Shown: in pieces, positions 1 to 64,000 of the stretch
How positions within the stretch are numbered: position 1 is the stretch's first letter
Layout of the letters: every line of letters starts with the position of its first letter
Assembly (NCBI GenBank): GCA_028716045.1
Contig: JAQUQO010000001.1
Span: 528,897-592,896, forward strand
Direction: 5' to 3'
DNA: 64,000 nt
Source of the DNA: Patescibacteria group bacterium
GTDB taxonomy: Bacteria > Patescibacteriota > Patescibacteriia > JAQUQO01
Notes under the pieces: model-generated
Database searches by the model: none
What the model saw: the letters and a program-made list of their open reading frames with translations, nothing else
What the model was told of the DNA's origin: nothing
Translations under genes and position numbers: made by a program

Positions 1-190
1 AAGACCGCCGACAAAAGTTGCTTTTTTGAGCCGCAAGAATTAAAAAATATATTTTCTGATTTTAATATCATTTTTTATGAAGAAAAGTCTACGACAGACG
101 AAGGGCATCCAGGAAATCCCGAACCGCATACGCACGATGTTGTTAAAATAATAGCAAGAAAAATAAAATAGCCCACAATAATATCTTTAA

Positions 191-222
191 TAGAGACGCA
201 TTGTCATGCGTCTCTACGGGGG
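191..222. repeat. REP-like hairpin repeat (TAGAGACGC-loop-GCGTCTCTACGGGGG)
   Basis: Perfect inverted repeat with conserved GTAGAGAC/GTCTCTACGG ends shared with 5 other copies in window. Confidence 0.6.
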
Positions 223-237
223 AACAAAATCAAAACA

Positions 238-260
238 CCCTTTGATAAAAGGGCGTTTTT
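238..260 (+). terminator. rho-independent terminator-like hairpin (CCCTTT-GATA-AAAGGG) + T6
   Basis: 6-bp stem 238-253 followed by TTTTTT 255-260; precedes repeat cassette copy 1. Confidence 0.35.
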
Positions 261-279
261 TATTTAAAAAATTTTTTGT

Positions 280-384
280 AGAAACAATTCGGGCATTTGG
301 TAGAGACGGGTTTAAAACCCGTCTCTACGGGGATACCAGGGGACGATAAAAGGATTGATGATATTGCATGGTAGAGACCCCGCC
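280..384. repeat. 105-bp composite repeat cassette copy 1 (two REP-like hairpins + spacer)
   Basis: ~95% identical to 3851-3956; contains hairpins 300-332 and 370-405. Confidence 0.8.
300..332. repeat. REP-like hairpin GTAGAGACGGG-TTTAAAA-CCCGTCTCTAC + GGGG
   Basis: Perfect 11-bp stem; identical copy at 3871-3904. Confidence 0.8.
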
Positions 385-405
385 GCAGCGGAATCTCTAT
401 GGGGG
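370..405. repeat. degenerate REP-like hairpin GGTAGAGACCCCGCC...ATCTCTATGGGGG
   Basis: Same GTAGAGAC 5' arm, degenerate 3' arm. Confidence 0.5.
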
Positions 406-529
406 AATACCCCGCATTTGTAAGGTATTTCTCGGATTTATTAAGCCCATATCTTGAAAATTGATAAAATGATAAAATAATAGTGGAAATGCGGTATTAT
501 TGTTTTGTATTATGTGTTGTAAGCTAATC

Positions 530-558
530 TTGACAAAATAGCTAAAATGTGCTATATT
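530..558 (+). promoter_or_regulatory. sigma70-like promoter TTGACA-17nt-TATATT for CDS starting 703
   Basis: TTGACA 530-535, TATATT 553-558, 17-nt spacer; AAGGAG RBS at 691-696. Confidence 0.55.
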
Positions 559-702
559 TAATAGTTAAAAAGAGTATATTTTAACCCCTTTAAATAGTCT
601 CTTTACCTCACTTTAGCGGGCCAAACACGAGTTGACTAAAGTCGGGTAAGCAGATTATTCTGCTGTTTGAAAACAAAAAAATTAATTTACAAGGAGATAA
701 AG

Positions 703-3700
703 ATGAAAAGGATGAAAAGTAATTTTTGGTTGATTTTGGTGTTGCTCGCGCCCTTGGGCTGCGGCAACGGAGAAAAGAGATCCTTCGCTGACGCTCAGGA
801 TGACAATGAGGGTGTCAGTGATGGTGGCGATGTTAACAACAATGACGACGATGACCCTTCGACAGACTCAGGGTCTGATGACGATGCTGGTGTTGAGCCG
901 TCAGACGGCGACGTCCCGATAGATGTCGGGGATGACGATGACGACACGACTTGCGTTCCGAGCAAAGAAATTTGCGACGGAAAGGACAATGACTGCGACG
1001 GCGATACTGACGAAGATTCGGCTTTGGAAATGGGATGTGACAACGACATTTTCTGCGACGGCGTTGAACAATGCCTTGGCGGATTTTGTGTCGTAGAAAT
1101 TGAACCCGAAGATTGCGCTCCTCTTTCGGACGAATGCAATGACGGCGTGTGCGATGAAGCCACCCGCGGTTGCCAAGCGGTTCCCAAAGAAAACGGGACA
1201 CTCTGCAACGCGGATTCTGATGGTTGCACCGAAAACGACTATTGCCAAGACGGTGATTGTCTATCCGGCAAAGCAGTGGATTGTTCGGGAGCGGTACCGG
1301 AAGAAGAAAAGCAATGCAACATCGGTGTCTGCTATTCTGCCGGAAACAATGAGTATGCTTGCGGCAAAGAATCTTTGCCCAACGAAACTCGTTGCGACGC
1401 GGATGGTGACGGCTGTACGGTCGGCGACACCTGCCAAGCCGGTGTCTGCGAAAAAGGACCGGCTCCGGATTGTTCCGAAGCTACGGATGCCTGCAACGCC
1501 GGAACTTGTTTCTCCGCTGGCTCGGAAACATATGAATGCGTTCCGACCCCCATGGAAGACCAAACTCCCTGCGACGCGGATGGTGACGGCTGCACAGTCG
1601 GCGACACCTGCCAAGCGGGAATTTGCGAGAAGGGTTTGCCGGCAGATTGCTCGGGTGTAAATACCCAATGCAAAACCGGTATCTGTATTTCCCAAGGTCA
1701 GGACAAATTCGTCTGCTCCTCTACGTCCAAGAACAACGGCGCGGCCTGTTTGGATAACGACGGCTGCACAGTCGGCGACAACTGCCAAGCGGGAATTTGC
1801 GTGGCGGGAACACCGGCTGACTGCTCGACGTTCACCAATCAGTGCAATGACGGCGTTTGCGAGGAAACGGCTGACCACGTTAACTTTAATTGCGTGGCTC
1901 AATCTAAACCCAACAACACCGCTTGCAATGCGGACTCTAACGGCTGTACAGTCGGCGACACCTGCCAAAACGGGAGTTGCCAAGCCGGAGCGAGCCGCGA
2001 TTGTTCCAAAAAGACCGACGATTGCAATCGCGGTATCTGTGTAGAGGACAGTTCAACTTCATCACACTGCGCGGCTAAGCCGAGGTCTAATGGAACTTCC
2101 TGTGAAGACGGCCAATACTGCACGGTCGGCGATTCCTGCCAAGACGGCGACTGCCAAGCCGGACCGGTGAAGGATTGCTCTCCTCTTTCGGACGAATGCA
2201 ACAACGGAGTGTGCGATGAAACGGCTGACAGTTGTGAAAAGTCGCCGATTAACGAAGGCGGCCTTTGCAATGACGGCGAGATTTGCACCACGACTTCTAC
2301 CTGCCAAAGCGGCGAGTGCAAGGGCGTAGATGACAAAGATGCCGATACTGACACTTTTATTGACAAGGATTGCGGCGGAACGGATTGCGACGACGGCGAC
2401 AACGGGATTTATCCCGGAGCGCTGGACACGGTGGGCGACGGCATTGACCAGAATTGCGACGGCCGAGACGGAGTGGACGCTGACAGCGATACTTATGCGA
2501 GTATCGCTTCCGGCGGAACGGATTGCGATGATGGCAACAACAGTATCCACCCTAACGCAGACGACAATGACACCGACGCGGTTGATGAAAACTGCGACGG
2601 CAAATTTGGCGGCGCGCTGGCGGGCGATGTTGATGCCGACGACTACGCGGCTTTGGGCACAGATGGAGTGACGGTGGTGGACTGCGATGATGATGAAGCT
2701 CTTGCCTATCCTAACAACCCGACCGATAAACTGGACAGTATTGACAACGACTGCGACGGCTGGGATGGGAAAAGTGAAAGCATAAGAGACATCGGCAGAA
2801 CCTACCTACAAATTTCCCTTGACTCCCAAGAAAAAATATGGATACTTGGCGGAAAATGGTTAAGCAACAACAAAGACGGAAATTGGGAAAATGAACAATG
2901 GAATCTAAATATGGCCAGTGATACAGATATGGCCCTTGACTCCTCTGACAACATCCATATTTCCTACCGTTGCGAGCAAGGGCTTTGCTACGCCAAAAGA
3001 GCGCCTGACGAAAGTTTGGAAACCACTATCATTGATAACGACGATCCGCAAACCGGTAAATCTACTTCCATCGCCCTAGACGACGACGGTTATCCACGGA
3101 TTTCTTACCGCGGATATAATGGCGACTTGCGGGAAGCGCGGTGGAACGGGGCAAACTGGGAAATACAAGTGGTACATGCCATTACAGACCTTGATAGAGG
3201 CACATCGCTTGTGATACAGAACAACTTAAGTCGTATTTCATACGAGAGAGTTGGCGCAACAGATGGATTGTGGTTGGCGGAAGAACAAAGTGATAGCAGT
3301 TGGGTTAAAAATAAAATTGACATCACTTATTCTGGTCTTTGGAGTTCAATGGCAGCGGATTCCGGCGGAAAACTCCATATTTCTTCCGGCTATTTCACGG
3401 CTAGCGGTTGGTCTCTTCGTATAACCACCAACGCCAGCGGGGATTGGGCGGGCGAACACGTTGATTTCAATGCCGATTATCCTCGCGGCTGGGCAACCTC
3501 AATGGCCGTGGATTCTAATGGGAAAAGACATGTGTTGTATCTCGCATTCGAAGAGCATAGGGTAATCTATGCTACCGACAAATCCGGAAGTTGGGTCTTA
3601 AGCGTCATCGGAGAATACAAAGATGGTGAAGAAGCTAATTTCATTACAGCCATAACGATTAACTCCGGTAACGAAATCCACGCCGTCTATTTCGGCGACA

Positions 3701-3744
3701 CAGCCCTTGGCGGCCCCTGCGACGGCCTGTGCTATGTGAAGTAA
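703..3744 (+). CDS. large secreted Cys/Asp-rich repeat protein (MopE-like metal-binding motifs; beta-propeller-like C-terminus)
   Basis: ATG 703 with AAGGAG RBS (track start 667 is a TTG). Lipoprotein-like signal LAPLGC. ~9 tandem CxADxDGCTVGDxCQAGxC modules. DCDDGDN..YPGA..CDGxDNDCDG MopE-type motifs. C-terminal ~45-aa repeats ending ISY/HISSGY. Confidence 0.85.
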   Translation: MKRMKSNFWLILVLLAPLGCGNGEKRSFADAQDDNEGVSDGGDVNNNDDDDPSTDSGSDDDAGVEPSDGDVPIDVGDDDDDTTCVPSKEICDGKDNDCDGDTDEDSALEMGCDNDIFCDGVEQCLGGFCVVEIEPEDCAPLSDECNDGVCDEATRGCQAVPKENGTLCNADSDGCTENDYCQDGDCLSGKAVDCSGAVPEEEKQCNIGVCYSAGNNEYACGKESLPNETRCDADGDGCTVGDTCQAGVCEKGPAPDCSEATDACNAGTCFSAGSETYECVPTPMEDQTPCDADGDGCTVGDTCQAGICEKGLPADCSGVNTQCKTGICISQGQDKFVCSSTSKNNGAACLDNDGCTVGDNCQAGICVAGTPADCSTFTNQCNDGVCEETADHVNFNCVAQSKPNNTACNADSNGCTVGDTCQNGSCQAGASRDCSKKTDDCNRGICVEDSSTSSHCAAKPRSNGTSCEDGQYCTVGDSCQDGDCQAGPVKDCSPLSDECNNGVCDETADSCEKSPINEGGLCNDGEICTTTSTCQSGECKGVDDKDADTDTFIDKDCGGTDCDDGDNGIYPGALDTVGDGIDQNCDGRDGVDADSDTYASIASGGTDCDDGNNSIHPNADDNDTDAVDENCDGKFGGALAGDVDADDYAALGTDGVTVVDCDDDEALAYPNNPTDKLDSIDNDCDGWDGKSESIRDIGRTYLQISLDSQEKIWILGGKWLSNNKDGNWENEQWNLNMASDTDMALDSSDNIHISYRCEQGLCYAKRAPDESLETTIIDNDDPQTGKSTSIALDDDGYPRISYRGYNGDLREARWNGANWEIQVVHAITDLDRGTSLVIQNNLSRISYERVGATDGLWLAEEQSDSSWVKNKIDITYSGLWSSMAADSGGKLHISSGYFTASGWSLRITTNASGDWAGEHVDFNADYPRGWATSMAVDSNGKRHVLYLAFEEHRVIYATDKSGSWVLSVIGEYKDGEEANFITAITINSGNEIHAVYFGDTALGGPCDGLCYVK

Positions 3745-3798
3745 TCCCCTTTCTCTCCCTTTGAAAAAGGGAGGTAAGGAGGGATTTAAAAAATCAAA

Positions 3799-3830
3799 AC
3801 ACCCCTGGGTAAAACTCGGGGTGTTTTTTT
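3799..3830 (+). terminator. rho-independent terminator (ACACCCC-loop-GGGGTGT + T7)
   Basis: 7-bp GC stem 3799-3824 then TTTTTTT. Confidence 0.7.
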
Positions 3831-3850
3831 ATTTGGGTTTTGATTTATAC

Positions 3851-3956
3851 AGAAACAATTCAGGCATTTGGTAGAGACGGGTTTAAAACCCGTCTCTACG
3901 GGGATACCGGGGGACGATAAAAGGATTGATGATTCGCATTATGTAGAGACCCCGCC
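3851..3956. repeat. composite repeat cassette copy 2
   Basis: Near-identical to 280-384; lies between convergent genes 703-3744 and 3971-7498. Confidence 0.8.
3871..3904. repeat. REP-like hairpin (identical to 300-332)
   Basis: GTAGAGACGGGTTTAAAACCCGTCTCTACGGGG. Confidence 0.8.
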
Positions 3957-3976
3957 TTGTCGAGACGTCTCTACGG
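3943..3976. repeat. REP-like hairpin GTAGAGACCCCGCC..GAGACGTCTCTACGG overlapping stop codon of 3971-7498 CDS
   Basis: GTAGAGAC/GTCTCTAC arms; minus-strand TAG stop at 3971-3973 lies inside the element. Confidence 0.6.
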
Positions 3977-6900
3977 ACTGCAGGTCATCACATTATCAGT
4001 TATCTCGCAGTTTCTTTTTATACTATTGTTGGCATTGCTATTTGAATCCATGTCAAACATATTTACTACTCCATCATTATCTCCATCTGAACCGCCCAAT
4101 AACACATTAACACATTGGTTTTGCCCCTCTATATTAACACATTTCCCGCCGACAAATTTACAGTCTCCATCTAAAAGGCACATTTTCCTTTCGCCCTCTT
4201 CCTCATAAGCGATTCCCTTACAATAAGGGTCGTCCATATTTGCCAAACCATTACCATCGTTATCAAATTTTCCATCAATACAATTTAATGTTCCCTCAAA
4301 ACAAGTATCGTCGCAAATCCCTTCTACTGGGAAACCAGTGGCCATTTTAGCGCTAAAGCCCACATCGCCAAGAAAATCACAGCGATAAACATTCGCCAGA
4401 TATTGACCAGCGCCGCCTGACATCTGCCAGCAATATTTTGCTCTTGTTTTATCACTCCCTTCCTCTCCTCCTTTTGTCCAAGTATTTCTGTGGACAAATA
4501 TCGGCTTTTGCGGAATCCCAATATCATCGCCATTAACCTTACATTCTTTCAAAAGCCAAAATGCTTCTTCATTTATTGAATCACCCGGCTGGACCGTGTA
4601 TTCCAAATTAGCTTTACCGTCTTCTTCTACACTACCGGAAACCAAGATGTTAGTTGTGCCCATACAAGATTCCCCTGTGGCGCAGTTATAATTGCCAAAA
4701 CAGATATTGCCAGAGATTTTCTCTCCGGTTTCTAACTCCTTCTCCGGACATCTCCCTGGAGTAATAACTTTACACTCCGCCATGCCCGAGGTGACTTTTA
4801 AATTCGCTAGTTTGACTGTAAAAGTATGCAAATGCGTGCCGGGCAAGGCCTGCCCGACATTCTCGCCGTCGCAATAAGCGTCGGTATTTTGGTAATCAGC
4901 ATAGCCATCGTCAACGCGCGCGCAATCCGTTCCACCACCTAAACAACACAACGGCTCAAAAATTCCTCCAGCCGGCGTCACGCGCACGGGCTCAAAACCA
5001 AAACTGGTTTTTATACCAACAAAACTACCAGCCACTGACGGCCCAAAATCAACCCAGCCAATATCCCACGGCGCCCATCCCCACCAGTAAAAATCTCCTT
5101 TGGAAATAAGAGGCTGTTCATTAATGGCAAAAGCCATTTTGGCGCCGTAAATCGGAGCGTCCAAATCCAGCGCCATCTTGCGCAAAGAAATCCAGCCCTC
5201 GCTGGCCGGATAAGCAATTACTTTCGCCCAGCCGCTGATATCGCCGATATTGGTATCGGCCTTGGCCGCAGCCGTCTGCGCTTCCGGAGTAGCGCCATAA
5301 TCAGCGCAGGTCGCGCCTACGCAAATCCAGCCCACGTTTTCGCTCCACATCCAGCCGGACAAAATTCCGTCCGCCGCGATTTTTACGCCATAAGCCGGAC
5401 CGGCGCAGGTATTGGTCGCCAAGTCGCAGTTATTAGCCGAAACCCAACCGACATTTTCGGACCACGCCCAGCCGTAAACATTGCCCTCGCAAGCGTCGCC
5501 CTGACCGTTGCCGTTGGAATCAATTTGTCTTTCCTGCCAGACACGCGGACAATTGTCGCTGATATCCAAAACACCGTCATTATCATAATCGCTGGTACCC
5601 ACGACAAAAAATGAAAAATGATTGATATTAAGCTCACAGACCAAATTCTCATTAAAGCAAACGGCCAGGCTTTCTCTCTGCCAAGTTCCATTGTTGTTCC
5701 AATAAATATCCGCCGAGTTATTAGCCAAAGAATATGGCAAACGGATAGTAACCGCCGAGGAAAAATTATTATCTCCGCCCTTGTGGAATTCGTAAATCTT
5801 ACTCAAGGGTGTTATGCCTTGCGCTTCCAAATTCGCCGGAACAGTTGTTTCGTAAATAGTGACTGTCGTGGCGCTCGCCAAAGCCCCGCTTGGGATATTG
5901 GCTTGCGCTCCGCCGGTAGTGCTTACTGCCCCGCCGGAAATTCTTATAACCGCCGACGCGCTTTCCTCGCCTGCGCAGGAATTGTTAAAATCGCCCGGAC
6001 AGGAATCGCAAACATCGCCAGAAGCGTCGGCGTCGGAATTAAGCTGGTCCGGATTGTAATTAGCCGGGCAATTATCAATGGTGTTATCTCTTAAATCGCC
6101 GTCGGTATCTAAATCGCAAAAATCCCCGAGCCCGTCATTGTCCGCGTCAGCTTGGTCGGGATTGGCGTTAAGTGGGCAGTTATCATTATTATTCAAAACG
6201 CCGTCATTGTCTTTATCAGTATCGCAGGCGTCGCCGGTGCCGTCGCTGTCATTATCAATCTGGTCAGGGTTATAAATATAGGGACAATTGTCAGCTGTGT
6301 TTAAACGGCCGTCGCTATCCCAGTCGGTGTCGCAAACATCGCCCTGACCATCATTGTCCGCGTCAGCTTGGTCGGGATTGGCAACGCTGGGGCAGTTGTC
6401 GCAGACGTCGCCATTACCATCGCCGTCAACATCAAGCTGATTGGCATTGGCGACAGCCGGGCAGTTGTCTCCGTTATCATCCACTCCGTCATTATCAGTA
6501 TCAGCAACTTCGCAGACATTACCAATACCATCGCCATCGGTATCGGCCTGGTCGGGGTTGGCGACTGAAGCGCAATTATCACAATTATTGCCAACACCGT
6601 CGCCATCGGCATCTTCCTGATTGGCGTTGGGATAATTGGGACAGTTATCGCAGACACTACCTCGGCCATCATTGTCCGCGTCAGCTTGGTCGGGATTGGC
6701 AATGCTGGGGCAGTTGTCGCAGGCGTCGCCGGTGCCGTCGCCGTCAACATCAAGTTGATTGGCATTGGCAACAGCAGGGCAGTTGTCTAAACTATCAGCC
6801 ACGCCATCACCATCCACATCTAAATAGTAGACCTCTATTTCATTCAAATAAGCGTAAGTTCCCGAATCCAAATCCGTCACTTTAAAATATCTGGCATTAA

Positions 6901-7498
6901 CCACGGAAGTAAAATAAATCTCTTTCAAACCGCCCGCCGGCACTTGGCCGCCGGAGTTCGGAGAAGGAACCAATTGCCAGTCGCCATCCCACCCGTCCGT
7001 GGTGTTCAACGAATACCATAATTTAAAAGCGGTGTATAAGTTATAAGTGTTTCTTAAAATAATTTTATTCACGGGACGCGCTTGCGGCATCTTCACAACC
7101 ACGATTGCCGGTTCATTCGCCTCCCGCCAGTAATCATTGACATTGTTAGCAATGGCTCCGTCAATAAGATTGCCGGGAGCGTAAGAAACGGCACCGGCGG
7201 GTCCGCTCCAACCAATAACGGTACCGCCCGCCTTTTTAACGTTCACCATCGTGCCGTCGGTGGTAAAATCGTATTTAACAAAAGAATCAGCTGTCTGCGC
7301 TTCCGCTTGGCCGATACCAAAAAACCCCCACACATTTTGCCAATACAAAATTGAAAGCAGGGGTAGAATTAAAATCAGGGCAAAAAGAAAACTGTAAAAA
7401 ATTTTCTTCCCCGCCTGAAACGGCGCCGGCTTAATCCCGAATAATCGGGACTGCCAAATCACCCTTTTGAGTAAAGAAAAAATCCACTTTTTATGCAT
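3971..7498 (-). CDS. giant surface protein: signal/TM anchor, F5/8 type C (discoidin) domain, ~12 thrombospondin type-3 Ca-binding repeats, GWxWSENVGW repeats, Cys-rich C-terminus
   Basis: N-term hydrophobic segment then AEAQ. YFKV..NEIEVYY discoidin signature. Repeated DxDxDGxGDxCDNCPxxxNxxQxD modules. Confidence 0.85.
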   Translation of the reverse strand: MHKKWIFSLLKRVIWQSRLFGIKPAPFQAGKKIFYSFLFALILILPLLSILYWQNVWGFFGIGQAEAQTADSFVKYDFTTDGTMVNVKKAGGTVIGWSGPAGAVSYAPGNLIDGAIANNVNDYWREANEPAIVVVKMPQARPVNKIILRNTYNLYTAFKLWYSLNTTDGWDGDWQLVPSPNSGGQVPAGGLKEIYFTSVVNARYFKVTDLDSGTYAYLNEIEVYYLDVDGDGVADSLDNCPAVANANQLDVDGDGTGDACDNCPSIANPDQADADNDGRGSVCDNCPNYPNANQEDADGDGVGNNCDNCASVANPDQADTDGDGIGNVCEVADTDNDGVDDNGDNCPAVANANQLDVDGDGNGDVCDNCPSVANPDQADADNDGQGDVCDTDWDSDGRLNTADNCPYIYNPDQIDNDSDGTGDACDTDKDNDGVLNNNDNCPLNANPDQADADNDGLGDFCDLDTDGDLRDNTIDNCPANYNPDQLNSDADASGDVCDSCPGDFNNSCAGEESASAVIRISGGAVSTTGGAQANIPSGALASATTVTIYETTVPANLEAQGITPLSKIYEFHKGGDNNFSSAVTIRLPYSLANNSADIYWNNNGTWQRESLAVCFNENLVCELNINHFSFFVVGTSDYDNDGVLDISDNCPRVWQERQIDSNGNGQGDACEGNVYGWAWSENVGWVSANNCDLATNTCAGPAYGVKIAADGILSGWMWSENVGWICVGATCADYGATPEAQTAAAKADTNIGDISGWAKVIAYPASEGWISLRKMALDLDAPIYGAKMAFAINEQPLISKGDFYWWGWAPWDIGWVDFGPSVAGSFVGIKTSFGFEPVRVTPAGGIFEPLCCLGGGTDCARVDDGYADYQNTDAYCDGENVGQALPGTHLHTFTVKLANLKVTSGMAECKVITPGRCPEKELETGEKISGNICFGNYNCATGESCMGTTNILVSGSVEEDGKANLEYTVQPGDSINEEAFWLLKECKVNGDDIGIPQKPIFVHRNTWTKGGEEGSDKTRAKYCWQMSGGAGQYLANVYRCDFLGDVGFSAKMATGFPVEGICDDTCFEGTLNCIDGKFDNDGNGLANMDDPYCKGIAYEEEGERKMCLLDGDCKFVGGKCVNIEGQNQCVNVLLGGSDGDNDGVVNMFDMDSNSNANNSIKRNCEITDNVMTCSP

Positions 7499-7608
7499 AA
7501 TAAAAAATTAGTTTCTACTGTGGATATTATAGCATAAAACACGAAAACATAAAAACATGAAAACAAAAGGGTCTAAAAACAATAAACATTAAAAACCGCT
7601 AAAACTAA

Positions 7609-7639
7609 TAAAAAACCAGCTCCCGAGTTTGGGGGCTGG
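7609..7639 (-). terminator. rho-independent terminator for 3971-7498/7669-10008 unit boundary (minus strand)
   Basis: Hairpin CCAGCTCCCGAGTTTGGGGGCTGG with A6 upstream on plus = U-tract on minus; near-identical copy at 10332-10362. Confidence 0.65.
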
Positions 7640-7668
7640 TTTGGATTAGTTTTAACGCTTTTATACCC

Positions 7669-10008
7669 TTAGGGTGATGCGCATTCCTCATAACACTTCT
7701 GAAAACAAATTCCAGTTCTGTCTTCCATCCCGGAGAACGAAACACAGGCAGTATTATTAGTGCAAGTATCTACCATACCAAGAATCATGCAAACGCCGTT
7801 ACGGTCGTCCGTATTACCTGGGGGGTCTTCACCCACTTGCCAACCGTCAGGCACACAAAATACCATATCGTTGCCACTACTATCTTGACCAAGTATTGAA
7901 CAGGTTTCATCTATCATACAACCGTTCAACCTTAAACGAGGCACTTCAATTTCACTAACTGGGCAAAAGCCAGTGCATATCGGCGTTTCGCCAGGGCCAA
8001 ACCAATTGACACACATCATATCATTGGAATTCTGATAACACGCATCATCCTCTATTGGATCTCCCTCTCCACAAACACCGTTTCTTTCGTTTTTTTCTCC
8101 TGGGTAGGTTGTACCGTCTCCGTTTATCAAATTCGGGTCAGTAGGATAACAAGCGCCGGCACCGCCGACATCAACGCATTTCTCGTTCTGAAGACATGAT
8201 TTCTCTTCAATCGAACCAATCCCCGCCGTATGGCATGAGAAATAATCATCAAAACAATAAGTAAAAAAACAATCTGCGTCCATTGAATTGTCGGGCAACA
8301 CACAGCCGTTTTCATTTGAACAAGTGCTCCATTTCTGTATGCAAGTCATGCAGTCGCCCGAGATGTTGTTTTGACATTCGGTGATGCAGTTATCCCTCTC
8401 TTGTATTTGTTCCTGGGTCAAATCTTCGTCTGCTTCGTTAATATATGGACAAGCTGCAATACATTCATCATATTCTTTACAAACAGGTTCTTCGGGATAT
8501 TCAAACGGTTGGATATTTGGATTATACACGCAATCCTCAGGAATTTCTTCGCATTCCCCGCCCTCGCAAAAAGTGAACTGCGGGCATTCATTAAAACATG
8601 ACCCGCAGTGCTCATCGGTAGAAGGCGCAGGAGAAACATCATCCATCCTCCCATCACAATCATTGTCTATCCAATCGCAAATCTCCACGCCATTGTTTGT
8701 AGGAACACACGAGTCGTCATCGTCATCTGTGATATCGTCATCATCATCTGCCGATTCGCAGACTACCTCTTCGCCGCAAACCCAATAGCCTTCCTCGCAC
8801 ATGCAGGTATTCCCTGTACCAGCCTCCGTCGCGCAACCGGCTTCATAGAAGCACATCGAATCGGCTTCCACCTCAGCATTATACTCCCGTATCATTTCGC
8901 ATTTTCCTTCGGGATAGGTGTCGATACAGACATCTCTATCTAAGGCGCAGGTGTCCATTATCACTGTCGGGTCGTAGCAATTATTGAAATCGTCTTGCCA
9001 CTTCATACAAGCAATTTGCTTGTTATAGCAATCAAGGCAATTACACATATCCGCGTCCGGCGTTGACTGGCTGCAGCCTAAAATGGCGTTGTAAATATCG
9101 TCATAGATTTCGCAGGATTTATACGTGCAGGGCCGGTCGGTATAAATTTCGTCTTTTTGGTTGCAGTTAAGCTTGCTAACGACTTCATCAGGGGTCTCAT
9201 CCCCTTTAGGCAGGCAGGTGGGTGGTCTTAATGAGGGGTCTTCGCACTCGACGGCCGAATCGTCATCATCCACATCATCATCCACATCATCATCGCCGGT
9301 GTCATCGTCGTCGGTAACGTCATCGGGAGGAGGACATTTGCCATCCCAATCCGGATTAATATCGTAAGAATTGCCACTATGCAGATACACTGGCACACTG
9401 TATCCTTCGCTTATGCGACAATTATAAGAAGTGGTCTCTTTAACCCAGCAAATAGCTTCATCATCATAACTATAGTTGCCCGGCACGCCAAAGTAATCCG
9501 GGCAGGAACTTAATTCTTCGTAGGGCGGTTCCGCGGACCACTTTCCGCCGATTAGTTCACAACACTGCCGGTCTATTTCATCATCAATATCCATCACCAT
9601 ATATAAATATTCAGCGGGCATATTAAAGACGGTAGCACAGCTGTCGCCTTCTTCGCATAAAAGGTCTCTGTTCTCACAGTTATATCCAGAGTCATCATCA
9701 TCTCCCCTCTCCAGACAAATCTCATCTTCATCACAGCTCTCATCAAGAGTCCAGGCATAACCGCCGCCATGGGCTTCCATGCATTCCAGAACTGCTGTCT
9801 GGTCCGGGGTGCAGGTTTCTACTTCTGGCACATAACACGACTCGCCGGGATTGGCAGAATCAAAATCTCCGACAGAAGAATCGTTATTATCATTGTCATC
9901 ATCATCTTCTTCTCCTGCTTCTCCTCCCCCGCCGCAGGCAACGAAAACGAGTATTGCCACTAGGGCCAGCGTCAACCAAAACAACCTCTTTACATTTCTT
10001 TCTAACAT
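7669..10008 (-). CDS. secreted acidic Cys-rich lipoprotein (about 90 Cys, poly-Asp tracts, one MopE-like CDxxDNDCDG motif)
   Basis: Signal peptide LALVAILVFVACGGGG (lipobox-like). Long ORF with strong coding periodicity. Function unknown. Confidence 0.8.
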   Translation of the reverse strand: MLERNVKRLFWLTLALVAILVFVACGGGGEAGEEDDDDNDNNDSSVGDFDSANPGESCYVPEVETCTPDQTAVLECMEAHGGGYAWTLDESCDEDEICLERGDDDDSGYNCENRDLLCEEGDSCATVFNMPAEYLYMVMDIDDEIDRQCCELIGGKWSAEPPYEELSSCPDYFGVPGNYSYDDEAICWVKETTSYNCRISEGYSVPVYLHSGNSYDINPDWDGKCPPPDDVTDDDDTGDDDVDDDVDDDDSAVECEDPSLRPPTCLPKGDETPDEVVSKLNCNQKDEIYTDRPCTYKSCEIYDDIYNAILGCSQSTPDADMCNCLDCYNKQIACMKWQDDFNNCYDPTVIMDTCALDRDVCIDTYPEGKCEMIREYNAEVEADSMCFYEAGCATEAGTGNTCMCEEGYWVCGEEVVCESADDDDDITDDDDDSCVPTNNGVEICDWIDNDCDGRMDDVSPAPSTDEHCGSCFNECPQFTFCEGGECEEIPEDCVYNPNIQPFEYPEEPVCKEYDECIAACPYINEADEDLTQEQIQERDNCITECQNNISGDCMTCIQKWSTCSNENGCVLPDNSMDADCFFTYCFDDYFSCHTAGIGSIEEKSCLQNEKCVDVGGAGACYPTDPNLINGDGTTYPGEKNERNGVCGEGDPIEDDACYQNSNDMMCVNWFGPGETPICTGFCPVSEIEVPRLRLNGCMIDETCSILGQDSSGNDMVFCVPDGWQVGEDPPGNTDDRNGVCMILGMVDTCTNNTACVSFSGMEDRTGICFQKCYEECASP

Positions 10009-10107
10009 CTTTCCACCTCCATTTTTACGGTTTACAATTCTTTACCAACAAAATTTATTTTAACCAAAAATTACTTTTGGATTATCAAGGAACGCCAGTT
10101 TAGAATT

Positions 10108-10136
10108 AGTATAGAAAAAACATCAAAAAAGGTCAA
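10108..10136 (-). promoter_or_regulatory. sigma70-like promoter TTGACC-17-TATACT (minus strand) for 7669-10008
   Basis: -35 at 10131-10136, -10 at 10108-10113 (reverse complement), 17-nt spacer, ~95 nt upstream of ATG. Confidence 0.5.
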
Positions 10137-10149
10137 GAGCTGAAATGAA

Positions 10150-10320
10150 GCTCCGTGCGGGTGAACATCTACCCCGGCGCCAATGGGTCGGACGGGCTCG
10201 CGCTTCGCCCGAAAAAGGGATGTGCCTATTCGGCACACGCGCTCGCCCCGAGGTTGGCGCGAGGTTAATATTTACAAGCCGCCATTCATCCCCTCACCTT
10301 GGGCGGAGGGAACTCTTGCG
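10150..10320. ncRNA. GC-rich (~65% GC) structured non-coding element of unknown identity between terminator and promoter
   Basis: Sharp GC island in AT-rich intergenic DNA. Multiple local hairpins (CCCGAAAAAGGG, GTGCCTATTCGGCAC, CTCGCGC/GCGCGAG). Only an Arg-rich implausible ORF. Strand and identity undetermined. Confidence 0.2.
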
Positions 10321-10331
10321 GGTAAATATTA

Positions 10332-10362
10332 AAAAAACCAGCTCCCGAGTTCGGGGGCTGGT
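10332..10362 (-). terminator. rho-independent terminator (minus) after 10472-12787; near-identical to 7609-7639
   Basis: AAAAAAACCAGCTCCCGAGTTCGGGGGCTGG. Confidence 0.65.
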
Positions 10363-10471
10363 TTGGGGAGTTATTTTTCAACCTATTTTCCTACCAGTTC
10401 CTAAAAATAAAAAAACAAAAAAGCTTGAATTTTAGCAACTTGCTAAAAACTTTTGAGGTAAGTGTTTTGGG

Positions 10472-12787
10472 TTAGGGGCAGTCTGTCTCTAAAATTACTC
10501 CGCGACTGCGAAGCTCCGCTATGTTCACACCTTGAGCCGCACAATCAATGGGATTGTATCTTATGTCCACCTCATCGTCATTATCAATACCAGAATTGCT
10601 CACGAGCGGCGATATATCGCTTATTCGATTATAATCAAGCCAAAGCGTTGTCAGTGCAGTAAGGTTTGACAATGGTGAGATGTCGCTTACCCCGTTGCCC
10701 CAAAGGTCAAGTATTGTCAGTGCAGTAAGGTTTGACAATGGCGAAATATCGCCTACTTGGTTGACCCTAAGGTAAAGCGTTGTCAGCGCAGTGAGGGTTG
10801 ATAATGGTGAGATATCGCTTACCTCGTTGCCCCAAAGGTCAAGTATTGTCAGCGCAGTGAGGTTTGACAATGGCGAGATGTCGCTTATTTGGTTGTTCTT
10901 AAGGTCAAGATCTGTCAGCGCAGTGAGGTTTGACAATGGTGAGATGTCGCTTATTTGGTTGCCCCAAAGGTCAAGTATTGTCAGCGCAGTGAGGTTTGAC
11001 AATGGCGAAATATCGCCTACTTGGTTGACCCTAAGGTAAAGCATTGTCAGTGCAGTAAGGTTTGACAACGGCGAAATATTGCTTATCTGGTTGTCCCAAA
11101 GGTAAAGCATTGTCAGTGCAGTAAGGTTTGACAACGGCGAAATATCGCTTATTTGGTTGGACAGAAGATTAAGTGTTGTCAGCGCAGTGAGGTTTGACAA
11201 TGGCGAGATGTCGCTTATTTGGTTGTTCTTAAGGTCAAGATCTGTCAGCGCAGTAAGGTTTGACAACGGTGAGATGTCGCTTATTTGGTTGGACCAAAGG
11301 TTAAGCAATGTCAGTGCAGTAAGGCATTCTATTCCTCCAAGGTATTGGATATCTTTATCTCCAGCATCAAGAAATGTCCGGTCTTTAACGTCTAAATAAT
11401 AAATGCCGCCAGAAAGCTTGCCAATAGCGTCCCGCACCGCCCGCTCAAGGTTTGGATCAGTAAAACTTATGACACCTTTACATTGGTCTGGGATATCCTG
11501 TTCGCAGGTATACGATTGAATGTTGCAGAACTCGCCCGCGGGACAATCCGCATCATCCGTGCACTCCACACAAATATTTCCTATACAGTAAGCATCTCCT
11601 CCTACGCAGGTACCGCAACTTCCTCCGCAACCATCATCGCCACACTCTTTACCGGAACAATCCGGTTCCAAGGGAGCAACACTGCAATATAACCCCGCCG
11701 GATTTGCTTCGAGCAAGCAAATTACCTCCCCCGTGTTTTGGCACTCTCCTTCGCCCGCAACACACTCTTCACCAATACTGGGAATATCATTGTCTATTTT
11801 GCCATCGCAATCATTGTCTTTGCCGTCGCAGAGTTCCTCGCCCGGCGGCAAAGCAACAGCGTCGCAGACGATTGACTTTTTGTCTAGCGAACAGATGTAT
11901 TCACCCCAAACGCGGCAATCGCTTAAGCCGTCGCTGCATTGGTCGCCCTTGCCGACTTCTTGCGCAGTCGGAAGGAAACCATTGTCCGCCACCTCATCGC
12001 AGTCATTATCTTTTTCATCACACAGCTCCTCGGCCCCCGGATAAACGGTTTTATCCTTGTCATCGCAATCGCCGTTTTTGACAGTAACCCCATCTTCGTC
12101 TTCATCGCGGTCAGAGTATTTGGCGTTGTATTCGTCAATGAACTTTTTGCCGGCGGTAAACTTTCCTCCCCACGCTTTGCCCTTAGAATCAAAGTCAACG
12201 TCTTCGCCATATTTAGGTCCATAACCGAAGTAAACCCAACTATAATTATCATACTCATCTTTAGGAGCGGGTCCTTTGCGAATACCAAAATGAAGGTGAG
12301 GTTCATTGTCGCCATTTTCATCATCTAAAACGCCATTACAATAAGCCACCCTACCATGAGGTGGCTTACCTCCGCTATGCCCCACATAACCAATAATTTC
12401 TCCTTTTTTGACAACCCCGCTTAACCTTGGTTTATATCCTTCGCGATTTGTCATATGGCCATATACTGAAGTTATTTTACCCCCATCCAGCAATGTATGC
12501 TCTACCACCACGACCATGCCATAACAAGTATGAGCTCCAGAGACAATACCCGTGATAATTTTCCCATTGCCAATTGCTCTCACGGGAGTTAAGGGTGATC
12601 TTTTGTCATCTTCGCCCAAATGTCGAGGCCAGCAACATCCAAAAACACGACCAAAGAATGAACCAGGATCATAGTTCGATAAAGGATATCCCAAACTGTC
12701 TGTTATTTCCGGTTCTTCAGAATAAGTATTTTTGGTATAACCGTAAACAGCAAAAAAAACAATTCCAATCAATATCAACCTTTTCAT
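10472..12787 (-). CDS. secreted multidomain protein: M23 peptidase domain + MopE-like Cys-rich modules + ~11 internalin-like 22-aa leucine-rich repeats
   Basis: Signal peptide. M23 motifs (GHM..., GHSGG, PHLHFGIR). CDxKDNDCDE/CDGKDNDCDG motifs. Tandem LTALTxLxLxxNQISDISPLSNL repeats (periodic DNA 10640-11340). Confidence 0.85.
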   Translation of the reverse strand: MKRLILIGIVFFAVYGYTKNTYSEEPEITDSLGYPLSNYDPGSFFGRVFGCCWPRHLGEDDKRSPLTPVRAIGNGKIITGIVSGAHTCYGMVVVVEHTLLDGGKITSVYGHMTNREGYKPRLSGVVKKGEIIGYVGHSGGKPPHGRVAYCNGVLDDENGDNEPHLHFGIRKGPAPKDEYDNYSWVYFGYGPKYGEDVDFDSKGKAWGGKFTAGKKFIDEYNAKYSDRDEDEDGVTVKNGDCDDKDKTVYPGAEELCDEKDNDCDEVADNGFLPTAQEVGKGDQCSDGLSDCRVWGEYICSLDKKSIVCDAVALPPGEELCDGKDNDCDGKIDNDIPSIGEECVAGEGECQNTGEVICLLEANPAGLYCSVAPLEPDCSGKECGDDGCGGSCGTCVGGDAYCIGNICVECTDDADCPAGEFCNIQSYTCEQDIPDQCKGVISFTDPNLERAVRDAIGKLSGGIYYLDVKDRTFLDAGDKDIQYLGGIECLTALTLLNLWSNQISDISPLSNLTALTDLDLKNNQISDISPLSNLTALTTLNLLSNQISDISPLSNLTALTMLYLWDNQISNISPLSNLTALTMLYLRVNQVGDISPLSNLTALTILDLWGNQISDISPLSNLTALTDLDLKNNQISDISPLSNLTALTILDLWGNEVSDISPLSTLTALTTLYLRVNQVGDISPLSNLTALTILDLWGNGVSDISPLSNLTALTTLWLDYNRISDISPLVSNSGIDNDDEVDIRYNPIDCAAQGVNIAELRSRGVILETDCP

Positions 12788-12801
12788 CTCTTTATCCTCC
12801 T

Positions 12802-13434
12802 TTAAGGTAACCGCACGGTTTGTAAAATTTTCTCAACTTCTGTTTTTATCTCGGTTGGCTCACGATCACCATTTAACATGTAATTAATAAAAATAATAAT
12901 ACTGGCTTCCTTATTATTAAACAACACACATTCGGCATAATTTATACCACCGCAAGCCACTATTAATGCACCATGTCCATCTATATAGATCCGCTCTTGA
13001 AGAGTTCCGTTATAATCTACATATTTAATGAGATCGTCCACATCATCACCTTCCACGTTTTCTCTTACATTAATTCCTATTGACACTTCTGCCATCCGAG
13101 TCAGATGTTCGAAATAATCCTGGCTAGCAAACTCCTCCTCCAGTCCTTCGCGCCATCGATACAGAATGCCGTCCTCCGATACCCTCCAATTCGGCGGATA
13201 TTTGAGGGTGATGCCGTCCTGCTCGTAGGTCTTCCATCCGACAAAATCTGACTCGCCGGAATCGCTGTCGATAGAAACATCTTCTTCGGCGGACGCGTCC
13301 TTATTTGCGCCAACGGCCGGAAGATTGTCCTCCTCTTTAACCGAAACGTTTGGGCTATCCTTGCCGCAACCCATTCCGATTAAAATTAATGATAAAAAAA
13401 TGCCCAAAGTTAAACAAAGTTTTTTTGCGCTCAT
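12802..13434 (-). CDS. secreted lipoprotein, unknown function (210 aa), co-oriented upstream of M23-LRR gene
   Basis: Signal + lipobox LILIGMGCG; 14-nt gap to downstream gene suggests operon. Confidence 0.65.
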   Translation of the reverse strand: MSAKKLCLTLGIFLSLILIGMGCGKDSPNVSVKEEDNLPAVGANKDASAEEDVSIDSDSGESDFVGWKTYEQDGITLKYPPNWRVSEDGILYRWREGLEEEFASQDYFEHLTRMAEVSIGINVRENVEGDDVDDLIKYVDYNGTLQERIYIDGHGALIVACGGINYAECVLFNNKEASIIIFINYMLNGDREPTEIKTEVEKILQTVRLP

Positions 13435-13585
13435 ATTGCACCTCCATTTTAGTTTTTATTGTTAATGAATTATCAACGTCCAAAAAGTATTTTTAGTATA
13501 ACAAAATAACAAAATAAAAACCAACCTTTACGGCATCCCGCCCTTTCATTATTCTCCCGAGTTCCAGAGTTAAGGGCAGGGTCTC

Positions 13586-13614
13586 TTGACAAAATCATCA
13601 AAATTTGCTATAAT
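13586..13614 (+). promoter_or_regulatory. consensus promoter TTGACA-17-TGcTATAAT (extended -10)
   Basis: TTGACA 13586-13591; TATAAT 13609-13614; AGGAGG RBS 13649-13654 before ATG 13659. Confidence 0.6.
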
Positions 13615-13658
13615 TTAAAATTAAGCTAATGAATTAACAACCAACAAAGGAGGAAAAA

Positions 13659-13943
13659 ATGGAGATAATTAACTGCCCTTATTGTAAAGTAGAGTTGGGC
13701 GTTGAAGTGGGTAACGAGATAAAAATTTATCACTGCCCCTGTTGCGATACCGTGTTCTTTATATCAAAATCTCTTCTTGAAAAATCCCCCATGGAACAAC
13801 TGCTCCCTAAATATCCTCTAGAGCTTACCATGCCCTTTTCAGAACTTCCTACTGTTGAAATCTCAAAAAAAATAAGCACACTTTTTGAAAAGGTAATGGC
13901 TAAAGAGAACAAAAAGGGGGGCTTTGAGCCAAAACTAAAATAG
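13659..13943 (+). CDS. small zinc-ribbon protein (CPYC...CPCC), 94 aa
   Basis: CxxC-x17-CxxC; strong promoter and RBS. Confidence 0.6.
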   Translation: MEIINCPYCKVELGVEVGNEIKIYHCPCCDTVFFISKSLLEKSPMEQLLPKYPLELTMPFSELPTVEISKKISTLFEKVMAKENKKGGFEPKLK

Positions 13944-14082
13944 GTAAAATATCAAAAATAAAATCGTCCTTCGATAAACTCAGGGCGATTTTTAAATTCC
14001 AAATTTTATTCTCCTTCGTCCCGCCTGGCGGAACTTCGGAAAGATTCCGTTTCGAAACCCCGGGCTTAATCCCGGGTGAGCT

Positions 14083-14997
14083 TTATATTCTCACATATTT
14101 GCCGATAGCCAAGCCACTGCTTAAAACATTCAAAATCATCGCCGCTAAAAGCTGGGTGCCAAAAATAGCTAAAAAATTCTTTTGAAAATACGCCAAGACG
14201 CTGAAATCCAACCCTTCAAAAAATTTCGCCAAATAAGGGTCGAACAACCCTAATAACGGATAAACAATCGCCACTATCAAAACGCAAGAAATAATACTAA
14301 AAAAAATTCCTTCCACCAAAAACGGCATGCTGATAAACCAGTTGGTCGCTCCTACCAGACGTTTTATCTCTATCTCCCCCCGATGGGTATAAATGGCAAT
14401 TTTAATAGTGTTAAAAACAATAATCACGGCGATAAAAACAAAAATGGCAATTGCCGCGAACCCCGCGGTTTCCACCTTTTTCGTTATATTGTTTATGCGG
14501 CCGATAATCGTCTTGTGGTCGTCAAAATTTTTATCCTGAATAATTTTCTGATACTCCGGCTTATTCACTTCTTCAATAATCTTGGAATAACCGTCCAAAG
14601 TTTTTGCCTTAATCACCAAAGACGCTCCCAGGGGATTGCCCTCCAATTGGCCAAGGGATTCCAAAATATCCGGTTCATCGGCGTGTTCGGTTTTAAATCT
14701 TTCCAGTGCCTCTTCTGGAGAAACAAGTTTTATTTCCTTGACGTCCGCCAATTTATCTAGGGAAGATTTAACGTTATTCACCTCGCCAGCGGTGGCCGCC
14801 GTTGAAAAATAGATGCTGACGTCAATTTTATTATGCACGGCGTCAATTACATTTCCGGCTATCAATTTAAAAACTATTAAAAAATTGACGGAAAAAAGCG
14901 CCATAACCAAAATGGTAATGGTAATTACCGACAACCAGATGTTTCTCCAAAAATCCTGACCGGCAAATTTTATTATCCGTCCGATTGCGTAAAGCAT
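14083..14997 (-). CDS. ftsX: cell division ABC transporter permease FtsX
   Basis: N-terminal TM, periplasmic domain, 3 C-terminal TMs; immediately downstream of ftsE. Confidence 0.8.
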   Translation of the reverse strand: MLYAIGRIIKFAGQDFWRNIWLSVITITILVMALFSVNFLIVFKLIAGNVIDAVHNKIDVSIYFSTAATAGEVNNVKSSLDKLADVKEIKLVSPEEALERFKTEHADEPDILESLGQLEGNPLGASLVIKAKTLDGYSKIIEEVNKPEYQKIIQDKNFDDHKTIIGRINNITKKVETAGFAAIAIFVFIAVIIVFNTIKIAIYTHRGEIEIKRLVGATNWFISMPFLVEGIFFSIISCVLIVAIVYPLLGLFDPYLAKFFEGLDFSVLAYFQKNFLAIFGTQLLAAMILNVLSSGLAIGKYVRI

Positions 14998-15007
14998 ATT
15001 TGATATT

Positions 15008-15688
15008 TTAAATTACGTAGCGTCCCCTTTCCTGATCGCCGACAATCATGCCGCGGTCAAGAGTCACCACTCTTTTTTGTAAACTATTCACCACTTCGCG
15101 GTCGTGAGTGACCAGTAAAATCGTGGTGCCAAACTCGTTAATTTTTAAAAGTAAATTTATAATTTCTTTGGCATTGAAAGAATCCAAATTACCAGTGGGC
15201 TCATCGGCCAGAAGAATTTTAGGACGATGGACCAGGGCGCGAGCGATCGCCACTCTCTGCGCTTCGCCTCCCGAAAGCTGGCGCGGATATCGGGACGTTT
15301 TTTCCTCTAAACCCACAATTTTCAAAACTTGCGGAACAACGACGTCGATTCTTTGGCGAGGAGAACCGCAGACTTCCAGCGCGTAAGAAACATTCTCAAA
15401 AACAGTTTTGCGCGGCAGCAGTTTAAAATCCTGAAAAACCACGCCGATTTGTCTTCTTAAAAACGGCACCTCATTGTGTTTTATATTGGTAATATCCCAC
15501 CCGCCGACGACAATTTTCCCCTTAGTTGGTTTTTCCTCCGCTATTAAAAGTTTAATCAGAGTTGATTTACCCGTCCCGCTCTGACCGACCACGGACACGA
15601 ATTCTTTCGGCTGGATATGTAAATTGATGTCTTTGACCGCCGTAGTATTGGGCGGGTACACCTTAGAAACATTTTTGAAAATTATCAT
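15008..15688 (-). CDS. ftsE: cell division ATP-binding protein FtsE
   Basis: Walker [13 protein letters not shown] signature LSGGEAQR, Walker [13 protein letters not shown]; 226 aa. Confidence 0.85.
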
Positions 15689-15699
15689 AAAAAATAATT

Positions 15700-16506
15700 T
15701 TATTTGCCGGACGGGCGCTTGATTAATTCCACTCCGACTTTCTTAATTATTCCCGCCCGCAAATTGGCCAATTTTTTAAAGGCGACCTTGTCTAAGTCAA
15801 TAATTCTGGCGGGAAAAATTGAACGGTCCGGTCCGTAATCATTAACTTTCACTGTCACCGATTTGTTATTTTCTAAATTCGTCACTTTAAGCAACGTTCC
15901 TTTGGGATAATCGGGGGAGGCGGCGCAATCGCAATTTTTATATTTATACCAACTGGCTTCCCCTTCTTCCAGTATATGGGAATTCGCGAAAACTGCCAAG
16001 CGGGCATAGGGGAGATGGATGCGCGCGCGCACTTTTTTCTCGCCGCTTAAGCTTTGCGATGGCAATTCCCGCCATTCTCCTTTTGAACCGTCCCAAAAAT
16101 ATATCTTTTTCAAATTATTAATTTCTTCTTTATACCCTAATTCTAAAACCAACGGCCGCTTATCACGAAAACTTTCTTTATTAAGAATATTAAATTCGTA
16201 AATGTCTGAAATCGGCTCTATGTTTTCCGGAAAATTGACCGCCCAGTCGGGCAAAATCATATCCGCGCCGAGAGATTTTAAATAAGTAGAGAGATTTTTA
16301 AATTCAATGGCGCTCTCTTTTTCCATCGCCCCCGGCATAATCCCCAAAGTCAGAAATCCGTCTAAAGTTTTTATCGTGTAACCGCGGCTAAGCGTCGGCC
16401 CGTCAATTTTAAGAGAATAAAAAAAGTCCGTTTCCTCCGCTTGCGCCGAAGAAAGAGCTAAAAAATAAAACGAAAAAAGAAAAAATAGTATTTTATGATA
16501 ACGCAT
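15700..16506 (-). CDS. secreted RlpA-like double-psi beta-barrel (DPBB) lytic transglycosylase-family protein
   Basis: Signal peptide. C-terminal GEASWYKY...VKVTNLENNKSVTVKVNDYGPD...RIIDLDKVAFKKL matches the RlpA DPBB signature. First gene of an apparent rlpA-like/ftsE/ftsX operon. Confidence 0.7.
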   Translation of the reverse strand: MRYHKILFFLFSFYFLALSSAQAEETDFFYSLKIDGPTLSRGYTIKTLDGFLTLGIMPGAMEKESAIEFKNLSTYLKSLGADMILPDWAVNFPENIEPISDIYEFNILNKESFRDKRPLVLELGYKEEINNLKKIYFWDGSKGEWRELPSQSLSGEKKVRARIHLPYARLAVFANSHILEEGEASWYKYKNCDCAASPDYPKGTLLKVTNLENNKSVTVKVNDYGPDRSIFPARIIDLDKVAFKKLANLRAGIIKKVGVELIKRPSGK

Positions 16507-16581
16507 CGCCCATCTTGAAATTAATAAGTAAATGTTTTAAAATGAAAATACGTCAATATTCACTTGCTAACGCGGGTGTCG

Positions 16582-16601
16582 CCTGCCTGCCGGCAGGCAG
16601 G
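16582..16601. promoter_or_regulatory. perfect 20-bp palindrome CCTGCCTGCCGGCAGGCAGG (core TGCCTGCCGGCAGGCA), candidate operator; abuts TATAAT at 16602-16607
   Basis: Palindrome; a 15/16 matching copy at 46210-46225 upstream of another minus-strand gene. Confidence 0.4.
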
Positions 16602-16654
16602 TATAATGGTTATTATATTAGTTAGCTTCGCCCCGCCTGTCATAGCCCGAGCGA

Positions 16655-16725
16655 GCGGAATTAGTACAGTGGTAGTATGTCGGCTTCCCAAGCCGAAGAT
16701 GCGGGTTCGATTCCCGTATTCCGCT
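16655..16725 (+). tRNA. tRNA-Gly (anticodon CCC)
   Basis: Cloverleaf folds by hand: acceptor GCGGAAT/ATTCCGC, U8, D-loop with GG, anticodon loop UUCCCAA, T-loop TTCGATT, discriminator U; no encoded CCA. Confidence 0.75.
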
Positions 16726-16847
16726 CAGTCTGGCGATGACAGACTAAAGATAAGGACTGGATTCTCGAAGTCCCGAGTATTTGGAGCGCTCATCCGCTCA
16801 ATTTTAAAGGTATAATCATTATACCAAAAAAATTAAATCTTTAAAAT

Positions 16848-16920
16848 GCCGAGATAGCTCAATTGGTAGAGCAACGGTATCGTAAACCGTAGGTTGGAGG
16901 TTCGATTCCTCTTCTCGGCT
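16848..16920 (+). tRNA. tRNA-Thr (anticodon CGU); CCA encoded at 16921-16923
   Basis: Acceptor GCCGAGA/TCTCGGC, D-arm GCTC/GAGC, anticodon loop AUCGUAA, T-loop TTCGATT. Confidence 0.8.
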
Positions 16921-16962
16921 CCAAAATTAATTGTTAGAGCAATCCCGAGTACTCGGGATAAA

Positions 16963-17001
16963 CCGTAAGTTGCCCCGCATCATGCGGGGTTCTCGGCTCC
17001 A
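16963..17001 (+). repeat. partial copy of tRNA-Thr 3' half (anticodon-stem 3' strand + substituted T-arm hairpin + TTCTCGGCTCCA)
   Basis: CCGTAAGTTG..GGTTCTCGGCTCCA versus tRNA CCGTAGGTTGGAGGTTCGATTCCTCTTCTCGGCTCCA. Confidence 0.55.
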
Positions 17002-17021
17002 AATCAAATCAAAAATACATC

Positions 17022-17054
17022 CTTAAGTTACCCCGCCAAGCGAGGTTCTCGGCC
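17022..17054 (+). repeat. second, more degenerate tRNA-Thr 3'-end-like fragment (..GGTTCTCGGCC)
   Basis: CTTAAGTTACCCCGCCAAGCGAGGTTCTCGGCC. Confidence 0.4.
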
Positions 17055-17069
17055 TTAGATAAACAAAAA

Positions 17070-17096
17070 CCCCTGATATTGCGTCAGGGGTTTTTG
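17070..17096. terminator. bidirectional rho-independent terminator (CCCCTGA-TATTGCG-TCAGGGG + T5)
   Basis: 7-bp stem; A-run upstream and T-run downstream. Confidence 0.7.
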
Positions 17097-17106
17097 TTTG
17101 GAGAAA

Positions 17107-18096
17107 CTATTTTTCCAAATCAATTAATTTTTTGATTTTTGATTCTTCCATCACCTTTTGGATGTAGCTATCCAAATCAATTCCGCGGATGAGGATATGG
17201 GTAGCATGCACCTGCTCCACTTCCCCCGTTTCTTCATTGGTCTTTTTCTCTAAAACTTTAATAATATGATAACCGTAGCGCGTTTTAATAAGCTCGCTGA
17301 CTTGCCCTTCGGCCAAGCCAAAAGCGGCATCCTCAAATTCCTTGACCATTTGTCCGCGGGAAAAAAATCCCAAATCCCCGCCCGATTCGGCAGTAATGTC
17401 TTCGCTGTATTCCTTGGCTAATTCTTCAAAACTCTTGGCGCCGGATTTAACTTTATTTAAAACTTCCTCCGCCTTTTGCAAATACTCTTTATTTAACTCC
17501 GCGTCATTATTCAAGGCCTCGCTTAATTTTTCTTGATAAATAAACGGTCTGATGACTTTATTCTTAAATTGTTCTCTGCCCCACCCATAAAGCTCGCTTA
17601 GCTCTTTGTCAACATCTTCGCCGTTAGATTGGCTCAAAAAAATTTCAAATTCTTTCTCAACATCATCTTTAGCAACACTCACTTTAAAGGCTTTTGACTT
17701 TTGCTTAATCAGTTCATTTCTGATCAGGCGGTCTAAAACATTTATTTTAATATCCTTTTCTTCCGGCGCGACAAAATCCGGCGCTTGTTCTTTTTGTTTG
17801 GCATAAACATGCTTTAGAGTTTCCACGTCTTCCACAAATTCACCCATAGACACCGAGCGGTAATTAACATAAGCAATGGGGAAATTAAACGTTTTGACAA
17901 TCAATCCCCCTAATTTATTGTCATACCACCCATAATTATAAACGCCAAAACTAAAAACAATAAGAATAACTATCAAAACCCCTAAAACACCGAGAATAAT
18001 TCCTCCCCAAAACGGGGCCTTTCTGCCGCCATCCCCCCGAGAAATTTTTTCTAAAATCTTTTTGTCTTGGTTTTTTTCTAAAACATTTTCTTCCAT
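17107..18096 (-). CDS. membrane-anchored PpiC/parvulin-type peptidyl-prolyl isomerase (PrsA/SurA-like)
   Basis: N-terminal TM; parvulin domain ...GGDLGFFSRGQMVKEFEDAAF...YGYHIIKV. Confidence 0.75.
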   Translation of the reverse strand: MEENVLEKNQDKKILEKISRGDGGRKAPFWGGIILGVLGVLIVILIVFSFGVYNYGWYDNKLGGLIVKTFNFPIAYVNYRSVSMGEFVEDVETLKHVYAKQKEQAPDFVAPEEKDIKINVLDRLIRNELIKQKSKAFKVSVAKDDVEKEFEIFLSQSNGEDVDKELSELYGWGREQFKNKVIRPFIYQEKLSEALNNDAELNKEYLQKAEEVLNKVKSGAKSFEELAKEYSEDITAESGGDLGFFSRGQMVKEFEDAAFGLAEGQVSELIKTRYGYHIIKVLEKKTNEETGEVEQVHATHILIRGIDLDSYIQKVMEESKIKKLIDLEK

Positions 18097-18107
18097 ATTA
18101 TTGATTA

Positions 18108-18554
18108 TTATTTTTTAAAAAAATATCTCCACCATTTTATCGGGTTGCTCCCCTCTGATTTTTCTTCCTCTGGAAGTCCGAAAGAAGTACTTGGTATAAC
18201 AATTAAATCTTTTTTGGCATCACTCTCACCGTTTATAATCTTTTCTTCGTTCGGCGGAATAATAATGGCCTTTTCCCCTTCCTGACCAAGGCCCATGGTA
18301 ATTCTCGCCTCACCTTCTACAAACTGTTCGCTGTTAAGATAATCTATCAGCTGATTAAACTCATTATTGGTCTTTTCTAAACGACTTATTTCTTCCTGCA
18401 ATCCCTTTATGTCCTGGTCCACCTTGTAATCATGTAAAAATTTTTTTATTAAAACGCTGCCCAATAAAAACAAAATAATCGCCCCGCCAATTAAAAAAAA
18501 TTTGGACAAAATTATTCTTTTTATAAAAAACTGTTTTTCTCTCCTTAAAATCAT
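18108..18554 (-). CDS. FtsB/DivIC-like septum formation initiator (TM + coiled coil)
   Basis: Single TM, LQEEISRLEKTNNEFNQL coiled coil, ...FVEGEARITMGL motif. Confidence 0.5.
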   Translation of the reverse strand: MILRREKQFFIKRIILSKFFLIGGAIILFLLGSVLIKKFLHDYKVDQDIKGLQEEISRLEKTNNEFNQLIDYLNSEQFVEGEARITMGLGQEGEKAIIIPPNEEKIINGESDAKKDLIVIPSTSFGLPEEEKSEGSNPIKWWRYFFKK

Positions 18555-18590
18555 AATTAAAGTATACTAAATCTCCGACAAATTTTCAAA

Positions 18591-19265
18591 CTATCCCTCG
18601 TCAGAAAAAATTTCTTTAACTGCCTCGTCTTTCGCCATTATTTTGTCGTCAATCTTTTTTTGAAGCCTTTCCAGTTCTTCGTCGGAAAAATTTTTAATAT
18701 CTTCCCAGGCCTTTTCTATTCTTTTGCTATTGGATGGCGACTCCGCCGGTGATTCTTCCGACCCTTTATAAGCGTGCTGCAACCCCAAAATCAATTCCTG
18801 GACTTCGGCCGGATGATGAACATAGCGTAATTTAATTTTCGTGCTGGTATTGGCTATCTGAAGCTGCACCGAACCGTATTTAAACATGGATTGCCAAAGC
18901 CCGCGCTGATGATAAGAAACTTCCTGAATTTTATCGTAAGTTATGCCGGAAACGGTTTTGTCAAAAAATCCTCTTTGGTCAAAATCAATCACGCGGTAAT
19001 TAGTGACAATGGAAGCGTTGTAATGCCATACCACGAAAATCTTTAGCGCGTAAACAATCCCGCACCCGAGAACCAAGAGGAAAAGAAGCACGCCCCAGAA
19101 TCCCCAAGAGAACAGTAAAAACATAAAAAAGAACGGGGCCAAAATCAAAATCAGGGCCAGAAGAATCTTAAAAAATAAAGTGAGAGGGTAACGCCGGATT
19201 ACTCTGATTATTTCTTCTCCCTCCCGTAAGTTTAAAATTTTATAAAATTTTTTTTCTCCGCTCAT
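18591..19265 (-). CDS. membrane protein with bacterial PH (bPH_2/YdbT-like) domain
   Basis: Two TMs followed by PH-like region. Confidence 0.45.
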   Translation of the reverse strand: MSGEKKFYKILNLREGEEIIRVIRRYPLTLFFKILLALILILAPFFFMFLLFSWGFWGVLLFLLVLGCGIVYALKIFVVWHYNASIVTNYRVIDFDQRGFFDKTVSGITYDKIQEVSYHQRGLWQSMFKYGSVQLQIANTSTKIKLRYVHHPAEVQELILGLQHAYKGSEESPAESPSNSKRIEKAWEDIKNFSDEELERLQKKIDDKIMAKDEAVKEIFSDEG

Positions 19266-19268
19266 AAG

Positions 19269-19889
19269 TTAAATATTGAAAAAATCTTTAATTTTTTTCA
19301 ATGATTCTCCGGCTCGCAAAACTTTAATTTTCTTGCCGGTAAAATCAATAATGGTTGACGGTCTCTTGCCTTTTAATTTTCCGCCGTCCAAAATAAGGTC
19401 GGGCTTGAATTTTCTTTTCTTAAAAATTTTATAAACACCCGCGGCAGTGTCCGGTGTTATTTTTCCTGAAATGTTGGCGGAAGTGGAGGTAAGCGGACGC
19501 TTTAATAACCGCGCGAGAGTCAACGCCGTTTTGTCATCGGGCATTCTTATCCCCACTTTCTTTCTCCCACCGCTAACCCATTCTGGCACAATTTTCCTTT
19601 TCTTCAGCACCAAAGTTATCGCTCCGGGCAAAAAATGTTCAGCAACTCGCCGCGCTGTTTCTGTAAGATACGCCCACCGACTAATATCCTTCTTTGAACC
19701 CACAGAAATAAGCAAAGGTTTCTTAAAATTTCGTCCTTTTATTTTATAAACTTTCTCTACCGCTTTTTTATTAAAAATATCCGCCCCGAGACCGTATAGA
19801 GTATCTGTCGGATAAACAATCGCCCCGCCACGCCGCAAAACCGCAACCGCTTCTTCGATAGATTTTTTTGTAATTTTTTTAATTATCAT
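19269..19889 (-). CDS. tsaC: L-threonylcarbamoyladenylate synthase (YrdC/Sua5 family)
   Basis: VYPTDTLYGLGAD motif; start chosen at internal Met (MIIKKITKK); ORF extends to 19949. Confidence 0.7.
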   Translation of the reverse strand: MIIKKITKKSIEEAVAVLRRGGAIVYPTDTLYGLGADIFNKKAVEKVYKIKGRNFKKPLLISVGSKKDISRWAYLTETARRVAEHFLPGAITLVLKKRKIVPEWVSGGRKKVGIRMPDDKTALTLARLLKRPLTSTSANISGKITPDTAAGVYKIFKKRKFKPDLILDGGKLKGKRPSTIIDFTGKKIKVLRAGESLKKIKDFFNI

Positions 19890-19980
19890 GATTCTAATGG
19901 CAAATTCCAAAATCCTAATGTCAAACAAAACCCAAATTACAAATAACAAACTTTATCGCCAAGTATTTAATGTCTGACAT

Positions 19981-21378
19981 TTATTTGTCATTTGAAATTT
20001 GTAATTTTTGCTTTATCGCTTCCCTCGCTTTTATCCTGTCGTCCCAGGGAATTTTTTTGCCTTTAGCCACGGCTATCGCCTGCTCCGCGCCCTTGCCCGT
20101 AATAACAACCAAATCCCCCGCTTCTGCCAGTTCCATGGCTTTTTTAATTGCCTCTCCCCGGTCTTCTATTTTAAATAAATTTTTGGCTAAAATTTTTCCT
20201 TCTTTAATAGCGCCTTCGGCCACTTCATCAATAATTAAGCTCGGAATATCGTCATAAGGGTCCTCATTAGTCACAATTACTATATTTGCTTCTTTGGCCG
20301 CCAAACTCCCAAGGATCGGCCGGCGGTTGCGGTCTCGCCCGCCGCCGCAGGAACCAAGAACGTGGATGACTTTCCTCGCGGAATTTTTTATACCGGACGA
20401 TTTCAGGGCTTCATACATTTTAGCAAAAGAAGCCGGTTCCGGAGCGTAGTCAACCAATACGCGGAAGGGCTGGCCTTCTTCTATAAATTCCATCCTGCCC
20501 GGCAAACCGGGAATTTTTTCTAAAGCCCGCCGGCAAGTTTCCAAATCAATATCTTGAGATAAAGCCACGGCAATAGCCGCGAGCGAATTATAGATATTAA
20601 ATTCGCCAAGAAGTTTTAAATTAAAAACTGTTCCCTTGACTTCAAAGCTCACCCCCCCCTGATTCAAAAGAATTTTTTCCGCTTGAACAATGCGGCTGAT
20701 GTTCGCTCCTCCCCGGCCTTCAATGCCATAACCCCAGGCCTCATCAGTTTCAAAACGCAAAAAATCTAAAAAATATTCATCATCAATATTAACTACACTC
20801 GTCTTTTTTATATTAACTGGTTTATTTTTTAAATAAACCTTCTTGATGGTGCCGCGGGCGGTATGCCTGAATAATTCCATTTTAGCTTTTTTATAATTTT
20901 CAAAACCGCCGTGCGATTCCAAATGCTCCGGCGTCAGGTTGGTAAAAACCGCCACGTCATAATTGATACCAAAGTGACGAAATTGCTTAATGCCCTCGGA
21001 CGAAGTTTCTACTATGGCGTATTCGCAACCGGCGCGCACCATGTCTTTTAATAACTTCTGTAATTTAAAACGGCCAAGCATGGTCATTTTAGTATCATTA
21101 AGCCACTCTTTCTCCGCGATTTTAAAATTGGCAGTGGAAGTCCAGCCGACTTTGTAGCCCGCCTCTTCCAAAATCCGGCCAATGAGATTGACGGTGGTGG
21201 ATTTACCGTTGGTTCCCGTCACGCCAATGACCACCATTTTCCCCGACGGATGACCATAAAAAATATCAGCCATTACGGCTAATGACTTATAGTAAAAAGC
21301 TAACACAAACTTCGGGATAAATTTTTTGATGAATTCTTTCATTAAATACAGATTATCATTTAACCGCATTTTTTTCAA
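19981..21378 (-). CDS. murE: Mur ligase, MurE-like (UDP-MurNAc-L-Ala-D-Glu:diamino acid ligase)
   Basis: GVTGTNGKSTT P-loop, NLTPEHL, PGRMEF, C-terminal ...ITGKGAE...WDDR. Confidence 0.65.
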   Translation of the reverse strand: MKKMRLNDNLYLMKEFIKKFIPKFVLAFYYKSLAVMADIFYGHPSGKMVVIGVTGTNGKSTTVNLIGRILEEAGYKVGWTSTANFKIAEKEWLNDTKMTMLGRFKLQKLLKDMVRAGCEYAIVETSSEGIKQFRHFGINYDVAVFTNLTPEHLESHGGFENYKKAKMELFRHTARGTIKKVYLKNKPVNIKKTSVVNIDDEYFLDFLRFETDEAWGYGIEGRGGANISRIVQAEKILLNQGGVSFEVKGTVFNLKLLGEFNIYNSLAAIAVALSQDIDLETCRRALEKIPGLPGRMEFIEEGQPFRVLVDYAPEPASFAKMYEALKSSGIKNSARKVIHVLGSCGGGRDRNRRPILGSLAAKEANIVIVTNEDPYDDIPSLIIDEVAEGAIKEGKILAKNLFKIEDRGEAIKKAMELAEAGDLVVITGKGAEQAIAVAKGKKIPWDDRIKAREAIKQKLQISNDK

Positions 21379-21389
21379 GAACTAAAAAA

Positions 21390-21425
21390 GCCCTGCGTTT
21401 TTCGCGCAGGGCTTTGTGATTTTGA
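21390..21425. terminator. bidirectional terminator (GCCCTGCG-TTTTTC-GCGCAGGGC)
   Basis: Stem-loop flanked by A-run and T-run. Confidence 0.65.
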
Positions 21426-21487
21426 AAAAAAGTTATAGGGCTTTTGATATTTCTCAAGGGATGTTTTGACTGCTTCTCTACTTATTA

Positions 21488-22216
21488 TTAATTTGACGGC
21501 AAGGTCTTCAGGGCGTTTTCCAGTTTCTCCCTTATTTCTTGGGCATGTTTCGATTTACTCCTGTCTTTGGATTTTTTAATCCCATCGATGATTGATTCTA
21601 TATTAGAAATAAGGTGCTGGTTATTTGCTTTTGTAGAATCAAACTTAACAATCAAATCCGACAGGCCAGAAAACCTCTGCAAAATATCCAAAATATATTC
21701 GGGGTCATTGGCAGTAATTCGCTGAGTGCCATTGAAAGCTGAAAGTGTAAAGCTCTCGCAATCCCAATTTGCTAATTTCCAGTGGCCAATACTCGGGGTG
21801 TGCAGGATATAAACCTTGCGAAACCATCCTCCTTGGCGAATATATAACACCGGTCCGCCCACCTCATAATAAGGAGGGTTGGGCGATAACTTAGAATCTT
21901 CGTGGCAATGAAGAATACCCCTATCATCGCGAAATATAAATAAGGATTTTCCTATTATATTATTTGCGAAAAATGAACGCGCCATTGCTATACCACAACA
22001 CCCAGTAAACAATACTACGAAAGCCCACGTAATTTTCTCTGCTCCCGAATTTTCCGGATTTAACATTCCTTTGGTGAGAAAAAGTGGCGTAAATATTATA
22101 AACAAAAAACCTAAAACCCCAAAAACCGGATGGAGTATTCTGTCTCGTCCAGGATTTCTATAATTTCTACATCGTTCCTTACACTTAGTAAATTTTGCTT
22201 CTATTAACTTTTCCAT
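21488..22216 (-). CDS. membrane protein, unknown function (242 aa)
   Basis: Two predicted TMs; no recognised motifs. Confidence 0.55.
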   Translation of the reverse strand: MEKLIEAKFTKCKERCRNYRNPGRDRILHPVFGVLGFLFIIFTPLFLTKGMLNPENSGAEKITWAFVVLFTGCCGIAMARSFFANNIIGKSLFIFRDDRGILHCHEDSKLSPNPPYYEVGGPVLYIRQGGWFRKVYILHTPSIGHWKLANWDCESFTLSAFNGTQRITANDPEYILDILQRFSGLSDLIVKFDSTKANNQHLISNIESIIDGIKKSKDRSKSKHAQEIREKLENALKTLPSN

Positions 22217-22587
22217 CTCTTTTTCTCCTTCCTAACTGACAGGCCCATCTCTCCTGCCAGTAGAAGTGCCGTGATTGGCCCTTCCCGCACTATGCGGGAC
22301 ATTCCAACCAGGGCTATTTCAAAGAACCTTAATATCTGTTAAATATAACTTATCTTGGGGGTTTTGTCAAGACCCTGAGCGCTTTAAGCATCGAAGGGGC
22401 AACTCCAAAAACAAAAAAACGGCTGAAATAAGCCATTTTCTACTTAGCATCTCCTAAAATCCCTCTCTAACTCTCCCTTTTTCAAAGGGAGAGGACTTAC
22501 CTCTAAATCTTATTTTAGAATAACCGTCTCCCCCTTTGAAAAAGGGGGTGCCCTGAGCGAAGTCGAAGGGCGGGGGATTTTTTATCT

Positions 22588-24033
22588 CTATAAATTTCTT
22601 ACTTCCCTCACAAACTGGTCTCCGCGGTCAAATTCATTTATAAACAATCCGAAGCTGGCGGCGCCGGGAGATAATAAAACAATATCACCACGAGTAGCAA
22701 TCTCTTTCGCCCAACTGACAGCATCGCTCATTGTTAAAATTGGATACGGGATGCCTGCCGGCGGTTCGACTGAGCTCACCGAAGTCCGGCTAGGCAGGTC
22801 TGATTTTTGATATTTGATATTTTTTAACTCTTTTAATATCTTCTCGCTGGCATCGCCCTTAAATAAAATCACCGACTTGGTATATTTTTTAATATATCTC
22901 GCCAGCTCTTTAAAATCTAATTTTTTGTCCGCCCCGCCGGACAGCAGAATAATGTTTTTCTTTTTCCCGCCGAGCGCCTTCAGAGAAGTAATCGCGGCGT
23001 CCGGCGCGGTGGCCGTGGTATCATTGATATATTTCACTCCCCCGACTTCCCGCACGAGTTCCAAGCGGCTGGGTACGCCTTTAAAATTTTTAATCGCCGA
23101 GCGGATTATTTTAGCGGGTGCACCGGCGACTCCGGCCATCGCCACGGCCCCCAAAATATTTTCCAAATTATGTTCGCCGAGTAATTTTATTTCTCTCACC
23201 GGCAGGACTCTTGTCTCCTTGCCGTTATTTCTGAATTTTATCCAGCCATCGGGAGTAATAAAACTTCCGTTTTCACCGGCGAAATATTTTTTAGAAAACC
23301 AGAACCGGCGCGATAAAACTTCCCGGCCCATGGCTAAAGTATGGCGATTGTCGCGGTTTAAAATAACGCTGTCGTCGGGAGTTTGAAAAGTATAAACAAG
23401 CTTCTTGGCTGATTTATAATCCTCCAAATCCTTGTAACGATTCAAATGGTCGGGAAAGATATTGGTGATTAGAGAAATTCGCGGACTGCGTTTGATGCGC
23501 GCCAGGCCTTCAAGCTGCCAGGAGGAAAGTTCCAAAACAACCGGCGTGTCCGCCGCGATTTTATCTAAATCATCCAACGGCGATTTGCGGATATTGCCCG
23601 CCACTACGGTTTTTTTATCCAACTTTTTGAAAATCTCTCCGGCTAAGACCGTGGTCGTGGTCTTGCCCTTGGTGCCGGTAATGCCAAAAATCGGGGCGGG
23701 GCAATATTCAAAAAAAATACTGACATCCGTGGCAATGGGCACGCCGTTTTGTTCGGCGATTTTTAAAAATTTTGATTCCCGCGGCACGCCGGGATTTTGA
23801 ATAATCAAATCGGTATTTTTAAAATCAGCTTCGGGGTGTTTTCCTAAAACAAATTTAACTTTTAAGCCCCGCAGTAAAGCGATTGATTTTTGAAGCTGCT
23901 TTCTTGTTTTAAGGTCAGTGACTAAAACCTTGGCGCCGTGGCGAATAAGCCACCGTGTTACTCCCACCCCGCCGCCATGAAGACCAAGCCCCATGACCGT
24001 GACGCGCCTTCCTTTAAATTCGCTGATTTTCAT
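22588..24033 (-). CDS. murD: UDP-N-acetylmuramoylalanine--D-glutamate ligase MurD
   Basis: N-terminal Rossmann VTVMGLGLHGGG, GITGTKGKTTT, 481 aa. Confidence 0.85.
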   Translation of the reverse strand: MKISEFKGRRVTVMGLGLHGGGVGVTRWLIRHGAKVLVTDLKTRKQLQKSIALLRGLKVKFVLGKHPEADFKNTDLIIQNPGVPRESKFLKIAEQNGVPIATDVSIFFEYCPAPIFGITGTKGKTTTTVLAGEIFKKLDKKTVVAGNIRKSPLDDLDKIAADTPVVLELSSWQLEGLARIKRSPRISLITNIFPDHLNRYKDLEDYKSAKKLVYTFQTPDDSVILNRDNRHTLAMGREVLSRRFWFSKKYFAGENGSFITPDGWIKFRNNGKETRVLPVREIKLLGEHNLENILGAVAMAGVAGAPAKIIRSAIKNFKGVPSRLELVREVGGVKYINDTTATAPDAAITSLKALGGKKKNIILLSGGADKKLDFKELARYIKKYTKSVILFKGDASEKILKELKNIKYQKSDLPSRTSVSSVEPPAGIPYPILTMSDAVSWAKEIATRGDIVLLSPGAASFGLFINEFDRGDQFVREVRNL

Positions 24034-24123
24034 ATTACCTCATCATATTATATTATCGGCTATTTTTCAATAATAACCAACGGCGATTGGCTCCAAACCA
24101 AGTATTTGCTATACTATTACCAT

Positions 24124-24624
24124 ATGACTGAAACATTAATAAACGCCGTAAAAAATCTGCCGCCGGAACTGGCCGTGCTGATTTTAGCTATGTTCCCGCT
24201 CACCGAACTTCGCGCTTCCATCCCCCTCGGCTTAACTATTTTTCATCTGAATGTCTTCTCAACTTTTATTTTTTCGGTAATCGGCGACATCATACCCATG
24301 CTCGTAATTATTTACCTTCTGGAGCCGGCCTCTTTATGGCTTAGTAAAAAATGGCGGCTGGCGGAAAAATTCTTTAACTGGCTGTTCGCCCGCACGCGAC
24401 GCAAATTTACCGGCAACTATCAAAAATACGGAGAAATAGGCCTGATGATTTTTGTCGCCATCCCCCTCCCTCTTACCGGTTCCTGGACCGGCGCGGTCGC
24501 CGCTTTCCTTTTCGGCATACCGAAAAAACGGGCGATAATTTTTATCAGCGCCGGGGTGGTTTTAGCGGGAATTGCTGTCACCATTCTAAGTTTAAGCGGA
24601 ATAACTTTGTTTAATAATTTTTAG
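24124..24624 (+). CDS. small multi-pass membrane protein (COG2426-like)
   Basis: 4 TMs; start at ATG 24124 (upstream in-frame extension unlikely). Confidence 0.5.
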   Translation: MTETLINAVKNLPPELAVLILAMFPLTELRASIPLGLTIFHLNVFSTFIFSVIGDIIPMLVIIYLLEPASLWLSKKWRLAEKFFNWLFARTRRKFTGNYQKYGEIGLMIFVAIPLPLTGSWTGAVAAFLFGIPKKRAIIFISAGVVLAGIAVTILSLSGITLFNNF

Positions 24625-24636
24625 CGAGAGTTATTT

Positions 24637-25524
24637 ATGAACAAATTATTTTTTACTGTTTTTCTTTTCGCGCTATTGGTCGGACCGGCTCTCGCTGCGA
24701 CTCCGCCATCTCTCACGAAAGAAACTGACGAGCCCAAAACTCCTTTGGAAATTTTTAAAGAAAACAGGAAATTAATAAAAATATCTTCTACCAAGGCGGC
24801 TAAGATATTGACGGAAAAAATCCCCCAGACAATCAATTCTTCGCGCGTCGTCTGGATTAACGAAAAGCCATACTACTCTTTTGACGGCACTCAAGAAATA
24901 GAGGAAGCGGACGGAGTCCAAATTAAATTTAAAACCACTTATAATGTCAGCGCGGAAAACGGAGAAATTGCGGAAATTTCCAAAGCGCTCGCTTTTAAAA
25001 AAGGAGGGGGTGAAAGAATAGAGCCGAATAACGATCTCCTTCTCCTTGTGGGCAATGACTTTCTCTATATCTACAACGTCCCGCCGGAACTAAAAGAAAA
25101 AATTCGCGCTAAAATGATGCTCCACTATTTCCAACCGCTAATCAGTTTTCCCACCATAAATGACATCCGCCAACCCTACATCGCGAAACAGACTATAAAA
25201 ATTTTAGTCCAACAAAAAAAGGATTGCGATTCTCTGCTGGTAACGCACGGGCGACTGCTGGCGGAAATAGCCGGCGCTGAATATGATTTGAAGGTAATAA
25301 AAACTAGGTTGTGGTCACTGCCCTCCATCTGGGACGACGAATGTCTGCTTAAGACGGCCGACGCGGACGGAACGGAGGCGCTGCTAACCGAATTGAACAA
25401 AAAAGAACTGTTGGAACAAGTTAAAGAAGGATTTATTGAATCTAAATTGACTGTTTACTGGGATTCCGTCAGAAATGCTTTTTGGAGATTTATCTTCAGA
25501 GTGCAGAATTTGTTTAGAAAATAA
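24637..25524 (+). CDS. secreted protein, unknown (295 aa)
   Basis: Signal peptide LLVGPALAATPP. Confidence 0.6.
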   Translation: MNKLFFTVFLFALLVGPALAATPPSLTKETDEPKTPLEIFKENRKLIKISSTKAAKILTEKIPQTINSSRVVWINEKPYYSFDGTQEIEEADGVQIKFKTTYNVSAENGEIAEISKALAFKKGGGERIEPNNDLLLLVGNDFLYIYNVPPELKEKIRAKMMLHYFQPLISFPTINDIRQPYIAKQTIKILVQQKKDCDSLLVTHGRLLAEIAGAEYDLKVIKTRLWSLPSIWDDECLLKTADADGTEALLTELNKKELLEQVKEGFIESKLTVYWDSVRNAFWRFIFRVQNLFRK

Positions 25525-25539
25525 GAAATGATTTAAAAA

Positions 25540-25575
25540 CCCTCCTCGGTTTATCCGGGGAGGGTATTTGTTTTT
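25540..25575 (+). terminator. strong rho-independent terminator (10-bp stem CCCTCCTCGG/CCGGGGAGGG)
   Basis: Followed by TATTTGTTTTT. Confidence 0.75.
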
Positions 25576-25620
25576 AATAAAAAACCACCGCCATTTTAAT
25601 AGCTGTGGTGATTTATATTA

Positions 25621-25827
25621 TTATCGGGTAAATCTGAAATGAGCGGCCTCATTCATTTTAAAGCGCGCGGCACGAATTTTGTCCATACCATCTTTAATGG
25701 CTTCTGAAAATCTAACGGAAAAACCTTCCATTCTCTTCCTGGTTTTTCCGAGATCTTCAACTGCTTCCTCGCCGAAAATTTGTATTGCTAATCCATAAAA
25801 ACGACCGCCTTTTTCTTCTCTATGCAT
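25621..25827 (-). CDS. small hypothetical protein (68 aa)
   Basis: GGAGGTG RBS 6 nt upstream of ATG. Confidence 0.5.
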   Translation of the reverse strand: MHREEKGGRFYGLAIQIFGEEAVEDLGKTRKRMEGFSVRFSEAIKDGMDKIRAARFKMNEAAHFRFTR

Positions 25828-25900
25828 CTTGCACCTCCGTTTAATCCTTAATAACTACAAAACAAGCATACTTTATTATGAACGTCGAAGGGAGATAACT

Positions 25901-26182
25901 TTACTCATAAGAATCGTCGGGAAGGACCTCAATGTCATCTATCCCGGCGTCTACAACGATACGTTCTCTCACTTTAAGTTTCATTGGATATCCGACTCGA
26001 AACTGTATATCATGCAGATTTATCCTAAAAGAGAGCTTATCAACTTTCCGATTCGTTTCCCTGAGTCCTTCTACGATTCTTTTTGCCCGTTTGTTAATTT
26101 CCCCAAACTGTTTGTTAAAAAGGGCTGAGATTTGCTTAATAATATTGCTTTCTTCTTTAGAAAAATCTTTTTCTTCTACCAT
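25901..26182 (-). CDS. small hypothetical protein (93 aa)
   Basis: GGGAGG RBS; start overlapped by stop of upstream mini-ORF. Confidence 0.5.
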   Translation of the reverse strand: MVEEKDFSKEESNIIKQISALFNKQFGEINKRAKRIVEGLRETNRKVDKLSFRINLHDIQFRVGYPMKLKVRERIVVDAGIDDIEVLPDDSYE

Positions 26183-26259
26183 CGCCGATTCCTCCCTTCC
26201 ATCTTTTTCTTCTTGTAAAAAGAAAATTTATCCCTCTCTGTTGCTTTTTCTATTACCAT
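26176..26259 (-). CDS. 27-aa mini-ORF translationally coupled to 25901-26182
   Basis: GGAGGTG-4nt-ATG; stop TAG overlaps downstream ATG (ATGGTAG). Confidence 0.3.
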   Translation of the reverse strand: MVIEKATERDKFSFYKKKKMEGRNRRW

Positions 26260-26279
26260 TTCACACCTCCGTATAATTT

Positions 26280-26474
26280 TTAAAGGTCAGGATTTTTTGA
26301 CAACCAAGCCAATGTCAAAAAGAAATTCTCAATTTTCTCCCAAATCTGGCTGTACCAAGGTTTGGGAGGACTTTTGAGAGAGTATACTCCACCCTTAAGC
26401 TCAAAATTATCCCGAATTATTTTTTCCCCTTCTCTCCGCTTCCTTTCTTCCCGCCTCTTACTTTTCTTATCCAT
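26280..26474 (-). CDS. small basic hypothetical protein (64 aa, N-terminal KKSKRREERKRREGEK)
   Basis: AAGGAAAG RBS. Confidence 0.4.
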   Translation of the reverse strand: MDKKSKRREERKRREGEKIIRDNFELKGGVYSLKSPPKPWYSQIWEKIENFFLTLAWLSKNPDL

Positions 26475-26695
26475 TTTTTTCTTTCCTTTCTATCCCAATC
26501 TTAAATGTTCAGCGTTCTGCTCTTACTCTTAAACCTAAAATTTCAGGAGTGACAGTTTTCATCGGCTGAATTTCTTTCTCAATATTTTTTCTTAATTCAG
26601 TTCCGATTTTAAGCAACCCAATATCCTCTTGCAAGAACTTCTATTTTTATTCATTTTTACCTCGGTTTTGATTGTTAATGTTCAACTCTTTATTT

Positions 26696-27271
26696 TTACC
26701 CCCTCCTGATTTTGATATCGTATAAAATTTCCTCAATCTTTTTTAAATTGTGCTTTGCCTGGTCGTATTTGACGCGCAAGTAACTCGTCAGATTCATTTG
26801 AATAAGTTCGGCCATAATTTCTTCCAGCACATCCTTCGCCTCCTCCGCCGCTTTGTAATTTCCCTTGTTGGCCTGGTTAATCGCCCGCCGGACAATCTCG
26901 CCCGTCAGGTCGCAAACCCCGCCGATATAGGAATCAAAATTAATCTCCATTTCTTTTATTTCACCAATTTTCCCCTTTTCCAAAAACATGCAAAATAATT
27001 TTGCTTCCACATATTCTTCCACCGCCGCGCGATACGACCCTTCACTATTTAAAATTTCCTGATTTTTTATTTTCTTTTTCAGGTCGGCAAAAATGGCCTC
27101 CACTTCTCCGAGCGTCTTTTTGGCTTCCGCTAAATTCTCCCGATGAAGAGAAAAAATCGCCTGTTTGGATTTATGTAAGGCGTCTCCCGTATATCTAATA
27201 ATCTGCCGGCGATAACCGACGTATTCCAGAAAATCTTTTCTAAGCTGCGCGAAAAACTTTTTGTTAATCAT
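26696..27271 (-). CDS. helical protein, possibly translin-like (191 aa)
   Basis: YIGGVCDLTGEIVRRA resembles translin-family core; low confidence. Confidence 0.35.
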   Translation of the reverse strand: MINKKFFAQLRKDFLEYVGYRRQIIRYTGDALHKSKQAIFSLHRENLAEAKKTLGEVEAIFADLKKKIKNQEILNSEGSYRAAVEEYVEAKLFCMFLEKGKIGEIKEMEINFDSYIGGVCDLTGEIVRRAINQANKGNYKAAEEAKDVLEEIMAELIQMNLTSYLRVKYDQAKHNLKKIEEILYDIKIRRG

Positions 27272-27415
27272 TTATTTTTGAGCCGGCTGTAAGCGGCTTT
27301 TAAGTTCTTTGATTAATTTGTCTTTTTCTTCTTCGCTCACAGCTATTCTCCTTATCCGCGCCTTCTCCCTCCTTAAATACTTCTTGCCGCCACGACTTAA
27401 TTTAAACTGTTCCAT
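27272..27415 (-). CDS. 47-aa basic small protein, stop codon directly abutting ATG of downstream gene
   Basis: MEQFKLSRGGKKYLRREKARIRR...; ...AAATAA-ATG junction. Confidence 0.35.
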   Translation of the reverse strand: MEQFKLSRGGKKYLRREKARIRRIAVSEEEKDKLIKELKSRLQPAQK

Positions 27416-27424
27416 ATTGAAAAT

Positions 27425-30109
27425 CTATTTTTTGTAAAGTCCTCTCCTGAGAAAAAAACTTTTGGTTAATTCTATCGCGAATAATTCCATTATACCAAGG
27501 CCGAGTAAAAATGTCCAGTCCAAACCGTCTAAAGGCATAGTGCGCAACAATAATTGTAATGGTTTCCAATAAACAGACAAAACCAGCGTCATCAAGCTGA
27601 ATAAAATGGAAAGATTGAGGATATTATTGGAAAAAAGATTGTTGCCCCAAAACGGCCGGCGGAAACTGCGGCAGGCCTGAATGTAAAACAGGGAATCAAT
27701 TGACAGCGCCGCAAAAAGAAAAGTGCGGATATGGTCCAGAGTGTATTCTTTGCCTAAAAAATAAAAAAACAAACCGAAAAGTACCAGGTCAGTAAAAATA
27801 CCGATGATAAAAATAAGGGCCTTCATTTCCGCGTCCATAATCGGCGCTTTTTTAGGATACGGTTTTTCTCGCATTACTTCTTTCTCGCTTGATTCAAAAG
27901 CCAGCGCGAAAGTGGGGAAACCGTCAGCGACCAAATTTACCCATAAAATTTGCGCCGGCAACAACGGCAAAGGCAAACCCAAAAGCAAACTGCCGCCAAT
28001 CAATATTATTTCCGTAAAACTGTCGGACATCAAATAAACAACGACTTTTTTTATATTGTCAAAAATGGCTCTCCCCTGTTCCACTGCCTTCACGATAGTC
28101 CTGAAATTATTATCTAATAAAACTAAATCCGCCGTTTCTTTGGTGATATCACTGCCCGACCCCACCGCCACTCCAATATCCGCCGATTTTATCGCCGGAG
28201 CGTCGTTGACGCCGTCGCCGGTCATAGCCACCACTTCTCCCTGTGATTGTAGGGCATCAACAATACGAATTTTATGTTTAGGAGTGACACGGGCAAAAAT
28301 ATAAATAGATTTTATTTTTTTACGCAGCTCCGCGTCACTCATTTGTTCAAGCTCCGGACCGTCTATAATATTCTCCGCTCTAACTTTCAGTCCCGCTTCT
28401 TCGGCAATGGCTTTGGCGGTTAAACGATGGTCGCCGGTTACCACTATAGTCCTGATGCCGGCCATTCGGGTAATTCTTAGTGTTTCGGGGACTTCTTTTC
28501 TAAGGGGGTCTTTAAGACCGATAAACCCGACTAAAACAATTTCTTGCACATCGTTTTCCGAAATTATTTTCACGTCTTTGCTTAATTCCTTATAACCAAC
28601 CGCCAAAAGTCGTAAGCCCCGGCTGGTCAATTTTTCATAATTATTTTTTAAAATTTTAAAACTTTGAAGGGTTAATCTTTCTTTTCTGCCATCAATTTGT
28701 AGAAATTCCGCCCGCTCCAAAACTTTCTCCGGAGCGCCCTTAATATAAAGCCAGTGGTGATGGCCGCCATCATGCAGAGTCACCATATATTTCTTTTCGG
28801 AATCAAAAGCAATTTCGTCCAGCCGTGGATTATTTTTTTCTAAATCTCTCTTATTAAGACCCGCCTCCACAGCGGCTAACAGCAAAGCGCTTTCCGTGGG
28901 GTCTCCAGAAATAACCCAATCGTCCAAAACGGCTTCGGGATTTTCAATAATGGCATTATTGCAAGCCAACCCGATATTTAGAGCAAAGATATGCGCGGCG
29001 CTATCTTTTATTGACTGCCAATCAAGCCCTTCCGTTTTTAGCCTGCCGCCAAGATAATCATTTAAAAGTTCTTTGCCGGTAAAAATTTCCGTTACCCCCA
29101 TTTTCCCCTCCGTCAGAGTCCCCGTCTTATCAGTACAAATAACCGTGGTGCTCCCCAAGGTTTCCGCCGCCAGTAAATTTCTGACTAAAGACCCTCGTTT
29201 GGAAATTCTTTGCATGCCAATAGCCAAGATTACCGTCACTGCCACAGCCAGACCTTCGGGCATAGCCGAAACGGCAATGGCCACTGCCATAGTAAACATT
29301 TCAAAAAATGACTTGCCAGCAAATGTTCCTAAAATTAAAATGAGAAAACAAATAACCCCCACCGCGCCGCCCATCCACTTGCTTAGTTTGAGAAGCCGCA
29401 ACTGCAACGGAGTTTTATCTTCCGGCGTTTCCCTGATTAAATAAGCCGTTTCCCCCAAAAAAGTGTCGGCGCCAATTTCTGTGACTACCGCCCGCGCCAT
29501 CCCCCGGGTTATCATCGTTCCCATAAAAACCATATTTTCACGGTCAGCCACAGCCAAATCACCGCTTAAAGTCCTGCTTGTCTTATCAACCGGCAAAGAT
29601 TCGCCGGTTAAACTGGCTTCATCAACTTGAAAATCCTTCAATTCTAGTATACGACCGTCAGCTGGTACCCGATCACCCGCTTTAAGAAAAACAATGTCCC
29701 CCGGCACAAGCTCTCCCACTTTAATCTGATGCTCCCAACCATTTCTTATCACCTTCACCCTGTATTCAATCAATTTTTTTAGATTAGTAAGGGCCCGGCT
29801 GGCCTTATTCTCCTCTATAAATCCGACGATGGTATTCACGCCAACGGTTAAAAGTATCACCGCCATATCAACGAACTTTTGGAGGGTTAAACTAATCGCC
29901 GCGGCAAGCAATAAAATATAAATCAAAGGATTTTTAAATTGCGAAAGAAAAATTTGCAAACTTGTTAATTTTTTTTCTTTGGGCAATTCGTTTTTGCCGA
30001 ATTTTTTTTGGCGCGCTAAGACCTCGACGACAGTCAAGCCCTTGGTTGAAGTTTTTAAATCTTTTAAAACTTGCTCAAGCGGCAAATTATGCCAATTTTT
30101 TCTAGTCAT
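27425..30109 (-). CDS. P-type cation-transporting ATPase (type II, Ca2+/Mg2+-like)
   Basis: DKTGTLT phosphorylation motif, TGDGVNDAPA, 10 TMs, 894 aa. Confidence 0.85.
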   Translation of the reverse strand: MTRKNWHNLPLEQVLKDLKTSTKGLTVVEVLARQKKFGKNELPKEKKLTSLQIFLSQFKNPLIYILLLAAAISLTLQKFVDMAVILLTVGVNTIVGFIEENKASRALTNLKKLIEYRVKVIRNGWEHQIKVGELVPGDIVFLKAGDRVPADGRILELKDFQVDEASLTGESLPVDKTSRTLSGDLAVADRENMVFMGTMITRGMARAVVTEIGADTFLGETAYLIRETPEDKTPLQLRLLKLSKWMGGAVGVICFLILILGTFAGKSFFEMFTMAVAIAVSAMPEGLAVAVTVILAIGMQRISKRGSLVRNLLAAETLGSTTVICTDKTGTLTEGKMGVTEIFTGKELLNDYLGGRLKTEGLDWQSIKDSAAHIFALNIGLACNNAIIENPEAVLDDWVISGDPTESALLLAAVEAGLNKRDLEKNNPRLDEIAFDSEKKYMVTLHDGGHHHWLYIKGAPEKVLERAEFLQIDGRKERLTLQSFKILKNNYEKLTSRGLRLLAVGYKELSKDVKIISENDVQEIVLVGFIGLKDPLRKEVPETLRITRMAGIRTIVVTGDHRLTAKAIAEEAGLKVRAENIIDGPELEQMSDAELRKKIKSIYIFARVTPKHKIRIVDALQSQGEVVAMTGDGVNDAPAIKSADIGVAVGSGSDITKETADLVLLDNNFRTIVKAVEQGRAIFDNIKKVVVYLMSDSFTEIILIGGSLLLGLPLPLLPAQILWVNLVADGFPTFALAFESSEKEVMREKPYPKKAPIMDAEMKALIFIIGIFTDLVLFGLFFYFLGKEYTLDHIRTFLFAALSIDSLFYIQACRSFRRPFWGNNLFSNNILNLSILFSLMTLVLSVYWKPLQLLLRTMPLDGLDWTFLLGLGIMELFAIELTKSFFLRRGLYKK

Positions 30110-30115
30110 AACAAA

Positions 30116-31000
30116 TTAAAAAATGAAGAAAGAGATAAAGAACCCGGCAATTCCCAAAAGAGCAATCGGCGGGAGAGCCGGAATGGGGGTTGGTTTTTGC
30201 GGACGGACAAAAATAAAATGAGTTATAATTACTCCGACAAACGAAAAAAGAGAAACTATCAAGGCGTTTAAAATGTTAAAGTTAGCCGCGGCCGCCGCCA
30301 AAATTAAAGGTAGGGCAAAATCTCCCCCGCCCATAATCACAAAATCTTGCCCGACCTTAATCTCCGACAGGTCGGCTTTCCATTTTAATATTTTCTCGGG
30401 AATGATAAGGGCGATAATGACTCCGCGTTCCATCAACCCTTTGGCCATAGCCACCATATGCTTAGTTCCGTAAACAGCCACTACGTCATAAACGGATAAA
30501 ATAAACAAAATGAGAACGGCTGTCCAGGGGTTAAGGGAATTGCCGAAACTGCCGCCAATCCCCGACAAGACCAAAACCATAATTAAATTATGAAGCCAAA
30601 TTTTCTGATAAAATTTCCTGATCACCAAAAGTAGAATGGCTGCCATAACCGAAAGGAAATTATTGAGCCAAAAGCTTAAAACAATTTCTAAACCGCCCCA
30701 AAGAGCTAAAACATAAAAAAACATTAAAATTCTTTTCCCTCCCCTGAACTTTAAAAGAAACAAGATTGCCAACGTGGCCAGCAAAAAATAGATTAACGCC
30801 CCCGACCAACTTAATTCTTCCACCGCGACGGTGCCGGCAACTGTCATTAAATTCAAACGCCAGGAAAAATAGATGCCTAAAGAAAAAACTAATAAAAACA
30901 ATAATAGCTCTTCCGCGAGCAACACAATTTTATATTTTATTAAAAAATCCCTCAATTTGCCCATGCCTAAATAAAAATGATTATTCTTTAAGTTTACCAT
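30116..31000 (-). CDS. polytopic membrane protein, possible presenilin/signal-peptide-peptidase-like aspartyl protease
   Basis: YD (SVYDVVAV) and GxGD-like (MGGGDFALP) motifs in adjacent TMs; tentative. Confidence 0.4.
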   Translation of the reverse strand: MVNLKNNHFYLGMGKLRDFLIKYKIVLLAEELLLFLLVFSLGIYFSWRLNLMTVAGTVAVEELSWSGALIYFLLATLAILFLLKFRGGKRILMFFYVLALWGGLEIVLSFWLNNFLSVMAAILLLVIRKFYQKIWLHNLIMVLVLSGIGGSFGNSLNPWTAVLILFILSVYDVVAVYGTKHMVAMAKGLMERGVIIALIIPEKILKWKADLSEIKVGQDFVIMGGGDFALPLILAAAAANFNILNALIVSLFSFVGVIITHFIFVRPQKPTPIPALPPIALLGIAGFFISFFIF

Positions 31001-31126
31001 AAAAACAACTTGACCCCGAAATTGTCCCCGTTTGGACGGGGACGCAACGGGGCAGGACGAGGATTTTTGAGTAACTTAAAATAATCAGCACACTCCTCCG
31101 GTAAGCGCTATGGCGCCTCAAAAAAC

Positions 31127-31155
31127 TTGACAAAAATGCCCTAAAATGCTATAAT
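31127..31155 (+). promoter_or_regulatory. consensus promoter TTGACA-17-TATAAT
   Basis: TTGACA 31127-31132; TATAAT 31150-31155. Confidence 0.6.
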
Positions 31156-31181
31156 AAACAAGTAAATAATAATACAAAATT

Positions 31182-31253
31182 ATGTACTGCGAACCATGCC
31201 CAGATTGCGGCAAAGATCCTTGCGAATGCGAGGAATGTGGCTGCAAAAAATAA
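31182..31253 (+). CDS. 23-aa cysteine-rich peptide MYCEPCPDCGKDPCECEECGCKK (8 Cys; metallothionein-like)
   Basis: ORF sits exactly between the consensus promoter and a strong terminator. No SD; short leader. Confidence 0.5.
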   Translation: MYCEPCPDCGKDPCECEECGCKK

Positions 31254-31263
31254 TATATCTAAA

Positions 31264-31292
31264 ACAGTCCCGAACACTCGGGACTGTTTTTT
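31264..31292 (+). terminator. rho-independent terminator (ACAGTCCCGA-ACA-CTCGGGACTGT + T5)
   Basis: 10-bp stem, T-run. Confidence 0.75.
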
Positions 31293-31310
31293 ATTACAAA
31301 AAATATGCTC

Positions 31311-32369
31311 TTAAATTATTCTGATTATTTCTTCGCTAATCTTCTCCGCCGCGTTAGTGGGGATAATTTTTTTTATATTCTCACTTAAACTCTCCAGCCC
31401 CTTTTTGTCTTGAAGCAGTTCTCTAATTTGAGATACAAAACTGGAAACCCCCAAACCGTCTTGCTCTAATAAAATCGCCCCTCCGTTAGCGGAAAAAACT
31501 TTAGCATTGGCTTCTTGATGGGAGTCAGGTATGGGGATAATCACGGCCGGTTTGCCCAAGCGGGATAACTCGGTCAGGGTTCCCATACCCGCCCGCGTGA
31601 CCACTAAGTCGGCAACGACGTAGGCCTCAGCCATTTCGCCGGTTAAAAATTCGTAGGCGTGATAATTTTCAAACTCTCCGGCTTGGATTCTCTTGCCTTT
31701 GCCGGTGAGATGGATAACCTGACAAAATTTAATTAATTCCGGGAGCGCTTCCAGAACCAAGTGATTAACCGCCAGCGCGCCGGTACCGCCGCCCAAAATC
31801 AGAAGCGTGGGCAAATCGCTTTTCAGACCGAAAAAATGTACTCCTCTGTTTCTATCGCCCTGTAAAATTTCCTCCCTCACTGGATTACCCACCACCACCG
31901 TTTTTTTCTGCTTAAACTTTTCCGCCGATTGCGGCAGGGCTAAGGTAATTTTTTTGGCAACCGGAGACATTAATTTATTGGCTAACCCCGGGATAACATC
32001 TTGCTGATGGATTAAAGAAGGTACGCCTAAAAACCATCCCGCCCAAACCACCGGCACGGAAACAAAACCGCCGGCCGATAAAATTACCCCCGGCTTTTCG
32101 CGGGAGATTATCTCAAGCGATTCAAAAAATCCCGCAAAAATAAAAAAAATGTCCGCGATATTTTGTAAACTAAAATAGCGGCGCCATTTACCGCAATCAA
32201 TGGTTAAAAATTTTACATTTTCTTTCAAAATAAGCTCTTTCTCGGGTCCATGTTTCGTGCCAATCCAAATAAATTCCGACTGGGGAAATTTTTCTCTAAA
32301 TTTTTTTACTACGGCCAAAAGCGGAGTCGCCGAACCGGCCGTCCCCCCTCCGGTTAACATTATTTTCAT
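31311..32369 (-). CDS. murG: UDP-GlcNAc:MurNAc-pentapeptide-PP-undecaprenol GlcNAc transferase MurG
   Basis: MLTGGGTAGSATP N-term, GT28 fold, 352 aa. Confidence 0.85.
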   Translation of the reverse strand: MKIMLTGGGTAGSATPLLAVVKKFREKFPQSEFIWIGTKHGPEKELILKENVKFLTIDCGKWRRYFSLQNIADIFFIFAGFFESLEIISREKPGVILSAGGFVSVPVVWAGWFLGVPSLIHQQDVIPGLANKLMSPVAKKITLALPQSAEKFKQKKTVVVGNPVREEILQGDRNRGVHFFGLKSDLPTLLILGGGTGALAVNHLVLEALPELIKFCQVIHLTGKGKRIQAGEFENYHAYEFLTGEMAEAYVVADLVVTRAGMGTLTELSRLGKPAVIIPIPDSHQEANAKVFSANGGAILLEQDGLGVSSFVSQIRELLQDKKGLESLSENIKKIIPTNAAEKISEEIIRII

Positions 32370-32446
32370 AGATGTAAAAAAATTAAATTATTGGAATTAT
32401 TATATCTATATTTACTGTAGTCGGTAGACAATAAGCGGTAATCGGC

Positions 32447-33544
32447 TTATTTCGCTTGCGAAGATATATTAACTAAAATTCCGGCGGCGGCCAAAGAAAC
32501 AACCATCGAAGAACTGCCGTAGGAAATAAAGGGCAACGGCACGCCGGTCATAGGCATAATTCCTATCATGGAAGCGATATTAACAAATGCCTGCCCGACA
32601 ATCCAAACTACAATACCCACGGCCACTATGCGGCCGAATAAATCGGGGGCGTTTTGGGCGACTTTAAAGCCGCGATACATAAAAAATAAAAAAGCGCCGA
32701 CCAGCAGAGCGGCAAAAATAAACCCCAACTCTTCGGCAATAACGGCAAAGATGGAATCCGTGGTGACTTCCGGCAGATACTGGAACTTCTGGCGCGACTG
32801 GCCGAACCCTCGGCCCCAAAAACCGCCGGAGCCAATCGCTAAAAACGCTTGATTGATATGGTAGCCGATTCCTTGCGGGTCAAGTTCGGGATTCAAAAAA
32901 ACCATAAAACGGCTGGCGCGATAAGGCGCTATTTTAACGAGCAACCAAAGGACAACGACGCCAATGCCGCTTAAAAGTATGACATGAGACCAAGCCGCTC
33001 CGGCCAAAAAATAAACCGCCAAAGAATATAAAACAATAATGGACATAGTGCCAACATCCGGCTGTAAAATCATCAAAACCATTATTATGCCAAGTAAGAA
33101 AAAAAATGGCATAAAACCATAAGAAAAATCCGCCAGGCCGCGGCTACTGCGAGATTCTAACCACGTTGCTAAATATAAAAGAAAGGTTAGCTTGACTAAC
33201 TCCGACGGCTGGAAGCTGAATGTCCCCAAAAAAATCCATCGGCTGGCGCCTTTGATTTCCCTGCCAATACCTGGCAAAAAAACCGCGACCAGCAAAACTA
33301 TAGTTATGACTAAAAGCGGAAAGGCAATTTTTTTCCAAAAATGATAATCAATTTTACTAAAAATTATAAAAGCGGCGGTACCGAATAGAAAGCCAAATAG
33401 CAACTGATGTTTAAATAAAAAATAGCTGTCGCCGTAATTCAAATACGACAAGGCCGAACTGGCGGAAGACAGCATCGCTAAACCAAAAGCAACTATCCCA
33501 AAAATAGTGGCGATTAAAATATAATCCGGTCTGCGTTCTCTCAT
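32447..33544 (-). CDS. ftsW: SEDS-family peptidoglycan glycosyltransferase FtsW/RodA
   Basis: 10 TMs, conserved loop motifs, 365 aa, between murG and mraY. Confidence 0.8.
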   Translation of the reverse strand: MRERRPDYILIATIFGIVAFGLAMLSSASSALSYLNYGDSYFLFKHQLLFGFLFGTAAFIIFSKIDYHFWKKIAFPLLVITIVLLVAVFLPGIGREIKGASRWIFLGTFSFQPSELVKLTFLLYLATWLESRSSRGLADFSYGFMPFFFLLGIIMVLMILQPDVGTMSIIVLYSLAVYFLAGAAWSHVILLSGIGVVVLWLLVKIAPYRASRFMVFLNPELDPQGIGYHINQAFLAIGSGGFWGRGFGQSRQKFQYLPEVTTDSIFAVIAEELGFIFAALLVGAFLFFMYRGFKVAQNAPDLFGRIVAVGIVVWIVGQAFVNIASMIGIMPMTGVPLPFISYGSSSMVVSLAAAGILVNISSQAK

Positions 33545-33617
33545 ATTTTTTTATAATATCATAAAAACACGGAACACGAAATATGAATGTAAAACACGTA
33601 CTATGGAACATGGGTAT

Positions 33618-33653
33618 AAAAATAAAACCCCGCTTTGTTTCGCTAAAGCGGGG
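33618..33653 (-). terminator. rho-independent terminator (minus) after 33687-34535 gene
   Basis: CCCCGCTTT-GTTTCGCT-AAAGCGGGG with U-tract on minus. Confidence 0.6.
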
Positions 33654-33686
33654 CGGTTGTGACCCAAGTATCAAGGAACTAAATAT

Positions 33687-34535
33687 CTATAAAACTATTA
33701 AGAAACGGAAACCAACGTGACCGTAATGGTCGTCGTGCCAACGCTCGCGCACCCCCGCCAGCCCCCCATCATCACAATCACCTGTTATGAGATGGTGCTC
33801 CGAGGAAATATTTGCACACCACTCCCAATACTCAGGTTTGCCCAGGTCAGGCAACTGCTCCCGATGGTTCTCTCGTAACCAGTTAAACATATTGCCAAGA
33901 AAATTCCACTCTTCGACCGTTGGCAAGCATACATGATTTTTCGGAAAGCCAGTGATTTTGGCGGCCCTGGCGAGAAGACCAGTGTCATTATAAAAATCAC
34001 TATCATATTCCACAGAGAAACGGCTTTTGAGCTTAAGCTTTACTCTAAGGAGATCATTTGAGTAATCATCTCGATCGATGGTTTCAATTGCCACCCATCG
34101 TCCCAAGAGCGGCTTGCGCTCAGTATCATCTGCGTCGAGGCCACGGTTTCCCCATTCGGGTTTTATAAAATCCGAGGGGTATTCATCCTCACTGACTGCT
34201 GGGATAAAGAAAGATCGGAAACCGAACTTGACCAGTGACTTCATCTGCTGCGGGGTGAGTTTAGGCACCAGCGGAACCTTACAAGAGATTTCTATTTCAT
34301 TGTAAACGTCCTGCATCCAAACCCGAAGGTTGTCCCTGGGGACGACGAGACCGAATGGTGTCTCGCGCCAACGCGTAGGGTCCTCGAGGAACGCGTTAAG
34401 ATCCTCAGAAAAAATCTGGCCTGCAGCCGCACGCTCAATAAGCTGTCTGATCTGTCCTGTTGTAATAGAATCCATCTTCTCCTCCTCGCCCATTGGCACA
34501 AGCCGCGGCAACTCCCTTGGAGTCGATGCGACCAT
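33687..34535 (-). CDS. GC-rich hypothetical protein; C-terminus weakly FGE/SUMF1-like (..EYWEWCANI...GHVGFRF)
   Basis: ~50% GC versus ~40% in neighbours. Own terminator and ~200-nt upstream region. Inserted between mraY and ftsW. Confidence 0.5.
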   Translation of the reverse strand: MVASTPRELPRLVPMGEEEKMDSITTGQIRQLIERAAAGQIFSEDLNAFLEDPTRWRETPFGLVVPRDNLRVWMQDVYNEIEISCKVPLVPKLTPQQMKSLVKFGFRSFFIPAVSEDEYPSDFIKPEWGNRGLDADDTERKPLLGRWVAIETIDRDDYSNDLLRVKLKLKSRFSVEYDSDFYNDTGLLARAAKITGFPKNHVCLPTVEEWNFLGNMFNWLRENHREQLPDLGKPEYWEWCANISSEHHLITGDCDDGGLAGVRERWHDDHYGHVGFRFLIVL

Positions 34536-34735
34536 TCACCTTTAGGCAATTTGATTTACTCCTGTCTTCCGGACAGACACGGTTTCCCATTCTTCGGGAT
34601 GTTCTATTATCCCATAAGTTTAAAAAATGTCAATAGCCCATACGGTTTATATTGGGTCACCACACGCGTAACATAAAAATACGTAAATAAAAACTGCCAA
34701 AAGCGGTTTCTTATCCTCGTGTTCCATGTTATATG

Positions 34736-35788
34736 TTAGGTGATTCCTTTATCTATCAAGGCAATAATCAACCCCATTACCGCCGTCACGCCGGCAATAA
34801 TCCAGGTACGCATCACGATTTTGGGTTCCGGCCAGCCGATAGCTTCAAAATGATGGTGGAGCGGCGTGGAAAGAAATATCTTTTTATGCCTGATTTTTTT
34901 AGATAAAATCTGAACAATCACGGAAAGGGATTCCAGGGCAAAAATAAAACCAATGACCGGCAAAAGCAAAATGGAATTAGTTAAAATGGCGAGAATGCCC
35001 AAGGTGACACCCAAAGACATCGCGCCCGTATCACCCATAAAAAACCTGGCTGGATTAATGTTAAACCACAGAAAAGCGAGCAGGGCGCCGATAATCACCC
35101 CGCAAAAAGCCGTTAAATCATACTTTCCCTGCGTAAAGGCAATAGCCCCAAAAGCCGCGAAAGAAGCCAGCAACGTCCCTCCGGCCAAACCGTCCAGCCC
35201 ATCGGCTTCATTAACTGAAAAAGAAGTAGCTACCACTACAAAAATATAAAGCGGTATGGCCCAAAGGCCTATGCTGAAAACTCCGAGAAAAGGAACTCGC
35301 ACCACATCCCAATCCAATTTAAAATAAAACCACCAGGTGGCGACCATGGCAATGGCGGTATAAATAATCAAACGATGGCGCATCCTTAACCCTCCGCCAT
35401 TCGGGCCAATGCCCCGGACATTAAGCCAATCATCAATAAAACCGACCAGCGCTGAAGCCACCAGCGCGCCGAGCGGCAAAAGGGTCTGGGGACGAGTGAG
35501 AAAATTAAGCTGTTTTAAAATTTCACTATCAAAATAAGAAGATAAATAGAAAAAAACTAAAGCTAAAACAAGAGTGGTTATCCAAATCAAGAGCCCGCCC
35601 ATGGTGGGCGTTCCCGATTTCCCCCGATGCATTTTGGAAAAAATCGGAGCAGATTTCTCATCGCGGATTTTTTTCCCCAATTTATATTTATATAAAAAGT
35701 GAGTCAGGGCCGGAGTCCAAAGTATGGTGACAATAAAAGACAGGGTGGTTAAGATAAAAATTTTTATAACAGGAAAATAAGCTGTCAT
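34736..35788 (-). CDS. mraY: phospho-N-acetylmuramoyl-pentapeptide transferase MraY
   Basis: 10 TMs; conserved DD and HHH-type loops; 350 aa. Confidence 0.85.
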   Translation of the reverse strand: MTAYFPVIKIFILTTLSFIVTILWTPALTHFLYKYKLGKKIRDEKSAPIFSKMHRGKSGTPTMGGLLIWITTLVLALVFFYLSSYFDSEILKQLNFLTRPQTLLPLGALVASALVGFIDDWLNVRGIGPNGGGLRMRHRLIIYTAIAMVATWWFYFKLDWDVVRVPFLGVFSIGLWAIPLYIFVVVATSFSVNEADGLDGLAGGTLLASFAAFGAIAFTQGKYDLTAFCGVIIGALLAFLWFNINPARFFMGDTGAMSLGVTLGILAILTNSILLLPVIGFIFALESLSVIVQILSKKIRHKKIFLSTPLHHHFEAIGWPEPKIVMRTWIIAGVTAVMGLIIALIDKGIT

Positions 35789-35803
35789 GTTAAATTAATT
35801 AAA

Positions 35804-36184
35804 TTATTGAATGGAAAGGATAAGCAGTCCCGCCCCTAAAATTATCAATCCAACCAAGCAAGAAACAATAACCAACGAATGGCTTAAAAATTTCTCTTTT
35901 TTATAGATAAAATAAGCGAGAAAAAAATTAACCAGCAAAATAAAAAATGCGGTCAGGGGGAAAAGAAAAATTTCGTACCACCGTCCGATGCGGTCAATGC
36001 CAAAATAAATATTATAATGCAAGGGAACGCTTTCCCCGCCGCGGGGCATTTTAAAATAGAGCCACGCCCAAAAAAAGATATTGAAAACTATCCCCAGTGA
36101 TGTCGCTACCCAGATTATTCTGTCTCTTATAAAAAAAGAAAAAGAGACGATGAATTTACTATCAAATAATTTTGCTAAAAACAT
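35804..36184 (-). CDS. small membrane protein (126 aa)
   Basis: 3 TMs; sits between nfu-like and mraY. Confidence 0.5.
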   Translation of the reverse strand: MFLAKLFDSKFIVSFSFFIRDRIIWVATSLGIVFNIFFWAWLYFKMPRGGESVPLHYNIYFGIDRIGRWYEIFLFPLTAFFILLVNFFLAYFIYKKEKFLSHSLVIVSCLVGLIILGAGLLILSIQ

Positions 36185-36188
36185 AAAA

Positions 36189-36419
36189 TTATACTTGAAT
36201 TACTTCTTTAACTTCCGGCACTTCTTTTTTAAGATATTTTTCTACGTGGTTCTTCAGAGTAACGGTGGCCAAAGGACAACCTTGGCAGGCGCCGATTAAT
36301 TTAACCTTAACAACGCCGGTTTTTTTATCAAAACTGACAAATTCAATATCGCCTCCGTCAGCTTCCAAAGTCGGGCGGAGGACATTAAGGGCTTCTAGAA
36401 TTTTTACTTTTGTATCCAT
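36189..36419 (-). CDS. NifU-like Fe-S cluster assembly domain protein (Nfu)
   Basis: LIGACQGCPLATVTLK motif; 76 aa. Confidence 0.75.
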   Translation of the reverse strand: MDTKVKILEALNVLRPTLEADGGDIEFVSFDKKTGVVKVKLIGACQGCPLATVTLKNHVEKYLKKEVPEVKEVIQV

Positions 36420-36485
36420 ATTATTATTAAATAATAACGGGAAAACAACAAAAAGTCAAACCTAACCGCGATTTTCCTTATAATA

Positions 36486-36514
36486 TTGACAGTTTTTTAG
36501 AGTTTTGTTATACT
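36486..36514 (+). promoter_or_regulatory. promoter TTGACA-17-TATACT for rpmA
   Basis: TTGACA 36486-36491; TATACT 36509-36514. Confidence 0.55.
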
Positions 36515-36555
36515 AAAAACACTGATACTTAATTTATTTTAAATTAACCAACAAT

Positions 36556-36840
36556 ATGTCACATAAGAAAGCGGGCGGCAGTACAGCGTTAGGCCGCGAT
36601 TCAGTAGCTAAAAGGTTAGGCGTCAAATTGTACGAAGGCCAGCATGCCAAAGCCGGAAGTATTTTAGTCAGACAACGCGGCACTAAAATCCATCCCGGGC
36701 AGAATGTCAAAAAAGGCGGAGACGACACTTTGTATGCCGCTATCTCCGGATTTGTTAAATTTACCCGCAAACAGGTTCATCGTTTTGACGGGAATTTGAG
36801 CTTGCGCAAATTCATCCACGTTTTGCCGGTAAAAAAATAA
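36556..36840 (+). CDS. rpmA: 50S ribosomal protein L27
   Basis: [16 protein letters not shown]...[10 protein letters not shown] canonical L27. Confidence 0.9.
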
Positions 36841-36857
36841 TATCTTAAATAAAAAAT

Positions 36858-36885
36858 CGTTCCGATTACTCGGGACGGTTTTTTT
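36858..36885. terminator. bidirectional terminator between rpmA and pyrG
   Basis: CGTTCCG-ATTACT-CGGGACG + T7. Confidence 0.7.
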
Positions 36886-36891
36886 ATTTAG

Positions 36892-38532
36892 CTATTTTTT
36901 CTTTTTGATGGCCGCTTTGATAAATTCTCTGAATAAGGGATGCGGCCTTAGCGGGCGGGATTTAAATTCCGGATGGAATTGAACGCCGACAAAAAAGGGA
37001 TGGTCTTTTTTGGAAAGTTCTACAATTTCTACCAGCTTATTATCCGGAGAAGTGCCGGCCAAAACCAGTCCTTTCTTTTGGAATAAACCCCGATAATCAT
37101 TATTAAACTCGTAGCGATGGCGATGGCGTTCAAAAATTTGCCTTTTATCATAGGCCTCGCGGCTGATAGACCCCGGGGCTAAAAAGCAGGGATAAGCTCC
37201 CAGGCGCATGGTCCCCCCATATCTTTTATCTTTAATTTTTTCCGCCTGGTCGGGCATAATATGAATCACCGGATTTTTAGTGGAAGGATTTATCTCGGCG
37301 GTGTTAGCGTTTCTTAATTTACAAACGTGGCGCGCGAATTCAATCACGGCCATATGCATTCCGTAACAAAGTCCGAGATACGGAATTCTATTTTTTCTCG
37401 CGTACTCCACGGCTTTTATTTTTCCCTCTACTCCGCGCGAACCAAAACCTCCGGGGATAATTATCCCGTCCAGCTCTTTCAACTCTTTTAATTTCTGCGC
37501 GTCTTTCTCGTATTCTTCGGAATTAAGCCAAAAAAGCTCTGGTTTTTTCCCGTGGAACCAGGAGGCGTGTTTAACGGCCTCAATAACTGAAATATAAGAA
37601 TCGGACAAAACAAATTTACCCGTGCTAAAATATTTTCCGACTATTCCGATTTTAACCGCCCGATTGGATTTGTTGAGTTTTTTAAACTTAAACACCAATT
37701 TCTTCCACTCGGCCAAATCTTTCTTTTTATCTCTTAGCCCGAATTTCTGTAAAATCCTCTCCCCTAGTTTTTCTTTCTGAAAAAGAAGAGGTATTTCATA
37801 AATAGAATCTACGTCCGGCGCGGAAATTACGTCCTCCTGGCTGACGTTGCAGAAAATGGAAAGTTTGCGCTTGCGCGGCGTATCCAACGGCCTTTCCGAC
37901 CGCCCGAGCAGGATATCCGGCTGGATACCCACCGCGTTTAAAGAACGCACCGCGGTCTGTGTAGGTTTAGTTTTCATCTCCCCTACTTTGCTCGGGATAG
38001 GCAAATAACTCACCATCACGACTAAAACTTTGTCGGGATACTGCGACCTCATCATTCTCACCGCTTCCAGAAATAAAACGTTCTGGTATTCGCCGACCGT
38101 TCCGCCTATTTCTATAATAATAAAGTCCGCTTTGCCTTTCTTCTCCACCCGCTTGATTCTTCTGATGACCTCTTCGGGAACATGAGGAACAACCTCCACG
38201 CATCTGCCGCCATATTCCAAATTACGCTCTCGCCCAATTACCGTCTGATAAACACGGCCGGTGGTCATATAATTATCGGATAAAATATTCACGTCCAGAA
38301 ATCTCTCATAATTTCCAAGGTCCTGGTCGGTTTCATCGCCGTCTTCAGTCACAAAAACCTCCCCGTGTTCCACGGGATTCATGGTGCCGGCATCAACATT
38401 GATATAGGGGTCGATTTTTATGGCCGTCACTTTATAACCCTTGCTTTGTAATAATTTTCCAATGGAAGCCGAAGCCGCTCCCTTGCCAACGGAAGACATC
38501 ACCCCGCCAACGACAAAAATAAAGCGTGACAT
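36892..38532 (-). CDS. pyrG: CTP synthase
   Basis: GGVMSSVGKG N-term; glutaminase GLCYGMH; 546 aa. Confidence 0.9.
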   Translation of the reverse strand: MSRFIFVVGGVMSSVGKGAASASIGKLLQSKGYKVTAIKIDPYINVDAGTMNPVEHGEVFVTEDGDETDQDLGNYERFLDVNILSDNYMTTGRVYQTVIGRERNLEYGGRCVEVVPHVPEEVIRRIKRVEKKGKADFIIIEIGGTVGEYQNVLFLEAVRMMRSQYPDKVLVVMVSYLPIPSKVGEMKTKPTQTAVRSLNAVGIQPDILLGRSERPLDTPRKRKLSIFCNVSQEDVISAPDVDSIYEIPLLFQKEKLGERILQKFGLRDKKKDLAEWKKLVFKFKKLNKSNRAVKIGIVGKYFSTGKFVLSDSYISVIEAVKHASWFHGKKPELFWLNSEEYEKDAQKLKELKELDGIIIPGGFGSRGVEGKIKAVEYARKNRIPYLGLCYGMHMAVIEFARHVCKLRNANTAEINPSTKNPVIHIMPDQAEKIKDKRYGGTMRLGAYPCFLAPGSISREAYDKRQIFERHRHRYEFNNDYRGLFQKKGLVLAGTSPDNKLVEIVELSKKDHPFFVGVQFHPEFKSRPLRPHPLFREFIKAAIKKKK

Positions 38533-38534
38533 AA

Positions 38535-38984
38535 TTATTTAGTACCTGTTATTCTTATTTTAATATTAAAAAATATCTCCGGGGTAAACTTTATTTCTAC
38601 ACTATGCTCTCCTGCCTCTTTGATTGGCTTTTTGATTATAATAAAATCCGGCCCTACCTCTGCCCCCAATTGTTGCTTGAGCGCGCTGGATATTTCTGAC
38701 GGTTTTACGGCGGCAAAAAGTTTTCCGCCCTGGCTGATTTTCCCCTCCACTTTCACCTCGCGGTTGGCAATTTTATTTTTTATAGCCACGAATCTGTCTT
38801 TTTCTCCTTGCTCGCGCCTATTTTTCGCTTTCATTTTTATCTCGGCCACGGCCAGCGCCTTAGCATCAGCCAAAACCGCTAGATTATTAGGAAGCAAAAA
38901 ATTCCTGCCATAACCCTCCGCCACTTCTTTTACTTCCCCCTCCTTACCTAACTTGGAAACGTCTTTAAGCAAGATAATTTTCAT
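38535..38984 (-). CDS. rplI: 50S ribosomal protein L9
   Basis: MKIILLKDV...GYGRNFLLP. Confidence 0.85.
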   Translation of the reverse strand: MKIILLKDVSKLGKEGEVKEVAEGYGRNFLLPNNLAVLADAKALAVAEIKMKAKNRREQGEKDRFVAIKNKIANREVKVEGKISQGGKLFAAVKPSEISSALKQQLGAEVGPDFIIIKKPIKEAGEHSVEIKFTPEIFFNIKIRITGTK

Positions 38985-39037
38985 ATTGGCAAAACATTAT
39001 CTTATAATAACACGGAACCTATCTTTTGTTTAACGCT

Positions 39038-40312
39038 CTAAGGGGCTAAAATTTCAAGGGCTTTATCAAGTTGTGGGTCATTATCATTATTGAAATCGTC
39101 TTTAGTCAAATCAATTTCTATATCCGGGTCAATTCCCAGCTGGTCGATTTCTCTCCCCTTGGGAGTAAGCCATTTAGCCACGGTCAATTTGACCGCTGAA
39201 CCATCTGTAAAAGTTTCCATTTCCTGCACCGACCCCTTGCCGAAGGTTTTTTTGCCAATCAGCGTGGCTAAGCCATAATCCTGTAAAGCACCGGCGACAA
39301 TTTCAGAACCGGAAGCGCTGCCCTCATTAATTAACACCATTGTCTTATAATCCTTAAGACGCGCCCTCGAAGGAGATTTGTACTCTTTAATGCTCCCATC
39401 GCCGAATTTCTCCGTCACTACCAATTCGCCGTCTACCCACTCCGAAGCGACTCTCACGGCGCCGTCCAAAAATCCCCCGGGGTTGCCCCGCAAATCGATA
39501 ATTAAACCATCGGGATTTTCTTCCAGCGCCCATCTAACCGCTTTGTCAAAACGTTCCACCGTGTCTTCAATAAATTGATTAATTTCTATATAAGCGATCT
39601 TCTTGCCGTGATAATCTTTCATCTCATATTTAACACTCACAATATTAATCACTCCGCGAGTAATAGTAAAATCCTTCGGTTCGGTAAATTCCTCGCGGGT
39701 TATCTTCAGGATGACATTGGTACCGGATTTCCCGCGAATAATTGAGATGGCATAATCCAAAGAAATACCGGAGGCATCCATATTATCAATTGCTAAAATT
39801 ACATCGCCAGTTCGAATGCCCGCCTTGTCCGCCGGAGTATCGGGCAAGGGAGCGATAACCGTGAGATGATTATTTTTTATCCCGATTTCCGCGCCGATAC
39901 CCTCAAAACTTCCGGAAAGTTCTTTGGTGAATTTTTCGGTCGTTTCCGGGTCAAAAAATACCGAATGCGGATCGCCCAAAGATGCCACCATTCCGGCCAA
40001 AGCGCCATAAAATAATTTGGTGTCAAGAATATCTTTATTTATATACCTTATTTTTATCGCCTCCCATAATTGCCAGAATAAATTAAAATCCACGTCTTTA
40101 GATAAAAATTCCGGCGTTTTATTTTTTTCAACATTTACCACCGCCCCGCCGGCAATATCAGCGCCTTTCTGCGTTTCTATTTTCCAGCGATATTCATTAA
40201 CCAAGAGACCGGCGACAAAACTAAACAAAACTAAAGTCACCACCACGTAAATGGAAACTCCGCACCACCACCCCTTTTTCGGCGACCGACTGGGCTGATA
40301 TTGAAATTGCAT
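39038..40312 (-). CDS. C-terminal processing (S41, tail-specific) peptidase with PDZ domain
   Basis: N-terminal TM, PDZ, S41 catalytic region GSASGSEIVAGALQD. Confidence 0.8.
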   Translation of the reverse strand: MQFQYQPSRSPKKGWWCGVSIYVVVTLVLFSFVAGLLVNEYRWKIETQKGADIAGGAVVNVEKNKTPEFLSKDVDFNLFWQLWEAIKIRYINKDILDTKLFYGALAGMVASLGDPHSVFFDPETTEKFTKELSGSFEGIGAEIGIKNNHLTVIAPLPDTPADKAGIRTGDVILAIDNMDASGISLDYAISIIRGKSGTNVILKITREEFTEPKDFTITRGVINIVSVKYEMKDYHGKKIAYIEINQFIEDTVERFDKAVRWALEENPDGLIIDLRGNPGGFLDGAVRVASEWVDGELVVTEKFGDGSIKEYKSPSRARLKDYKTMVLINEGSASGSEIVAGALQDYGLATLIGKKTFGKGSVQEMETFTDGSAVKLTVAKWLTPKGREIDQLGIDPDIEIDLTKDDFNNDNDPQLDKALEILAP

Positions 40313-40321
40313 ATTCTAAAA

Positions 40322-41584
40322 TTAAATTCTTTTTATTTTCGCTCCCAAATTTCCTAATCGCTCTTCTATTTTTTCGTAACCCCTGTCAACTATTTCCGCT
40401 TCATTGATAATCGTCTGTCCGCGAGCGATAAGACCGGCGATAATCATAGTGACGCCGGCGCGCAAATCAAAACTTTTTATTTCCTGGCCGTATAAAGGCG
40501 TGGGGCCGGTAATAATGACGCGATGCGGGTCAGCCACAATGGCGTTGGCTCCCATTTTAACAAGTTCGCCCACATAACTCATTCGCCCCTCATACATCGG
40601 GTCGTGGATGAGCGAAGTTCCGGCGCACTGCGTCGCCAAAACTCCAAAAGGCGCCTGCAAGTCCGTCGGAAAACCCGGGTAAGGCAGCGCCTGCAATCGG
40701 AAAGATTTTAAATTATGCGAAGGAATAATTTTGAGAAAATTTTTGCCTAACTCTGTTTTTACTCCCGCGCTCTGTAATTTCAATAAAATCAAATCCAGAT
40801 GCTCGGGAATAATATCTTCAATAACGACTTCGCTCTTGGTCGCCGCCGCCGCCACGGCAAAAGTCCCTATCTCTATCTGGTCAGGAATAATTTTATGCTT
40901 CGCGCCTTTTAATTTTTCTACGCCCTCAATTTCAATAACATGATTGCCGGCAAATTTTATTTTAGCTCCCAAAGCATTCAAAAAATCGGCTAAATCCTCA
41001 ACGTGCGGCTCTACGGCGGCGATTTTAATAGTAGTTATCCCTGCGGCAAAAACGGCAGCCATCATCGCGTTTTCAGTTGCGGTAACTGAAAATTCTGGTA
41101 AAATAATAATAGCGCCCTTTAGCTTGCCGGAAAAATTATACAATCCGTCCTCCCTCTCCACTTTAGCTCCCAGCTTTTCCAAGACATACAGATGAGCGTC
41201 AATCGGCCTGTTGCCGATAATACAACCGCCCGGTTCGGGAATAGCGACTTCCCCGAATCTCGCCAAAAGCGGGCCCAAAAGCAAAATGGAAGAACGCATG
41301 CTTTTCACGGTCTGCTTATCCAAATCGTTCAAATCAACCCCCTTGTTGCAGATGGTGAGTTCGTTAGCGCCGGTCCATTCCGCGCGACCGCCCAAACTGC
41401 GGAGAATCTCCAACATTTTTTCTACGTCAACAATGCGGGGAACATTTTGCAAAACGCACTCCTCGGCCGTTAGCAGGGTGGCGGCGATGATGGGTGTAGC
41501 CGCGTTTTTCATCCCCCCCGCTTTAATTGTGCCGGAAAGGTGATAACCTCCCTCAATAATAAATTTAGACATACTTATACACAT
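40322..41584 (-). CDS. murA: UDP-N-acetylglucosamine 1-carboxyvinyltransferase MurA
   Basis: EPSP-synthase fold signatures; 420 aa. Confidence 0.85.
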   Translation of the reverse strand: MCISMSKFIIEGGYHLSGTIKAGGMKNAATPIIAATLLTAEECVLQNVPRIVDVEKMLEILRSLGGRAEWTGANELTICNKGVDLNDLDKQTVKSMRSSILLLGPLLARFGEVAIPEPGGCIIGNRPIDAHLYVLEKLGAKVEREDGLYNFSGKLKGAIIILPEFSVTATENAMMAAVFAAGITTIKIAAVEPHVEDLADFLNALGAKIKFAGNHVIEIEGVEKLKGAKHKIIPDQIEIGTFAVAAAATKSEVVIEDIIPEHLDLILLKLQSAGVKTELGKNFLKIIPSHNLKSFRLQALPYPGFPTDLQAPFGVLATQCAGTSLIHDPMYEGRMSYVGELVKMGANAIVADPHRVIITGPTPLYGQEIKSFDLRAGVTMIIAGLIARGQTIINEAEIVDRGYEKIEERLGNLGAKIKRI

Positions 41585-41638
41585 CTTAACCCAGCCGGAT
41601 AAAATAGTAAACCCCTCAAACTTTAAACGATTTTTATT

Positions 41639-43027
41639 ATGGATTTAAAAACTCGTCGAATAATTTATTCAATTTTCATAGCGGTTTTCATTATTGTCGC
41701 GCCATTTGTTGTCCTTTACGCCGCGGGGTATCGCTACGACTGGAAACGGGGCAAACTTCTTCAAACTGGCGGAATTTATTTAATAGTTAAAACCCCAAAA
41801 ACTAAAATATATCTTGGCGGAGAATTAATCAAAGAAACTGGCATATTTTTTAATAACGAAGTACGGCTAAACAATCTCCTGCCCAATAATTATCGCCTGA
41901 CAGTGAGTAAAGACGGTTTTTATTCTTGGGAAAAAAATCTGACCGTCCGGAGTCAAGAAACCACCTTTGCCGAGCATATCAATCTTTTTCGGCAGAATCA
42001 GCCGCGGGAAGAAATAGATGAGCCGAGTGAGTTGATAAATATTTCTCCCAATCAAAAATATTTAATCTACTCCGGCATCAAAAGAGAAATATCGGGACTT
42101 TGGCTTTGGGATAAAGAAAAAAAATCCAAGGAATTATTATATCGGATAAATAAAAACTCGCTGGAAAATTTAAATTATGAAGAACTTGTCAAATGGTCCT
42201 CTGACAGCAAAAAAATTCTGCTCGCCGCACCAGCGGCGGCTGGCGGAAATTCTCATTTTGTTATTAATGCCGAAAATCCGGCTGAAATTATCCTCGTAGA
42301 GAATATCGCCAAGCAAAAATTTAATGCTGTTTTTTGGGTCAAAAACGGCAGTAATTCCCTTTACGCTATCAGTAAGAATATAATCTACGAAATTGACCTG
42401 CCTAACAATACTGTCGCCCAATTTATAACTTCAGAAAACGAAGGTGAAATTGTTGATTTATGGAGAGAAAATGACGATTTTTATTATACTTTGCTCACCG
42501 ACACAGAGACATTGCTTCTCAAAAAAAATGTCTGGAGCGGAGAACAAATTATCCTACGCCTGACTGCCAATCCCTATAAATTTATCGCTCCCGGACCCAA
42601 AAATATCTTTTCTCTATACGACGATAAAAATAAAGAAGTGCTGCTCATAGATAAAACTACTTCGGAAGTTTTGCTTCAAGAAAAAGCGCTGGGCGGCGAA
42701 TGGGAAAAAACGCAGGAAAGATTTTTGTATTACAAAAATTTTGAATTATGGTTTTACGAGCACAAAGAAGATAAAAACGAGCTTATTTCCCGCTACAGCC
42801 AAGAAATAAAAAAAGCCCGCTGGGTTCCGGCTTTGGATTATATCACGTTTCTTCTTGGCGATGCTCTTAAAATTATTGAACTTGACGGCAGGGATAAACG
42901 CAATTTTTATAATCTGGCGGATGAAATACGCGCCAATAATTTTCTCTTGACTGAAAACGGGGAAACGGTTTATCTAAGTTCCGACAAAGATAAGGGCGGC
43001 GGTTTATATGAATTGGTTATCCAATAA
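41639..43027 (+). CDS. membrane-anchored PEGA-domain protein with beta-propeller-like C-terminus
   Basis: N-terminal TM; PEGA-like IYLIVKTPKTKIYLGGE...YRLTVSKDGFYSWEKNLTV. Confidence 0.55.
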   Translation: MDLKTRRIIYSIFIAVFIIVAPFVVLYAAGYRYDWKRGKLLQTGGIYLIVKTPKTKIYLGGELIKETGIFFNNEVRLNNLLPNNYRLTVSKDGFYSWEKNLTVRSQETTFAEHINLFRQNQPREEIDEPSELINISPNQKYLIYSGIKREISGLWLWDKEKKSKELLYRINKNSLENLNYEELVKWSSDSKKILLAAPAAAGGNSHFVINAENPAEIILVENIAKQKFNAVFWVKNGSNSLYAISKNIIYEIDLPNNTVAQFITSENEGEIVDLWRENDDFYYTLLTDTETLLLKKNVWSGEQIILRLTANPYKFIAPGPKNIFSLYDDKNKEVLLIDKTTSEVLLQEKALGGEWEKTQERFLYYKNFELWFYEHKEDKNELISRYSQEIKKARWVPALDYITFLLGDALKIIELDGRDKRNFYNLADEIRANNFLLTENGETVYLSSDKDKGGGLYELVIQ

Positions 43028-43037
43028 ATTTATTACT

Positions 43038-43070
43038 AAAATCCCCCTCATTATAGAGGGGGATTTTTTA
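43038..43070. terminator. bidirectional terminator (ATCCCCCTC-ATTATA-GAGGGGGAT)
   Basis: 9-bp stem flanked by A3 and T6. Confidence 0.75.
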
Positions 43071-43075
43071 ATTAT

Positions 43076-43804
43076 CTATTTTTTATTTTTTTCTCTTTCG
43101 GCCGCCAGCTCCGCGGCTTTGAGCAAACTGTCAAAACTTTCACCGCCATCTCCCCACCAGCCCGTAAGTTTGGAAAAGGTCATGGTCCCCTGCTTGACGT
43201 AAAAATTATTGACGTCTGTAATTTCCAATTCCCCCCGGCCCGAGGGCTTGAGGGTTTTAATCACTTCCCAAACCTGATTGTCATACATATATAGTCCGAT
43301 GACCGCCAAATTGCTCTTGGGCTCGGCCGGCTTTTCCACTATACTGACAATTTTGTCTCCGTTTACTTCCGCTACGCCAAACGATTTTGGATTCTCCACT
43401 TCTTTCAAAAATATCTTGGCGCCCTTCTCTCGTCTGGCAAAATCGTCCACTGCTTCCTTGATATTATCCTCTAAGATATTATCGCCCAGCATTACCACGA
43501 TTTTATCGTTATCGGCAAAATCATCGCACAACCCGAGCGCCTGGGCGATGCCGCCCGGCTTTTCCTGCACGCCATAGGAGAACCTCGCGCCGAATTCCTC
43601 GCCGGAACGGAGTAATTCTAAAAAGTGCCCCGCGTGTCCTTTGCCCGAGACAATCATAATATCTTTGATTCCGGCGCTAACCAAAGTTTCAATCGGATAA
43701 TAAATCATGGGCTTATCATAAACCGGCAATAAGTGCTTATTAGTGACATAAGTTAACGGCCGCAACCGCGTCCCCTCGCCTCCTGCGAGTATGATGCCTT
43801 TCAT
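43076..43804 (-). CDS. rfbA: glucose-1-phosphate thymidylyltransferase (RmlA)
   Basis: MKGIILAGGEGTRLRPLT start at internal Met; ORF extends to 43909. Confidence 0.8.
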   Translation of the reverse strand: MKGIILAGGEGTRLRPLTYVTNKHLLPVYDKPMIYYPIETLVSAGIKDIMIVSGKGHAGHFLELLRSGEEFGARFSYGVQEKPGGIAQALGLCDDFADNDKIVVMLGDNILEDNIKEAVDDFARREKGAKIFLKEVENPKSFGVAEVNGDKIVSIVEKPAEPKSNLAVIGLYMYDNQVWEVIKTLKPSGRGELEITDVNNFYVKQGTMTFSKLTGWWGDGGESFDSLLKAAELAAEREKNKK

Positions 43805-43845
43805 AGGATATAAAATTATTTTACTCTTTGAATTTTTATTTAAAT

Positions 43846-44364
43846 CTAATGGAGAATAATCGCCAAAATAACTACAAAAATTAACACAACCACTCCAGCG
43901 GATATCCAAAGCCGTAAAATTTTTTTATTAGTTTCAGTCGCCCTTTGTTTCCTTTCTGCATCGCTTAAACGGATTGGCGGTTGTTTTTCTCCTAAAATTA
44001 TTTTAAGAGGGTCTGTTATCAACGGATAAAACCATAACCAACTAAGTGGAGCAAAAACCATACACCACAAAGCGTTCGCTTTCGATAATTTTTCCGCTTT
44101 TAATACCTTTGTGCAAAAATAGATAAAATATACCAAAAACCCTATATAGAGAATAAAAAATATAACGACTAATTCGCTTTCGGATTCGCTTAAACCACGT
44201 AAAACGATACTACCAACAAATGCTATCCAAAACAATACCTTTAATCGGTTTAAATATTCTCTTGCCTGTTCTGTATGTTTTATGTCCGTTCTTGCTAAAT
44301 ATTTTTCTGCGATCTCTCTTGAATTATTTGACTCGATTTCTTTCATTCTATTATATTGCTCCAT
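43846..44364 (-). CDS. membrane protein, unknown (172 aa)
   Basis: 4 TMs. Confidence 0.45.
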   Translation of the reverse strand: MEQYNRMKEIESNNSREIAEKYLARTDIKHTEQAREYLNRLKVLFWIAFVGSIVLRGLSESESELVVIFFILYIGFLVYFIYFCTKVLKAEKLSKANALWCMVFAPLSWLWFYPLITDPLKIILGEKQPPIRLSDAERKQRATETNKKILRLWISAGVVVLIFVVILAIILH

Positions 44365-44497
44365 ACATTTAATATTTTATATATTTATAAATCAATGGCC
44401 TATTCTTTACAATTTTATCTTAAAAAATTCTTCTACTAATAAATTTTATTTATTCCAAATACTCCCCCAACGCTTCTTGCCACCTCCTTATCTATTT

Positions 44498-44619
44498 TGT
44501 CTTTGCGACCCCGAGATTGACTTCGGCGAGCTCAGTCGAGCCGTCGAGGGGGAAGCAATCTCTATAATACGCGTAGATTGCTTCGTCGTCCCGAATTCTA
44601 GGGACTCCTCGCAATGACA
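44498..44619. mobile_element. 122-bp MITE-like element copy 1 (11-bp TIR TGTCTTTGCGA...TCGCAATGACA) abutting rfbD stop codon
   Basis: ~95-bp core near-identical to 45470-45592; internal 10-bp-stem hairpin GAAGCAATCT...AGATTGCTTC. Confidence 0.55.
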
Positions 44620-45462
44620 TTATTGTTTTAAATACTCCCTCAATGCCTCCCTCCAACTCCTCATCTCCGGCAATTTGGTGTTTAACAAAACAGAAAATTT
44701 GGGACGGCGGGCGAGGCGGGGAAATTTATCGGAATTGACCGGTTCAACTTTTATATCTATATTTTTTATTTTAAAAATCTCTTTGGCAAATTCGTACCAC
44801 GTGCAGGCATCGTCGTTTGTCGCGTGATAAATACCCCACGGATAACCACCATCAACTATTTCTTTCGTCCTCTTCGCTAAATCTAAAGCATAAGTGGGAC
44901 TGGCATATTCCTCGTCAACGACTTCCAGCTTATCACGCTCCCCTGCCAATTGCAACATTAAATCAACAAAACTTTTCTTGGCCTCGGCGCTGGAAGCGGG
45001 ATTGCCGAATAATTTACAAGTACGCAAAATATAGTATCTATCACCATATTTTTGAACCTCCCGTTCGCCCATCAATTTGCTCTCACCATATTTATTAACC
45101 GGACTCGGTTCGTCATTTTCCTTATATCCCTCCTCCTTACTGCCGTCAAAAACGTAATCACTGCTATAATGGACGAAAACAGAACCAACTTCTTTGGCTA
45201 TTTTTGCCAAATATCCCGGCGCCTCGCCATTTACTTTTTTAGCAATGGCAAATCCTTCTTCTTCCTCGCATTTATCAACGGCATTATAAGCCGCGGCGTT
45301 AATAATTAAATCAGGTGTTAATTTTGTAATCTTTTCTCGCGCTTGCTTTTCATCGGTGATATCAATTTCTTCTCTATCCCATAAAAAAAGTTCCTCGCCG
45401 GAAAAAACTTCCGCCAAGTACTGCCCCAGCATTCCTTTCGCGCCGATGATTAGTATTTTCAT
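44620..45462 (-). CDS. rfbD: dTDP-4-dehydrorhamnose reductase (RmlD)
   Basis: MKILIIGAKGMLG Rossmann; YxxxK; 280 aa. Confidence 0.8.
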   Translation of the reverse strand: MKILIIGAKGMLGQYLAEVFSGEELFLWDREEIDITDEKQAREKITKLTPDLIINAAAYNAVDKCEEEEGFAIAKKVNGEAPGYLAKIAKEVGSVFVHYSSDYVFDGSKEEGYKENDEPSPVNKYGESKLMGEREVQKYGDRYYILRTCKLFGNPASSAEAKKSFVDLMLQLAGERDKLEVVDEEYASPTYALDLAKRTKEIVDGGYPWGIYHATNDDACTWYEFAKEIFKIKNIDIKVEPVNSDKFPRLARRPKFSVLLNTKLPEMRSWREALREYLKQ

Positions 45463-45469
45463 AGTATTT

Positions 45470-45592
45470 TGTCATTGCGACCCCGAGCTTGACTTCGGCG
45501 AGCTCAGTCGAGTCGTCGAGGGGGAAGCAATCTCTAATACGTGTAGATTGCTTCGCTCATCTTCAACAAGTTCGGATTCGCTCGCAATGACA
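45470..45592. mobile_element. 123-bp MITE-like element copy 2 (perfect 11-bp TIR TGTCATTGCGA/TCGCAATGACA) 8 nt upstream of rfbD start
   Basis: Same orientation as copy 1; divergent ~30-nt segment near right end. Confidence 0.55.
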
Positions 45593-45623
45593 GATTATTA
45601 CAAATTATTATAGATATTTAAAC

Positions 45624-46172
45624 TCAACTATCTCCCTTGCCCAACGGCAAAAGTTCGCTATCATGTTCAGCTAAAGCAATCACAACTTCACCTCCACTTC
45701 TTTTACCCTCTCTTGCCATTAACGCCAAAGCGCCTGCCCGATGTATTCCTTCAATTAAAACTATTTCTCCATTATGGATAACGCCCGTTAACATTGTTTG
45801 AAAAGGAAAATTATTAATAATGTCTTTTATTTTATTATTAGCGGCAATTAATGGATGATTTATTATATCTGACAATCGTTTAGTAATAATTCCGCCATAA
45901 CATTTGGCAATCCAACTGCGTGTCGGCGTTCCGTAAAATTTTTCCACCTCCGCGATGTCATTTATGCGGTATATTTTCCATTTTTTCTCCTGCGGTTTCA
46001 ACGGGGCAACATAATTGGCTCTCCACTCATCCCAAGAGTTAAATCCTCTTTCTCTCCAATGCTTCTCCCAGCCTTTCTGATAAGCTTCGTAAACACGCCA
46101 CACCGCAAAAATATCCCGCCATTCAATATCGTGGACGTATTCTAAGGATTTATATTGCTCCGGGATTTTCAT
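45624..46172 (-). CDS. hypothetical protein (182 aa)
   Basis: Preceded by 5-codon uORF whose TGA overlaps ATG. Confidence 0.5.
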   Translation of the reverse strand: MKIPEQYKSLEYVHDIEWRDIFAVWRVYEAYQKGWEKHWRERGFNSWDEWRANYVAPLKPQEKKWKIYRINDIAEVEKFYGTPTRSWIAKCYGGIITKRLSDIINHPLIAANNKIKDIINNFPFQTMLTGVIHNGEIVLIEGIHRAGALALMAREGKRSGGEVVIALAEHDSELLPLGKGDS

Positions 46173-46209
46173 AAATAATTATTCATTACTCCCCTCCTTA
46201 GATAAGCTT

Positions 46210-46225
46210 GCCTACCGGCAGGCAG
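46210..46225. promoter_or_regulatory. second copy of palindromic motif TGCCTACCGGCAGGCA (15/16 match to 16584-16599)
   Basis: 38-53 nt upstream of 45624-46172 start. Confidence 0.35.
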
Positions 46226-46300
46226 GGAGGGGTTGGGGTGATTAGATATTTCAACTCCCACCCCCTCTGACTCCCCCTCGGGCAGGGGGAGAATATTAAC

Positions 46301-47029
46301 TTAAAAATATTTAAAATTAATCTTTCCTGTCTCTACCGTCTCTTTCACTCTCTCATAATCTTCCGGCGTACCCAAATCCGCCCAAAAGCCGTCGTGGATG
46401 AAACCGTAAATCGGCCTTCCTTCGCGCAACATTCCAAAATAGGCAGTGTCAATTACAGATGCCGGCTCTTTTTTCAGATAATCCAAAACTTGCGGCTCTA
46501 AAACATGGATTCCCGTGAACATATATTCTTCCGCCTCGTCCGTGTAACCGGATATTTCTTTGATGTCGCGGACTCTGCTTTCTTTATCGACTAAAATTTT
46601 TGGATACTGTTTATCTGAATCATTTTTTCGCAATACCATGGTTGCCAGCGCTTTTTTCTGCCGGTGGAAATCAACGACTCGGCGCAAATCAATATCAGCT
46701 AAAATATCGCTATTTATTACCACAAAAGTATCTTTGATTTTACCGATTTCTGCCGCTTGTTTTATCCCGCCGCCGGTGTCTAAAATTTCCTCTTCTTTGG
46801 AATAAACGATACACATTCCTAATTGTGAGCCATCGCCCAGCTCCCTTTTTATCAAATCACCTAAGTAATATAAATTGATAATAACGTCGGTAATGCTGGC
46901 GTTTTTTAAAAGTTTCAGCGAGTAATAAATAAGCGGCTGACCGTTAACCGGCAAAAGCGGTTTGGGAATTTTTTCTGTAAGTGGACGCAATCTCTCTCCC
47001 CGTCCCGCCGCCAAAACTATGGCTTGCAT
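46301..47029 (-). CDS. sugar-1-phosphate nucleotidylyltransferase (NTP_transferase family)
   Basis: MQAIVLAAGRGERLRPLT start at internal Met with GGAGG RBS; ORF extends to 47101. Confidence 0.7.
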   Translation of the reverse strand: MQAIVLAAGRGERLRPLTEKIPKPLLPVNGQPLIYYSLKLLKNASITDVIINLYYLGDLIKRELGDGSQLGMCIVYSKEEEILDTGGGIKQAAEIGKIKDTFVVINSDILADIDLRRVVDFHRQKKALATMVLRKNDSDKQYPKILVDKESRVRDIKEISGYTDEAEEYMFTGIHVLEPQVLDYLKKEPASVIDTAYFGMLREGRPIYGFIHDGFWADLGTPEDYERVKETVETGKINFKYF

Positions 47030-47030
47030 T

Positions 47031-48038
47031 TTATCCTCCGTATTGTTTTTTATAATAATTCTGATACTCGCCGGATTTGATATTCCCCCACCATGATTCA
47101 TGGGTTTTATACCATTCTACCGTTTCTTTAAGTCCGGTTTCAAAATCTACCCGCGGCTCCCAGCCCAGTTCGTTTTTAATTTTGGAAAAATCAACGGCGT
47201 AGCGGCGGTCGTGGCCCGGACGGTCTTTAACATACTCAATCATTTCTTCGCCATAGCCCATTAATTCTAAAATTTTCTTGGTAATTTCTATACCGGATTT
47301 TTCGCTATCCCCCCCCAGACAGTAGGTCTCGCCAATTTTCCCTTGATGTAAAATCAAATCCACTCCACGATTATGGTCATCTACGTAAATCCAATCGCGG
47401 ACATTAAGCCCATCGCCATAAACTGGAACTTTTTTGCCCTCAATTAAATTGGTGACGAACAAAGGAATAACTTTTTCCGGGAATTGATAAGGACCATAAC
47501 TATTTGAACAATGGGAGATGGTAATGGGCAAAGCGTGCGTGTGAAAATATGACCTGACCAAATGGTCCGCCGCCGCTTTGCTTGCCGAATAAGGGCTGCG
47601 CGGGTCATAGGGCGTTTTTTCATTAAATTTTTTAGGCGAATCAAGCTCTAAACTGCCAAAAACCTCATCGGTGGAAATATGATGAAATCTTTTTCTGCTA
47701 TTAATCCTCGCTGCTTCCAGTAAAACCTGTGTGCCCAATACATTGGTTTTTACAAACTCTCCCGAATCAATAATTGAACGGTCCACGTGCGACTCGGCGG
47801 CAAAGTGGACAATGGCATCGCAATCCTTAACTAGTTCATTTACTAAATCGGCGTCTCCAATATCGCCCTTAACAAATTCATAATTAGGATTTTTTTCAAC
47901 TGCCGTTAAATTTTCCAAATTCCCGGCATACGTCAATTTATCCAGATTGATAATCTTATAATCAGGATGGTTCTTGAAAATGTGGTGGATAAAATTGGAG
48001 CCAATAAACCCCGCTCCTCCGGTAACGAGTATTTTCAT
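47031..48038 (-). CDS. rfbB: dTDP-glucose 4,6-dehydratase (RmlB)
   Basis: GGAGFIGSNF, YxxxK, IYVDDH; 335 aa. Confidence 0.85.
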   Translation of the reverse strand: MKILVTGGAGFIGSNFIHHIFKNHPDYKIINLDKLTYAGNLENLTAVEKNPNYEFVKGDIGDADLVNELVKDCDAIVHFAAESHVDRSIIDSGEFVKTNVLGTQVLLEAARINSRKRFHHISTDEVFGSLELDSPKKFNEKTPYDPRSPYSASKAAADHLVRSYFHTHALPITISHCSNSYGPYQFPEKVIPLFVTNLIEGKKVPVYGDGLNVRDWIYVDDHNRGVDLILHQGKIGETYCLGGDSEKSGIEITKKILELMGYGEEMIEYVKDRPGHDRRYAVDFSKIKNELGWEPRVDFETGLKETVEWYKTHESWWGNIKSGEYQNYYKKQYGG

Positions 48039-48047
48039 AAAAAATAA

Positions 48048-48494
48048 TTATTTAAATTTCCGCCAATCAAAGGTTCTTTCTTTTTTCTTTTCGCTCTGTA
48101 TTTTCTTTTCTTGGAGGCGCTTTTCTTTTGAAGACCGCGTCGGCTTGGTTTCCAAACGCTCTTTTTCCGGGACAATAGCTTCAGTGATGAATTTTAGAAA
48201 TTTTTCCACCGCTCTTTCCTTATTCGCCTTTTGCGACCTTTCTTCGCTTGCTCTCACAATCATAATGGAATGTACTTCCTGCCGCGCGCCTTCTTTAAAA
48301 TCTTCTCTGACTATCCGGCTGGGGTATTGCTCTTTGATTCTATTCTTCTCTTCCTCTGTCAAATCTAATTCGTCAATATCGCAGCGCAATTCCACGGCCG
48401 TGCTCACTTTATTGACGTTTTGCCCGCCGGGTCCGGCGCTTTTTTTGTACGCGGTGATTTTATATTTATTTTCCGGAATAAAAACTTCTTCCAT
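48048..48494 (-). CDS. arfB: ArfB-type peptidyl-tRNA hydrolase (GGQ release-factor domain + basic tail)
   Basis: GPGGQNVNKV motif; 148 aa; Lys/Arg-rich C-terminus. Confidence 0.65.
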   Translation of the reverse strand: MEEVFIPENKYKITAYKKSAGPGGQNVNKVSTAVELRCDIDELDLTEEEKNRIKEQYPSRIVREDFKEGARQEVHSIMIVRASEERSQKANKERAVEKFLKFITEAIVPEKERLETKPTRSSKEKRLQEKKIQSEKKKERTFDWRKFK

Positions 48495-48498
48495 AAAT

Positions 48499-48909
48499 TT
48501 ACTCTAAATTGTTTTTAATTTTTTCCGCCGTTTTTTGCATTTCGCCTTCAGCATAGGGTTTACCGGGCCAGAGATGAAGGCCGTCGTCGGGAAAACGGGG
48601 GACGATATGAAAATGCGCGTGCGGGACAATCTGACCAGCTACCCGGCCGTTATTTAACTCCAAATTAAACCCCTGCGCGCCCAGTCCGTTCATAATCGCC
48701 TTGGAAATTTTATCAATTACCGGCATCATTTTTGATAAAAGCTCGTTGGGCGTCAGGGAAAAATCGTCATAATGCTCTTTGGGAATAACCAAGGTGTGCC
48801 CGGGATTAACGGGATTAATATCCAGGAAAGCGAAAATTTCGTCGTCTTCGTAAACTTTAGCCGAAGGAATTTCGCCTTTGATAATATTGCAAAAGATACA
48901 ATCGTTCAT
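48499..48909 (-). CDS. HIT-family hydrolase
   Basis: HAHFHIV histidine triad; 136 aa. Confidence 0.8.
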   Translation of the reverse strand: MNDCIFCNIIKGEIPSAKVYEDDEIFAFLDINPVNPGHTLVIPKEHYDDFSLTPNELLSKMMPVIDKISKAIMNGLGAQGFNLELNNGRVAGQIVPHAHFHIVPRFPDDGLHLWPGKPYAEGEMQKTAEKIKNNLE

Positions 48910-48920
48910 AAAGTCAAAAA

Positions 48921-49376
48921 TTAATTTATTTTAAACTTGGAATTTGCACCGTCTTTTTCATGCCTTATTTCATCCACTGCTTCTTTTTTATTCTTACCGG
49001 CATACAAAGCATCCGGCAAATTAACGTACCAGGCTCCCGATTCCGAAACGCATTTATATCCATGAACAACCCCCGGCGGAACAAGAACCGCCAGCGGATT
49101 GCTCTCCCCCACCCGCATTTCCATTTTTTCGCCATAAGTAGAAGAATCTTTTCTCTCGTCCCAAAGATACATCATAAAATCACCTGGACCGAAAAAACAA
49201 AAATAATCCGACTGCTTTTTGTGTTCATGCGGCCCGCGCACCGCGCCATTTTCAGAAAACGAAGCATAGGCCATCGCCGGAACAAAATCCATTTCATCAT
49301 GGCGATAAAGCTCCGCCACCCAGCCTCGCTCATCTTTGAATATTTTTAAATTTTTTATAATCACCCTGTCTATCAT
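48921..49376 (-). CDS. rfbC: cupin dTDP-sugar epimerase/isomerase (RmlC/FdtA-like)
   Basis: KIFKDERGWVAEL N-term; 151 aa cupin; in context of rml genes. Confidence 0.55.
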   Translation of the reverse strand: MIDRVIIKNLKIFKDERGWVAELYRHDEMDFVPAMAYASFSENGAVRGPHEHKKQSDYFCFFGPGDFMMYLWDERKDSSTYGEKMEMRVGESNPLAVLVPPGVVHGYKCVSESGAWYVNLPDALYAGKNKKEAVDEIRHEKDGANSKFKIN

Positions 49377-49378
49377 AA

Positions 49379-49567
49379 TTAAAAATCTTCTTTAATTATC
49401 AGGGTAATAATAGCACTGGCCGCCGAGATAATCAAGACAAAATGGGGATTGAAAAAATTAACAACAAAACCCTTGATAAAAAATTCTAAAATCATCAAAG
49501 CCGCCCACAAAATAAAAGAAGCATAAAATAATTCTTCAAAAAATATTTTGACAAATCCCCTATTCAT
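49379..49567 (-). CDS. small membrane protein (62 aa)
   Basis: Two hydrophobic segments; overlaps next gene by 8 nt. Confidence 0.3.
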   Translation of the reverse strand: MNRGFVKIFFEELFYASFILWAALMILEFFIKGFVVNFFNPHFVLIISAASAIITLIIKEDF

Positions 49568-51008
49568 AGAAAAATTTATTTAGAAATTTGGTAAAATTCT
49601 CCCGAGAAAATTCACCCCTGTTTATTCTAATTATTATCCCTCGAACGTCAATCGGCTTCTTATCGGCGGTAAGCCCCGGCGCGGAAATAATAAACCTTAC
49701 TTTTCCTTTTTCTTTTCGGGCGTTATAAAGATTAAAACTGGCTCCTCGCGTCTGCCATTCACTGTTAGACGCCAGCGGTTGGTATCTGGCGATGACAAAA
49801 TTTAATCCTTCTAAATCCCGGCTGTCCGCCACCCGCCGTTGCCGCGGGTCAAAAAAATTTTTCTCGCTAAAAGACCATAGGCCATCACCTTGAAGCAAAA
49901 TATCACTTACGGGAACTCTGACCGAAAAATTTCCGGCCGAATTTTTATAATAATACTGAATATGTGTTTTTTCTATGAACAAATTTTCTCCGGTGAAACT
50001 CAAAGTTTGACGGCCTTCATCGTGAGTAGTAACGGCCGCCACTTCCCTGCTATTGCCGAATAGCGTCGCATCTTTTTGAGAAGTGACGGTAGAATTTATA
50101 TTATCGCCGAGATATATTTCCCCGATAAAAGACAGATATTTTTGTCTGGTCTGAATGTCTCTTAAAAAAATATCGTCGCTGGCGGAGATTTCCAGCCGAT
50201 AAACCCCCTCGGATAAATCGCCGATGTTCAATTTAAGCTGGCGGGGGGTAACCACGACCTCGTTGGCCTCCGAATTGCCATCATCAGTCATTATCCAATT
50301 TTTTACTAAATTATTTTCCTCATTATAAAGGTTAACTTCTACTTCGTCAGCGCCAACCGAACGGTTCATATCCTCAAAAGTAAACATAAAATCCAAATCC
50401 TCGTCTTTTATGTAGGTGTAAAATTGGTGAGCACCGCGCAGGGAATAATTAAAACTTTGATATCGTTCGCTTGGTTTATAATCCGGCAAACGATAGGGAC
50501 GCCCCAGCTCATAATAATAAACGCCGATTTTCTCCGCCGCTGGCTGATTCTCCATAAAATCCCCGATGCTCTCGTATTTTTTTTCTTTCTGCCAAAGGCA
50601 AACCCCGTCAGCGCAAATTTTCGGCCAGGATAAATCGTCCAATACCTTATTCTGAAGCGGTCGCAAATCATAACCGTTTTTAGTCACCAGACCGAGTTCC
50701 AAAATATCTTGCTCGGGATTTTTATAATTTAAAACTATCTCGGCCTTTTTAAAAAAACTCAAAGGAATGTTTGATTCAATATAAATTGGCTCCCCTACAA
50801 TGGATTGATAAAATTTCCCCGCCTCTTCTTTGATTTCCGAGACCCTCCCCCGCGGTTTTAAAAAAGAAATCCACCCGCTCGGGCGGGAAAAATCAAATTC
50901 CGCTTGGAGCGGAGCAAAAATTAAAAGATTACGCTCCGCGAGAAACCCCAAAATCAAAACCGCTACGAGAGTCAACATTATTCTGATATTTTTTCTCGTC
51001 TTATCCAT
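49560..51008 (-). CDS. membrane-anchored/secreted protein, unknown (482 aa)
   Basis: N-terminal TM; adjacent to GT-C transferase. Confidence 0.55.
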   Translation of the reverse strand: MDKTRKNIRIMLTLVAVLILGFLAERNLLIFAPLQAEFDFSRPSGWISFLKPRGRVSEIKEEAGKFYQSIVGEPIYIESNIPLSFFKKAEIVLNYKNPEQDILELGLVTKNGYDLRPLQNKVLDDLSWPKICADGVCLWQKEKKYESIGDFMENQPAAEKIGVYYYELGRPYRLPDYKPSERYQSFNYSLRGAHQFYTYIKDEDLDFMFTFEDMNRSVGADEVEVNLYNEENNLVKNWIMTDDGNSEANEVVVTPRQLKLNIGDLSEGVYRLEISASDDIFLRDIQTRQKYLSFIGEIYLGDNINSTVTSQKDATLFGNSREVAAVTTHDEGRQTLSFTGENLFIEKTHIQYYYKNSAGNFSVRVPVSDILLQGDGLWSFSEKNFFDPRQRRVADSRDLEGLNFVIARYQPLASNSEWQTRGASFNLYNARKEKGKVRFIISAPGLTADKKPIDVRGIIIRINRGEFSRENFTKFLNKFFYE

Positions 51009-51009
51009 T

Positions 51010-52608
51010 TTATTTTTTCATCAATTTCATTAATTTCGCCCCATTGGGCAAATCTTGATAAGCCGATAAAACCAGATTAAAACGGCTTAATTTTTTATCG
51101 TTTAGAAAATTTACATCTTTTTCTGAAAATAAACTATAAACATACACCGGCGCTTTATCTAAAAGAGCCGATAAATTTTCTTCCGTATAATCGTCGGCGA
51201 TATTTTGGACTACCCGCCTTTCGGGAAATAGAATTTTATCCATATAGCTGGCCACAATTACCGAATCTTCTTCTGTATTTTCAATAATTTTTTCTTTGAC
51301 CTGCCCGTAAATCTCTAAAGTGTGGCGCACCTGGAAAACACTCTCTTCTGTTTGCCATAAAACAAGACGTGCCGAAGGATAAGCCAGGGCTAAAATAAAA
51401 ATTACTACTATTAAAATCCGGCTGGCTTTATTTTTTACCAATCCGCCGGCTTTGATTATTAATAATGACACGAAGGGCAAAAGGCCAAGATAAATCGGCA
51501 GCCAATAACGGACGTAAGAAGTTCCAATGGTCACAGTGCCGGGGGTCGGGTTATCGTAAAAAAACCAACTCCCATAATAAACTACAAGCCAAGCGGAAAT
51601 AAAAAACCAAAGCCAGAAAAAAACTTTCTGTTTCTTCTGCCAATCGCGATAACGATAGATAAAAAAACCGAGCCCGGCCAAAAACAACGGAGTAAACCAC
51701 CAAAAAATTAAAATAAGGTAATTCCAGCAATTTTTAACCATCAGCCGCGGATGAATTCCAAAACGAAAAATAATATCCAACCACGACCCGCTGCCTTGGG
51801 TTAAATTGGAAGCAACGTCGCTGCCGAGTTGAGAGTATCCCGTCAGCAAGGCGTTGCCATAAGTAAGATATTGGTAATAAAAAACCGGTACAAGGGATAA
51901 AAGCAGCCCGCCAAACCCTAAAACAACATAGGGCCATTTCATTTCCCGCCGATAAATAAAAATAAGCATGGCGGGCGCAATAATCAACCACCAGAATTCG
52001 GATAATCTCACGGACAGCGCGAGACCCAAAAAAATCCCAGCGAAAAAATACAAAGACCATTTGGAATCCTTTTTGATTCTAGACATCAAATAAAATCCGC
52101 CCAGAAGCAAAGAAATAAATAACACATTCGGCATCATTGTCCGTGAACTCCAATACCACCACGCCGGATGGATAAAAAGAAGCAGTGAGGAAATAAAAGC
52201 AATGGTAGAGTTGAAAACTTTGCGTGTCAGGCCGTAAAAAAATAAAACGCCGGCTACGGCCGCGAGTGGAGTAAAATACGTCACCACCTCCAAAGAAAAA
52301 ATTTTGCCTAACAAACCATAAATCAAAATCAAACCCAAAAAACTTCCCGGTACGATAAACGGCCCGGCCACGTTGGTGCTTCGCGGGTGGACGATATTAC
52401 CAACCTCTCTGTTGAGCGGCTCAAAAATTTTTAAATCACCGCGCTCAATTAAATTTTTGGTAAAAATAAAATTGGCGTTTTCATCGGGAGAGTTAAAAAT
52501 CAAACCGCCGGCGACCGGCAAAAAGGAATAAATAAAAAAGAACACGGCCCCCAACACCAGCAATGTTCTTAAAAAATATTTATGGTTGTTTGTTTTTGCT
52601 TCACCCAT
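51010..52608 (-). CDS. GT-C fold glycosyltransferase (ArnT/PMT-like, GT39/GT83 family)
   Basis: ~11 TMs; DE motif in first extracytoplasmic loop (SPDENANF); 532 aa. Confidence 0.65.
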   Translation of the reverse strand: MGEAKTNNHKYFLRTLLVLGAVFFFIYSFLPVAGGLIFNSPDENANFIFTKNLIERGDLKIFEPLNREVGNIVHPRSTNVAGPFIVPGSFLGLILIYGLLGKIFSLEVVTYFTPLAAVAGVLFFYGLTRKVFNSTIAFISSLLLFIHPAWWYWSSRTMMPNVLFISLLLGGFYLMSRIKKDSKWSLYFFAGIFLGLALSVRLSEFWWLIIAPAMLIFIYRREMKWPYVVLGFGGLLLSLVPVFYYQYLTYGNALLTGYSQLGSDVASNLTQGSGSWLDIIFRFGIHPRLMVKNCWNYLILIFWWFTPLFLAGLGFFIYRYRDWQKKQKVFFWLWFFISAWLVVYYGSWFFYDNPTPGTVTIGTSYVRYWLPIYLGLLPFVSLLIIKAGGLVKNKASRILIVVIFILALAYPSARLVLWQTEESVFQVRHTLEIYGQVKEKIIENTEEDSVIVASYMDKILFPERRVVQNIADDYTEENLSALLDKAPVYVYSLFSEKDVNFLNDKKLSRFNLVLSAYQDLPNGAKLMKLMKK

Positions 52609-52617
52609 GGAATCTAT

Positions 52618-53190
52618 TTAAATACCTTGGCTAAATAAGCTCACGATGGCAAAAATCACAGCGAGATAAAGCGTGCCGGCCGAAATGGAAGAGAGCGACT
52701 GCATTTGAAATAATAATCCAAAAAGAAGAAACAAAATCCCGAAAAATTGGCAAAACATTTTTAATTTCCCCCAAATCTCCGCCTGGATAACCAATCCTCT
52801 TTTATGCTTTAACCACCCACCGATTATCAGCACCGCTTCAATAGCGATAATTGCAAATGCAAGATAAAAAGAAAGATAACGCAAAACAATGATAAAAACC
52901 AGCGAACCGATGAGTAATTTATCCGCTAAGGGGTCATAAATTTTCCCCCACTCGGTGACTTCTTCGCGCACGCGCGCCATAGACCCATCCAACATATCGG
53001 TAAAAGCGGTAAAGATATATAGCGGGATTCCCCAGCTAAAATTTTCTTTAACTATCAGCCAAACCACCAAGGGCGTTAAAATAAACCTCACCATAGTAAT
53101 ATGGTTTGGCTTAATGAATTTTGGAATTATCGGATTAAAAAACCAGCGAAAAACCAAATCTTGAGGATAAATTTGTGGTCCTTTCCACAT
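52618..53190 (-). CDS. CDP-alcohol phosphatidyltransferase family protein
   Basis: D-x2-DG-x2-AR...G-x3-D-x3-D motif (DMLDGSMAR...DPLADKL). Confidence 0.75.
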   Translation of the reverse strand: MWKGPQIYPQDLVFRWFFNPIIPKFIKPNHITMVRFILTPLVVWLIVKENFSWGIPLYIFTAFTDMLDGSMARVREEVTEWGKIYDPLADKLLIGSLVFIIVLRYLSFYLAFAIIAIEAVLIIGGWLKHKRGLVIQAEIWGKLKMFCQFFGILFLLFGLLFQMQSLSSISAGTLYLAVIFAIVSLFSQGI

Positions 53191-53231
53191 AAGCTGAATT
53201 ATGCTAAACTAACTTAAAATATCCGAAAATC

Positions 53232-55334
53232 ATGAAGAAACCCTTATTATATCTTACCATTTTTTGCGTAATTCTTCCAGCCATTCTAATTCTTAATATT
53301 TTTTTCTGGCAAAATACGGTAGTCGGGATAATTGGCGGCTGTTTCTATCTTTTACTCAACGGCTTTTTAGCCGGTGTTTTATTTTTAAATAAAGAAAATC
53401 CGGGCTGGTCAATTTTTTATGGGCTACTTCTATTTTTATGCCTTAATTCCTTGGGGGGCGCGATTATTTATTTTTTTTACGAGTTAAATAATTTTGTAAT
53501 CTCCGCTCTTTTAATCTTAACTCCGGTCGCATTACTGGCCGCAAAAAAAATACAAGTTGCAAGTTTTCCGCCAGGGACCGATAAGTCTTCGGCTGACAAG
53601 TTTCAAATTTTCCGCCAGGGACTGACAAGTTTGAAATTAAAAAATTTGTATTTACCAGCCCTATATCTAACGCTGATTGCCATTAATTCTTATCTGCTTT
53701 TCGCGCACCGAACCGACTTGGCTATCCGTTCGCCTTGGGAGCTTTTGCCTAAATCATTTTTTATAATTTATTTTCTCACCACGGCAATTCTCCTCGTTTT
53801 CATTCTGCGCAATAAAACTAAATTATCGCTTTTATTTATTTCCATCCACTCTCTTTTTTCTCTCGCCGTTGCTCTTATAATTTACAAATTGGGCTACGGC
53901 TACGACCCCTTCATCCACGAAGCAACGGAAAAATTTATTCTGAACAACGGTTTTATCTCACCCAAGACACCGTATTATCTCGGACAATATACTTTGGTTA
54001 TTTATTTAACTAAAATCCTGTCGCTCCCCCACGAATGGATTGACAAAATTCTCGTCCCCCTCTTTTACGCCGTTTATCTGCCGGCTACCGTCTATTTTTC
54101 TTTCGCAAAAAATTCCGCTAAAAAGTTTTTGCCTCTAATTATTTTAACCATACCTTTCGGGGTGTTTCTCTTAACCACTCCCCAGGGTTTAGCCAATCTG
54201 CTCGTATTGCTTATTGCTCTTTTATCTTATAAATACACATCGGCTAAAGAAAACATCAACTGGTCAATTCTCCTTATTCTGGCTCTGACCGCCGCCGCCG
54301 TTCACCCCTTGGCCGGCATACCGGCGCTATGTTTTGTAGCGCTTCTGTTCTTGATAAGCCGGAATTATAAAAAATTGTCTTTATTTTTTGGTCTTCTCTC
54401 GGCCATCGCCCTGCCGGCTATTTTTTATCTGCAATCCGTGGTATCAAATAACCTTTCAACCGTCATTAGATTCTCTCCGCCGAATATCCTGAATGACTGG
54501 CAGTGGCCGGTGCTGGTCAGAAAATTTGATGCGGTTTTAGATTTAGTTTATTTGTATGCTTGGAATTTTAATTTTTGGTTCATAGCGCTGGCCGCCGTTG
54601 GTTTTTGGCTTCTTTTAAGGCAACAAAAAAATACTTCGGTAAAAATTTTCGTTTATTCTTTTATAATTCTAATCATAAATTATCTGCTCCTGACTTTGTT
54701 TTTTCAATTCCAAGGGCTAATCGCTTACGAACGGCAAAATTACGCCTCCAGAATTTTAGAGTTGAGTTTTTATTTTCTCATCCCATTTTATCTTTGGACT
54801 TTTGACTGGCTAGCCCAAAAAATTACCGAAAAAAATATCTTTTACAAATCATTTTTTATTTTAATTTTAACCATTGCCATAATCAGCTCTTTTTACGTTT
54901 CTTACCCGCGCCAGGACGATTATGACGACGCCCGCGGATATAATTTGAGCCAAGCTGACCTCAGCGCCGTTCATTATATAAAAAATACAGCTGGCGGAGA
55001 TTACATAGTACTTGCCAATCAAATGGTGGCGGCCGGGGCCTTAAAAGAATTTGGCTTTGCTAAGTATTATCAAACTTCCCGCGGAGAGATATTTTATTAT
55101 CCTATTCCTACCGGCAGCCCGCTTTACGATTATTATTTAAAAATGGTTTACGAAAAAGCGGCACGGAAAACAATGATAGAAGCTATGGATTTAGTCGGAG
55201 TTGACGCCGGGTTTTTAGTGGTGAATGATTACTGGCACCGCTCGGCCATCACCGTAGAGGAAGCCAAGTCCTCGGCCGATAATTTTGTAAAATTAGACAA
55301 CGGTAAAATTTACGTTTTTGAGTATAAGAGATAA
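53232..55334 (+). CDS. large polytopic membrane protein (700 aa), putative glycan polymerase/transferase
   Basis: More than 14 TMs and a C-terminal soluble domain; no definitive motif. Confidence 0.5.
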   Translation: MKKPLLYLTIFCVILPAILILNIFFWQNTVVGIIGGCFYLLLNGFLAGVLFLNKENPGWSIFYGLLLFLCLNSLGGAIIYFFYELNNFVISALLILTPVALLAAKKIQVASFPPGTDKSSADKFQIFRQGLTSLKLKNLYLPALYLTLIAINSYLLFAHRTDLAIRSPWELLPKSFFIIYFLTTAILLVFILRNKTKLSLLFISIHSLFSLAVALIIYKLGYGYDPFIHEATEKFILNNGFISPKTPYYLGQYTLVIYLTKILSLPHEWIDKILVPLFYAVYLPATVYFSFAKNSAKKFLPLIILTIPFGVFLLTTPQGLANLLVLLIALLSYKYTSAKENINWSILLILALTAAAVHPLAGIPALCFVALLFLISRNYKKLSLFFGLLSAIALPAIFYLQSVVSNNLSTVIRFSPPNILNDWQWPVLVRKFDAVLDLVYLYAWNFNFWFIALAAVGFWLLLRQQKNTSVKIFVYSFIILIINYLLLTLFFQFQGLIAYERQNYASRILELSFYFLIPFYLWTFDWLAQKITEKNIFYKSFFILILTIAIISSFYVSYPRQDDYDDARGYNLSQADLSAVHYIKNTAGGDYIVLANQMVAAGALKEFGFAKYYQTSRGEIFYYPIPTGSPLYDYYLKMVYEKAARKTMIEAMDLVGVDAGFLVVNDYWHRSAITVEEAKSSADNFVKLDNGKIYVFEYKR

Positions 55335-55349
55335 AAATAAAACCTGCTT

Positions 55350-55384
55350 GTAGAGAAGACACTCTATGGCGTGTCTCTACGGCG
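55350..55384. repeat. REP-like hairpin GTAGAGAAGACAC-TCTATGG-CGTGTCTCTACGGCG
   Basis: Same GTAGAGA...TCTCTACGG termini as copies at 191-405 and 3871-3976. Confidence 0.6.
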
Positions 55385-55398
55385 TTAGAACAAAATAA

Positions 55399-55428
55399 AA
55401 CCCCGCGTTATTAGCGCGAGGTTTTTTA
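55399..55428 (+). terminator. terminator (CCCCGCG-TTATTAG-CGCGAGG + T6)
   Basis: Stem-loop with T-run. Confidence 0.6.
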
Positions 55429-55433
55429 TTTGT

Positions 55434-55703
55434 TTAATTGGGGGCTTCAAAAAGATTTTTACTTTCCACGACTGTTACTGAAATGCCAGAAATAAATTCT
55501 TCGGAAATGTTTTCATCTACAAACCTTAAGGCCTGGCGCGTAGCCGTTTTAGAAGCTCCTGACGGGCTTTTGTCATAAGTCGGAATGAACAGGGTTCCCA
55601 TGTGTTCTTCCGCATGGCTAATCACGGCTTGAAAAATTCTTACTTTTCCAAGAAGTGGAATCTCCAATTCTCCACTTTTTATTTTTCTCAAAAAATAACC
55701 CAT
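55434..55703 (-). CDS. small hypothetical protein (89 aa; start MGYFLRK with AAAGGAGG RBS)
   Basis: ORF track extends to 55853 but the strong SD precedes the internal Met. Confidence 0.45.
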   Translation of the reverse strand: MGYFLRKIKSGELEIPLLGKVRIFQAVISHAEEHMGTLFIPTYDKSPSGASKTATRQALRFVDENISEEFISGISVTVVESKNLFEAPN

Positions 55704-55866
55704 TTTTATTCCTCCTTTGTCTAAAAATAAAAAATTGGGCAACAATAAACTTTTAAATATAGCATATCTTGATAATTCTGTCAAGACACATCGGTCGTGA
55801 CTGGCGTGCCAAAAGTTGATAGAGCTAAAAGTAAAATAATGGCATGGGAACATTAAAACATTATAA

Positions 55867-55897
55867 TAAAAAAGCGCAATCCAAATTGGATCGCGCT
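55867..55897 (-). terminator. minus-strand terminator after 55944-56849
   Basis: AGCGCAATCC-AAATT-GGATCGCGCT with U-tract on minus. Confidence 0.55.
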
Positions 55898-55943
55898 AAA
55901 GAACACTTATTTACCCTTTATCAGCATAACACCACTTGCCCGC

Positions 55944-56849
55944 CTAATTGACAGGCCCGAGGAACAAGAGACCGCCAGAATTGAAACAAAGGGCACTGGT
56001 CGGGTCGCTGTCGTTACTGAAGACGAGATATTCGTTGTGAGCAACGAAAGCGGGTGTGCACTCGGCGGATTGGGCGGAAAGAGCGGCCATATTTAGACAT
56101 AGTGTATTCCTATCACGCGCCAAGATGTCAGGATACATTACCATAGCAATGGGAGTATCCATACCGGAAAGAATAAACCCTTCGGGTAACGTTGACACTT
56201 GTTCCCTGTCGGCATTGATGGAAAATCCCTGTAAGGGGGCTGGGAAGTGAATCCCGATAACCGGCCCCCACTTCATTCGTTCAATAAGCTGGTCATGCCG
56301 GCTTCCCTCAACGATGCTAAACTCGTTCGCCGAGGTATTTTTGTGAAGATTACGAAACTCCCGATCACCGAAGGTTCTTATATAACTCTTGCCGACCGCC
56401 TCAAGATACTGTTTGAGAATAACTCCGGGGTTTTTGGTCGTGAGTGGAGGTATAACCACCGGCAGCCCTACACCTTTTATGATATTAGCGATTTGGGGGT
56501 TGTTCCGAATTAAAGCCAACAGACGTTCGGTTTCCGCCCTGAATTGTCCGGCAGTAATCGCCGTAAACGAACCGAGACACTCGTGCAATCGACTAAGGCG
56601 CTTGAGATAATCAACCTCTGCCTTCAGCTCCGGTTGAACTAGCCGAAATTTCCTGTCCCCGTCGCAGACGTTGGCCGAGAGTCCTTCTGGAATCCGTCGG
56701 CCGTGTTTGTCAAAGAGTAGTCGAACTGCGTCTGTAACCGTCACGGTTTTTTCGCCCCTGAGCCAAGCATCCCATACTTTCTTGCCGCCCAAATTATTAA
56801 TGGCAGCTTCCACTTCTCCTAAAGTCACTTCTCCGTATTTCATTGCCAA
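55944..56849 (-). CDS. GC-rich hypothetical protein (301 aa)
   Basis: ~50% GC; GGGAGG RBS; own terminator; no recognised motif. Confidence 0.55.
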   Translation of the reverse strand: MAMKYGEVTLGEVEAAINNLGGKKVWDAWLRGEKTVTVTDAVRLLFDKHGRRIPEGLSANVCDGDRKFRLVQPELKAEVDYLKRLSRLHECLGSFTAITAGQFRAETERLLALIRNNPQIANIIKGVGLPVVIPPLTTKNPGVILKQYLEAVGKSYIRTFGDREFRNLHKNTSANEFSIVEGSRHDQLIERMKWGPVIGIHFPAPLQGFSINADREQVSTLPEGFILSGMDTPIAMVMYPDILARDRNTLCLNMAALSAQSAECTPAFVAHNEYLVFSNDSDPTSALCFNSGGLLFLGPVN

Positions 56850-56987
56850 ACCTCCCAGCAGACTTTTTGCCCGCTTTTTGGATTTTTCCTCTGCCCGAGG
56901 ACTAGGATTCTTTCACCCCGAAAGAATAGTTTAATATATTACAAATAATAAAATCTGTCAAGGCCTAAAGCGAATTTCGGGCTGGCC

Positions 56988-58172
56988 TTAACTAAATAAT
57001 TTTTCCAGCCCCCCGATATAGTTATCCAAATTATATTTAGCCACTGACAGCCGAGCGTTATTTTTCATTTTTAGATACTCCTCCGGGCTGGCTAAAATGT
57101 ATTTTAAAATGCCCGCAAATTCCTCCCCGTTCCCGGGCTCAAAAGTAAAGCCGTTTTTGCCAAGCTCCACCAACTCGCCGACGCCGCCGATATTGGCGGC
57201 CACCGCCGGCACGCCATAATATAAACTTTCATAAATCACTGACGGTGAATTTTCATAGCAGAGAGAAGGAACAATAGTTAAATCCGCCTGACTAAAAATT
57301 TTCCCGACTTCTCTTTGCTCCACCGGCCCCTCAACGCTGATGCGCTTGTCTTCTCCGACTAATCTTTGGGCTTCACCCATTGCCGCGCCACCACCGACAA
57401 TTCGTAAAGTTAAATTATCGTTATTAATGTTTTTAAAATTTTCTATAAGCCAAAGGATGCCTTTATGTTTTTCTATTTGCCCCAAGTAAAGCAGACGAAA
57501 TTTCTCGCTCCGTTCCCCCTCTGAGATGTCGGCATCAAAAAGCATAATAGGGTTAGGGAGAATCGTCCGTTTTGAAGTGGGGAAAAAGCCCGCGAAACTA
57601 TGAACGGATAAAAGCCACCGGCTGGGAGAAATCACCACGGCCGGGGAACTAAAAAGTTTTTGGCAAATAAAGGCGTAAATTGCTAAAACAAAATTGCAAT
57701 TTTTAATTTTCTTCTCCTCGCCCCACAAAACAATACCCGAAGGGTTAATAAGCTGAATATCATGAAGAGTGTGGATGTGTTTAATTTTCAATATTCCTAA
57801 AAGCAGGGGCGTTAAAAGGCCGATACCCTTCAAATTATGGGTTAAAACAACATCTGGCTTTTCTTTTTTTAGAATTTTTTTAATTTCTTTAAAACTATAA
57901 AAATTAAAAGTGTCAAAGATGTGCCAAAAAAATCTTTTAATCCAACTGTGTTTATGCGCATCGCCGAGCCAATATAAATTTTTCGGGAAAAATCTATAAA
58001 TAAGCTGGCCGCCTTTCACCTCTTGTCCCAAACCCGATTCTTTCGGTTTGGTGGTAATAACAAAAATTTGATAGCCGCGATGCGCCAAACCATTAGCAAT
58101 TTTAGCGGCTATCCTTTCGGCCCCGCCTCTTTCGTAGGGATAATAAAAATTGGAAATAATGCCTATTTTCAT
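56988..58172 (-). CDS. glycosyltransferase family 4 (GT4/GT-B)
   Basis: C-terminal EX7E-type motif region; 394 aa. Confidence 0.75.
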   Translation of the reverse strand: MKIGIISNFYYPYERGGAERIAAKIANGLAHRGYQIFVITTKPKESGLGQEVKGGQLIYRFFPKNLYWLGDAHKHSWIKRFFWHIFDTFNFYSFKEIKKILKKEKPDVVLTHNLKGIGLLTPLLLGILKIKHIHTLHDIQLINPSGIVLWGEEKKIKNCNFVLAIYAFICQKLFSSPAVVISPSRWLLSVHSFAGFFPTSKRTILPNPIMLFDADISEGERSEKFRLLYLGQIEKHKGILWLIENFKNINNDNLTLRIVGGGAAMGEAQRLVGEDKRISVEGPVEQREVGKIFSQADLTIVPSLCYENSPSVIYESLYYGVPAVAANIGGVGELVELGKNGFTFEPGNGEEFAGILKYILASPEEYLKMKNNARLSVAKYNLDNYIGGLEKLFS

Positions 58173-59404
58173 TATTGAAAAGATTTGAAGAGGGATTCTA
58201 ATTTATCGCCAATAACTTTCCAATCGTATTTTTGCTCGGCCTTCTTTCTGCCGGCAAAACCAAATTGGCGGGAGAGGTCTTCGCTGGCAAAAATATTTTT
58301 AATACAGCTGGCTAAATCTCCTTCATTTTTTAAATCCGCTAAATATCCATTGATACCATTTTCGACTACACTGCGTACTCCGGGAAGATTGGAGGCAATA
58401 ACTGGTTTGCCCGAAGCCATGGCTTCCACTAAAACCACGCCAAAGGCCTCGGATTTATCAGTAGATGGCAATACGAATAAATCCGCTAAATTGTAATAGC
58501 GCGGCAAATCTTCATCGCTGACAAACCCCGTAAAAATCACTTGGCTGGCAATATCAAGGGCGCGGGCTTTGGCGATATATTCTTCTTTCATGTTGCCGGC
58601 GCCGACAATCAGCAATTTAATCGTTGGGTTGCCGATTAATTTTATCGTGCGCAAAAGATAATCTATACCTTTAAAATAATGCGCCCTGTCCAAGGCACCG
58701 ACAAAAAGAATTTTTTTATCTCCTTCACCAAGAGAATGTTTAGCCAACAACTCCCTGTCTTGGCTACGCGGGAAAAACCTTCGGGTATCCACGCCATTCG
58801 GTATTTCCGTGAATTTATCCTGCTGGGTAAAGAAAAAATTCTTGATATCTGATTCCTTCGCGTAGTCAAAAGAAGAAACGATAATTTTATCCGCTTGTTT
58901 TAAAATTCCGGTTAACAAATACTTGGTATGCCAGCGAAAAATAAATCCTAAAATCCCTCGGCCGACAACATCCATGTGATAAGTAATTATCAGCCGCGGC
59001 AAAAGACAGCGCTTTTTCATCAAACGGCAATAAAATTTTTTAACCGCGTACCAGAAATAAACAATTTCCGCGCCGCCAAAAAAAGGATAGTGAAGATGAA
59101 TAAAATCAAAATGCCCCAAACGCCACCAAAGCTGCGGCACAATTCCGGCATTGCCATAACTAAAAAACGACACCATCCTTTTTACCTCGATCTCCGGCGG
59201 GTCAATAATTTTCCCCCGCAATCTTTCCCAAAAATCCCAATACCACGGAGTTAAAACTTCCACCGCGTAACCCCGACGGGCGAGAATCAAAGAATTTTCC
59301 TTGGCCACATTACCAATCCCTCCGCGATAAGGGGGAAAAGTGCAGACAATTTCCGCTATTTTATTTTTTTTATCGCCTATTCCCATATTAAAAGCTACCA
59401 CCAA
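58172..59404 (-). CDS. glycosyltransferase family 4
   Basis: GT-B fold signatures (..GKPVIASNLPGVRSVVENGINGYL..); 410 aa. Confidence 0.75.
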   Translation of the reverse strand: MVVAFNMGIGDKKNKIAEIVCTFPPYRGGIGNVAKENSLILARRGYAVEVLTPWYWDFWERLRGKIIDPPEIEVKRMVSFFSYGNAGIVPQLWWRLGHFDFIHLHYPFFGGAEIVYFWYAVKKFYCRLMKKRCLLPRLIITYHMDVVGRGILGFIFRWHTKYLLTGILKQADKIIVSSFDYAKESDIKNFFFTQQDKFTEIPNGVDTRRFFPRSQDRELLAKHSLGEGDKKILFVGALDRAHYFKGIDYLLRTIKLIGNPTIKLLIVGAGNMKEEYIAKARALDIASQVIFTGFVSDEDLPRYYNLADLFVLPSTDKSEAFGVVLVEAMASGKPVIASNLPGVRSVVENGINGYLADLKNEGDLASCIKNIFASEDLSRQFGFAGRKKAEQKYDWKVIGDKLESLFKSFQ

Positions 59405-60444
59405 ATAATTAACCGGCAGAATTGAAAATATAAATTAAAAACTGGATTTAAAATAAAACGCACTAACGGATTGGCGACCTCCTGAAAATCTATTTTACCG
59501 GTAAAAAATTTCAAAATCTTCCGGTCTTTTATTTTTCTTTTTGCCTGCACCGTTTTTCTGTCAGCGAGTAAAATCCGCCAATGGCGCGCTTTTAAATAAT
59601 ACCAACCGACCCTGGACTCTTCTTTGAGCCACCCGCCGCGCCAAGAAGAAAATAAAAGACCGATATTCATTACGAGCCAAGCGGGGAAAAATAAAATCAG
59701 TGTCGGCCATTTATAATTCTGGATTAACACCCAAAAACGATTGCGTTCCATAAAATAGTATTTCTTAATACTGCGACTAAATTCATATTTATGGCAGACG
59801 ACGGAATTTGGGGCCAATAAAATCTTAAATCCGCCGAGGCGCATCCGCCAACCCAAATCCAAATCTTCGTGATACATAAAAAACAAAGGATTAAAAAGCC
59901 CGACTTCTTTCAAAACTCCGGCTTTTATTAAAACCGCCGCACCGCTCGGATAAGTTATTTCCTTAACTTCCAATTTTAGATTCGAGTGATTCAATTGGCG
60001 ATAACCGCCGGCATAGCCAAAGCCCAAAAAATGTATCTCATTACCCCAGCTATTAATGCGTTCCCTTTCTGGATGGAGTAAAAGCAATGACTGGACAGCT
60101 CCGGCTCCTTGGTCCGCTTCGGCGACTTTAATCGCTTCTCCCAGCCATCCTTTTTCCACTATCGTGTCCTGATTCAATAAATAAATATAATCGGCGCCAT
60201 CGTCCAGCGCCCTTTTAATGCCTATATTATTGCCGCCGGCAAAACCGAGATTCTCTCGACTTTCAATCAATATCGCTTCCGGATATTTTTCTTTTATAAA
60301 TTTAACCGTGCCGTCGGTTGAATTATTATCAATAACCAAAACCTTTACTTCTTTATCTTCGGGTAAATTAGAAAAAATACTGCCGAGACAATCCGGCAGG
60401 TATTTTTCGGCGTTATAAGTGACAATAATAATATAAACCTTCAT
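59395..60444 (-). CDS. glycosyltransferase family 2
   Basis: IIIVTYNAEKYL...VIDNNSTDGT, DxD-type motif region; 349 aa. Confidence 0.8.
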   Translation of the reverse strand: MKVYIIIVTYNAEKYLPDCLGSIFSNLPEDKEVKVLVIDNNSTDGTVKFIKEKYPEAILIESRENLGFAGGNNIGIKRALDDGADYIYLLNQDTIVEKGWLGEAIKVAEADQGAGAVQSLLLLHPERERINSWGNEIHFLGFGYAGGYRQLNHSNLKLEVKEITYPSGAAVLIKAGVLKEVGLFNPLFFMYHEDLDLGWRMRLGGFKILLAPNSVVCHKYEFSRSIKKYYFMERNRFWVLIQNYKWPTLILFFPAWLVMNIGLLFSSWRGGWLKEESRVGWYYLKARHWRILLADRKTVQAKRKIKDRKILKFFTGKIDFQEVANPLVRFILNPVFNLYFQFCRLIIWW

Positions 60445-60586
60445 ACAAATTTCTAATTCCCAATGACTAATTTCTAATCAAATCCTATTTTCTAAATCCT
60501 AACTACTATATAAATCACGAATTAAAATATTAAAACCGTTTTAAATTTTGATTATTTGATATTTGAATTTGTTTAGAATTTCGGAT

Positions 60587-60925
60587 TTAGGATTTCGGAT
60601 TTTTTCTCTCTTCTCTTAAACCCATCTCTCTCACCACTTTAGTTATATCCTGCTCAATTTTTTCCAAACGGACAAAAATACGAAAAATGACATAAAAAAT
60701 CACAACGATAGCAACGTAGATGGCTAAATCAACTCCTCTCCCGACCCCCACCCAGCTAGCCAACAAACTCGTGGTCTGGGGCAAAAGCACCGCTACCGCG
60801 ACTGCTATCCAAAAAATCAGCCAAAACAGAAGTTCTTTGGCCGTAATTTCTCCCTTTTTAAACCGCAACAAAATACGAGAGAGAACAAAAAGAACGAATA
60901 AAACAATAAAAAATTGAATTAACAT
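60587..60925 (-). CDS. DUF2304-like small membrane protein
   Basis: 3 TMs, 112 aa, typical GT2 neighbour. Confidence 0.5.
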   Translation of the reverse strand: MLIQFFIVLFVLFVLSRILLRFKKGEITAKELLFWLIFWIAVAVAVLLPQTTSLLASWVGVGRGVDLAIYVAIVVIFYVIFRIFVRLEKIEQDITKVVREMGLREERKNPKS

Positions 60926-60965
60926 ATCCGTAAAGATTCGTTATTATTCTTTATTTTTCGTGTCA

Positions 60966-61643
60966 TTACTTGCTTATTTTTTGTAAAATTAATTGCCAAA
61001 GAGTTTTAAGACCCACCACAAAGTTTTGCCCTTTAGATAGTGAATAATCGGTATAGACGGCTTCAATCGGGATTTCCGTAAATTTAAAATTATGACGCTT
61101 CACCTCTTTGATGATTTCCGAGGAAACTTCCATCCGATTGCTTTTTAGATGAAGGAGGCTGGCGGCGGGGGCGGTAAAGAGACGCAGTCCCGACTGACTG
61201 TCGGTCACCCAAATCCCAAAAAGGAGATACGTGGATAAATTGCCCAACCAATTAGCAACCCTTCTCGCCAATGGCATCCCCCTGGGATTTAAAAGGCGCG
61301 AACCTATAACGATGTCATAACCGCCTTCTTCCGCGATCTTTTTTAAACGAAATATATCTTCGGCCTGATGTTGGCCATCGGCGTCAAAAGTCACTATATA
61401 ATCAGCTCCGCTTAAAAGAGCGGCTTCTATGCCAGTGCCAAGAGCCGCTCCCAATCCGCGATTAATTATATGATTAATTACCGTCACTCCTTCGTTCTCG
61501 GCGATCTCACCTGTCTTATCTGAAGAACCGTCATTGACAACGATGATATCTGCGCCACAATTTTTAACTTCCTCTAAAATTTTTTTGATTGTTTTTTCTT
61601 CATTAAAAGCCGGGATGACTACTGTTATTTTCATAAATGCCAA
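60966..61643 (-). CDS. GT2 polyprenol-phosphate glycosyltransferase (Dpm1/GtrB-like)
   Basis: VVIPAFNEEKTI, DGSSDKT, DADGQH motifs; 225 aa. Confidence 0.8.
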   Translation of the reverse strand: MAFMKITVVIPAFNEEKTIKKILEEVKNCGADIIVVNDGSSDKTGEIAENEGVTVINHIINRGLGAALGTGIEAALLSGADYIVTFDADGQHQAEDIFRLKKIAEEGGYDIVIGSRLLNPRGMPLARRVANWLGNLSTYLLFGIWVTDSQSGLRLFTAPAASLLHLKSNRMEVSSEIIKEVKRHNFKFTEIPIEAVYTDYSLSKGQNFVVGLKTLWQLILQKISK

Positions 61644-61664
61644 AACTTTTCCTTAGCAATGCGT

Positions 61665-62684
61665 TTAATTAAATCCTAAAAGGCCTTTTTCGGCCATAGT
61701 ATATTCAATGGTCTGTTTTAAGCCTGATTCCAAGGTCACTATCGGCAACCAACCCAGCTCTTCCTTGGCCTTGGTAATATCGGGCAAACCCAAGGGGGTC
61801 ATAAAAAGCAAAGGTTTTTCAAAAACAATTTTTGATTTGGACTCCGTCATTTCAATTATTTTTTCCGCCACTTCCGCCAACTTATATTCCTGCGGACCTC
61901 CTAAATTTACGGGTTCATTAATTTCCAAAGATGCTAATTTAACAATTCCGGAAATGACATCATCAATATGACAAAGCGAAGTGGAAAAACTTTTGTCTCC
62001 ATAGATAACTAAATCCTTGCTGTCCAGCGCGTTAACGATAAAGTCGGGCACCATTTCTCCGTCATTAATTCTCATCCTGGTACCATAAGTCCTGAAAATA
62101 CGCGCGATCTTGGTATCCAATTTATAAACATCATGATAAGTATTCACTATCGTTTCCGCGAATTTCTTGCCCTCATCATAACAGCCGCGGGGAGTCAAAT
62201 GATTAACAACACCCACATCACTCTCTTTAAAATAAACTATTTCCTCGGTCCGCGGACCATAAATGACAGAAGAAGAGGCGTGAATAAACTTAGAATTATA
62301 CCGGCGGGCTATTTCTAAAAGGTTAATCAGCCCAGTGGAATTCGCTTCTAACGTTTGAATCTTAAAATCGTCAAATTTTTTTGGAGAAGTCGGGCAGGCG
62401 AAATTATAAATCTCCTGAATGCCCTGAAAGGGAATTTTAAACTTTTCTAATTCCGGAAAATTTTCCAAATCAAACGGTTTGGTAATATCATGGTTAATAA
62501 AAACAAAATCGGGAGAACGCAACAAATGCTCGATATTTCTGACATTACTAGTTAAAAAATTATCCACGCAAATAACTTTGCTTTCTTTTATCAGCCGGTC
62601 GCAAAGATGCGAACCCATAAACCCTGCTCCGCCGGCGATTAATACATTTTTCTTGCCGAATATCGGCTTTTTTGCTGCTACCAT
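61665..62684 (-). CDS. NAD-dependent epimerase/dehydratase (UDP-glucuronate decarboxylase/UXS-like)
   Basis: GGAGFMGSHLCDRL, YxxxK; 339 aa. Confidence 0.75.
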   Translation of the reverse strand: MVAAKKPIFGKKNVLIAGGAGFMGSHLCDRLIKESKVICVDNFLTSNVRNIEHLLRSPDFVFINHDITKPFDLENFPELEKFKIPFQGIQEIYNFACPTSPKKFDDFKIQTLEANSTGLINLLEIARRYNSKFIHASSSVIYGPRTEEIVYFKESDVGVVNHLTPRGCYDEGKKFAETIVNTYHDVYKLDTKIARIFRTYGTRMRINDGEMVPDFIVNALDSKDLVIYGDKSFSTSLCHIDDVISGIVKLASLEINEPVNLGGPQEYKLAEVAEKIIEMTESKSKIVFEKPLLFMTPLGLPDITKAKEELGWLPIVTLESGLKQTIEYTMAEKGLLGFN

Positions 62685-62855
62685 ATTATATCTATATTAT
62701 TGTTAAACCTTGGTTAATTATAGTAAAATTAGCTATTTTTGGCAAGAAAACGCAAAGATTTGTTCATAAAATGGCTCGGTCATCCGACTGGGTTGTCCGC
62801 TCAAATAATCAGACGAAGCTTTTCGCCTGCCGGCAAATGGGGGAAAATCATAAAT

Positions 62856-64000
62856 TTATTTCAACACGCTGGCATTCAGCCCGCCTCTAAGTTTCTGGTC
62901 AAAAGCAAAAAATTGCCACAAAACTTCCCCGCCGCCATTAAAAATTCTTACCTGCGGACCGCCTTTGCTCGCCGGCGCGGCGATAATTTCATCCTGGCCA
63001 TCGCCATTTAAATCTCCGGCGGATAAATTAACCCCGCCGCGGAAAGATTCGCTAAAAGCCAGAAATTTTTTCAAAAGTTCTCCGCGGCTGTTAAAAATTC
63101 TTACTTCGGGAACATTATCTGAGTCCGAGGCGACGATTATTTCTTTCACACCATCACCGTTAATATCTCCTACGGAAACATTTAACCCGCCGCGGAAACT
63201 TTTAGTTAAAGCTAAAAAATTCCCCAGCGCTTTCCCGTTGCTGTCAAAAATTTTTACCTCTGCGCTACTCTTACTCGCCGGCGCGGCGATAATTTCATCC
63301 TGGCCATCGCCATTTAAATCTCCGGCGGATAAATTAACCCCGCCGCGGAAAGATTCGCTAAAAGCCAGAAATTTTTTCAAAAGTTCTCCGCGGCTGTTAA
63401 AAATTCTTACTTCGGGAACATTATCCGAAGCCGGCGCGGTAATGATTTCCTCACCGCTATCCCCCAAACAATCGCCCACAGCGATACTGACACCGCCGCG
63501 AAAGGACTCGCGATAAGCCATAAACTGACCAAGAAGCTGACCGCTCTCACTAAAAATTCTCACCTGTGGGCCGCCGGAAGAAGCGACCGCCGCGACTATT
63601 TCCCTGGCGCCGTTAGCATCCAAATCTCCGCTGGCTATATTTATCCCGCCTTTGAAATTTACTAAAACCGGCCATTCTTTTATTACTCCACTGTTTTGAA
63701 AAAACTTAACATCCGCGGGAAACCCTTGCTCCCCGGAAACAAGCAATTTAATTTCATCTTTCCATTGGGCCGGTTCCGGAGCAATCGCCGGAGCCATTGC
63801 TTCCTCGTTGTTCTCCTGTGCCATAGCTAAAAAAATTTTTTCCGTATTTAATCTCCCCTTGCCCAGCTTACCGACATAGAAAGGATTTTTATCGTCTATC
63901 GGTTGGCTGTTTTCCAAAATCAATTTGATAATTTTTTCTACGGAATAGTTTGGTTTAAAAGATTTTATTAAAGCGGCCGTGCCGGAAATAAGCGGGGTGG
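62856..64000 (-). CDS. partial (5' end beyond window) subtilisin-like S8 peptidase C-terminus fused to FG-GAP/VCBS-type repeats
   Basis: Reading frame open to 64000. LISGTAALIKS resembles the subtilase Ser-motif region. ~51-aa repeats GPQVRIFN..GDLNGDGQDEIIAAPAS. Confidence 0.65.
   Translation of the reverse strand, partial: TPLISGTAALIKSFKPNYSVEKIIKLILENSQPIDDKNPFYVGKLGKGRLNTEKIFLAMAQENNEEAMAPAIAPEPAQWKDEIKLLVSGEQGFPADVKFFQNSGVIKEWPVLVNFKGGINIASGDLDANGAREIVAAVASSGGPQVRIFSESGQLLGQFMAYRESFRGGVSIAVGDCLGDSGEEIITAPASDNVPEVRIFNSRGELLKKFLAFSESFRGGVNLSAGDLNGDGQDEIIAAPASKSSAEVKIFDSNGKALGNFLALTKSFRGGLNVSVGDINGDGVKEIIVASDSDNVPEVRIFNSRGELLKKFLAFSESFRGGVNLSAGDLNGDGQDEIIAAPASKGGPQVRIFNGGGEVLWQFFAFDQKLRGGLNASVLK

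Follow-up and report, generated by a model that had tools for sequence, protein, structure and literature searches.

Introduction

Double-foot REPs, which carry GT[AG]G at the 5' foot and C[TC]AC at the 3' foot, are the partners of the TnpA_REP/RAYT proteins of subclass 2.4 (Quentin et al. 2018, PMC6006769), a subclass that corresponds to RAYT group 4 of Bertels et al. 2017 (PMC5581495). The proteins have the motifs NH[IFV]H, WQ and YIxNNP, with a REP in-frame between HuH and Y, and the double-foot REP could derive from an inverted dimer via a central deletion (PMC6006769). Binding and cleavage of single-stranded REPs have been demonstrated for E. coli TnpA_REP only (cited in PMC6006769), and none of the literature found reports experimental activity of any subclass-2.4 RAYT. 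Among GTAG-type REPs, the GTAG termini often provide the TAG stop of flanking ORFs, and the elements are found chiefly on the downstream side of ORFs (Di Nocera et al. 2013, PMC3733652).

Here we describe six hairpins in a 64-kb window, that is, the whole stretch of DNA analyzed, and conclude with high confidence that they are double-foot REPs of a REPtron with a subclass-2.4 TnpA_REP (group-4 RAYT). They share with the described subclass-2.4 elements both feet on one long hairpin, a RAYT with NH[IFV]H, WQ and YIxNNP-type motifs, REPs that flank the tnpA_REP gene and also sit in-frame inside it, and a scatter over many phyla (PMC6006769). Nothing essential differs from the subclass-2.4 surveys, but the host is an uncultured MAG outside them, and its REPs form direct pairs, have arms of one particular variant, GTAGAGAC(G), and in part belong to a larger duplicated module.

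The REP/BIME system of E. coli and its RayT (YafM; subclass 2.2; 4ER8) is similar in having short extragenic palindromes, a GTAG guide, locations mostly downstream of genes and a REPtron arrangement, with REPs flanking the single-copy HuH/Tyr enzyme they belong to. In E. coli, however, GTAG is unpaired and at one foot only, stems are bulged and pairing is inverted (BIMEs), whereas the GTAG noted here in a preliminary description as an E. coli-like flank is indeed present, yet pairs with CTAC at the stem base. The E. coli RayT gene also lacks the internal REP of the RAYT described below, and the protein shows distant similarity at best (phmmer E = 1e-5 to 7e-8 with subclass-2.4 RAYTs of other genomes). 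In Pseudomonas fluorescens, REPINs (Bertels and Rainey 2011, PMC3116915) are likewise non-autonomous, and a single-copy RAYT is believed to spread them, but they consist of two inverted REPs in a long hairpin, while the unit here is one perfect palindrome and doublets run head-to-tail.

The GTAG-tagged REP superfamily (Di Nocera, De Gregorio, Rocco 2013, PMC3733652) resembles our elements in its GTAG terminus, its convergent or unidirectional inter-ORF sites, termini that donate TAG stops and occasional in-frame insertion in genes; it differs in that GTAG is an unpaired tag at one end and head-to-tail dimers are absent or rare in most genomes surveyed. The subterminal hairpins of IS200/IS605 elements (IS608, ISDra2) also show a size of ~20-25 nt, a 5' guide tetranucleotide and a Y1 HuH transposase acting on single-stranded DNA. 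Those hairpins, however, bound a mobile unit with tnpA and/or tnpB, whereas the ones described here are solitary and the enzyme gene is apparently not co-moving.

Six hairpins in the window

The preliminary description had placed six hairpins with arms GTAGAGAC and GTCTCTACGG in this DNA. All six exist, with the arms present at six of six places and on the + strand throughout:

190/191-219, + strand: REP copy 1, ATAGAGACGCATTGTCATGCGTCTCTACGG; perfect 11-bp stem, 4-nt loop, foot G changed to A; fold -11.5 kcal/mol, z = -7.9; covariance model 34.4 bits, E = 1.3e-9
300-330, + strand: REP copy 2, GTAGAGACGGGTTTAAAACCCGTCTCTACGG; perfect 13-bp stem, unit 1 of a direct doublet; fold z = -7.3; covariance model 37.1 bits, E = 1.5e-10
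371-402, + strand: REP copy 3, GTAGAGACCCCGCCGCAGCGGAATCTCTATGG; decayed, unit 2 of the doublet; fold z = -2.3; covariance model 14 bits, E = 0.016
3871-3901, + strand: REP copy 4, identical in sequence to copy 2; perfect hairpin
3943-3976, + strand: REP copy 5, GTAGAGACCCCGCCTTGTCGAGACGTCTCTACGG; decayed; fold z = -1.3; covariance model 25.8 bits
55350-55382, + strand: REP copy 6, GTAGAGAAGACACTCTATGGCGTGTCTCTACGG; decayed; fold z = -1.4; covariance model 24.1 bits

The units are 29-34 nt long. In detail the arms read GTAGAGAC(G) and (C)GTCTCTAC, then GG, and enclose a variable, self-complementary core. The 5' foot is GTAG and the 3' foot CTAC in five of six copies each, so that a GTAG start and a CTACGG end, previously ascribed to every copy, hold for most: copy 1 starts with ATAG (A at 190) and copy 3 ends with CTATGG, its foot being CTAT. 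The pattern GTAGAGA-N-TCTCTAYGG matched five times in the window and never in 100 shuffles; copy 1 escapes it because of its ATAG start.

Folding as DNA gave perfect hairpins for copies 1, 2 and 4 (z = -7.3 to -7.9) and decayed ones for copies 3, 5 and 6 (z = -1.3 to -2.3). Copy 3 is a degenerate form of a perfect copy, GTAGAGACCCCGCTGCGGCGGGGTCTCTACAG, located outside the window (locus L128, 19521-19551), and the core of copy 6 is related to the perfect copy GTAGAGACACGCCATGGCGTGTCTCTAC within the RAYT gene.

A covariance model trained only on elements of other genomes returned exactly these six window sites (E = 1.5e-10 to 0.016) and no further site in the full 64 kb, each copy scoring higher on the + strand. 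Ten hairpins were found in the 78.7 kb examined of the 812-kb contig; REPs classically number more than 100 per genome. Rfam yielded two tRNAs only at gathering thresholds and, with relaxed E-values around the hairpins, two sub-threshold chance matches only. A full-text literature search for the arm sequences returned primer noise only.

Copy 1 starts 19 nt past the stop codon of a methyltransferase gene (169-171), and copy 6 starts 15 nt past the stop of gene 53232-55334; both have a terminator downstream, that of copy 1 at 232-259. Copy 4, read on the - strand, lies in the 3' UTR of gene 3971-7498, ahead of a bidirectional terminator. All copies had been called intergenic, which is correct for five, while copy 5 overlaps the final 6 nt of gene 3971-7498 (- strand), a thrombospondin-repeat gene of 1175 aa. 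The stop codon of this gene does fall inside a hairpin, as had been observed: CTA at 3971-3973 of copy 5 is its TAG stop.

A larger duplicated module and neighboring terminators

Four of the copies lie within a composite intergenic module, and intrinsic terminators adjoin the hairpins:

226-480, + strand: composite repeated intergenic module of a bidirectional terminator, REP 2, a 40-nt spacer, REP 3 and ~80 nt (GGGGAATAC..TTTCTCGGATTTATTAAGCCCATATCTTGAAAATTGATAAAATGATAAAAT)
3790-3976, + strand: repeat of the module's left part, with terminator, REP 4, spacer and REP 5
232-262, no strand assigned: hairpin resembling an intrinsic terminator, each strand having a T-run, directly downstream of REP 1
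3800-3830, no strand assigned: bidirectional intrinsic terminator common to convergent genes, with REPs 5 and 4 between the - strand gene stop and it
55402-55432, no strand assigned: intrinsic terminator hairpin AAAACCCCGCGTTATTAGCGCGAGGTTTTTT, downstream of REP 6

Block 226-395 matches 3790-3960 with 94% identity over 90 nt (repeat family D10). The left part of the module thus recurs at 3790-3976, between the convergent genes 703-3744 (+) and 3971-7498 (-). L128 19445-19570, beyond the window, repeats the right part, and there the ~80-nt right flank of copy 3 also adjoins the 19521 copy. Copies 2+3 and 4+5 are therefore non-independent parts of a duplicated intergenic block of ~170-250 bp, and since they share flanks they were probably born by duplication of the larger block and not by independent REP mobilization. 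Copies 1 and 6 stand alone, and their flanks, those of the RAYT-internal copy and those of the two copies upstream of the RAYT gene are unrelated.

Both doublets (300/371 and 3871/3943) are direct, and no inverted BIME/REPIN unit is formed. Being head-to-tail, the pairs do not strictly qualify as BIMEs or REPINs; of the "REP/BIME-like family" proposed earlier, the REP part stands through the link to a RAYT and the BIME part does not. Head-to-tail doublets with 63-74 nt spacing occur in four other genomes among the matches listed. A conserved composite doublet element was considered and rejected, as the spacers between the units differ from genome to genome.

The same palindrome in other genomes

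Scanning one genome for each species gave at least 120 loci. The ~30-nt palindrome, its arms invariant and its core covarying, is present in at least 120 other species from at least a dozen phyla; the 9-nt arm GTAGAGACG is nearly invariant over at least a dozen phyla among the matches listed. Element length was 30 nt in 104 and 31 nt in 33 of the 150 strand-wise matches among those listed, a sharp peak where chance would spread lengths across the 23 allowed gap lengths. Perfect 14-bp stems were formed by 89 of these 150 elements, with 98 distinct cores, and the four core pairs showed 106 double-changed cells compared with 24.9 in shuffles (98.8% of cells paired), both counts again among the matches listed. 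On the same basis, ORFs of 150 aa or more contain 33% of elements, compared with 83% of random positions.

RayT-like ORFs of subclass 2.4 were identified at 16 of 120 loci among the matches listed (family HMM E = 1e-28 to 1e-87). In 15 of these the hairpin is in-frame in the ORF, read as VETxxxxSLR or RRDAxxxVST, or at most ~200 nt away; at the remaining locus it lies 1.6 kb from the RAYT.

A cognate RAYT gene on the same contig

The suggestion of a cognate transposase elsewhere in the genome is supported. Covariance-model matches in locus L125 led to a 213-aa RAYT on the same contig, ~2.3 kb past window position 64000 (record JAQTRY010000001.1, 18130-18771, corresponding to L125 5789-6430), with one hairpin in-frame and two upstream; a search of the 64-kb window and two other loci found no RAYT. 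The protein has the HuH motif MPNHIH, the W motif TWQ and the Tyr motif NYIISNP, the last with one departure (S for N) from the YIxNNP consensus; both the HuH and the Tyr residues needed for catalysis are thus retained in the sequence. The internal REP, GTAGAGACACGCCATGGCGTGTCTCTAC, occupies L125 6132-6160, is read in frame as VETRHGVSL(Q) and is placed between MPNHIHGII and TWQ, i.e. between the HuH and Tyr motifs. The two upstream hairpins (L125 5677-5756) lie 33-112 nt before the start.

A family HMM of 16 like proteins matched this RAYT with E = 6e-72. The match to NCBIfam NF047646 (E = 3e-14, 53 bits) is under the curated cut-off of 80 bits, and Pfam Y1_Tnp gives 18.8 bits against a cut-off of 23 bits, so Y1_Tnp alone would miss the gene. 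In the PDB it matches only 4ER8, the TnpA_REP of E. coli, with E = 0.18 and an alignment over the HuH and Tyr motifs. By its motifs and in-frame REP the gene is a TnpA_REP of subclass 2.4 (RAYT group 4) whose activity is predicted from sequence. The genome thus holds a RAYT flanked by its REPs, as in a REPtron.

Alternative explanations

The identification as double-foot REPs is carried by the sequence family, core covariation that preserves the hairpin, extragenic preference, a RAYT in the same genome and linkage to RAYTs in 16 unrelated genomes among the matches listed. It also agrees with the dispersed, mainly extragenic copies that have unrelated flanks (copies 1, 6 and those associated with the RAYT). 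Could the hairpins instead be mainly RNA elements, selected as 3'-UTR stem-loops for mRNA stability or for tuning translation termination of surface-protein and neighbor genes, with a merely historical RAYT link? A stop codon precedes and an intrinsic terminator follows REPs 1 and 6 and also, on the - strand, REPs 5 and 4; REP 5 overlaps a stop codon, REP 6 begins 15 nt past one, and PMC5581495 and PMC3733652 cite REP effects on translation and on the stability of mRNAs. However, copies 2 and 3 have a terminator upstream and a promoter-like box downstream and are therefore probably in no mRNA. Half of the six copies have decayed to folds no more stable than those of shuffled sequence, evidence against strong purifying selection on the structure, and diverse cores with invariant arms, together with insertion in the RAYT gene, fit recognition at the DNA level better. 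We regard a primary role as RNA elements as unlikely.

It is far less probable that the hairpins form no autonomous short-repeat family and are just parts of a single larger segment, an intergenic duplication that comprises terminator, two hairpins and promoter region. The match of 226-395 to 3790-3960 and the recurrence of the right flank of copy 3 at the L128 19521 copy would suit such a segment, so that this proviso of the preliminary description applies to copies 2-5 only; copies 1 and 6, the RAYT-internal copy and the two upstream of the RAYT have unrelated flanks, the 30-nt unit stands alone in more than 100 other species among the matches listed, and the idea is already contradicted for at least four copies. 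A role in transcription termination, also suggested previously, would suit GC-containing stem-loops at gene 3' ends. No copy is followed by a T-run (3' flanks GGGGGAAC, GGGGATAC, GGCGTTAG), and a canonical terminator is already present at each gene end, 20-150 nt from the REP; termination by the REP itself is therefore unlikely, and that the hairpins are rho-independent terminators or attenuators is highly improbable. Perfectly symmetric arms might also point to a dimeric DNA-binding regulator that uses the palindromes as operators, or to inverted repeats that arose by chance, but we give this almost no credence: compensatory core changes preserve an uninterrupted hairpin where the spacer of operator half-sites needs no pairing, shuffles gave no matches, and there is physical linkage to RAYT genes here and in 16 genomes among the matches listed.

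Other identities were rejected. A CRISPR array is contradicted by irregular spacing and the absence of cas genes, and integron attC sites by the lack of RYYYAAC/GTTRRRY ends. Against IS200/IS605 ends or MITEs, copies 1 and 6 share no homology past the hairpin, and neither tnpA nor tnpB adjoins.

Proposed mechanism and significance

For the double-foot REPs, the RAYT would be a HuH/Tyr single-strand DNA endonuclease-ligase. By analogy with the biochemistry of E. coli TnpA_REP and IS608, it may bind hairpins folded in single-stranded DNA (the lagging-strand template of the replication fork being the most plausible site), read the GTAG foot, and cleave and rejoin, thereby seeding new REP copies. 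These could then decay through mutation (copies 3, 5 and 6); alternatively, REP copies may spread with their flanks via segmental duplication (copies 2-5).

Judging from position alone, the REPs of three genes, being between the stop codon and the intrinsic terminator, would be transcribed into 3' UTRs. REP hairpins impede 3' exonucleases, and REPs at most ~15 nt from a stop codon interfere with translation termination. The previously suggested mRNA stabilization fits the position of the REPs.

A bolder idea is that REPs are more than passive RAYT products. The ~250-bp block, with its bidirectional terminator, two head-to-tail REPs and promoter-like region, might be a reusable regulatory cassette copied between surface-protein loci by recombination at REPs, and the nearly invariant 9-nt arm might be a fixed RAYT recognition code from recent inter-phylum transfer. 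The 63-74 nt spacing of head-to-tail doublets in four other genomes would hint at a preferred, so far undescribed, doublet geometry. We consider this rather doubtful.

REP palindromes break short-read assemblies, and one independent contig terminates exactly at the RAYT-internal REP. They also make spurious or extended ORFs and donate stop codons, so annotators gain from recognizing them. A sequence-only guess at a REP and its transposase was verifiable here from local context, and an odd-looking repeat is explained as a textbook REPtron. A REP family with its RAYT partner is of an already-known kind, and this is an ordinary though tidy example, through which the hosts of subclass-2.4 RAYTs gain an uncultured lineage.

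Six hairpins of the window and their relatives

The preliminary description reported six REP-like hairpins in the window, and all six are present, each reading on the + strand:

190-219, +, REP copy 1, aTAGAGACGCATTGTCATGCGTCTCTACGG
300-330 and 3871-3901, +, REP copies 2 and 4 (identical), GTAGAGACGGGTTTAAAACCCGTCTCTACGG
371-402, +, REP copy 3, GTAGAGACCCCGCCGCAGCGGAATCTCTATGG
3943-3976, +, REP copy 5, GTAGAGACCCCGCCTTGTCGAGACGTCTCTACGG
55350-55382, +, REP copy 6, GTAGAGAAGACACTCTATGGCGTGTCTCTACGG

A gapped pattern matched five of the six copies and had no match in 100 shuffles; copy 1 was missed solely because its first base is A. Folding had been suggested as a check on RNA structure, and when folded as single-stranded DNA three of the six (copies 1, 2 and 4) are perfect hairpins (fold z = -7.3 to -7.9), with copies 3, 5 and 6 degenerate (z = -1.3 to -2.3). 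A covariance model built from foreign elements only recovered exactly these six copies and no other window site, each scoring higher on the + strand.

One genome per bacterial species was scanned with GTAGAGAC-N8-30-GTCTCTACGG, giving at least 120 loci. Hosts among the matches listed include Bacteroidota, Chloroflexota, Cyanobacteria, Acidobacteriota, Planctomycetota, Patescibacteria, Ignavibacteriota, Spirochaetota, Gammaproteobacteria and others. The scan required a 3' GG, and the frequency of this GG is a biased estimate since the pattern itself demanded it. By our estimate, chance would give some hundreds of matches to this 18-base pattern with 23 gap lengths, evenly spread over lengths, whereas the lengths peak sharply at 30 nt (104/150 strand-wise matches among those listed) and 31 nt (33/150). 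In a separate, relaxed, single-strand count of 150 elements among the matches listed, 89 have an uninterrupted 14-bp stem, 98 different core sequences occur and TT is the commonest 5' flank. Across 62 non-redundant elements 98.8% of cells overall are paired, and double (compensatory) changes at the four variable stem pairs number 106, versus 24.9 in shuffles. Among the matches listed, ORFs of 150 aa or more contain only 33% of the elements; for random positions from these loci the figure is 83%. Head-to-tail doublets 63-74 nt apart, as in the window, were seen in three other genomes (L056 329/402, L116 2739/2813, L064 3700/3763) and at 130 nt in a fourth (L107 2828/2958); no conserved spacer separates the units across these four loci.

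The cognate transposase

A REP-associated tyrosine transposase (RAYT, TnpA_REP) was sought over the loci listed with E. coli RayT as phmmer seed and then an iterated HMM. RayT-like ORFs occur in 16 of 120 loci among the matches listed (E = 1e-28 to 1e-87), and in 15 of these the hairpin lies in-frame inside the ORF or no more than about 200 nt from its ends; the remaining locus, L095, has it 1.6 kb away. The in-frame hairpin follows the HuH motif MPNHIHxII and reads VETxxxxSLR in one orientation and RRDAxxxVST in the other. Against NCBIfam NF047646 (REP-associated tyrosine transposase) the proteins score E = 1e-13 to 1e-15, short of its cut-off. Two in-frame REP insertions occur in some Bacteroidales RAYT genes (L029 5704-6351, L074 4135-4905), the first shortly behind the N-terminal beta-strand region and the second behind the HuH motif; in L029 there is, in addition, a truncated second RAYT copy (2115-2438).

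A cognate transposase elsewhere in the genome had been proposed, and one lies on the same contig. In JAQTRY010000001.1 (GCA_028711565.1) the window reads as the reverse strand, and its flanks there (loci L125 and L128) extend the sequence to 78.7 kb:

L125 5789-6430 (JAQTRY010000001.1 18130-18771), about 2.3 kb past window position 64000, intact RAYT/TnpA_REP of subclass 2.4, 213 aa

Its sequence runs MFDLFQNKYRIQSTRLEDWDY ... MPNHIHGII ... NSVETRHGVSLQ ... TWQPLYYDHIIRD ... NYIISNPEKW. It matches the family HMM at E = 6e-72 and NF047646 at E = 3e-14, and the one PDB entry that it matches is 4ER8 (E. coli TnpA_REP), with the HuH and Tyr motifs in alignment. The foreign-element covariance model found further REP copies at L128 19521-19551 and L125 6132-6160, with weaker matches at L125 5677-5756; the L125 sites fall within and just upstream of the ORF. 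The internal VETRHGVSL is encoded by an in-frame REP, GTAGAGACACGCCATGGCGTGTCTCTAC, and two hairpins, one GTAGGGAC-armed and one a decayed GTAGAGAC, lie 33-112 nt upstream of the start. Copy 6 is a degenerate relative of the RAYT-internal REP, as is copy 3 of the L128 copy. An independently assembled Logan contig of the same population (SRR22315508_110090, L126 1-33) begins exactly at the RAYT-internal REP, an indication that short-read assemblies break at the palindrome or repeat.

Relation to known families

TnpA_Y1 subclass 2.4, which corresponds to Bertels's group 4, has the motifs NH[IFV]H, WQ and YIxNNP, occurs abundantly in Cyanobacteria and Bacteroidetes and scattered elsewhere, and is associated with long canonical or 'double foot' REPs (5' GT[AG]G plus 3' C[TC]AC); it is unique in having REPs inserted in-frame, between HuH and Y, into its tnpA_REP gene (Quentin et al. 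2018, PMC6006769). Group 4 RAYTs are known from 61 species in 17 classes (Bertels et al. 2017, PMC5581495). The hairpins and RAYT described here agree with subclass 2.4 in all testable features, and the window hairpins therefore belong to this already described double-foot family. The observation of the preliminary description is confirmed and, of its REP/BIME-like reading, the REP part is supported. Since the doublets are direct, the element is, strictly speaking, neither a BIME nor a REPIN.

Local arrangement

Copies 2+3 and 4+5 form direct doublets whose starts are 71-72 nt apart; a duplicated block (226-395 and 3790-3960; 94% identity over 90 nt) encloses them together with a bidirectional intrinsic terminator. 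Copies 2-5 probably spread together with their flanks; the flanks of copies 1 and 6 are unrelated. The roughly 80 nt on the right-hand side of copy 3 (403-480) recur beside the L128 copy (19445-19520, -), in each case upstream of a gene reading on the window + strand. This segment contains a promoter-like TTGAAA-N16-AATAAT box and so may be a promoter region common to both sites.

Three times a stop codon is followed first by one or more REPs and then by an intrinsic terminator:

gene ending at 171, REP 1, terminator 232-259
gene 53232-55334, REP 6, terminator near 55402-55432
gene 7498-3971 (-), REPs 5 and 4, terminator 3821-3803 (-)

The last gene encodes a thrombospondin-repeat protein (1175 aa) and, as claimed earlier, its stop codon is the CTA of copy 5. 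TAG stop codons are often supplied by GTAG REP ends, and REPs lie mainly downstream of ORFs, with head-to-tail dimers uncommon (Di Nocera et al. 2013, PMC3733652). That the REP is itself the terminator was rejected: no T-run directly follows any of the six window copies, and separate intrinsic terminators are present. Copies 2 and 3 are probably untranscribed, since a terminator precedes them and a promoter-like box (530-558) follows. A strong promoter-like box, TCTTGACAAAAT...TGCTATAAT (extended -10), was seen upstream of several genes (528-568, 13584-13624, 31125-31165).

The window has other repeats. A 72-nt intergenic repeat unrelated to the REP family, TATTTTGTCTTTGCGACCCCGAGATTGACTTCGGCGAGCTCAGTCGAGCCGTCGAGGGGGAAGCAATCTCTA, occurs at 44493-44564 and 45465-45536 (96% identical), flanking an RmlD-like gene (44620-45462, -, 280 aa). 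Units in the surface-protein genes are a 66-nt LRR, a 69-nt thrombospondin type 3, a 177-nt Cys-rich unit with a MopE-type motif and a 153-nt unit.

10542-11435, 6005-6787, 1193-2180 and 62902-63656, tandem coding repeats in large surface-protein genes
16655-16725 and 16848-16920, +, two tRNA genes, the sole Rfam matches in the window at gathering thresholds

Possible mechanism and role

A repeat family and its structure-preserving variation are established, as is the family's physical linkage, here and in 16 other genomes, to an intact HuH/Tyr gene. By analogy with E. coli TnpA_REP and IS608 (summarised in PMC6006769), the RAYT would recognise the folded hairpin and GTAG foot on single-stranded DNA, and would cleave and rejoin hairpin DNA to give new REP copies, which would later decay. 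Over 79 kb, all eight copies of judgeable orientation share one direction (two-sided p ~0.03 by our calculation, assuming ~6 independent events), and GC skew of the + strand is negative throughout the window except the first 4 kb. Both are consistent with strand-biased insertion at the replication fork, for which eight copies are far too small a sample to be proof. The positions fit a putative 3'-UTR role of these REPs, which would protect mRNA or interfere with termination near stop codons.

Follow-up and report, generated by a model that had tools for sequence, protein, structure and literature searches.

What are several large, cysteine-rich secreted proteins doing next to the cell-division genes of a Patescibacteria (CPR) bacterium? 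The locus sits within an 812-kb contig of a MAG, of which we analysed a stretch of 64,000 nt (the window), and the original prediction had singled out five genes in it. All five open reading frames exist, at 703(667)-3744 on the plus strand (g1) and at 3971-7498, 7669-10008, 10472-12787 and 12802-13434 on the minus strand (g2 to g5), and the NCBI record, whose gene calls are independent, has matching genes. The island to which they belong is however larger, spanning ~28 kb between ftsEX and pilM. It has a conserved surA-dpbb-ftsE-ftsX block on one side and, from pilM onward, a type IV pilus operon on the other, and continues past the window start, outside which lie a RiPP cassette and three further giant proteins of 708, 1165 and 1780 aa. 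Our best explanation as a whole, in which we place somewhat better than even confidence, is that the window holds half of a lineage-specific island encoding eight large, acidic, disulfide-rich mosaic proteins that are secreted or lipid-anchored. Every protein of the set carries a signal peptide or lipobox, net charges range from -64 to -166, and acidic double-disulfide repeats are also present in the 1165-aa and 1780-aa proteins. Cysteine makes up 4.2-9.4% of g1-g4, against 0-0.7% in the adjacent ftsX, ftsE, dpbb and surA, a contrast which argues that the pattern is not due to chance. It counts against this reading that extracellular disulfides need an oxidising system.

The 1013-aa, lipoprotein-like g1 (703-3744, plus strand) appears to be secreted by means of a signal peptide with a lipobox-like motif (aa 1-20), next to which come an acidic linker, about seven 8-Cys modules of 59 aa each (nt 952-2337), three MopE-type CxDxDxxxxPG...CDGxD motifs (nt 2365-2772) and a C-terminal lectin-like beta-propeller (nt 2797-3741). 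As predicted, the Cys modules are tandem, with six CxxDxDGCTVGDxCQxGxC cores at 59-aa spacing that are visible in the DNA as 174-180-nt repeats, and the MopE motifs score 48.9 bits against a Pfam cut-off of 27. The propeller, likewise anticipated, is supported by an AF2 model (pLDDT 81.6, pTM 0.81) whose top structural matches are sugar-binding propeller lectins of Photorhabdus (E ~1e-12, TM 0.6-0.7), followed by sialidase-like folds; BNR_4 is found in sequence homologues of this domain.

In g2 (3971-7498, minus strand; 1175 aa), an N-terminal TM helix or signal peptide serves as anchor, followed by a probable discoidin (F5_F8_type_C) domain (nt 6854-7183), a putative Ca-binding wire built from some 10 TSP3 repeats (nt 5984-6838), a beta-rich segment without assignment, a GWxWSENxGW four-hairpin domain (nt 5036-5497), a C-terminal region (nt 4169-5011) common to P0072, P0074, P0075 and the 1165-aa paralogue, and a Cys-rich tail. 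The presence of TSP3 repeats is clear (TSP_3, E=3e-66), but we find 10 stretches rather than the dozen or so first counted. They align to thrombospondin-2 in the PDB (E=9e-63) with the DxDxDGxxDxxDxC pattern of the thrombospondin/COMP ‘calcium wire’. Bacterial TSP3 proteins offered for comparison are OmpA-TSP3 and the Myxococcus cell-cell cohesion protein MtsC, to which g2 scores 267 bits, under the equivalog cut-off of 350; g2 is without a MYXO-CTERM sorting signal and without the thrombospondin C-terminal lectin domain, having discoidin and GW domains fused instead. Since its F5_F8_type_C match reaches 26.9 bits, under the gathering score of 28.2, the discoidin domain is probable rather than certain. 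The expected GWxWSENVGW repeats are present, and the domain that they form is uncharacterised and widespread across metagenomes.

The 779-aa acidic lipoprotein g3 (7669-10008, minus strand) is a four-part mosaic. Its N-domain (nt 9334-9861) recurs in the 708-aa paralogue and P0035, and a second module (nt 8758-9246) in P0003 and P0005; a MopE-like motif, CDWIDNDCDG (nt 8539-8709), and a module that recurs in P0006 (nt 8224-8613) complete it. Its acidity was rightly noted (net charge -149), but it holds 73 cysteines (9.4%) instead of about 90. No Pfam or NCBIfam family matched it, and there is no full-length homologue among 1.84 billion (1.84e9) representatives, making g3 a near-orphan; some 60 unrelated proteins match solely through the short CDGxDNDCDG-type motif.

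All three parts foreseen for g4 (10472-12787, minus strand; 771 aa, secreted) hold up. Its M23 metallopeptidase domain (nt 12269-12622; Peptidase_M23, 40.4 bits against a cut-off of 28.7) has intact H56xxxD60, H(YGHM) and H164xH166 motifs and, like lysostaphin, LytM and TagE, carries the Zn ligands and catalytic His residues, with an insertion of ~23 residues ahead of the HxH motif. Two MopE matches and Myxo_Cys_RPT mark MopE-type and Myxococcus-type Cys-rich repeats (nt 11468-12070), and 11-12 LRRs of 22 residues (nt 10583-11464; LRR_4, 188 bits, 11 repeats) are encoded by a 66-nt tandem DNA repeat. The LRR consensus, LxxLxxLxLxxNxIxDI, is of the Listeria internalin type, although g4 scores 228 against 1600 for NCBIfam internalins, far under their cut-offs, and neither an internalin cap/IR region nor an LPXTG signal was identified in it. 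An N-terminal M23 domain fused to MopE repeats and LRRs was not found in the phage collection or the literature searched. Upstream lies g5 (12802-13434, minus strand; 210 aa), whose signal peptide and lipobox-like ...IGMGC agree with its earlier designation as a lipoprotein; its single match is a weak, PsbP_2-like one (E=0.0012, under cut-off). A gap of 14 nt separates the g5 stop from the g4 start that follows, which makes co-transcription of the pair probable.

The non-coding elements likewise correspond to what had been described. Beyond the 3’ end of a TehB-like SAM methyltransferase gene (1-170, plus strand), the last gene of the RiPP cassette that lies mostly beyond the window, stands a REP-like hairpin cluster of three palindromes (GTAGAGAC...GTCTCTAC then GGGG; 189-402). 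A direct repeat of ~140 nt brackets g1, with copy A at 226-362 and copy B, containing a terminator-like hairpin and a REP hairpin, at 3790-3933; an additional REP-like hairpin (3943-3974) overlaps the g2 stop codon. Eight of the ten GTAGAGAC sites of the window flank g1, where chance would give 0.33 per whole window. The sigma-70-type g1 promoter (530-558, plus strand; TTGACA-17-TATATT, extended TG) has a near copy at 13586-13614, the consensus promoter of orf94 (promoter and gene 13586-13943, plus strand), which encodes a small zinc-ribbon protein (CPYC...CPCC) and is divergent from g5. In the closer relative L110, orf94 likewise adjoins ftsX; it forms the conserved edge of the island. The duplicated intrinsic terminators downstream of g3 (7610-7644) and g4 (10332-10366), both on the minus strand, are 97% identical, and the g3-terminator sequence (93%) also follows a g3-like gene in L110. 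The GC-rich element (~10130-10330, 64% GC, non-coding) separates the g4 terminator from the promoter of g3. The g3 promoter and leader (10009-10136, minus strand; TTGACC-17-TATACT at 10136-10108) are 84% identical to the leader region of the 708-aa paralogue.

So how does this island relate to the pilus? The 708-aa protein is a g3 paralogue and the 1165-aa protein a g2 paralogue, in the same gene order as g3-g2, and the order here runs from 708 through 1165 and 1780 to pilM, placing a g2 paralogue inside the type IV pilus operon. In four other metagenomic contigs, too, pilM directly follows a gene for a homologue of the 1780-aa protein. In L026, the order is P0075 (g2-type), a 1407-aa protein (1780-type), pilM, pilN/O-like and PilB-like, while in L027, L061 and L073 the 1780-type C-terminal domain immediately precedes pilM. 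As pilM is nearby at only 4 of the 80 GW-domain loci, the GW domain as such is not pilus-specific. Furthermore, g1-g4 have their own promoters and terminators and lie 16-26 kb away from pilM, and none of the island proteins carries a pilin-type (class III) signal peptide, so nothing points to their being built into the pilus fibre. Pseudomonas PilY1 and PilX2 of Nanosynbacter lyticus TM7x (PMC11623550) are similarly large accessory proteins linked to type IV pilus genes, with a C-terminal beta-propeller; Ca2+ dependence is a feature of PilY1, and proposed host-glycan binding one of PilX2, in a CPR bacterium. The g1 propeller, however, resembles PLL/PHL lectins and BNR_4, PilY1 being absent among the structural matches listed, and g1 lies outside the pil operon with a lipoprotein-type rather than pilin-type signal, whereas the pil-linked 1165-aa and 1780-aa proteins are without a propeller.

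Could these genes instead serve the cell’s own envelope, the acidic Cys-rich proteins forming its surface layer or wall matrix, and g4 acting as an FtsEX-controlled division hydrolase? In other bacteria, EnvC, PcsB, CwlO and RipC are such FtsEX-linked hydrolases, and M23/LytM proteins are established FtsEX partners. The g5-g4 pair is co-oriented with ftsX and follows it at a distance of 650 bp, in a dcw/cell-division neighbourhood, and M23 enzymes also serve the cell’s own division, which counts against the wall of a partner as the target of g4. S-layers have moreover been reported on CPR cells (PMC4736985). Yet none of the 13 relatives keeping surA-dpbb-ftsE-ftsX synteny has g4 or any other g1-g5 homologue downstream of ftsX, and L110, whose FtsX is 75% identical, carries a different g3-like mosaic there, with neither g5 nor g4 nor any M23 gene. 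With the exception of one 3.6-kb contig, however, all relatives used in the comparison are distant (FtsX 39-51%). In addition, g4 has an LRR array instead of the coiled-coil that contacts FtsX in EnvC and PcsB, the divergent orf94 with its own promoter sits between ftsX and g5-g4, and an RlpA-like DPBB gene, kept in most relatives, is the better candidate for an FtsEX partner. Orphan, mosaic and non-conserved, these genes are unlike a core envelope component, and we consider a housekeeping role unlikely. Nor did homologues among the relatives compared prove to be conserved envelope proteins, the outcome that would have spoken against the original prediction, g3 being near-unique.

Other explanations appear weaker still. 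The Pfam name ‘Cu-binding_MopE’ invites the idea that the repeats, instead of mediating adhesion, trap copper, other metals or Ca2+ at the cell surface, whether to acquire or detoxify them or to nucleate minerals; MopE-type motifs in g1 and g4 exceed the Pfam cut-off, MopE itself (2vov) is matched weakly in the PDB (E=0.008), the proteins are extremely acidic, and TSP3 repeats have a known capacity for many Ca2+ ions. The match is however limited to the short CDGxDNDCDG-type motif, a structural Ca/disulfide knot that recurs in many surface proteins, and does not include the copper site of MopE. With the propeller, LRRs, M23 peptidase and pilus linkage also left unexplained, metal handling seems quite improbable. 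In the Ca/metal-binding character first proposed, the ‘metal’ part comes only from that Pfam name.

We think it very improbable that the giant Cys-rich proteins are cross-linked, by thioethers or similar, by the ACGX-type radical SAM/SPASM enzyme encoded with the methyltransferase mid-island, between g1 and the 708-aa gene. This enzyme (TIGR04340, 433 bits against a cut-off of 400) belongs to a family related to SbtM and PapB-type Cys-modifying maturases, but a dedicated 60-aa Cys/Gly-rich precursor (C-terminus ...CGQGSCNCGGGCNVECGGE) with its own promoter lies directly upstream of it, and a terminator-like hairpin and promoter separate g1 from the cassette. Radical SAM maturases work in the cytoplasm, where their substrates are peptides with a leader rather than Sec-exported proteins of 1000 aa. 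An artefact of assembly or binning, or a block of foreign or phage origin acquired recently, could be suspected from the G+C content (46-52%, against 38-45% in the remaining window) and from the repeats flanking g1, yet hardly any probability attaches to it. The locus is interior to its contig, and independent Logan assemblies contain exact copies of g1 and of the 708/rSAM segment. GC3 and codon choice are like those of housekeeping genes, so the extra G+C, in codon positions 1-2, reflects amino-acid composition. The Pfam annotation of the neighbourhood contains no integrase, transposase or phage gene, and the only part to match the phage collection was the g4 LRR region, through Listeria internalin-like sequences.

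For these proteins the architectures are, as had been said, uncharacterised, but this kind of locus is not new, since comparable clusters have been published for Peribacteria and Omnitrophota. Those of Peribacteria (Anantharaman et al. 2016, PMC4736985), likened here by description, also encode large signal-peptide proteins in the small genome of a CPR bacterium, with ~7% Cys and a weak similarity to the Cys-rich repeats of Myxococcus; they vary between strains, and a role in attachment was proposed for them. They belong to a different phylum-level lineage, while here the domains are resolved (TSP3, M23-LRR, lectin-like propeller, GW) and part of the family is in a pilM operon. The ‘dockerin-type’ giants of Omnitrophota (West-Roberts et al. 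2023, 10.1101/2023.11.21.568195) are likewise extracellular and Ca-binding, rich in TSP3 with discoidin, and encoded beside conserved T2SS/T4P-like loci; ultra-small bacteria with a predatory or episymbiotic lifestyle were proposed to use them for attachment and for degrading cell walls. They exceed 30,000 aa, however, against 700-1800 aa here, and come from another phylum, and no dockerin was detected in the island proteins.

How, then, might an adhesive surface apparatus of this kind work? Sec would export the proteins, and an N-terminal lipid or TM anchor would hold them at the cell surface, where Ca2+-loaded TSP3, MopE-type and other acidic Cys-rich repeats may form rigid, protease-resistant stalks. 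At the tips, g1 with its lectin-like propeller, g2 with a probable discoidin domain and a GW beta-barrel, and g4 with its LRR solenoid could bind glycans or proteins of another cell or surface, and g4 would deliver an active M23 endopeptidase to peptidoglycan held in this way. The g3-g2 pair may stem from segmental duplication of the 708/1165 pair, which would be in one operon with the 1780-aa protein and pilM, functionally tying the family to the pilus apparatus, as pilus-associated adhesins or envelope components. Fast evolution of the island would come from the shuffling of modules, the expansion of tandem repeats and the REP-like repeats. The predicted role in host interaction agrees with the signals and lipoboxes, the binding-type domains and the neighbouring pilus operon, a partner cell and its wall being putative targets, and the episymbiotic setting guessed at is reasonable for a member of the Patescibacteria/CPR. 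Judging from its genes, the region may well represent, and we lean slightly towards this, a fast-evolving, partly type-IV-pilus-linked toolkit for surface adhesion and cell-wall lysis.

The five open reading frames of the original prediction (g1, 703-3744; g2, 3971-7498; g3, 7669-10008; g4, 10472-12787; g5, 12802-13434; g1 on the plus strand, the other four on the minus strand) lie where they had been placed, and agree with the gene calls of the public record. In orientation, the window corresponds to the reverse strand of the 812-kb contig JAQTRY010000001.1 from the metagenome-assembled genome GCA_028711565.1, named 'Patescibacteria group bacterium' at NCBI. The contig sequence was taken past the window start to chart the rest of the locus, which is bigger than the five-gene span first proposed and continues beyond that start. 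The gene order is ftsE-ftsX, a small divergent gene (orf94), g5, g4, g3 and g2 in succession, an inverted g1, an inverted RiPP cassette, and three genes named here after their product sizes in amino acids, 708, 1165 and 1780, which lead into pilM. This island of ~28 kb encodes eight large acidic Cys-rich exported proteins. Giant secreted Cys-rich proteins had indeed been predicted, and g1 to g4 contain 4.2-9.4% Cys against 0-0.7% in the adjacent housekeeping genes; therefore, their Cys composition is not due to chance. Direct reading of the N-termini of g1-g5, 708, 1165 and 1780 revealed Sec- or lipoprotein-type signals, or plain TM anchors, with a lipobox-like signal in the presumed lipoprotein g5. 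None of these N-termini carries a class III signal peptide (G/FTLxE), and this absence led us to reject a type IV pilin or minor pilin identity for the eight proteins. Most of the domains originally proposed were supported by HMM searches against Pfam and NCBIfam.

The predicted CxDxDGCTVGDxCQAG-type modules of g1 are present as six CxxDxDGCTVGDxCQxGxC cores, 59 aa apart, in about seven 8-Cys modules for which a Pfam scan at E<=1 gave nothing meaningful, and its MopE motifs score 48.9 bits (PF11617), above the cut-off. The C-terminus, expected to be propeller-like, was modelled with confidence by AlphaFold2, from an alignment of its homologues, as an all-beta propeller (pLDDT 81.6, pTM 0.81). 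Pfam has no propeller-family match in g1 itself; homologues of its C-terminal third (~30% identity), from varied bacteria and one archaeon, often carry BNR_4 (PF15892), and some of them also a MopE motif. Foldseek ranks two seven-bladed Photorhabdus lectins that bind sugars, PLL and PHL, as the best PDB matches of the model (E ~1e-12, TM 0.6-0.7), with sialidase-like hydrolases next. The model thus has the propeller fold, and since sequence identity to PLL and PHL is only 10-13%, we infer a putative lectin function from the fold only.

The M23 peptidase assigned to g4 exceeds its cut-off (40.4 bits; cut-off 28.7) and retains H56LGED60, YGH111M and H164LH166, a score and motif set that place g4, as a predicted enzyme, in peptidase family M23; in the PDB this domain matches TagE (E=3e-4). 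The MopE modules expected here correspond to two motifs (PF11617, 41.2 bits, above the cut-off), and g4 also holds a Myxococcus Cys-rich repeat. Its LRR array, likewise foreseen, comprises eleven internalin-type LRRs of 22 residues each, and the underlying DNA is a 66-nt tandem repeat (10583-11464; 63-85% identity between 300-nt registers). Tandem arrays of this type are prone to copy-number change by recombination, and such change in g4 is a possible source of strain variation. A class 1 internalin identity was rejected, as the NCBIfam models (NF033189 etc.) reached 228 and 203 bits against cut-offs of 1600 and 1050, with the LRR region alone aligning. A phage-lysin origin was likewise discarded: the LRR part alone matches the phage collection, and those matches are Listeria internalin-like. 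Judged by sequence, g4 would work like an LRR binder, yet is not an internalin.

For g2, a discoidin domain, about 12 thrombospondin type 3 (TSP3) repeats and GWxWSENVGW repeats had been proposed. The TSP3 family is confirmed (PF02412, 219 bits against a cut-off of 25, E=3e-66), with 10 stretches (9-10 regex cores) in place of 12, and the repeats align to the calcium wire of thrombospondin-2 in the PDB (E=9e-63). A discoidin domain (F5_F8_type_C, PF00754; aa 106-215, profile positions 12-118 of 127) is probable, its match of 26.9 bits (E=5.9e-6) staying slightly under the gathering score of 28.2. The GW repeats form a 150-residue module after the TSP3 wire, with four GW(A)WS(E)N(V)GW hairpins (5036-5497, aa 668-821; compared across loci L030-L109). 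This GW domain, absent from Pfam in a scan at E<=1, is the N-terminus of many secreted proteins of 400-650 aa, usually directly after the signal peptide, and occurs widely: JGI metagenomes contain at least 520 confirmed stretches that encode it. Its model (pLDDT 83-95) is a predicted small 8-stranded beta-barrel, for which Foldseek found no match or close relative in the PDB. The ~280 residues that follow in g2 are common to P0072 (45%), P0074 and P0075, three homologous proteins, and to 1165. The g2 model is of low confidence except in the GW domain and a single Ig-like stretch; Foldseek gave no PDB match for it under E=0.07, and Pfam at E<=1 yielded nothing meaningful for the C-terminus. A ZU5-like autoproteolytic domain, suggested by eye from an NHFSFF motif, was dropped as there was no such Pfam hit. 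In the Parcubacteria genome GCA_023128895.1 (L028, 6897-15765), GW-domain proteins sit within a run of paralogous genes whose products have in common an N-terminal anchor with F(A/S)W(D/T/S)EP at its end, which might act as a sorting or processing signal of a kind not yet recognised.

As predicted, g3 is acidic (net charge -149); its Cys residues number 73, fewer than the 'about 90' first estimated. Domain searches in Pfam and NCBIfam assign it to no family at all, a MopE motif (PF11617) is sub-threshold at 22.1 bits, a PDB sequence search gave no hit even at E<=0.1, and Pfam at E<=1 found nothing meaningful in the thirds of g3 or the C-terminus of 708. In a word-index search of 5.8 billion proteins, the only clear homologue was 708 of the same genome, with which g3 shares its N-terminal 250 residues. 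Exhaustive phmmer searching of 1.84 billion representatives found no full-length g3 homologue; the matches were the in-genome paralogue, single-module fragments (P0003 with P0005, P0006, and P0035) and ~60 proteins that match solely through a CDWIDNDCDG MopE-like motif. In P0035, the g3/708 N-domain is joined to an Lcl_C domain. Given the single-module matches and this fusion, g3 is a mosaic of modules with poly-Asp linkers between them.

The promoter and 5' leader of g3 (10009-10136, minus strand) and 708 (9870-10000, plus strand, on L024, the part of this genome beyond the window) are 84% identical, and include a ~75-nt nearly invariant block with a CCAAAA...TTTTGG hairpin. Since the proteins themselves are only 25-36% identical, this likeness suggests either a shared regulatory leader or gene conversion. 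Furthermore, 1165 and g2 have TSP3 repeats and a C-terminal region in common. From these shared regions and the leader identity, it follows that g3-g2 is a diverged segmental duplicate of 708-1165. Direct reading of 1780 and 1165 showed a common central region, and both match a 1407-aa protein of locus L026.

The non-coding elements of the original prediction were all recovered. REP-like hairpins of the form GTAGAGAC...GTCTCTAC cluster on either side of g1, where eight of the ten sites in the window lie (0.33 expected by chance over the whole window). A direct repeat of ~140 nt, consisting of a terminator-like and a REP-like hairpin, brackets g1 (226-362 and 3790-3933; 90-nt core 94% identical), and the segment upstream of g1 (370-480) recurs upstream of the RiPP precursor (L024, 9700-9830). 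Independent Logan assemblies of g1 stop at most a few hundred bases away from it (contigs of 3.2-3.6 kb). The duplicated terminator is found after g3 and again after g4, at 97% identity. The GC-rich element, a non-coding block of 64% G+C (~10130-10330), separates the g4 terminator from the g3 promoter; it is unique and absent upstream of the paralogous 708. With the terminator included, it folds with z-scores of -4.6 (minus strand) and -3.0 (plus strand). Apart from two tRNAs and some terminator look-alikes, nothing matched in Rfam (whole window, gathering thresholds; 10000-10480, E<=1), and the element, which may be a small structured RNA, has no family there.

The RiPP cassette (L024 7586-9549 and window 1-170) encodes a 60-aa precursor, an ACGX radical SAM/SPASM maturase and a TehB-like methyltransferase, the last gene of the cassette, whose 3' end occupies window positions 1-170. 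With 433 bits against the TIGR04340 (ACGX system) cut-off of 400, the maturase exceeds the equivalog threshold, and directly upstream lies the putative Cys-Gly-rich precursor ORF, with the C-terminus ...ASPCGQGSCNCGGGCNVECGGE (reading ...CGQGSCNCGGGCNVECGGE); an above-cut-off maturase with a short precursor beside it places the cassette among ACGX radical SAM/SPASM RiPP systems. No paper on 'ACGX' turned up in the library searched. At the other end of the island, orf94 (13586-13943, plus strand) encodes a small zinc-ribbon protein (CPYC...CPCC) behind a 12/12 consensus promoter that is a near copy of the g1 promoter (528-568).

How far the island is conserved was judged from thirteen loci of species-representative genomes labelled Patescibacteria or Falkowbacteria, with FtsX 39-51% identical. 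Most retain surA, dpbb, ftsE and ftsX upstream of the match; the genes downstream of ftsX are unrelated, and none of the thirteen has g1-g5 homologues there. On a closer contig, L110 (FtsX 75% identical), ftsX is followed by an orf94 homologue, which keeps its place at only 29% protein identity, and then by P0006, an acidic, Cys-rich lipoprotein of 591 aa whose signal region and C-terminal module are g3-like, with a different middle and a g3-type terminator; neither g5 nor g4 is on this contig. Relatives without g1-g5, and the mosaic P0006, therefore show that island content varies between relatives. Elsewhere, the window has the typical content of a small CPR genome: a split dcw/Mur cluster, ftsEX, a SurA-like PPIase, glycosyltransferases and genes for rhamnose. 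It also holds a Translin-family gene (26696-27271) and a signal-peptide-peptidase (SPP) family gene (30116-31000), both probably uncommon in bacteria, and three sizeable ORFs (41639-43027, 49560-51008 and 53232-55334; 462, 482 and 700 aa) without a Pfam family.

In L026, the g2-type P0075 is followed by the 1407-aa protein, a full-length homologue of 1780; next come pilM, pilN/O-like genes and one PilB-like gene. In L027, L061 and L073 a protein with a 1780-type C-terminal domain is encoded directly upstream of pilM. This conserved domain (YPWLETQ...IIYDGR...NPPPG; 1780 lies at L024 16112-21454) is pilM-adjacent in all five occurrences seen, this genome included. The 1780-type protein belongs to no Pfam or NCBIfam family, both ends of 1780 giving nothing meaningful at Pfam E<=1, and could be an accessory protein of the type IV pilus that has gone unrecognised. 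We provisionally group the giant proteins whose genes immediately precede pilM-pilN-pilO and run in the same direction: 1165, 1780 and the homologues in L026, L027, L061 and L073. The group leaves out g1-g4, which lie 16-26 kb off with their own promoters, g2 being tied to it solely via paralogy. As pilM is nearby in only 4 of 80 metagenomic GW-domain loci, a general pilus link of the GW domain was rejected, and the pilus claim is limited to the 1780-type C-terminal domain.

The reading that we modestly favour as a whole is one of surface adhesion and wall lysis, partly pilus-linked. The proteins carry recognisable export signals and repeats of Ca-binding types whose structure is known; the M23 active-site signature is intact, LRRs and a propeller fold are present, and the island proteins are paralogous to proteins of a pil operon in a lineage-specific, mosaic locus. 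The adhesion or host-interaction toolkit of the original prediction is plausible and in part supported by the export signals, binding-type modules and lineage-specific mosaic locus, with surface anchoring and binding as its presumptive part. The proteins would be anchored at the cell surface, with Ca2+ and disulfides stiffening the repeat stalks; the terminal modules would attach to another cell through its glycans or proteins, g4 would carry its endopeptidase to the bound wall, and the 1165/1780 family may act together with the pilus. In the main rival, which we regard as rather unlikely, the proteins belong to the organism's own envelope and g4 is a hydrolase under FtsEX control. Three things speak against it: the genes are not conserved beside ftsEX, a coiled coil of the EnvC/PcsB type is lacking, and a divergent gene lies between ftsEX and g5-g4; FtsEX-M23 coupling was also judged unlikely from the relatives' loci, L110 included.

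Metal sequestration is improbable. The PDB match to MopE spans the short motif only (E=0.008), and that motif is as far as any claim to a place in the MopE copper-binding family can go. That the giant proteins are substrates of the radical SAM enzyme encoded among them is very improbable, and an artefact or foreign DNA is the least credible of these explanations. The island genes resemble the rest of the genome in GC3 and codon choice; their raised G+C is thus accounted for by a high content of Asp, Gly, Cys and Ala, and recent horizontal transfer was rejected on these grounds. No mobile-element genes occur in the annotated neighbourhood of the island. A bolder proposal, which we hold as doubtful, makes the g2/1165/1780 family a component, hitherto overlooked, of the type IV pilus of Patescibacteria and allied bacteria, with a structural or host-recognition role, and the GW domain a new binding fold. 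In cells without the PilQ secretin and PilY1, giant Ca-stabilised, disulfide-rich proteins might form an envelope-spanning conduit or a host-recognition head of the pilus, with the GWxWSENxGW domain as a new ligand-binding beta-barrel fold, and the g3-g2 pair, together with g1 and g4, as a duplicated, diversified cassette that alters host specificity.

Similar systems have been described. In CPR Peribacteria, a 14-gene cluster encodes large extracellular proteins of ~7% Cys with weak Myxococcus-repeat similarity and strain variation, for which attachment was proposed (Anantharaman et al. 2016, PMC4736985); a CPR genome, clustered large proteins, signal peptides, high Cys content and variability recur here. 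Giant proteins of Omnitrophota, rich in TSP3 and discoidin, lie beside conserved T2SS/T4P-like loci and have been linked with attachment and with the degradation of walls (West-Roberts et al. 2023, 10.1101/2023.11.21.568195), and in Saccharibacteria the beta-propeller minor pilin PilX2 is a proposed T4P host adhesin (PMC11623550). The present locus is of the same kind and not a new category. It differs from these three in its M23-MopE-LRR and discoidin-TSP3-GW fusions, the near-orphan g3, moderate protein sizes, a paralogous pair embedded in a pilM operon and a RiPP cassette inserted mid-locus. The Pam pili of CPR, which the preprint describes as having Ig-like pilins assembled by donor-strand exchange (bioRxiv 10.64898/2026.03.03.709456), are by that description a different system.

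We infer all functions of the locus, and see in it a further instance of a published phenomenon. Host recognition and attachment by CPR bacteria are largely unknown outside Saccharibacteria, and this locus offers candidates for them: a lectin-like propeller lipoprotein, an LRR-targeted M23 peptidase, a widespread but uncharacterised GW domain, and a giant protein family encoded directly upstream of pilM.

Follow-up and report, generated by a model that had tools for sequence, protein, structure and literature searches.

The gap between a gene for a presenilin/SPP-like membrane protease and murG, in the genome of a Patescibacteria group bacterium, holds a small gene for a Cys-rich peptide, with a promoter and a terminator of its own (Table 1). 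In what follows, the window is the whole stretch of DNA that was analysed, 64,000 nucleotides long. The first-pass annotation had described a TTGACA-17-TATAAT promoter, a 26-nt leader devoid of a Shine-Dalgarno sequence, an ATG...TAA reading frame and a terminator, and all four were confirmed in place. The 10-bp terminator stem given there is the core (31264-31273 / 31278-31287) of a 13-bp stem. The location between a membrane protein and murG was likewise borne out, and can be refined to a conserved convergent arrangement with the murG 3′ end. Eight Cys had been counted in the peptide; there are seven, at positions 3, 6, 9, 14, 16, 19 and 21.

Table 1. Coordinates of the small gene, its signals and its neighbours in the window
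Feature	Position	Strand	Basis
Presenilin/SPP-like membrane protease gene, divergent neighbour	30116-31000	-	PF06550 match
-35 hexamer TTGACA	31127-31132	+	Sequence read and promoter scan
Extended -10 element TGcTATAAT	31147-31155	+	TATAAT at 31150-31155, TG ahead
A-rich 26-nt leader, no Shine-Dalgarno sequence	31156-31181	+	Sequence read
Microprotein gene, 23 codons and TAA, encoding MYCEPCPDCGKDPCECEECGCKK	31182-31253	+	ORF list and translation; orthologues; purifying selection
4-Cys core CPDCGKDPCEC, codons 6-16	31197-31229	+	Family motif C-P-x-C-G-x-[DE]-P-C-x-C
Second knuckle C-E-E-C-G and final Cys, codons 16-21	31227-31244	+	Family motif C-x-x-C-G-C
Intrinsic terminator, bidirectional (A-run, 13-bp stem, T-run)	31261-31292	.	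Folding; common to convergent murG
murG, convergent neighbour, outside the transcription unit	31311-32369	-	Context

The promoter of the Cys-rich ORF, TTGACA-17-TGnTATAAT, scored 12/12 in the promoter scan, a perfect score that just one other promoter in the 64 kb window attains. With at most one mismatch, TTGACA-N17-TATAAT occurs at nine sites in the window against 0.46 expected, which indicates that the host organism uses this consensus. The transcript of the ORF is predicted to begin near 31162. Shine-Dalgarno sequences are rare in this genome (GGAG or GAGG precedes 5 of the 32 long ORFs in the window), so that their absence from the leader is normal here and no argument against translation. 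Downstream, the arms of the terminator stem (31261-31273 / 31278-31290) enclose the loop ACAC, the T-run reaches 31292, and the folding energy is strong (dG -20 kcal/mol, z = -7.3). A simple terminator scan overlooked this hairpin at 31261-31292, which folding reveals clearly; the scan probably missed it because the A/U extension of the stem consumes part of the T-run.

The peptide is acidic and hydrophilic, and lacks a hydrophobic core. With seven Cys among 23 residues (30%), it has the low mass and the Cys content of a metallothionein, for which roughly 15-30% Cys in C-x-C and C-x-x-C motifs is the operational yardstick. An ORF of 20-40 aa with at least seven Cys arose in just 2 of 200 dinucleotide shuffles of the window. 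Together with the promoter excess, this makes the features of the locus unlikely by chance, and the decisive evidence is conservation in other genomes.

Orthologues, variants and their surroundings

Even the closest MurG relatives among 5.8 billion proteins are just 63-64% identical to the MurG of the window. In L128, with a MurG at 64% identity, the same place is occupied by TTGACA-17-TGcTATAAT, a different leader, an ATG...TAA frame for MSYEPCPTCGNDPCSCEGCGCGK (23 aa) and a hairpin of unrelated sequence. Scanning the metagenome collection with a degenerate DNA pattern that encodes CPxCGxxPCxCxxCGC gave 31 stretches, two of which are genuine copies: L133 (MCGDKCPKCGNEPCTCDKCGCC, 22 aa), where the small gene again converges with the murG 3′ end, and L151 (MSGDKCPKCGNEPCTCDKCGCC). 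Further members adjoining murG came from relatives of L133, namely L163 (MCGDKCPKCGNEPCTCEKCGCC), L164 (MIGPSCPDCGNDPCTCSSCGCGK) and L165/L166 (MFKPCPACGNEPCTCEDCGCGK). The MurG proteins of the clade formed by L133, L163, L164 and L165/L166 are just 43% identical to that of the window.

The other stretches from the pattern scan were rejected. L145 is the C-terminus of a high-GC protein with the 4-Cys core only, and the remainder were CGCPP tandem repeats or out-of-frame matches in long high-GC ORFs. A pattern of the bare Cys skeleton (7 x TGY) was uninformative, with more than 120 viral matches, mainly Cys-rich repeats.

Besides the canonical peptides, shorter and longer variants were found. 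Adjoining murG in L170 is a 16-aa form, MRLDPCPGCGNEPCTC, which has the 4-Cys core alone and one knuckle motif. L171, a locus closer to the window lineage, has a divergent 29-aa form, likewise beside murG, with its own TTGACA-17-TATACT promoter. A 38-aa variant (L162; P0121/P0124) consists of MMESCPKCGNEPCTC followed by an acidic tail; it contains one knuckle motif only, and has its own TTGACA-17-TATTAT promoter and a terminator. A profile search with self-concatenated peptides found P0121, a 4-Cys variant, and nothing else, and phmmer with P0121 against 1.84 billion representatives returned one true relative (P0124) next to repeat-protein noise. Neither tblastn of the peptide against plasmids nor tblastn of the 38-aa variant against isolate phages gave a significant match. 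Searching genome contigs with MurG yielded only distant relatives (48-55% identity), all of them without the small gene.

The small gene converges with the murG 3′ end at 8 of the 14 informative murG loci, a count that is biased, because most of the only about ten loci known for the family were located via murG: six of the eight convergent cases were found by looking beside murG, and the unbiased ones are the window and L133. The six orthologues of the window gene all converge with murG, except for one on a contig that ends first (in L151 the contig stops short of murG). The genes that follow downstream in L162 are unrelated. The presenilin-like protease is also a neighbour in L128 and L129. 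In the related genomes L129, L167 and L001-L004 the small gene was not found, which suggests that it is dispensable or lies elsewhere in those genomes; L129, which besides L128 has one of the closest MurG relatives, shows only a long inverted repeat at the corresponding place. No metal transporter or regulator was consistently linked to the small gene in the loci found, and a neighbouring P-type ATPase has Cation_ATPase_N/C domains and no heavy-metal-associated domain.

A second expression arrangement is seen in the L133 clade, where the ORF begins 13-125 nt behind tRNA-Lys(UUU). In L151 and L163, the tRNA-Lys preceding the ORF has a TTGACA-17-TATAAT promoter. The distance is 13-24 nt in L133, L151 and L165, and leaves no space for a separate promoter, so the ORF is probably co-transcribed with tRNA-Lys in these three. 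Leaders of the kind aaacacaaacat or aaaaat, similar to that of the window, stand ahead of the ATG in orthologues. A hairpin terminator follows right after the stop codon at every locus, with a different sequence in each lineage. The expression signals are thus kept although leader and terminator sequences diverge, and the peptide is retained.

Coding conservation and RNA structure

Seven canonical sequences (window, L128, L133, L151, L163, L164 and L165/L166) entered the codon analysis. They share the start, the stop and a length of 22-23 codons. Eleven residues are invariant (M1, C6, P7, C9, G10, P13, C14, C16, C19, G20 and C21), and position 12 is Asp or Glu in all seven members; the family motif reads M-x(3,4)-C-P-x-C-G-x-[DE]-P-C-x-C-x-x-C-G-C-x(1,2). 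Synonymous codon variation occurs at eight of the ten invariant residues other than Met. By codon position, the variable columns number 9/9/19 of 22 over the whole alignment and 4/4/13 of 16 within the core. Nei-Gojobori dN/dS was 0.04-0.55 in the 20 computable pairs out of 21; in the remaining pair dS was saturated, with pN (0.32) far under pS (0.77). Judged by its codons, the ORF is a conserved coding gene under purifying selection.

This agrees with the earlier proposal of a stand-alone small coding gene, since frame, start and stop are kept in the seven orthologues at the dN/dS values given above. That proposal was to be abandoned upon loss of the frame among relatives, absence of a synonymous pattern, or evidence for a non-coding RNA. 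None of these was encountered: third positions vary most, and there is no covariation. The RNAalifold consensus of the ORF is weak (-8 kcal/mol) and contains no compensatory pairs. In Rfam, the region gave nothing at the gathering threshold and, at E <= 10, just matches that were driven by the terminator and scored far under that threshold. Folding of the whole unit gives z = -6.5, a score that stems from the terminator alone. An internal mRNA hairpin was dismissed as a feature, being built from TGC/GCA codons without any compensatory change.

The four-cysteine core and known cysteine-rich proteins

For four members of the family, neither Pfam nor NCBIfam returned any family at E <= 10. A profile search of the PDB gave generic CPxCG zinc knuckles only, the best being a weak match to Haloferax HVO_2753 (6ydh; E = 0.002, 15 residues). 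None of the seven canonical 22-23-aa peptides is present among about 15 billion predicted proteins; the only forms already called as proteins are the 29-aa and 38-aa variants, which are unnamed or "hypothetical". In the literature, no matching Cys-rich small protein is described for Patescibacteria, and the peptide strings had no match. The family has gone unseen so far because gene callers normally skip ORFs this short.

The haloarchaeal C(P)XCG zinc-finger micro-proteins (HVO_2753/DUF1610, 6ydh; HVO_0758) are, like the peptide described here, stand-alone, very small and equipped with two C(P)XCG knuckles. Both motifs, C6-P-x-C9-G10 and C16-x-x-C19-G20, are invariant in the seven canonical members. 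The majority of C(P)XCG micro-proteins are metal-binding, with zinc or some other metal (PMC11241148), and metal is expected to be what organises them (PMC11241148, PMC10716476). Among the Haloferax proteins of this type several are nevertheless metal-free, so that metal content cannot be told from the motif by itself, and AlphaFold2 is reported to be unable to predict the metal-site geometry in these proteins (PMC11241148). The same work lists no C(P)XCG protein below 30 aa, and its authors think that shorter stand-alone proteins with two motifs are unlikely (PMC11241148). Our peptides, in contrast, have 22-23 aa, as opposed to 40-70 aa in the haloarchaeal proteins, and their knuckles are merely six residues apart and accompanied by two further invariant Cys. 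Homology to the C(P)XCG families is confined to the 15-residue match to 6ydh, without any Pfam match, and the length and linker fall short of the at least 30 aa of that class. Furthermore, the haloarchaeal proteins are archaeal and the present microprotein is bacterial.

Comparison with metallothioneins gives a similarly partial likeness. The fungal Cu metallothioneins of Neurospora crassa and Agaricus bisporus are in the size class of the window peptide. They share with it seven Cys, CxC and CxxC spacings and the lack of a hydrophobic core, but their Cys are otherwise spaced and there is no sequence relationship; the microprotein has invariant Pro and Gly, and only six of its Cys are conserved. 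Seven-Cys fungal metallothioneins hold about six Cu(I) (PMC13107397). The first-pass annotation had pointed to SmtA through the string CEPC, and SmtA/BmtA (Metallothio_Pro) is indeed a Cys-rich bacterial metal-binding protein with this local string in common. This link does not hold, as the first Cys of CEPC is the unconserved Cys3, replaced by Y, G or F in other family members, and no metallothionein family of Pfam or NCBIfam matched at E <= 10. SmtA has 56 aa, His ligands and a zinc-finger-like fold. The conserved core of the microprotein is free of aromatic residues and His; the peptides of the window, L128 and L165 have one Tyr or Phe, located in the variable N-terminus. Its invariant Pro and Gly (CPxCG, CxxCG) look like those of structural zinc or rubredoxin knuckles, and not like a floppy metallothionein.

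As far as sequence comparison goes, the variants show that conservation in its minimal form comprises the first four Cys, CPxCGN[DE]PCxC, since they stand alone in the 16-aa form of L170 and in the 38-aa variant. The same core recurs in phages. In IMG/VR, there were 22 in-frame matches to the core pattern against about 0.1 expected by chance (a rough estimate). All of them fall within charged linkers of large phage proteins, several in number and unrelated to one another: a prohead-protease/major-capsid fusion, tape measure proteins, phrog_727-type virion proteins and hyper-acidic 250-aa proteins. No Pfam model covers the core motif within the phage proteins. In addition, a high-GC metagenome protein ends in ...CPTCGNVPCSCP.

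We put forward, as something possible rather than probable, that the core is an autonomous metal-nucleated mini-fold of about 11 residues and the smallest natural 'domain' of its kind. It would occur free as a Patescibacteria microprotein of 16-38 residues with tRNA-like transcription, extended by CGC in the canonical form to six Cys and possibly a binuclear site, and it would have been inserted repeatedly into phage capsid, scaffold-linker and tape-measure proteins. If this is true, the free core form would be the smallest stand-alone metalloprotein family in bacteria, linked somehow to the place where the cell-wall (dcw/murG) gene cluster ends. That the core turns up again in the capsid and tail proteins of phages suggests a structural staple that is portable and more widely useful.

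Proposed fold, competing explanations and meaning

For the canonical peptide, we lean towards a gene that is complete in itself and strongly transcribed, and whose product is a cytoplasmic microprotein of 23 residues nucleated by metal-thiolate bonds. The consensus sigma-70-type promoter would fire about 20 nt upstream of the ATG. Translation in vivo would then begin on the A-rich leader without a Shine-Dalgarno sequence, as in most genes of this organism, and the bidirectional hairpin would terminate both the microprotein and the convergent murG transcripts. Zinc knuckles, rubredoxins and metallothioneins are precedents for folding that is nucleated by a ligand. A peptide without a hydrophobic core is incapable of folding alone, so the fold must, by this argument, be nucleated by a ligand. 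The peptide may thus fold around metal ions through its six invariant Cys thiolates, as two knuckles of the rubredoxin/zinc-ribbon type (C6-P-x-C9-G and C16-x-x-C19-G) joined by the invariant turn x-[DE]-P-C14-x, with C14 and C21 as putative additional ligands. Conservation is highest in the unit of the first 11 residues with C6, C9, C14 and C16, and these four Cys probably make one tetrathiolate site. C19 and C21 could extend this site to a binuclear centre of the M2Cys6 or Cu4S6 type, or bridge two peptides. A likely cellular role is that of an abundant metal-loaded module, either a metal buffer or chaperone or a tiny zinc-knuckle adaptor. Among the readings considered, a metal-binding Cys peptide is the most plausible one, with the binding itself putative.

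Other explanations start from the same residues. Two CxxCG knuckles with Pro and Gly are the signature of rubredoxins, and Patescibacteria are mostly anaerobic fermenters. The peptide might therefore be a mini-rubredoxin with a single Fe(Cys)4, acting as a one-electron carrier or redox buffer and not as a Zn or Cu binder; its paired CxxCG knuckles with invariant Pro and Gly are proposed as metal ligands in the same way as in rubredoxin and desulforedoxin, and a strong promoter and tRNA linkage would suit an abundant housekeeping cofactor protein. We consider this unlikely. The peptide is at most half as long (22-23 aa against a fold of about 45-54 aa), has extra Cys and no aromatic core, and its knuckles are separated by 6 residues where about 30 would be usual. 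No rubredoxin model of Pfam matched at E <= 10, there is no redox partner gene nearby, and the second knuckle is missing from the 16-aa and 38-aa variants. Small disulfide-rich toxins likewise pack six Cys into about 22 residues with Pro/Gly turns. The six invariant Cys within 22 residues and the conserved turns, encoded by a gene that stands alone and is predicted from its promoter to be strongly expressed, could thus belong to an exported, knotted peptide with three disulfides, serving as an extracellular signal, adhesin modulator or toxin against the hosts or competitors of these episymbiotic bacteria. This is quite improbable for a peptide that has neither a signal peptide nor a leader (the first invariant Cys comes after only 5 residues), is acidic and hydrophilic, and has variants with 4 Cys only; neither a transporter nor an immunity gene recurs nearby, and the same core is found within the phage capsid-protease fusion and the tape measure proteins.

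A RiPP precursor, which the first-pass annotation had entertained, is less probable again. The peptide is short and Cys-rich, and some RiPP enzymes are encoded remotely, so that its Cys could receive thioether, thiazole or thioamide modifications from enzymes whose genes lie elsewhere. On the other hand, there is no leader region and no match to an NCBIfam precursor family (as for SCIFF/ranthipeptides), and the invariant Pro and Gly of the knuckles indicate a folded final product. No maturase-like gene was present in the window or listed among the genes of L128, L129, L162-L167, L170 and L171, none recurs beside the small gene in the loci found, and no radical-SAM, YcaO, lanthionine or MNIO gene lies at any locus. 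It is also very unlikely that translation of the Cys codons is itself what matters, in a Cys-sensing leader or attenuator or in the control of termination or antisense read-through into murG. Such a reading has a precedent in mycobacteria, where Cys-rich sORFs, likewise small and unannotated, act as Cys-responsive attenuators (bioRxiv 10.1101/834739), and the terminator does follow directly behind an ORF that faces murG. But the mycobacterial polycysteine sORFs are leaderless, have consecutive Cys codons and lie upstream of Cys-metabolism operons. The microprotein gene has a leader of about 20 nt (26 nt from the -10 element to the ATG), its Cys are spaced without any run of consecutive Cys codons, and the next gene in the window, murG, is on the opposite strand. 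No co-oriented gene follows in the window, L128, L133, L163 or L165, and no alternative anti-terminator pairing is conserved. Furthermore, P7, G10, P13, G20 and the acidic residue 12 are conserved like the Cys, and a codon-counting sensor needs none of them. Least probable of all is a non-coding small RNA, or a promoter and terminator insulator, with an incidental ORF. The short transcript, the strong terminator and the folding score of the whole unit are in its favour, but that score is due to the terminator, the ORF has neither covariation nor an Rfam match, and the peptide is kept across freely diverging leaders and terminators. The clear codon-position pattern, with dN/dS well below 1, has already largely refuted it. 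In short, the lack of a leader region, of a maturase or of a co-oriented downstream gene, together with the codon evidence, speaks against the RiPP, Cys-sensing and non-coding RNA explanations.

Returning to the metal-binding peptide, the comparisons show a real, previously unannotated microprotein family that is conserved across several lineages of tiny Patescibacteria. It is probably metal-folded, and would then rank among the smallest metal-binding proteins known to stand alone. Cysteine-rich metal-knuckle microproteins are already known in kind. What is new is the sequence family, its size below any described stand-alone protein with two knuckles, the phylum, and the expression, which is linked to a tRNA or driven by a consensus promoter. 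If the peptide binds metal, it would push the minimum size of natural metal-binding proteins that stand alone to a new low, under the 30 residues that two-knuckle zinc fingers are argued to need. As a 23-mer can be made chemically, this claim is directly testable. In the minimal genomes of Patescibacteria, a conserved microprotein with predicted strong expression is unlikely to be idle, and it could have a part in the metal or redox handling of organisms in which most known systems are missing.

Gene neighbourhood and the spacer beside the small gene

The gene order around the small gene, which in the window encodes a 23-residue cysteine-rich microprotein, is kept among distant Patescibacteria lineages (window 26696-32369, and loci L128, L129, L151, L163 and L170). 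Two forms of this order were found. In the window-type arrangement, ftsW-murG is followed by the small ORF and a presenilin/SPP-like protease; next come a P-type cation ATPase, an ORF of 48-53 aa and a translin-like gene. The other clade has murG followed by small ORF/tRNA-Lys, then a protein of 350-485 aa and finally translin. Within the cell-wall cluster of the window, an additional ORF lies between mraY and ftsW. It has no Pfam match and is absent from this position in L128; other genes substitute elsewhere.

The GC-rich segment between the SPP gene and the small-gene promoter is structured; its minus strand has a folding energy of -43.9 kcal/mol (z = -3.1). It is present as a single copy in the window, has no Rfam match and is missing from the orthologous spacer of L128. 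Similar GC-rich hairpin insertions separate tRNA-Lys from the small ORF in L163 and L164. L129 is the closest relative without the small gene; there, a near-perfect inverted repeat of ~30 nt (L129 3780-3860), which forms a long bidirectional hairpin, fills the spacer between murG and SPP.

Features located in the window and in phage loci
Feature	Position	Strand	Source
94-aa protein gene downstream of the second perfect promoter	13659-13943	+	window
GC-rich, structured segment (126 nt), SPP gene start to small-gene promoter	31001-31126		window
ORF inserted between mraY and ftsW (~262-282 aa), cell-wall cluster	33687-34535	-	window
Phage protein with core	L172 4954-6843	-	IMG/VR
Phage protein with core	L173 2137-4071	-	IMG/VR
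Phage protein with core	L174 1299-4943	-	IMG/VR
Phage protein with core	L177 4872-5624	+	IMG/VR

Expression signals in the window

The very strong hairpin at 31261-31292 was not among the calls of the consensus terminator scan of the window, whose negatives are unreliable for A-run/T-run bidirectional terminators. It was probably missed because the A/U extension of the stem takes up part of the T-run.

Shine-Dalgarno motifs are scarce in the window, preceding 5 of the 32 ORFs with 250 or more codons. The leaders of most genes are A/T-rich, so translation here normally starts independently of an SD. Besides the promoter of the small gene, a single perfect TTGACA-17-TATAAT promoter occurs in the window, in the 13586-13943 (+) unit, where it drives the gene of a 94-aa protein. 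This protein carries a four-cysteine motif, CPYC...CPCC, at its N-terminus, and its gene has a strong AAGGAGGA Shine-Dalgarno, unusual in this genome. Elsewhere, an identical 12-aa mini-ORF, MTMARCRLFGCS, is present twice (10864-10902 and 11194-11232, both +, the copies offset by 330 nt), which indicates a direct DNA repeat in this region.

The four-cysteine core in larger proteins

The four-cysteine core of the microprotein family, CPxCGN[DE]PCxC, is 11 residues long and recurs in frame 22 times within unrelated large phage proteins (IMG/VR loci L172-L193). Among them are a prohead protease-capsid fusion, tape measure proteins, phrog_727-type proteins and hyper-acidic proteins of 250 aa. In every one of these phage proteins the core is set in a charged linker, and no Pfam model covers it there. 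On a high-GC metagenome contig (L145 1-90), the encoded protein ends C-terminally in ...YANGCPTCGNVPCSCP-stop. This C-terminus is a further case of the four-cysteine core, extending it beyond Patescibacteria and phages.
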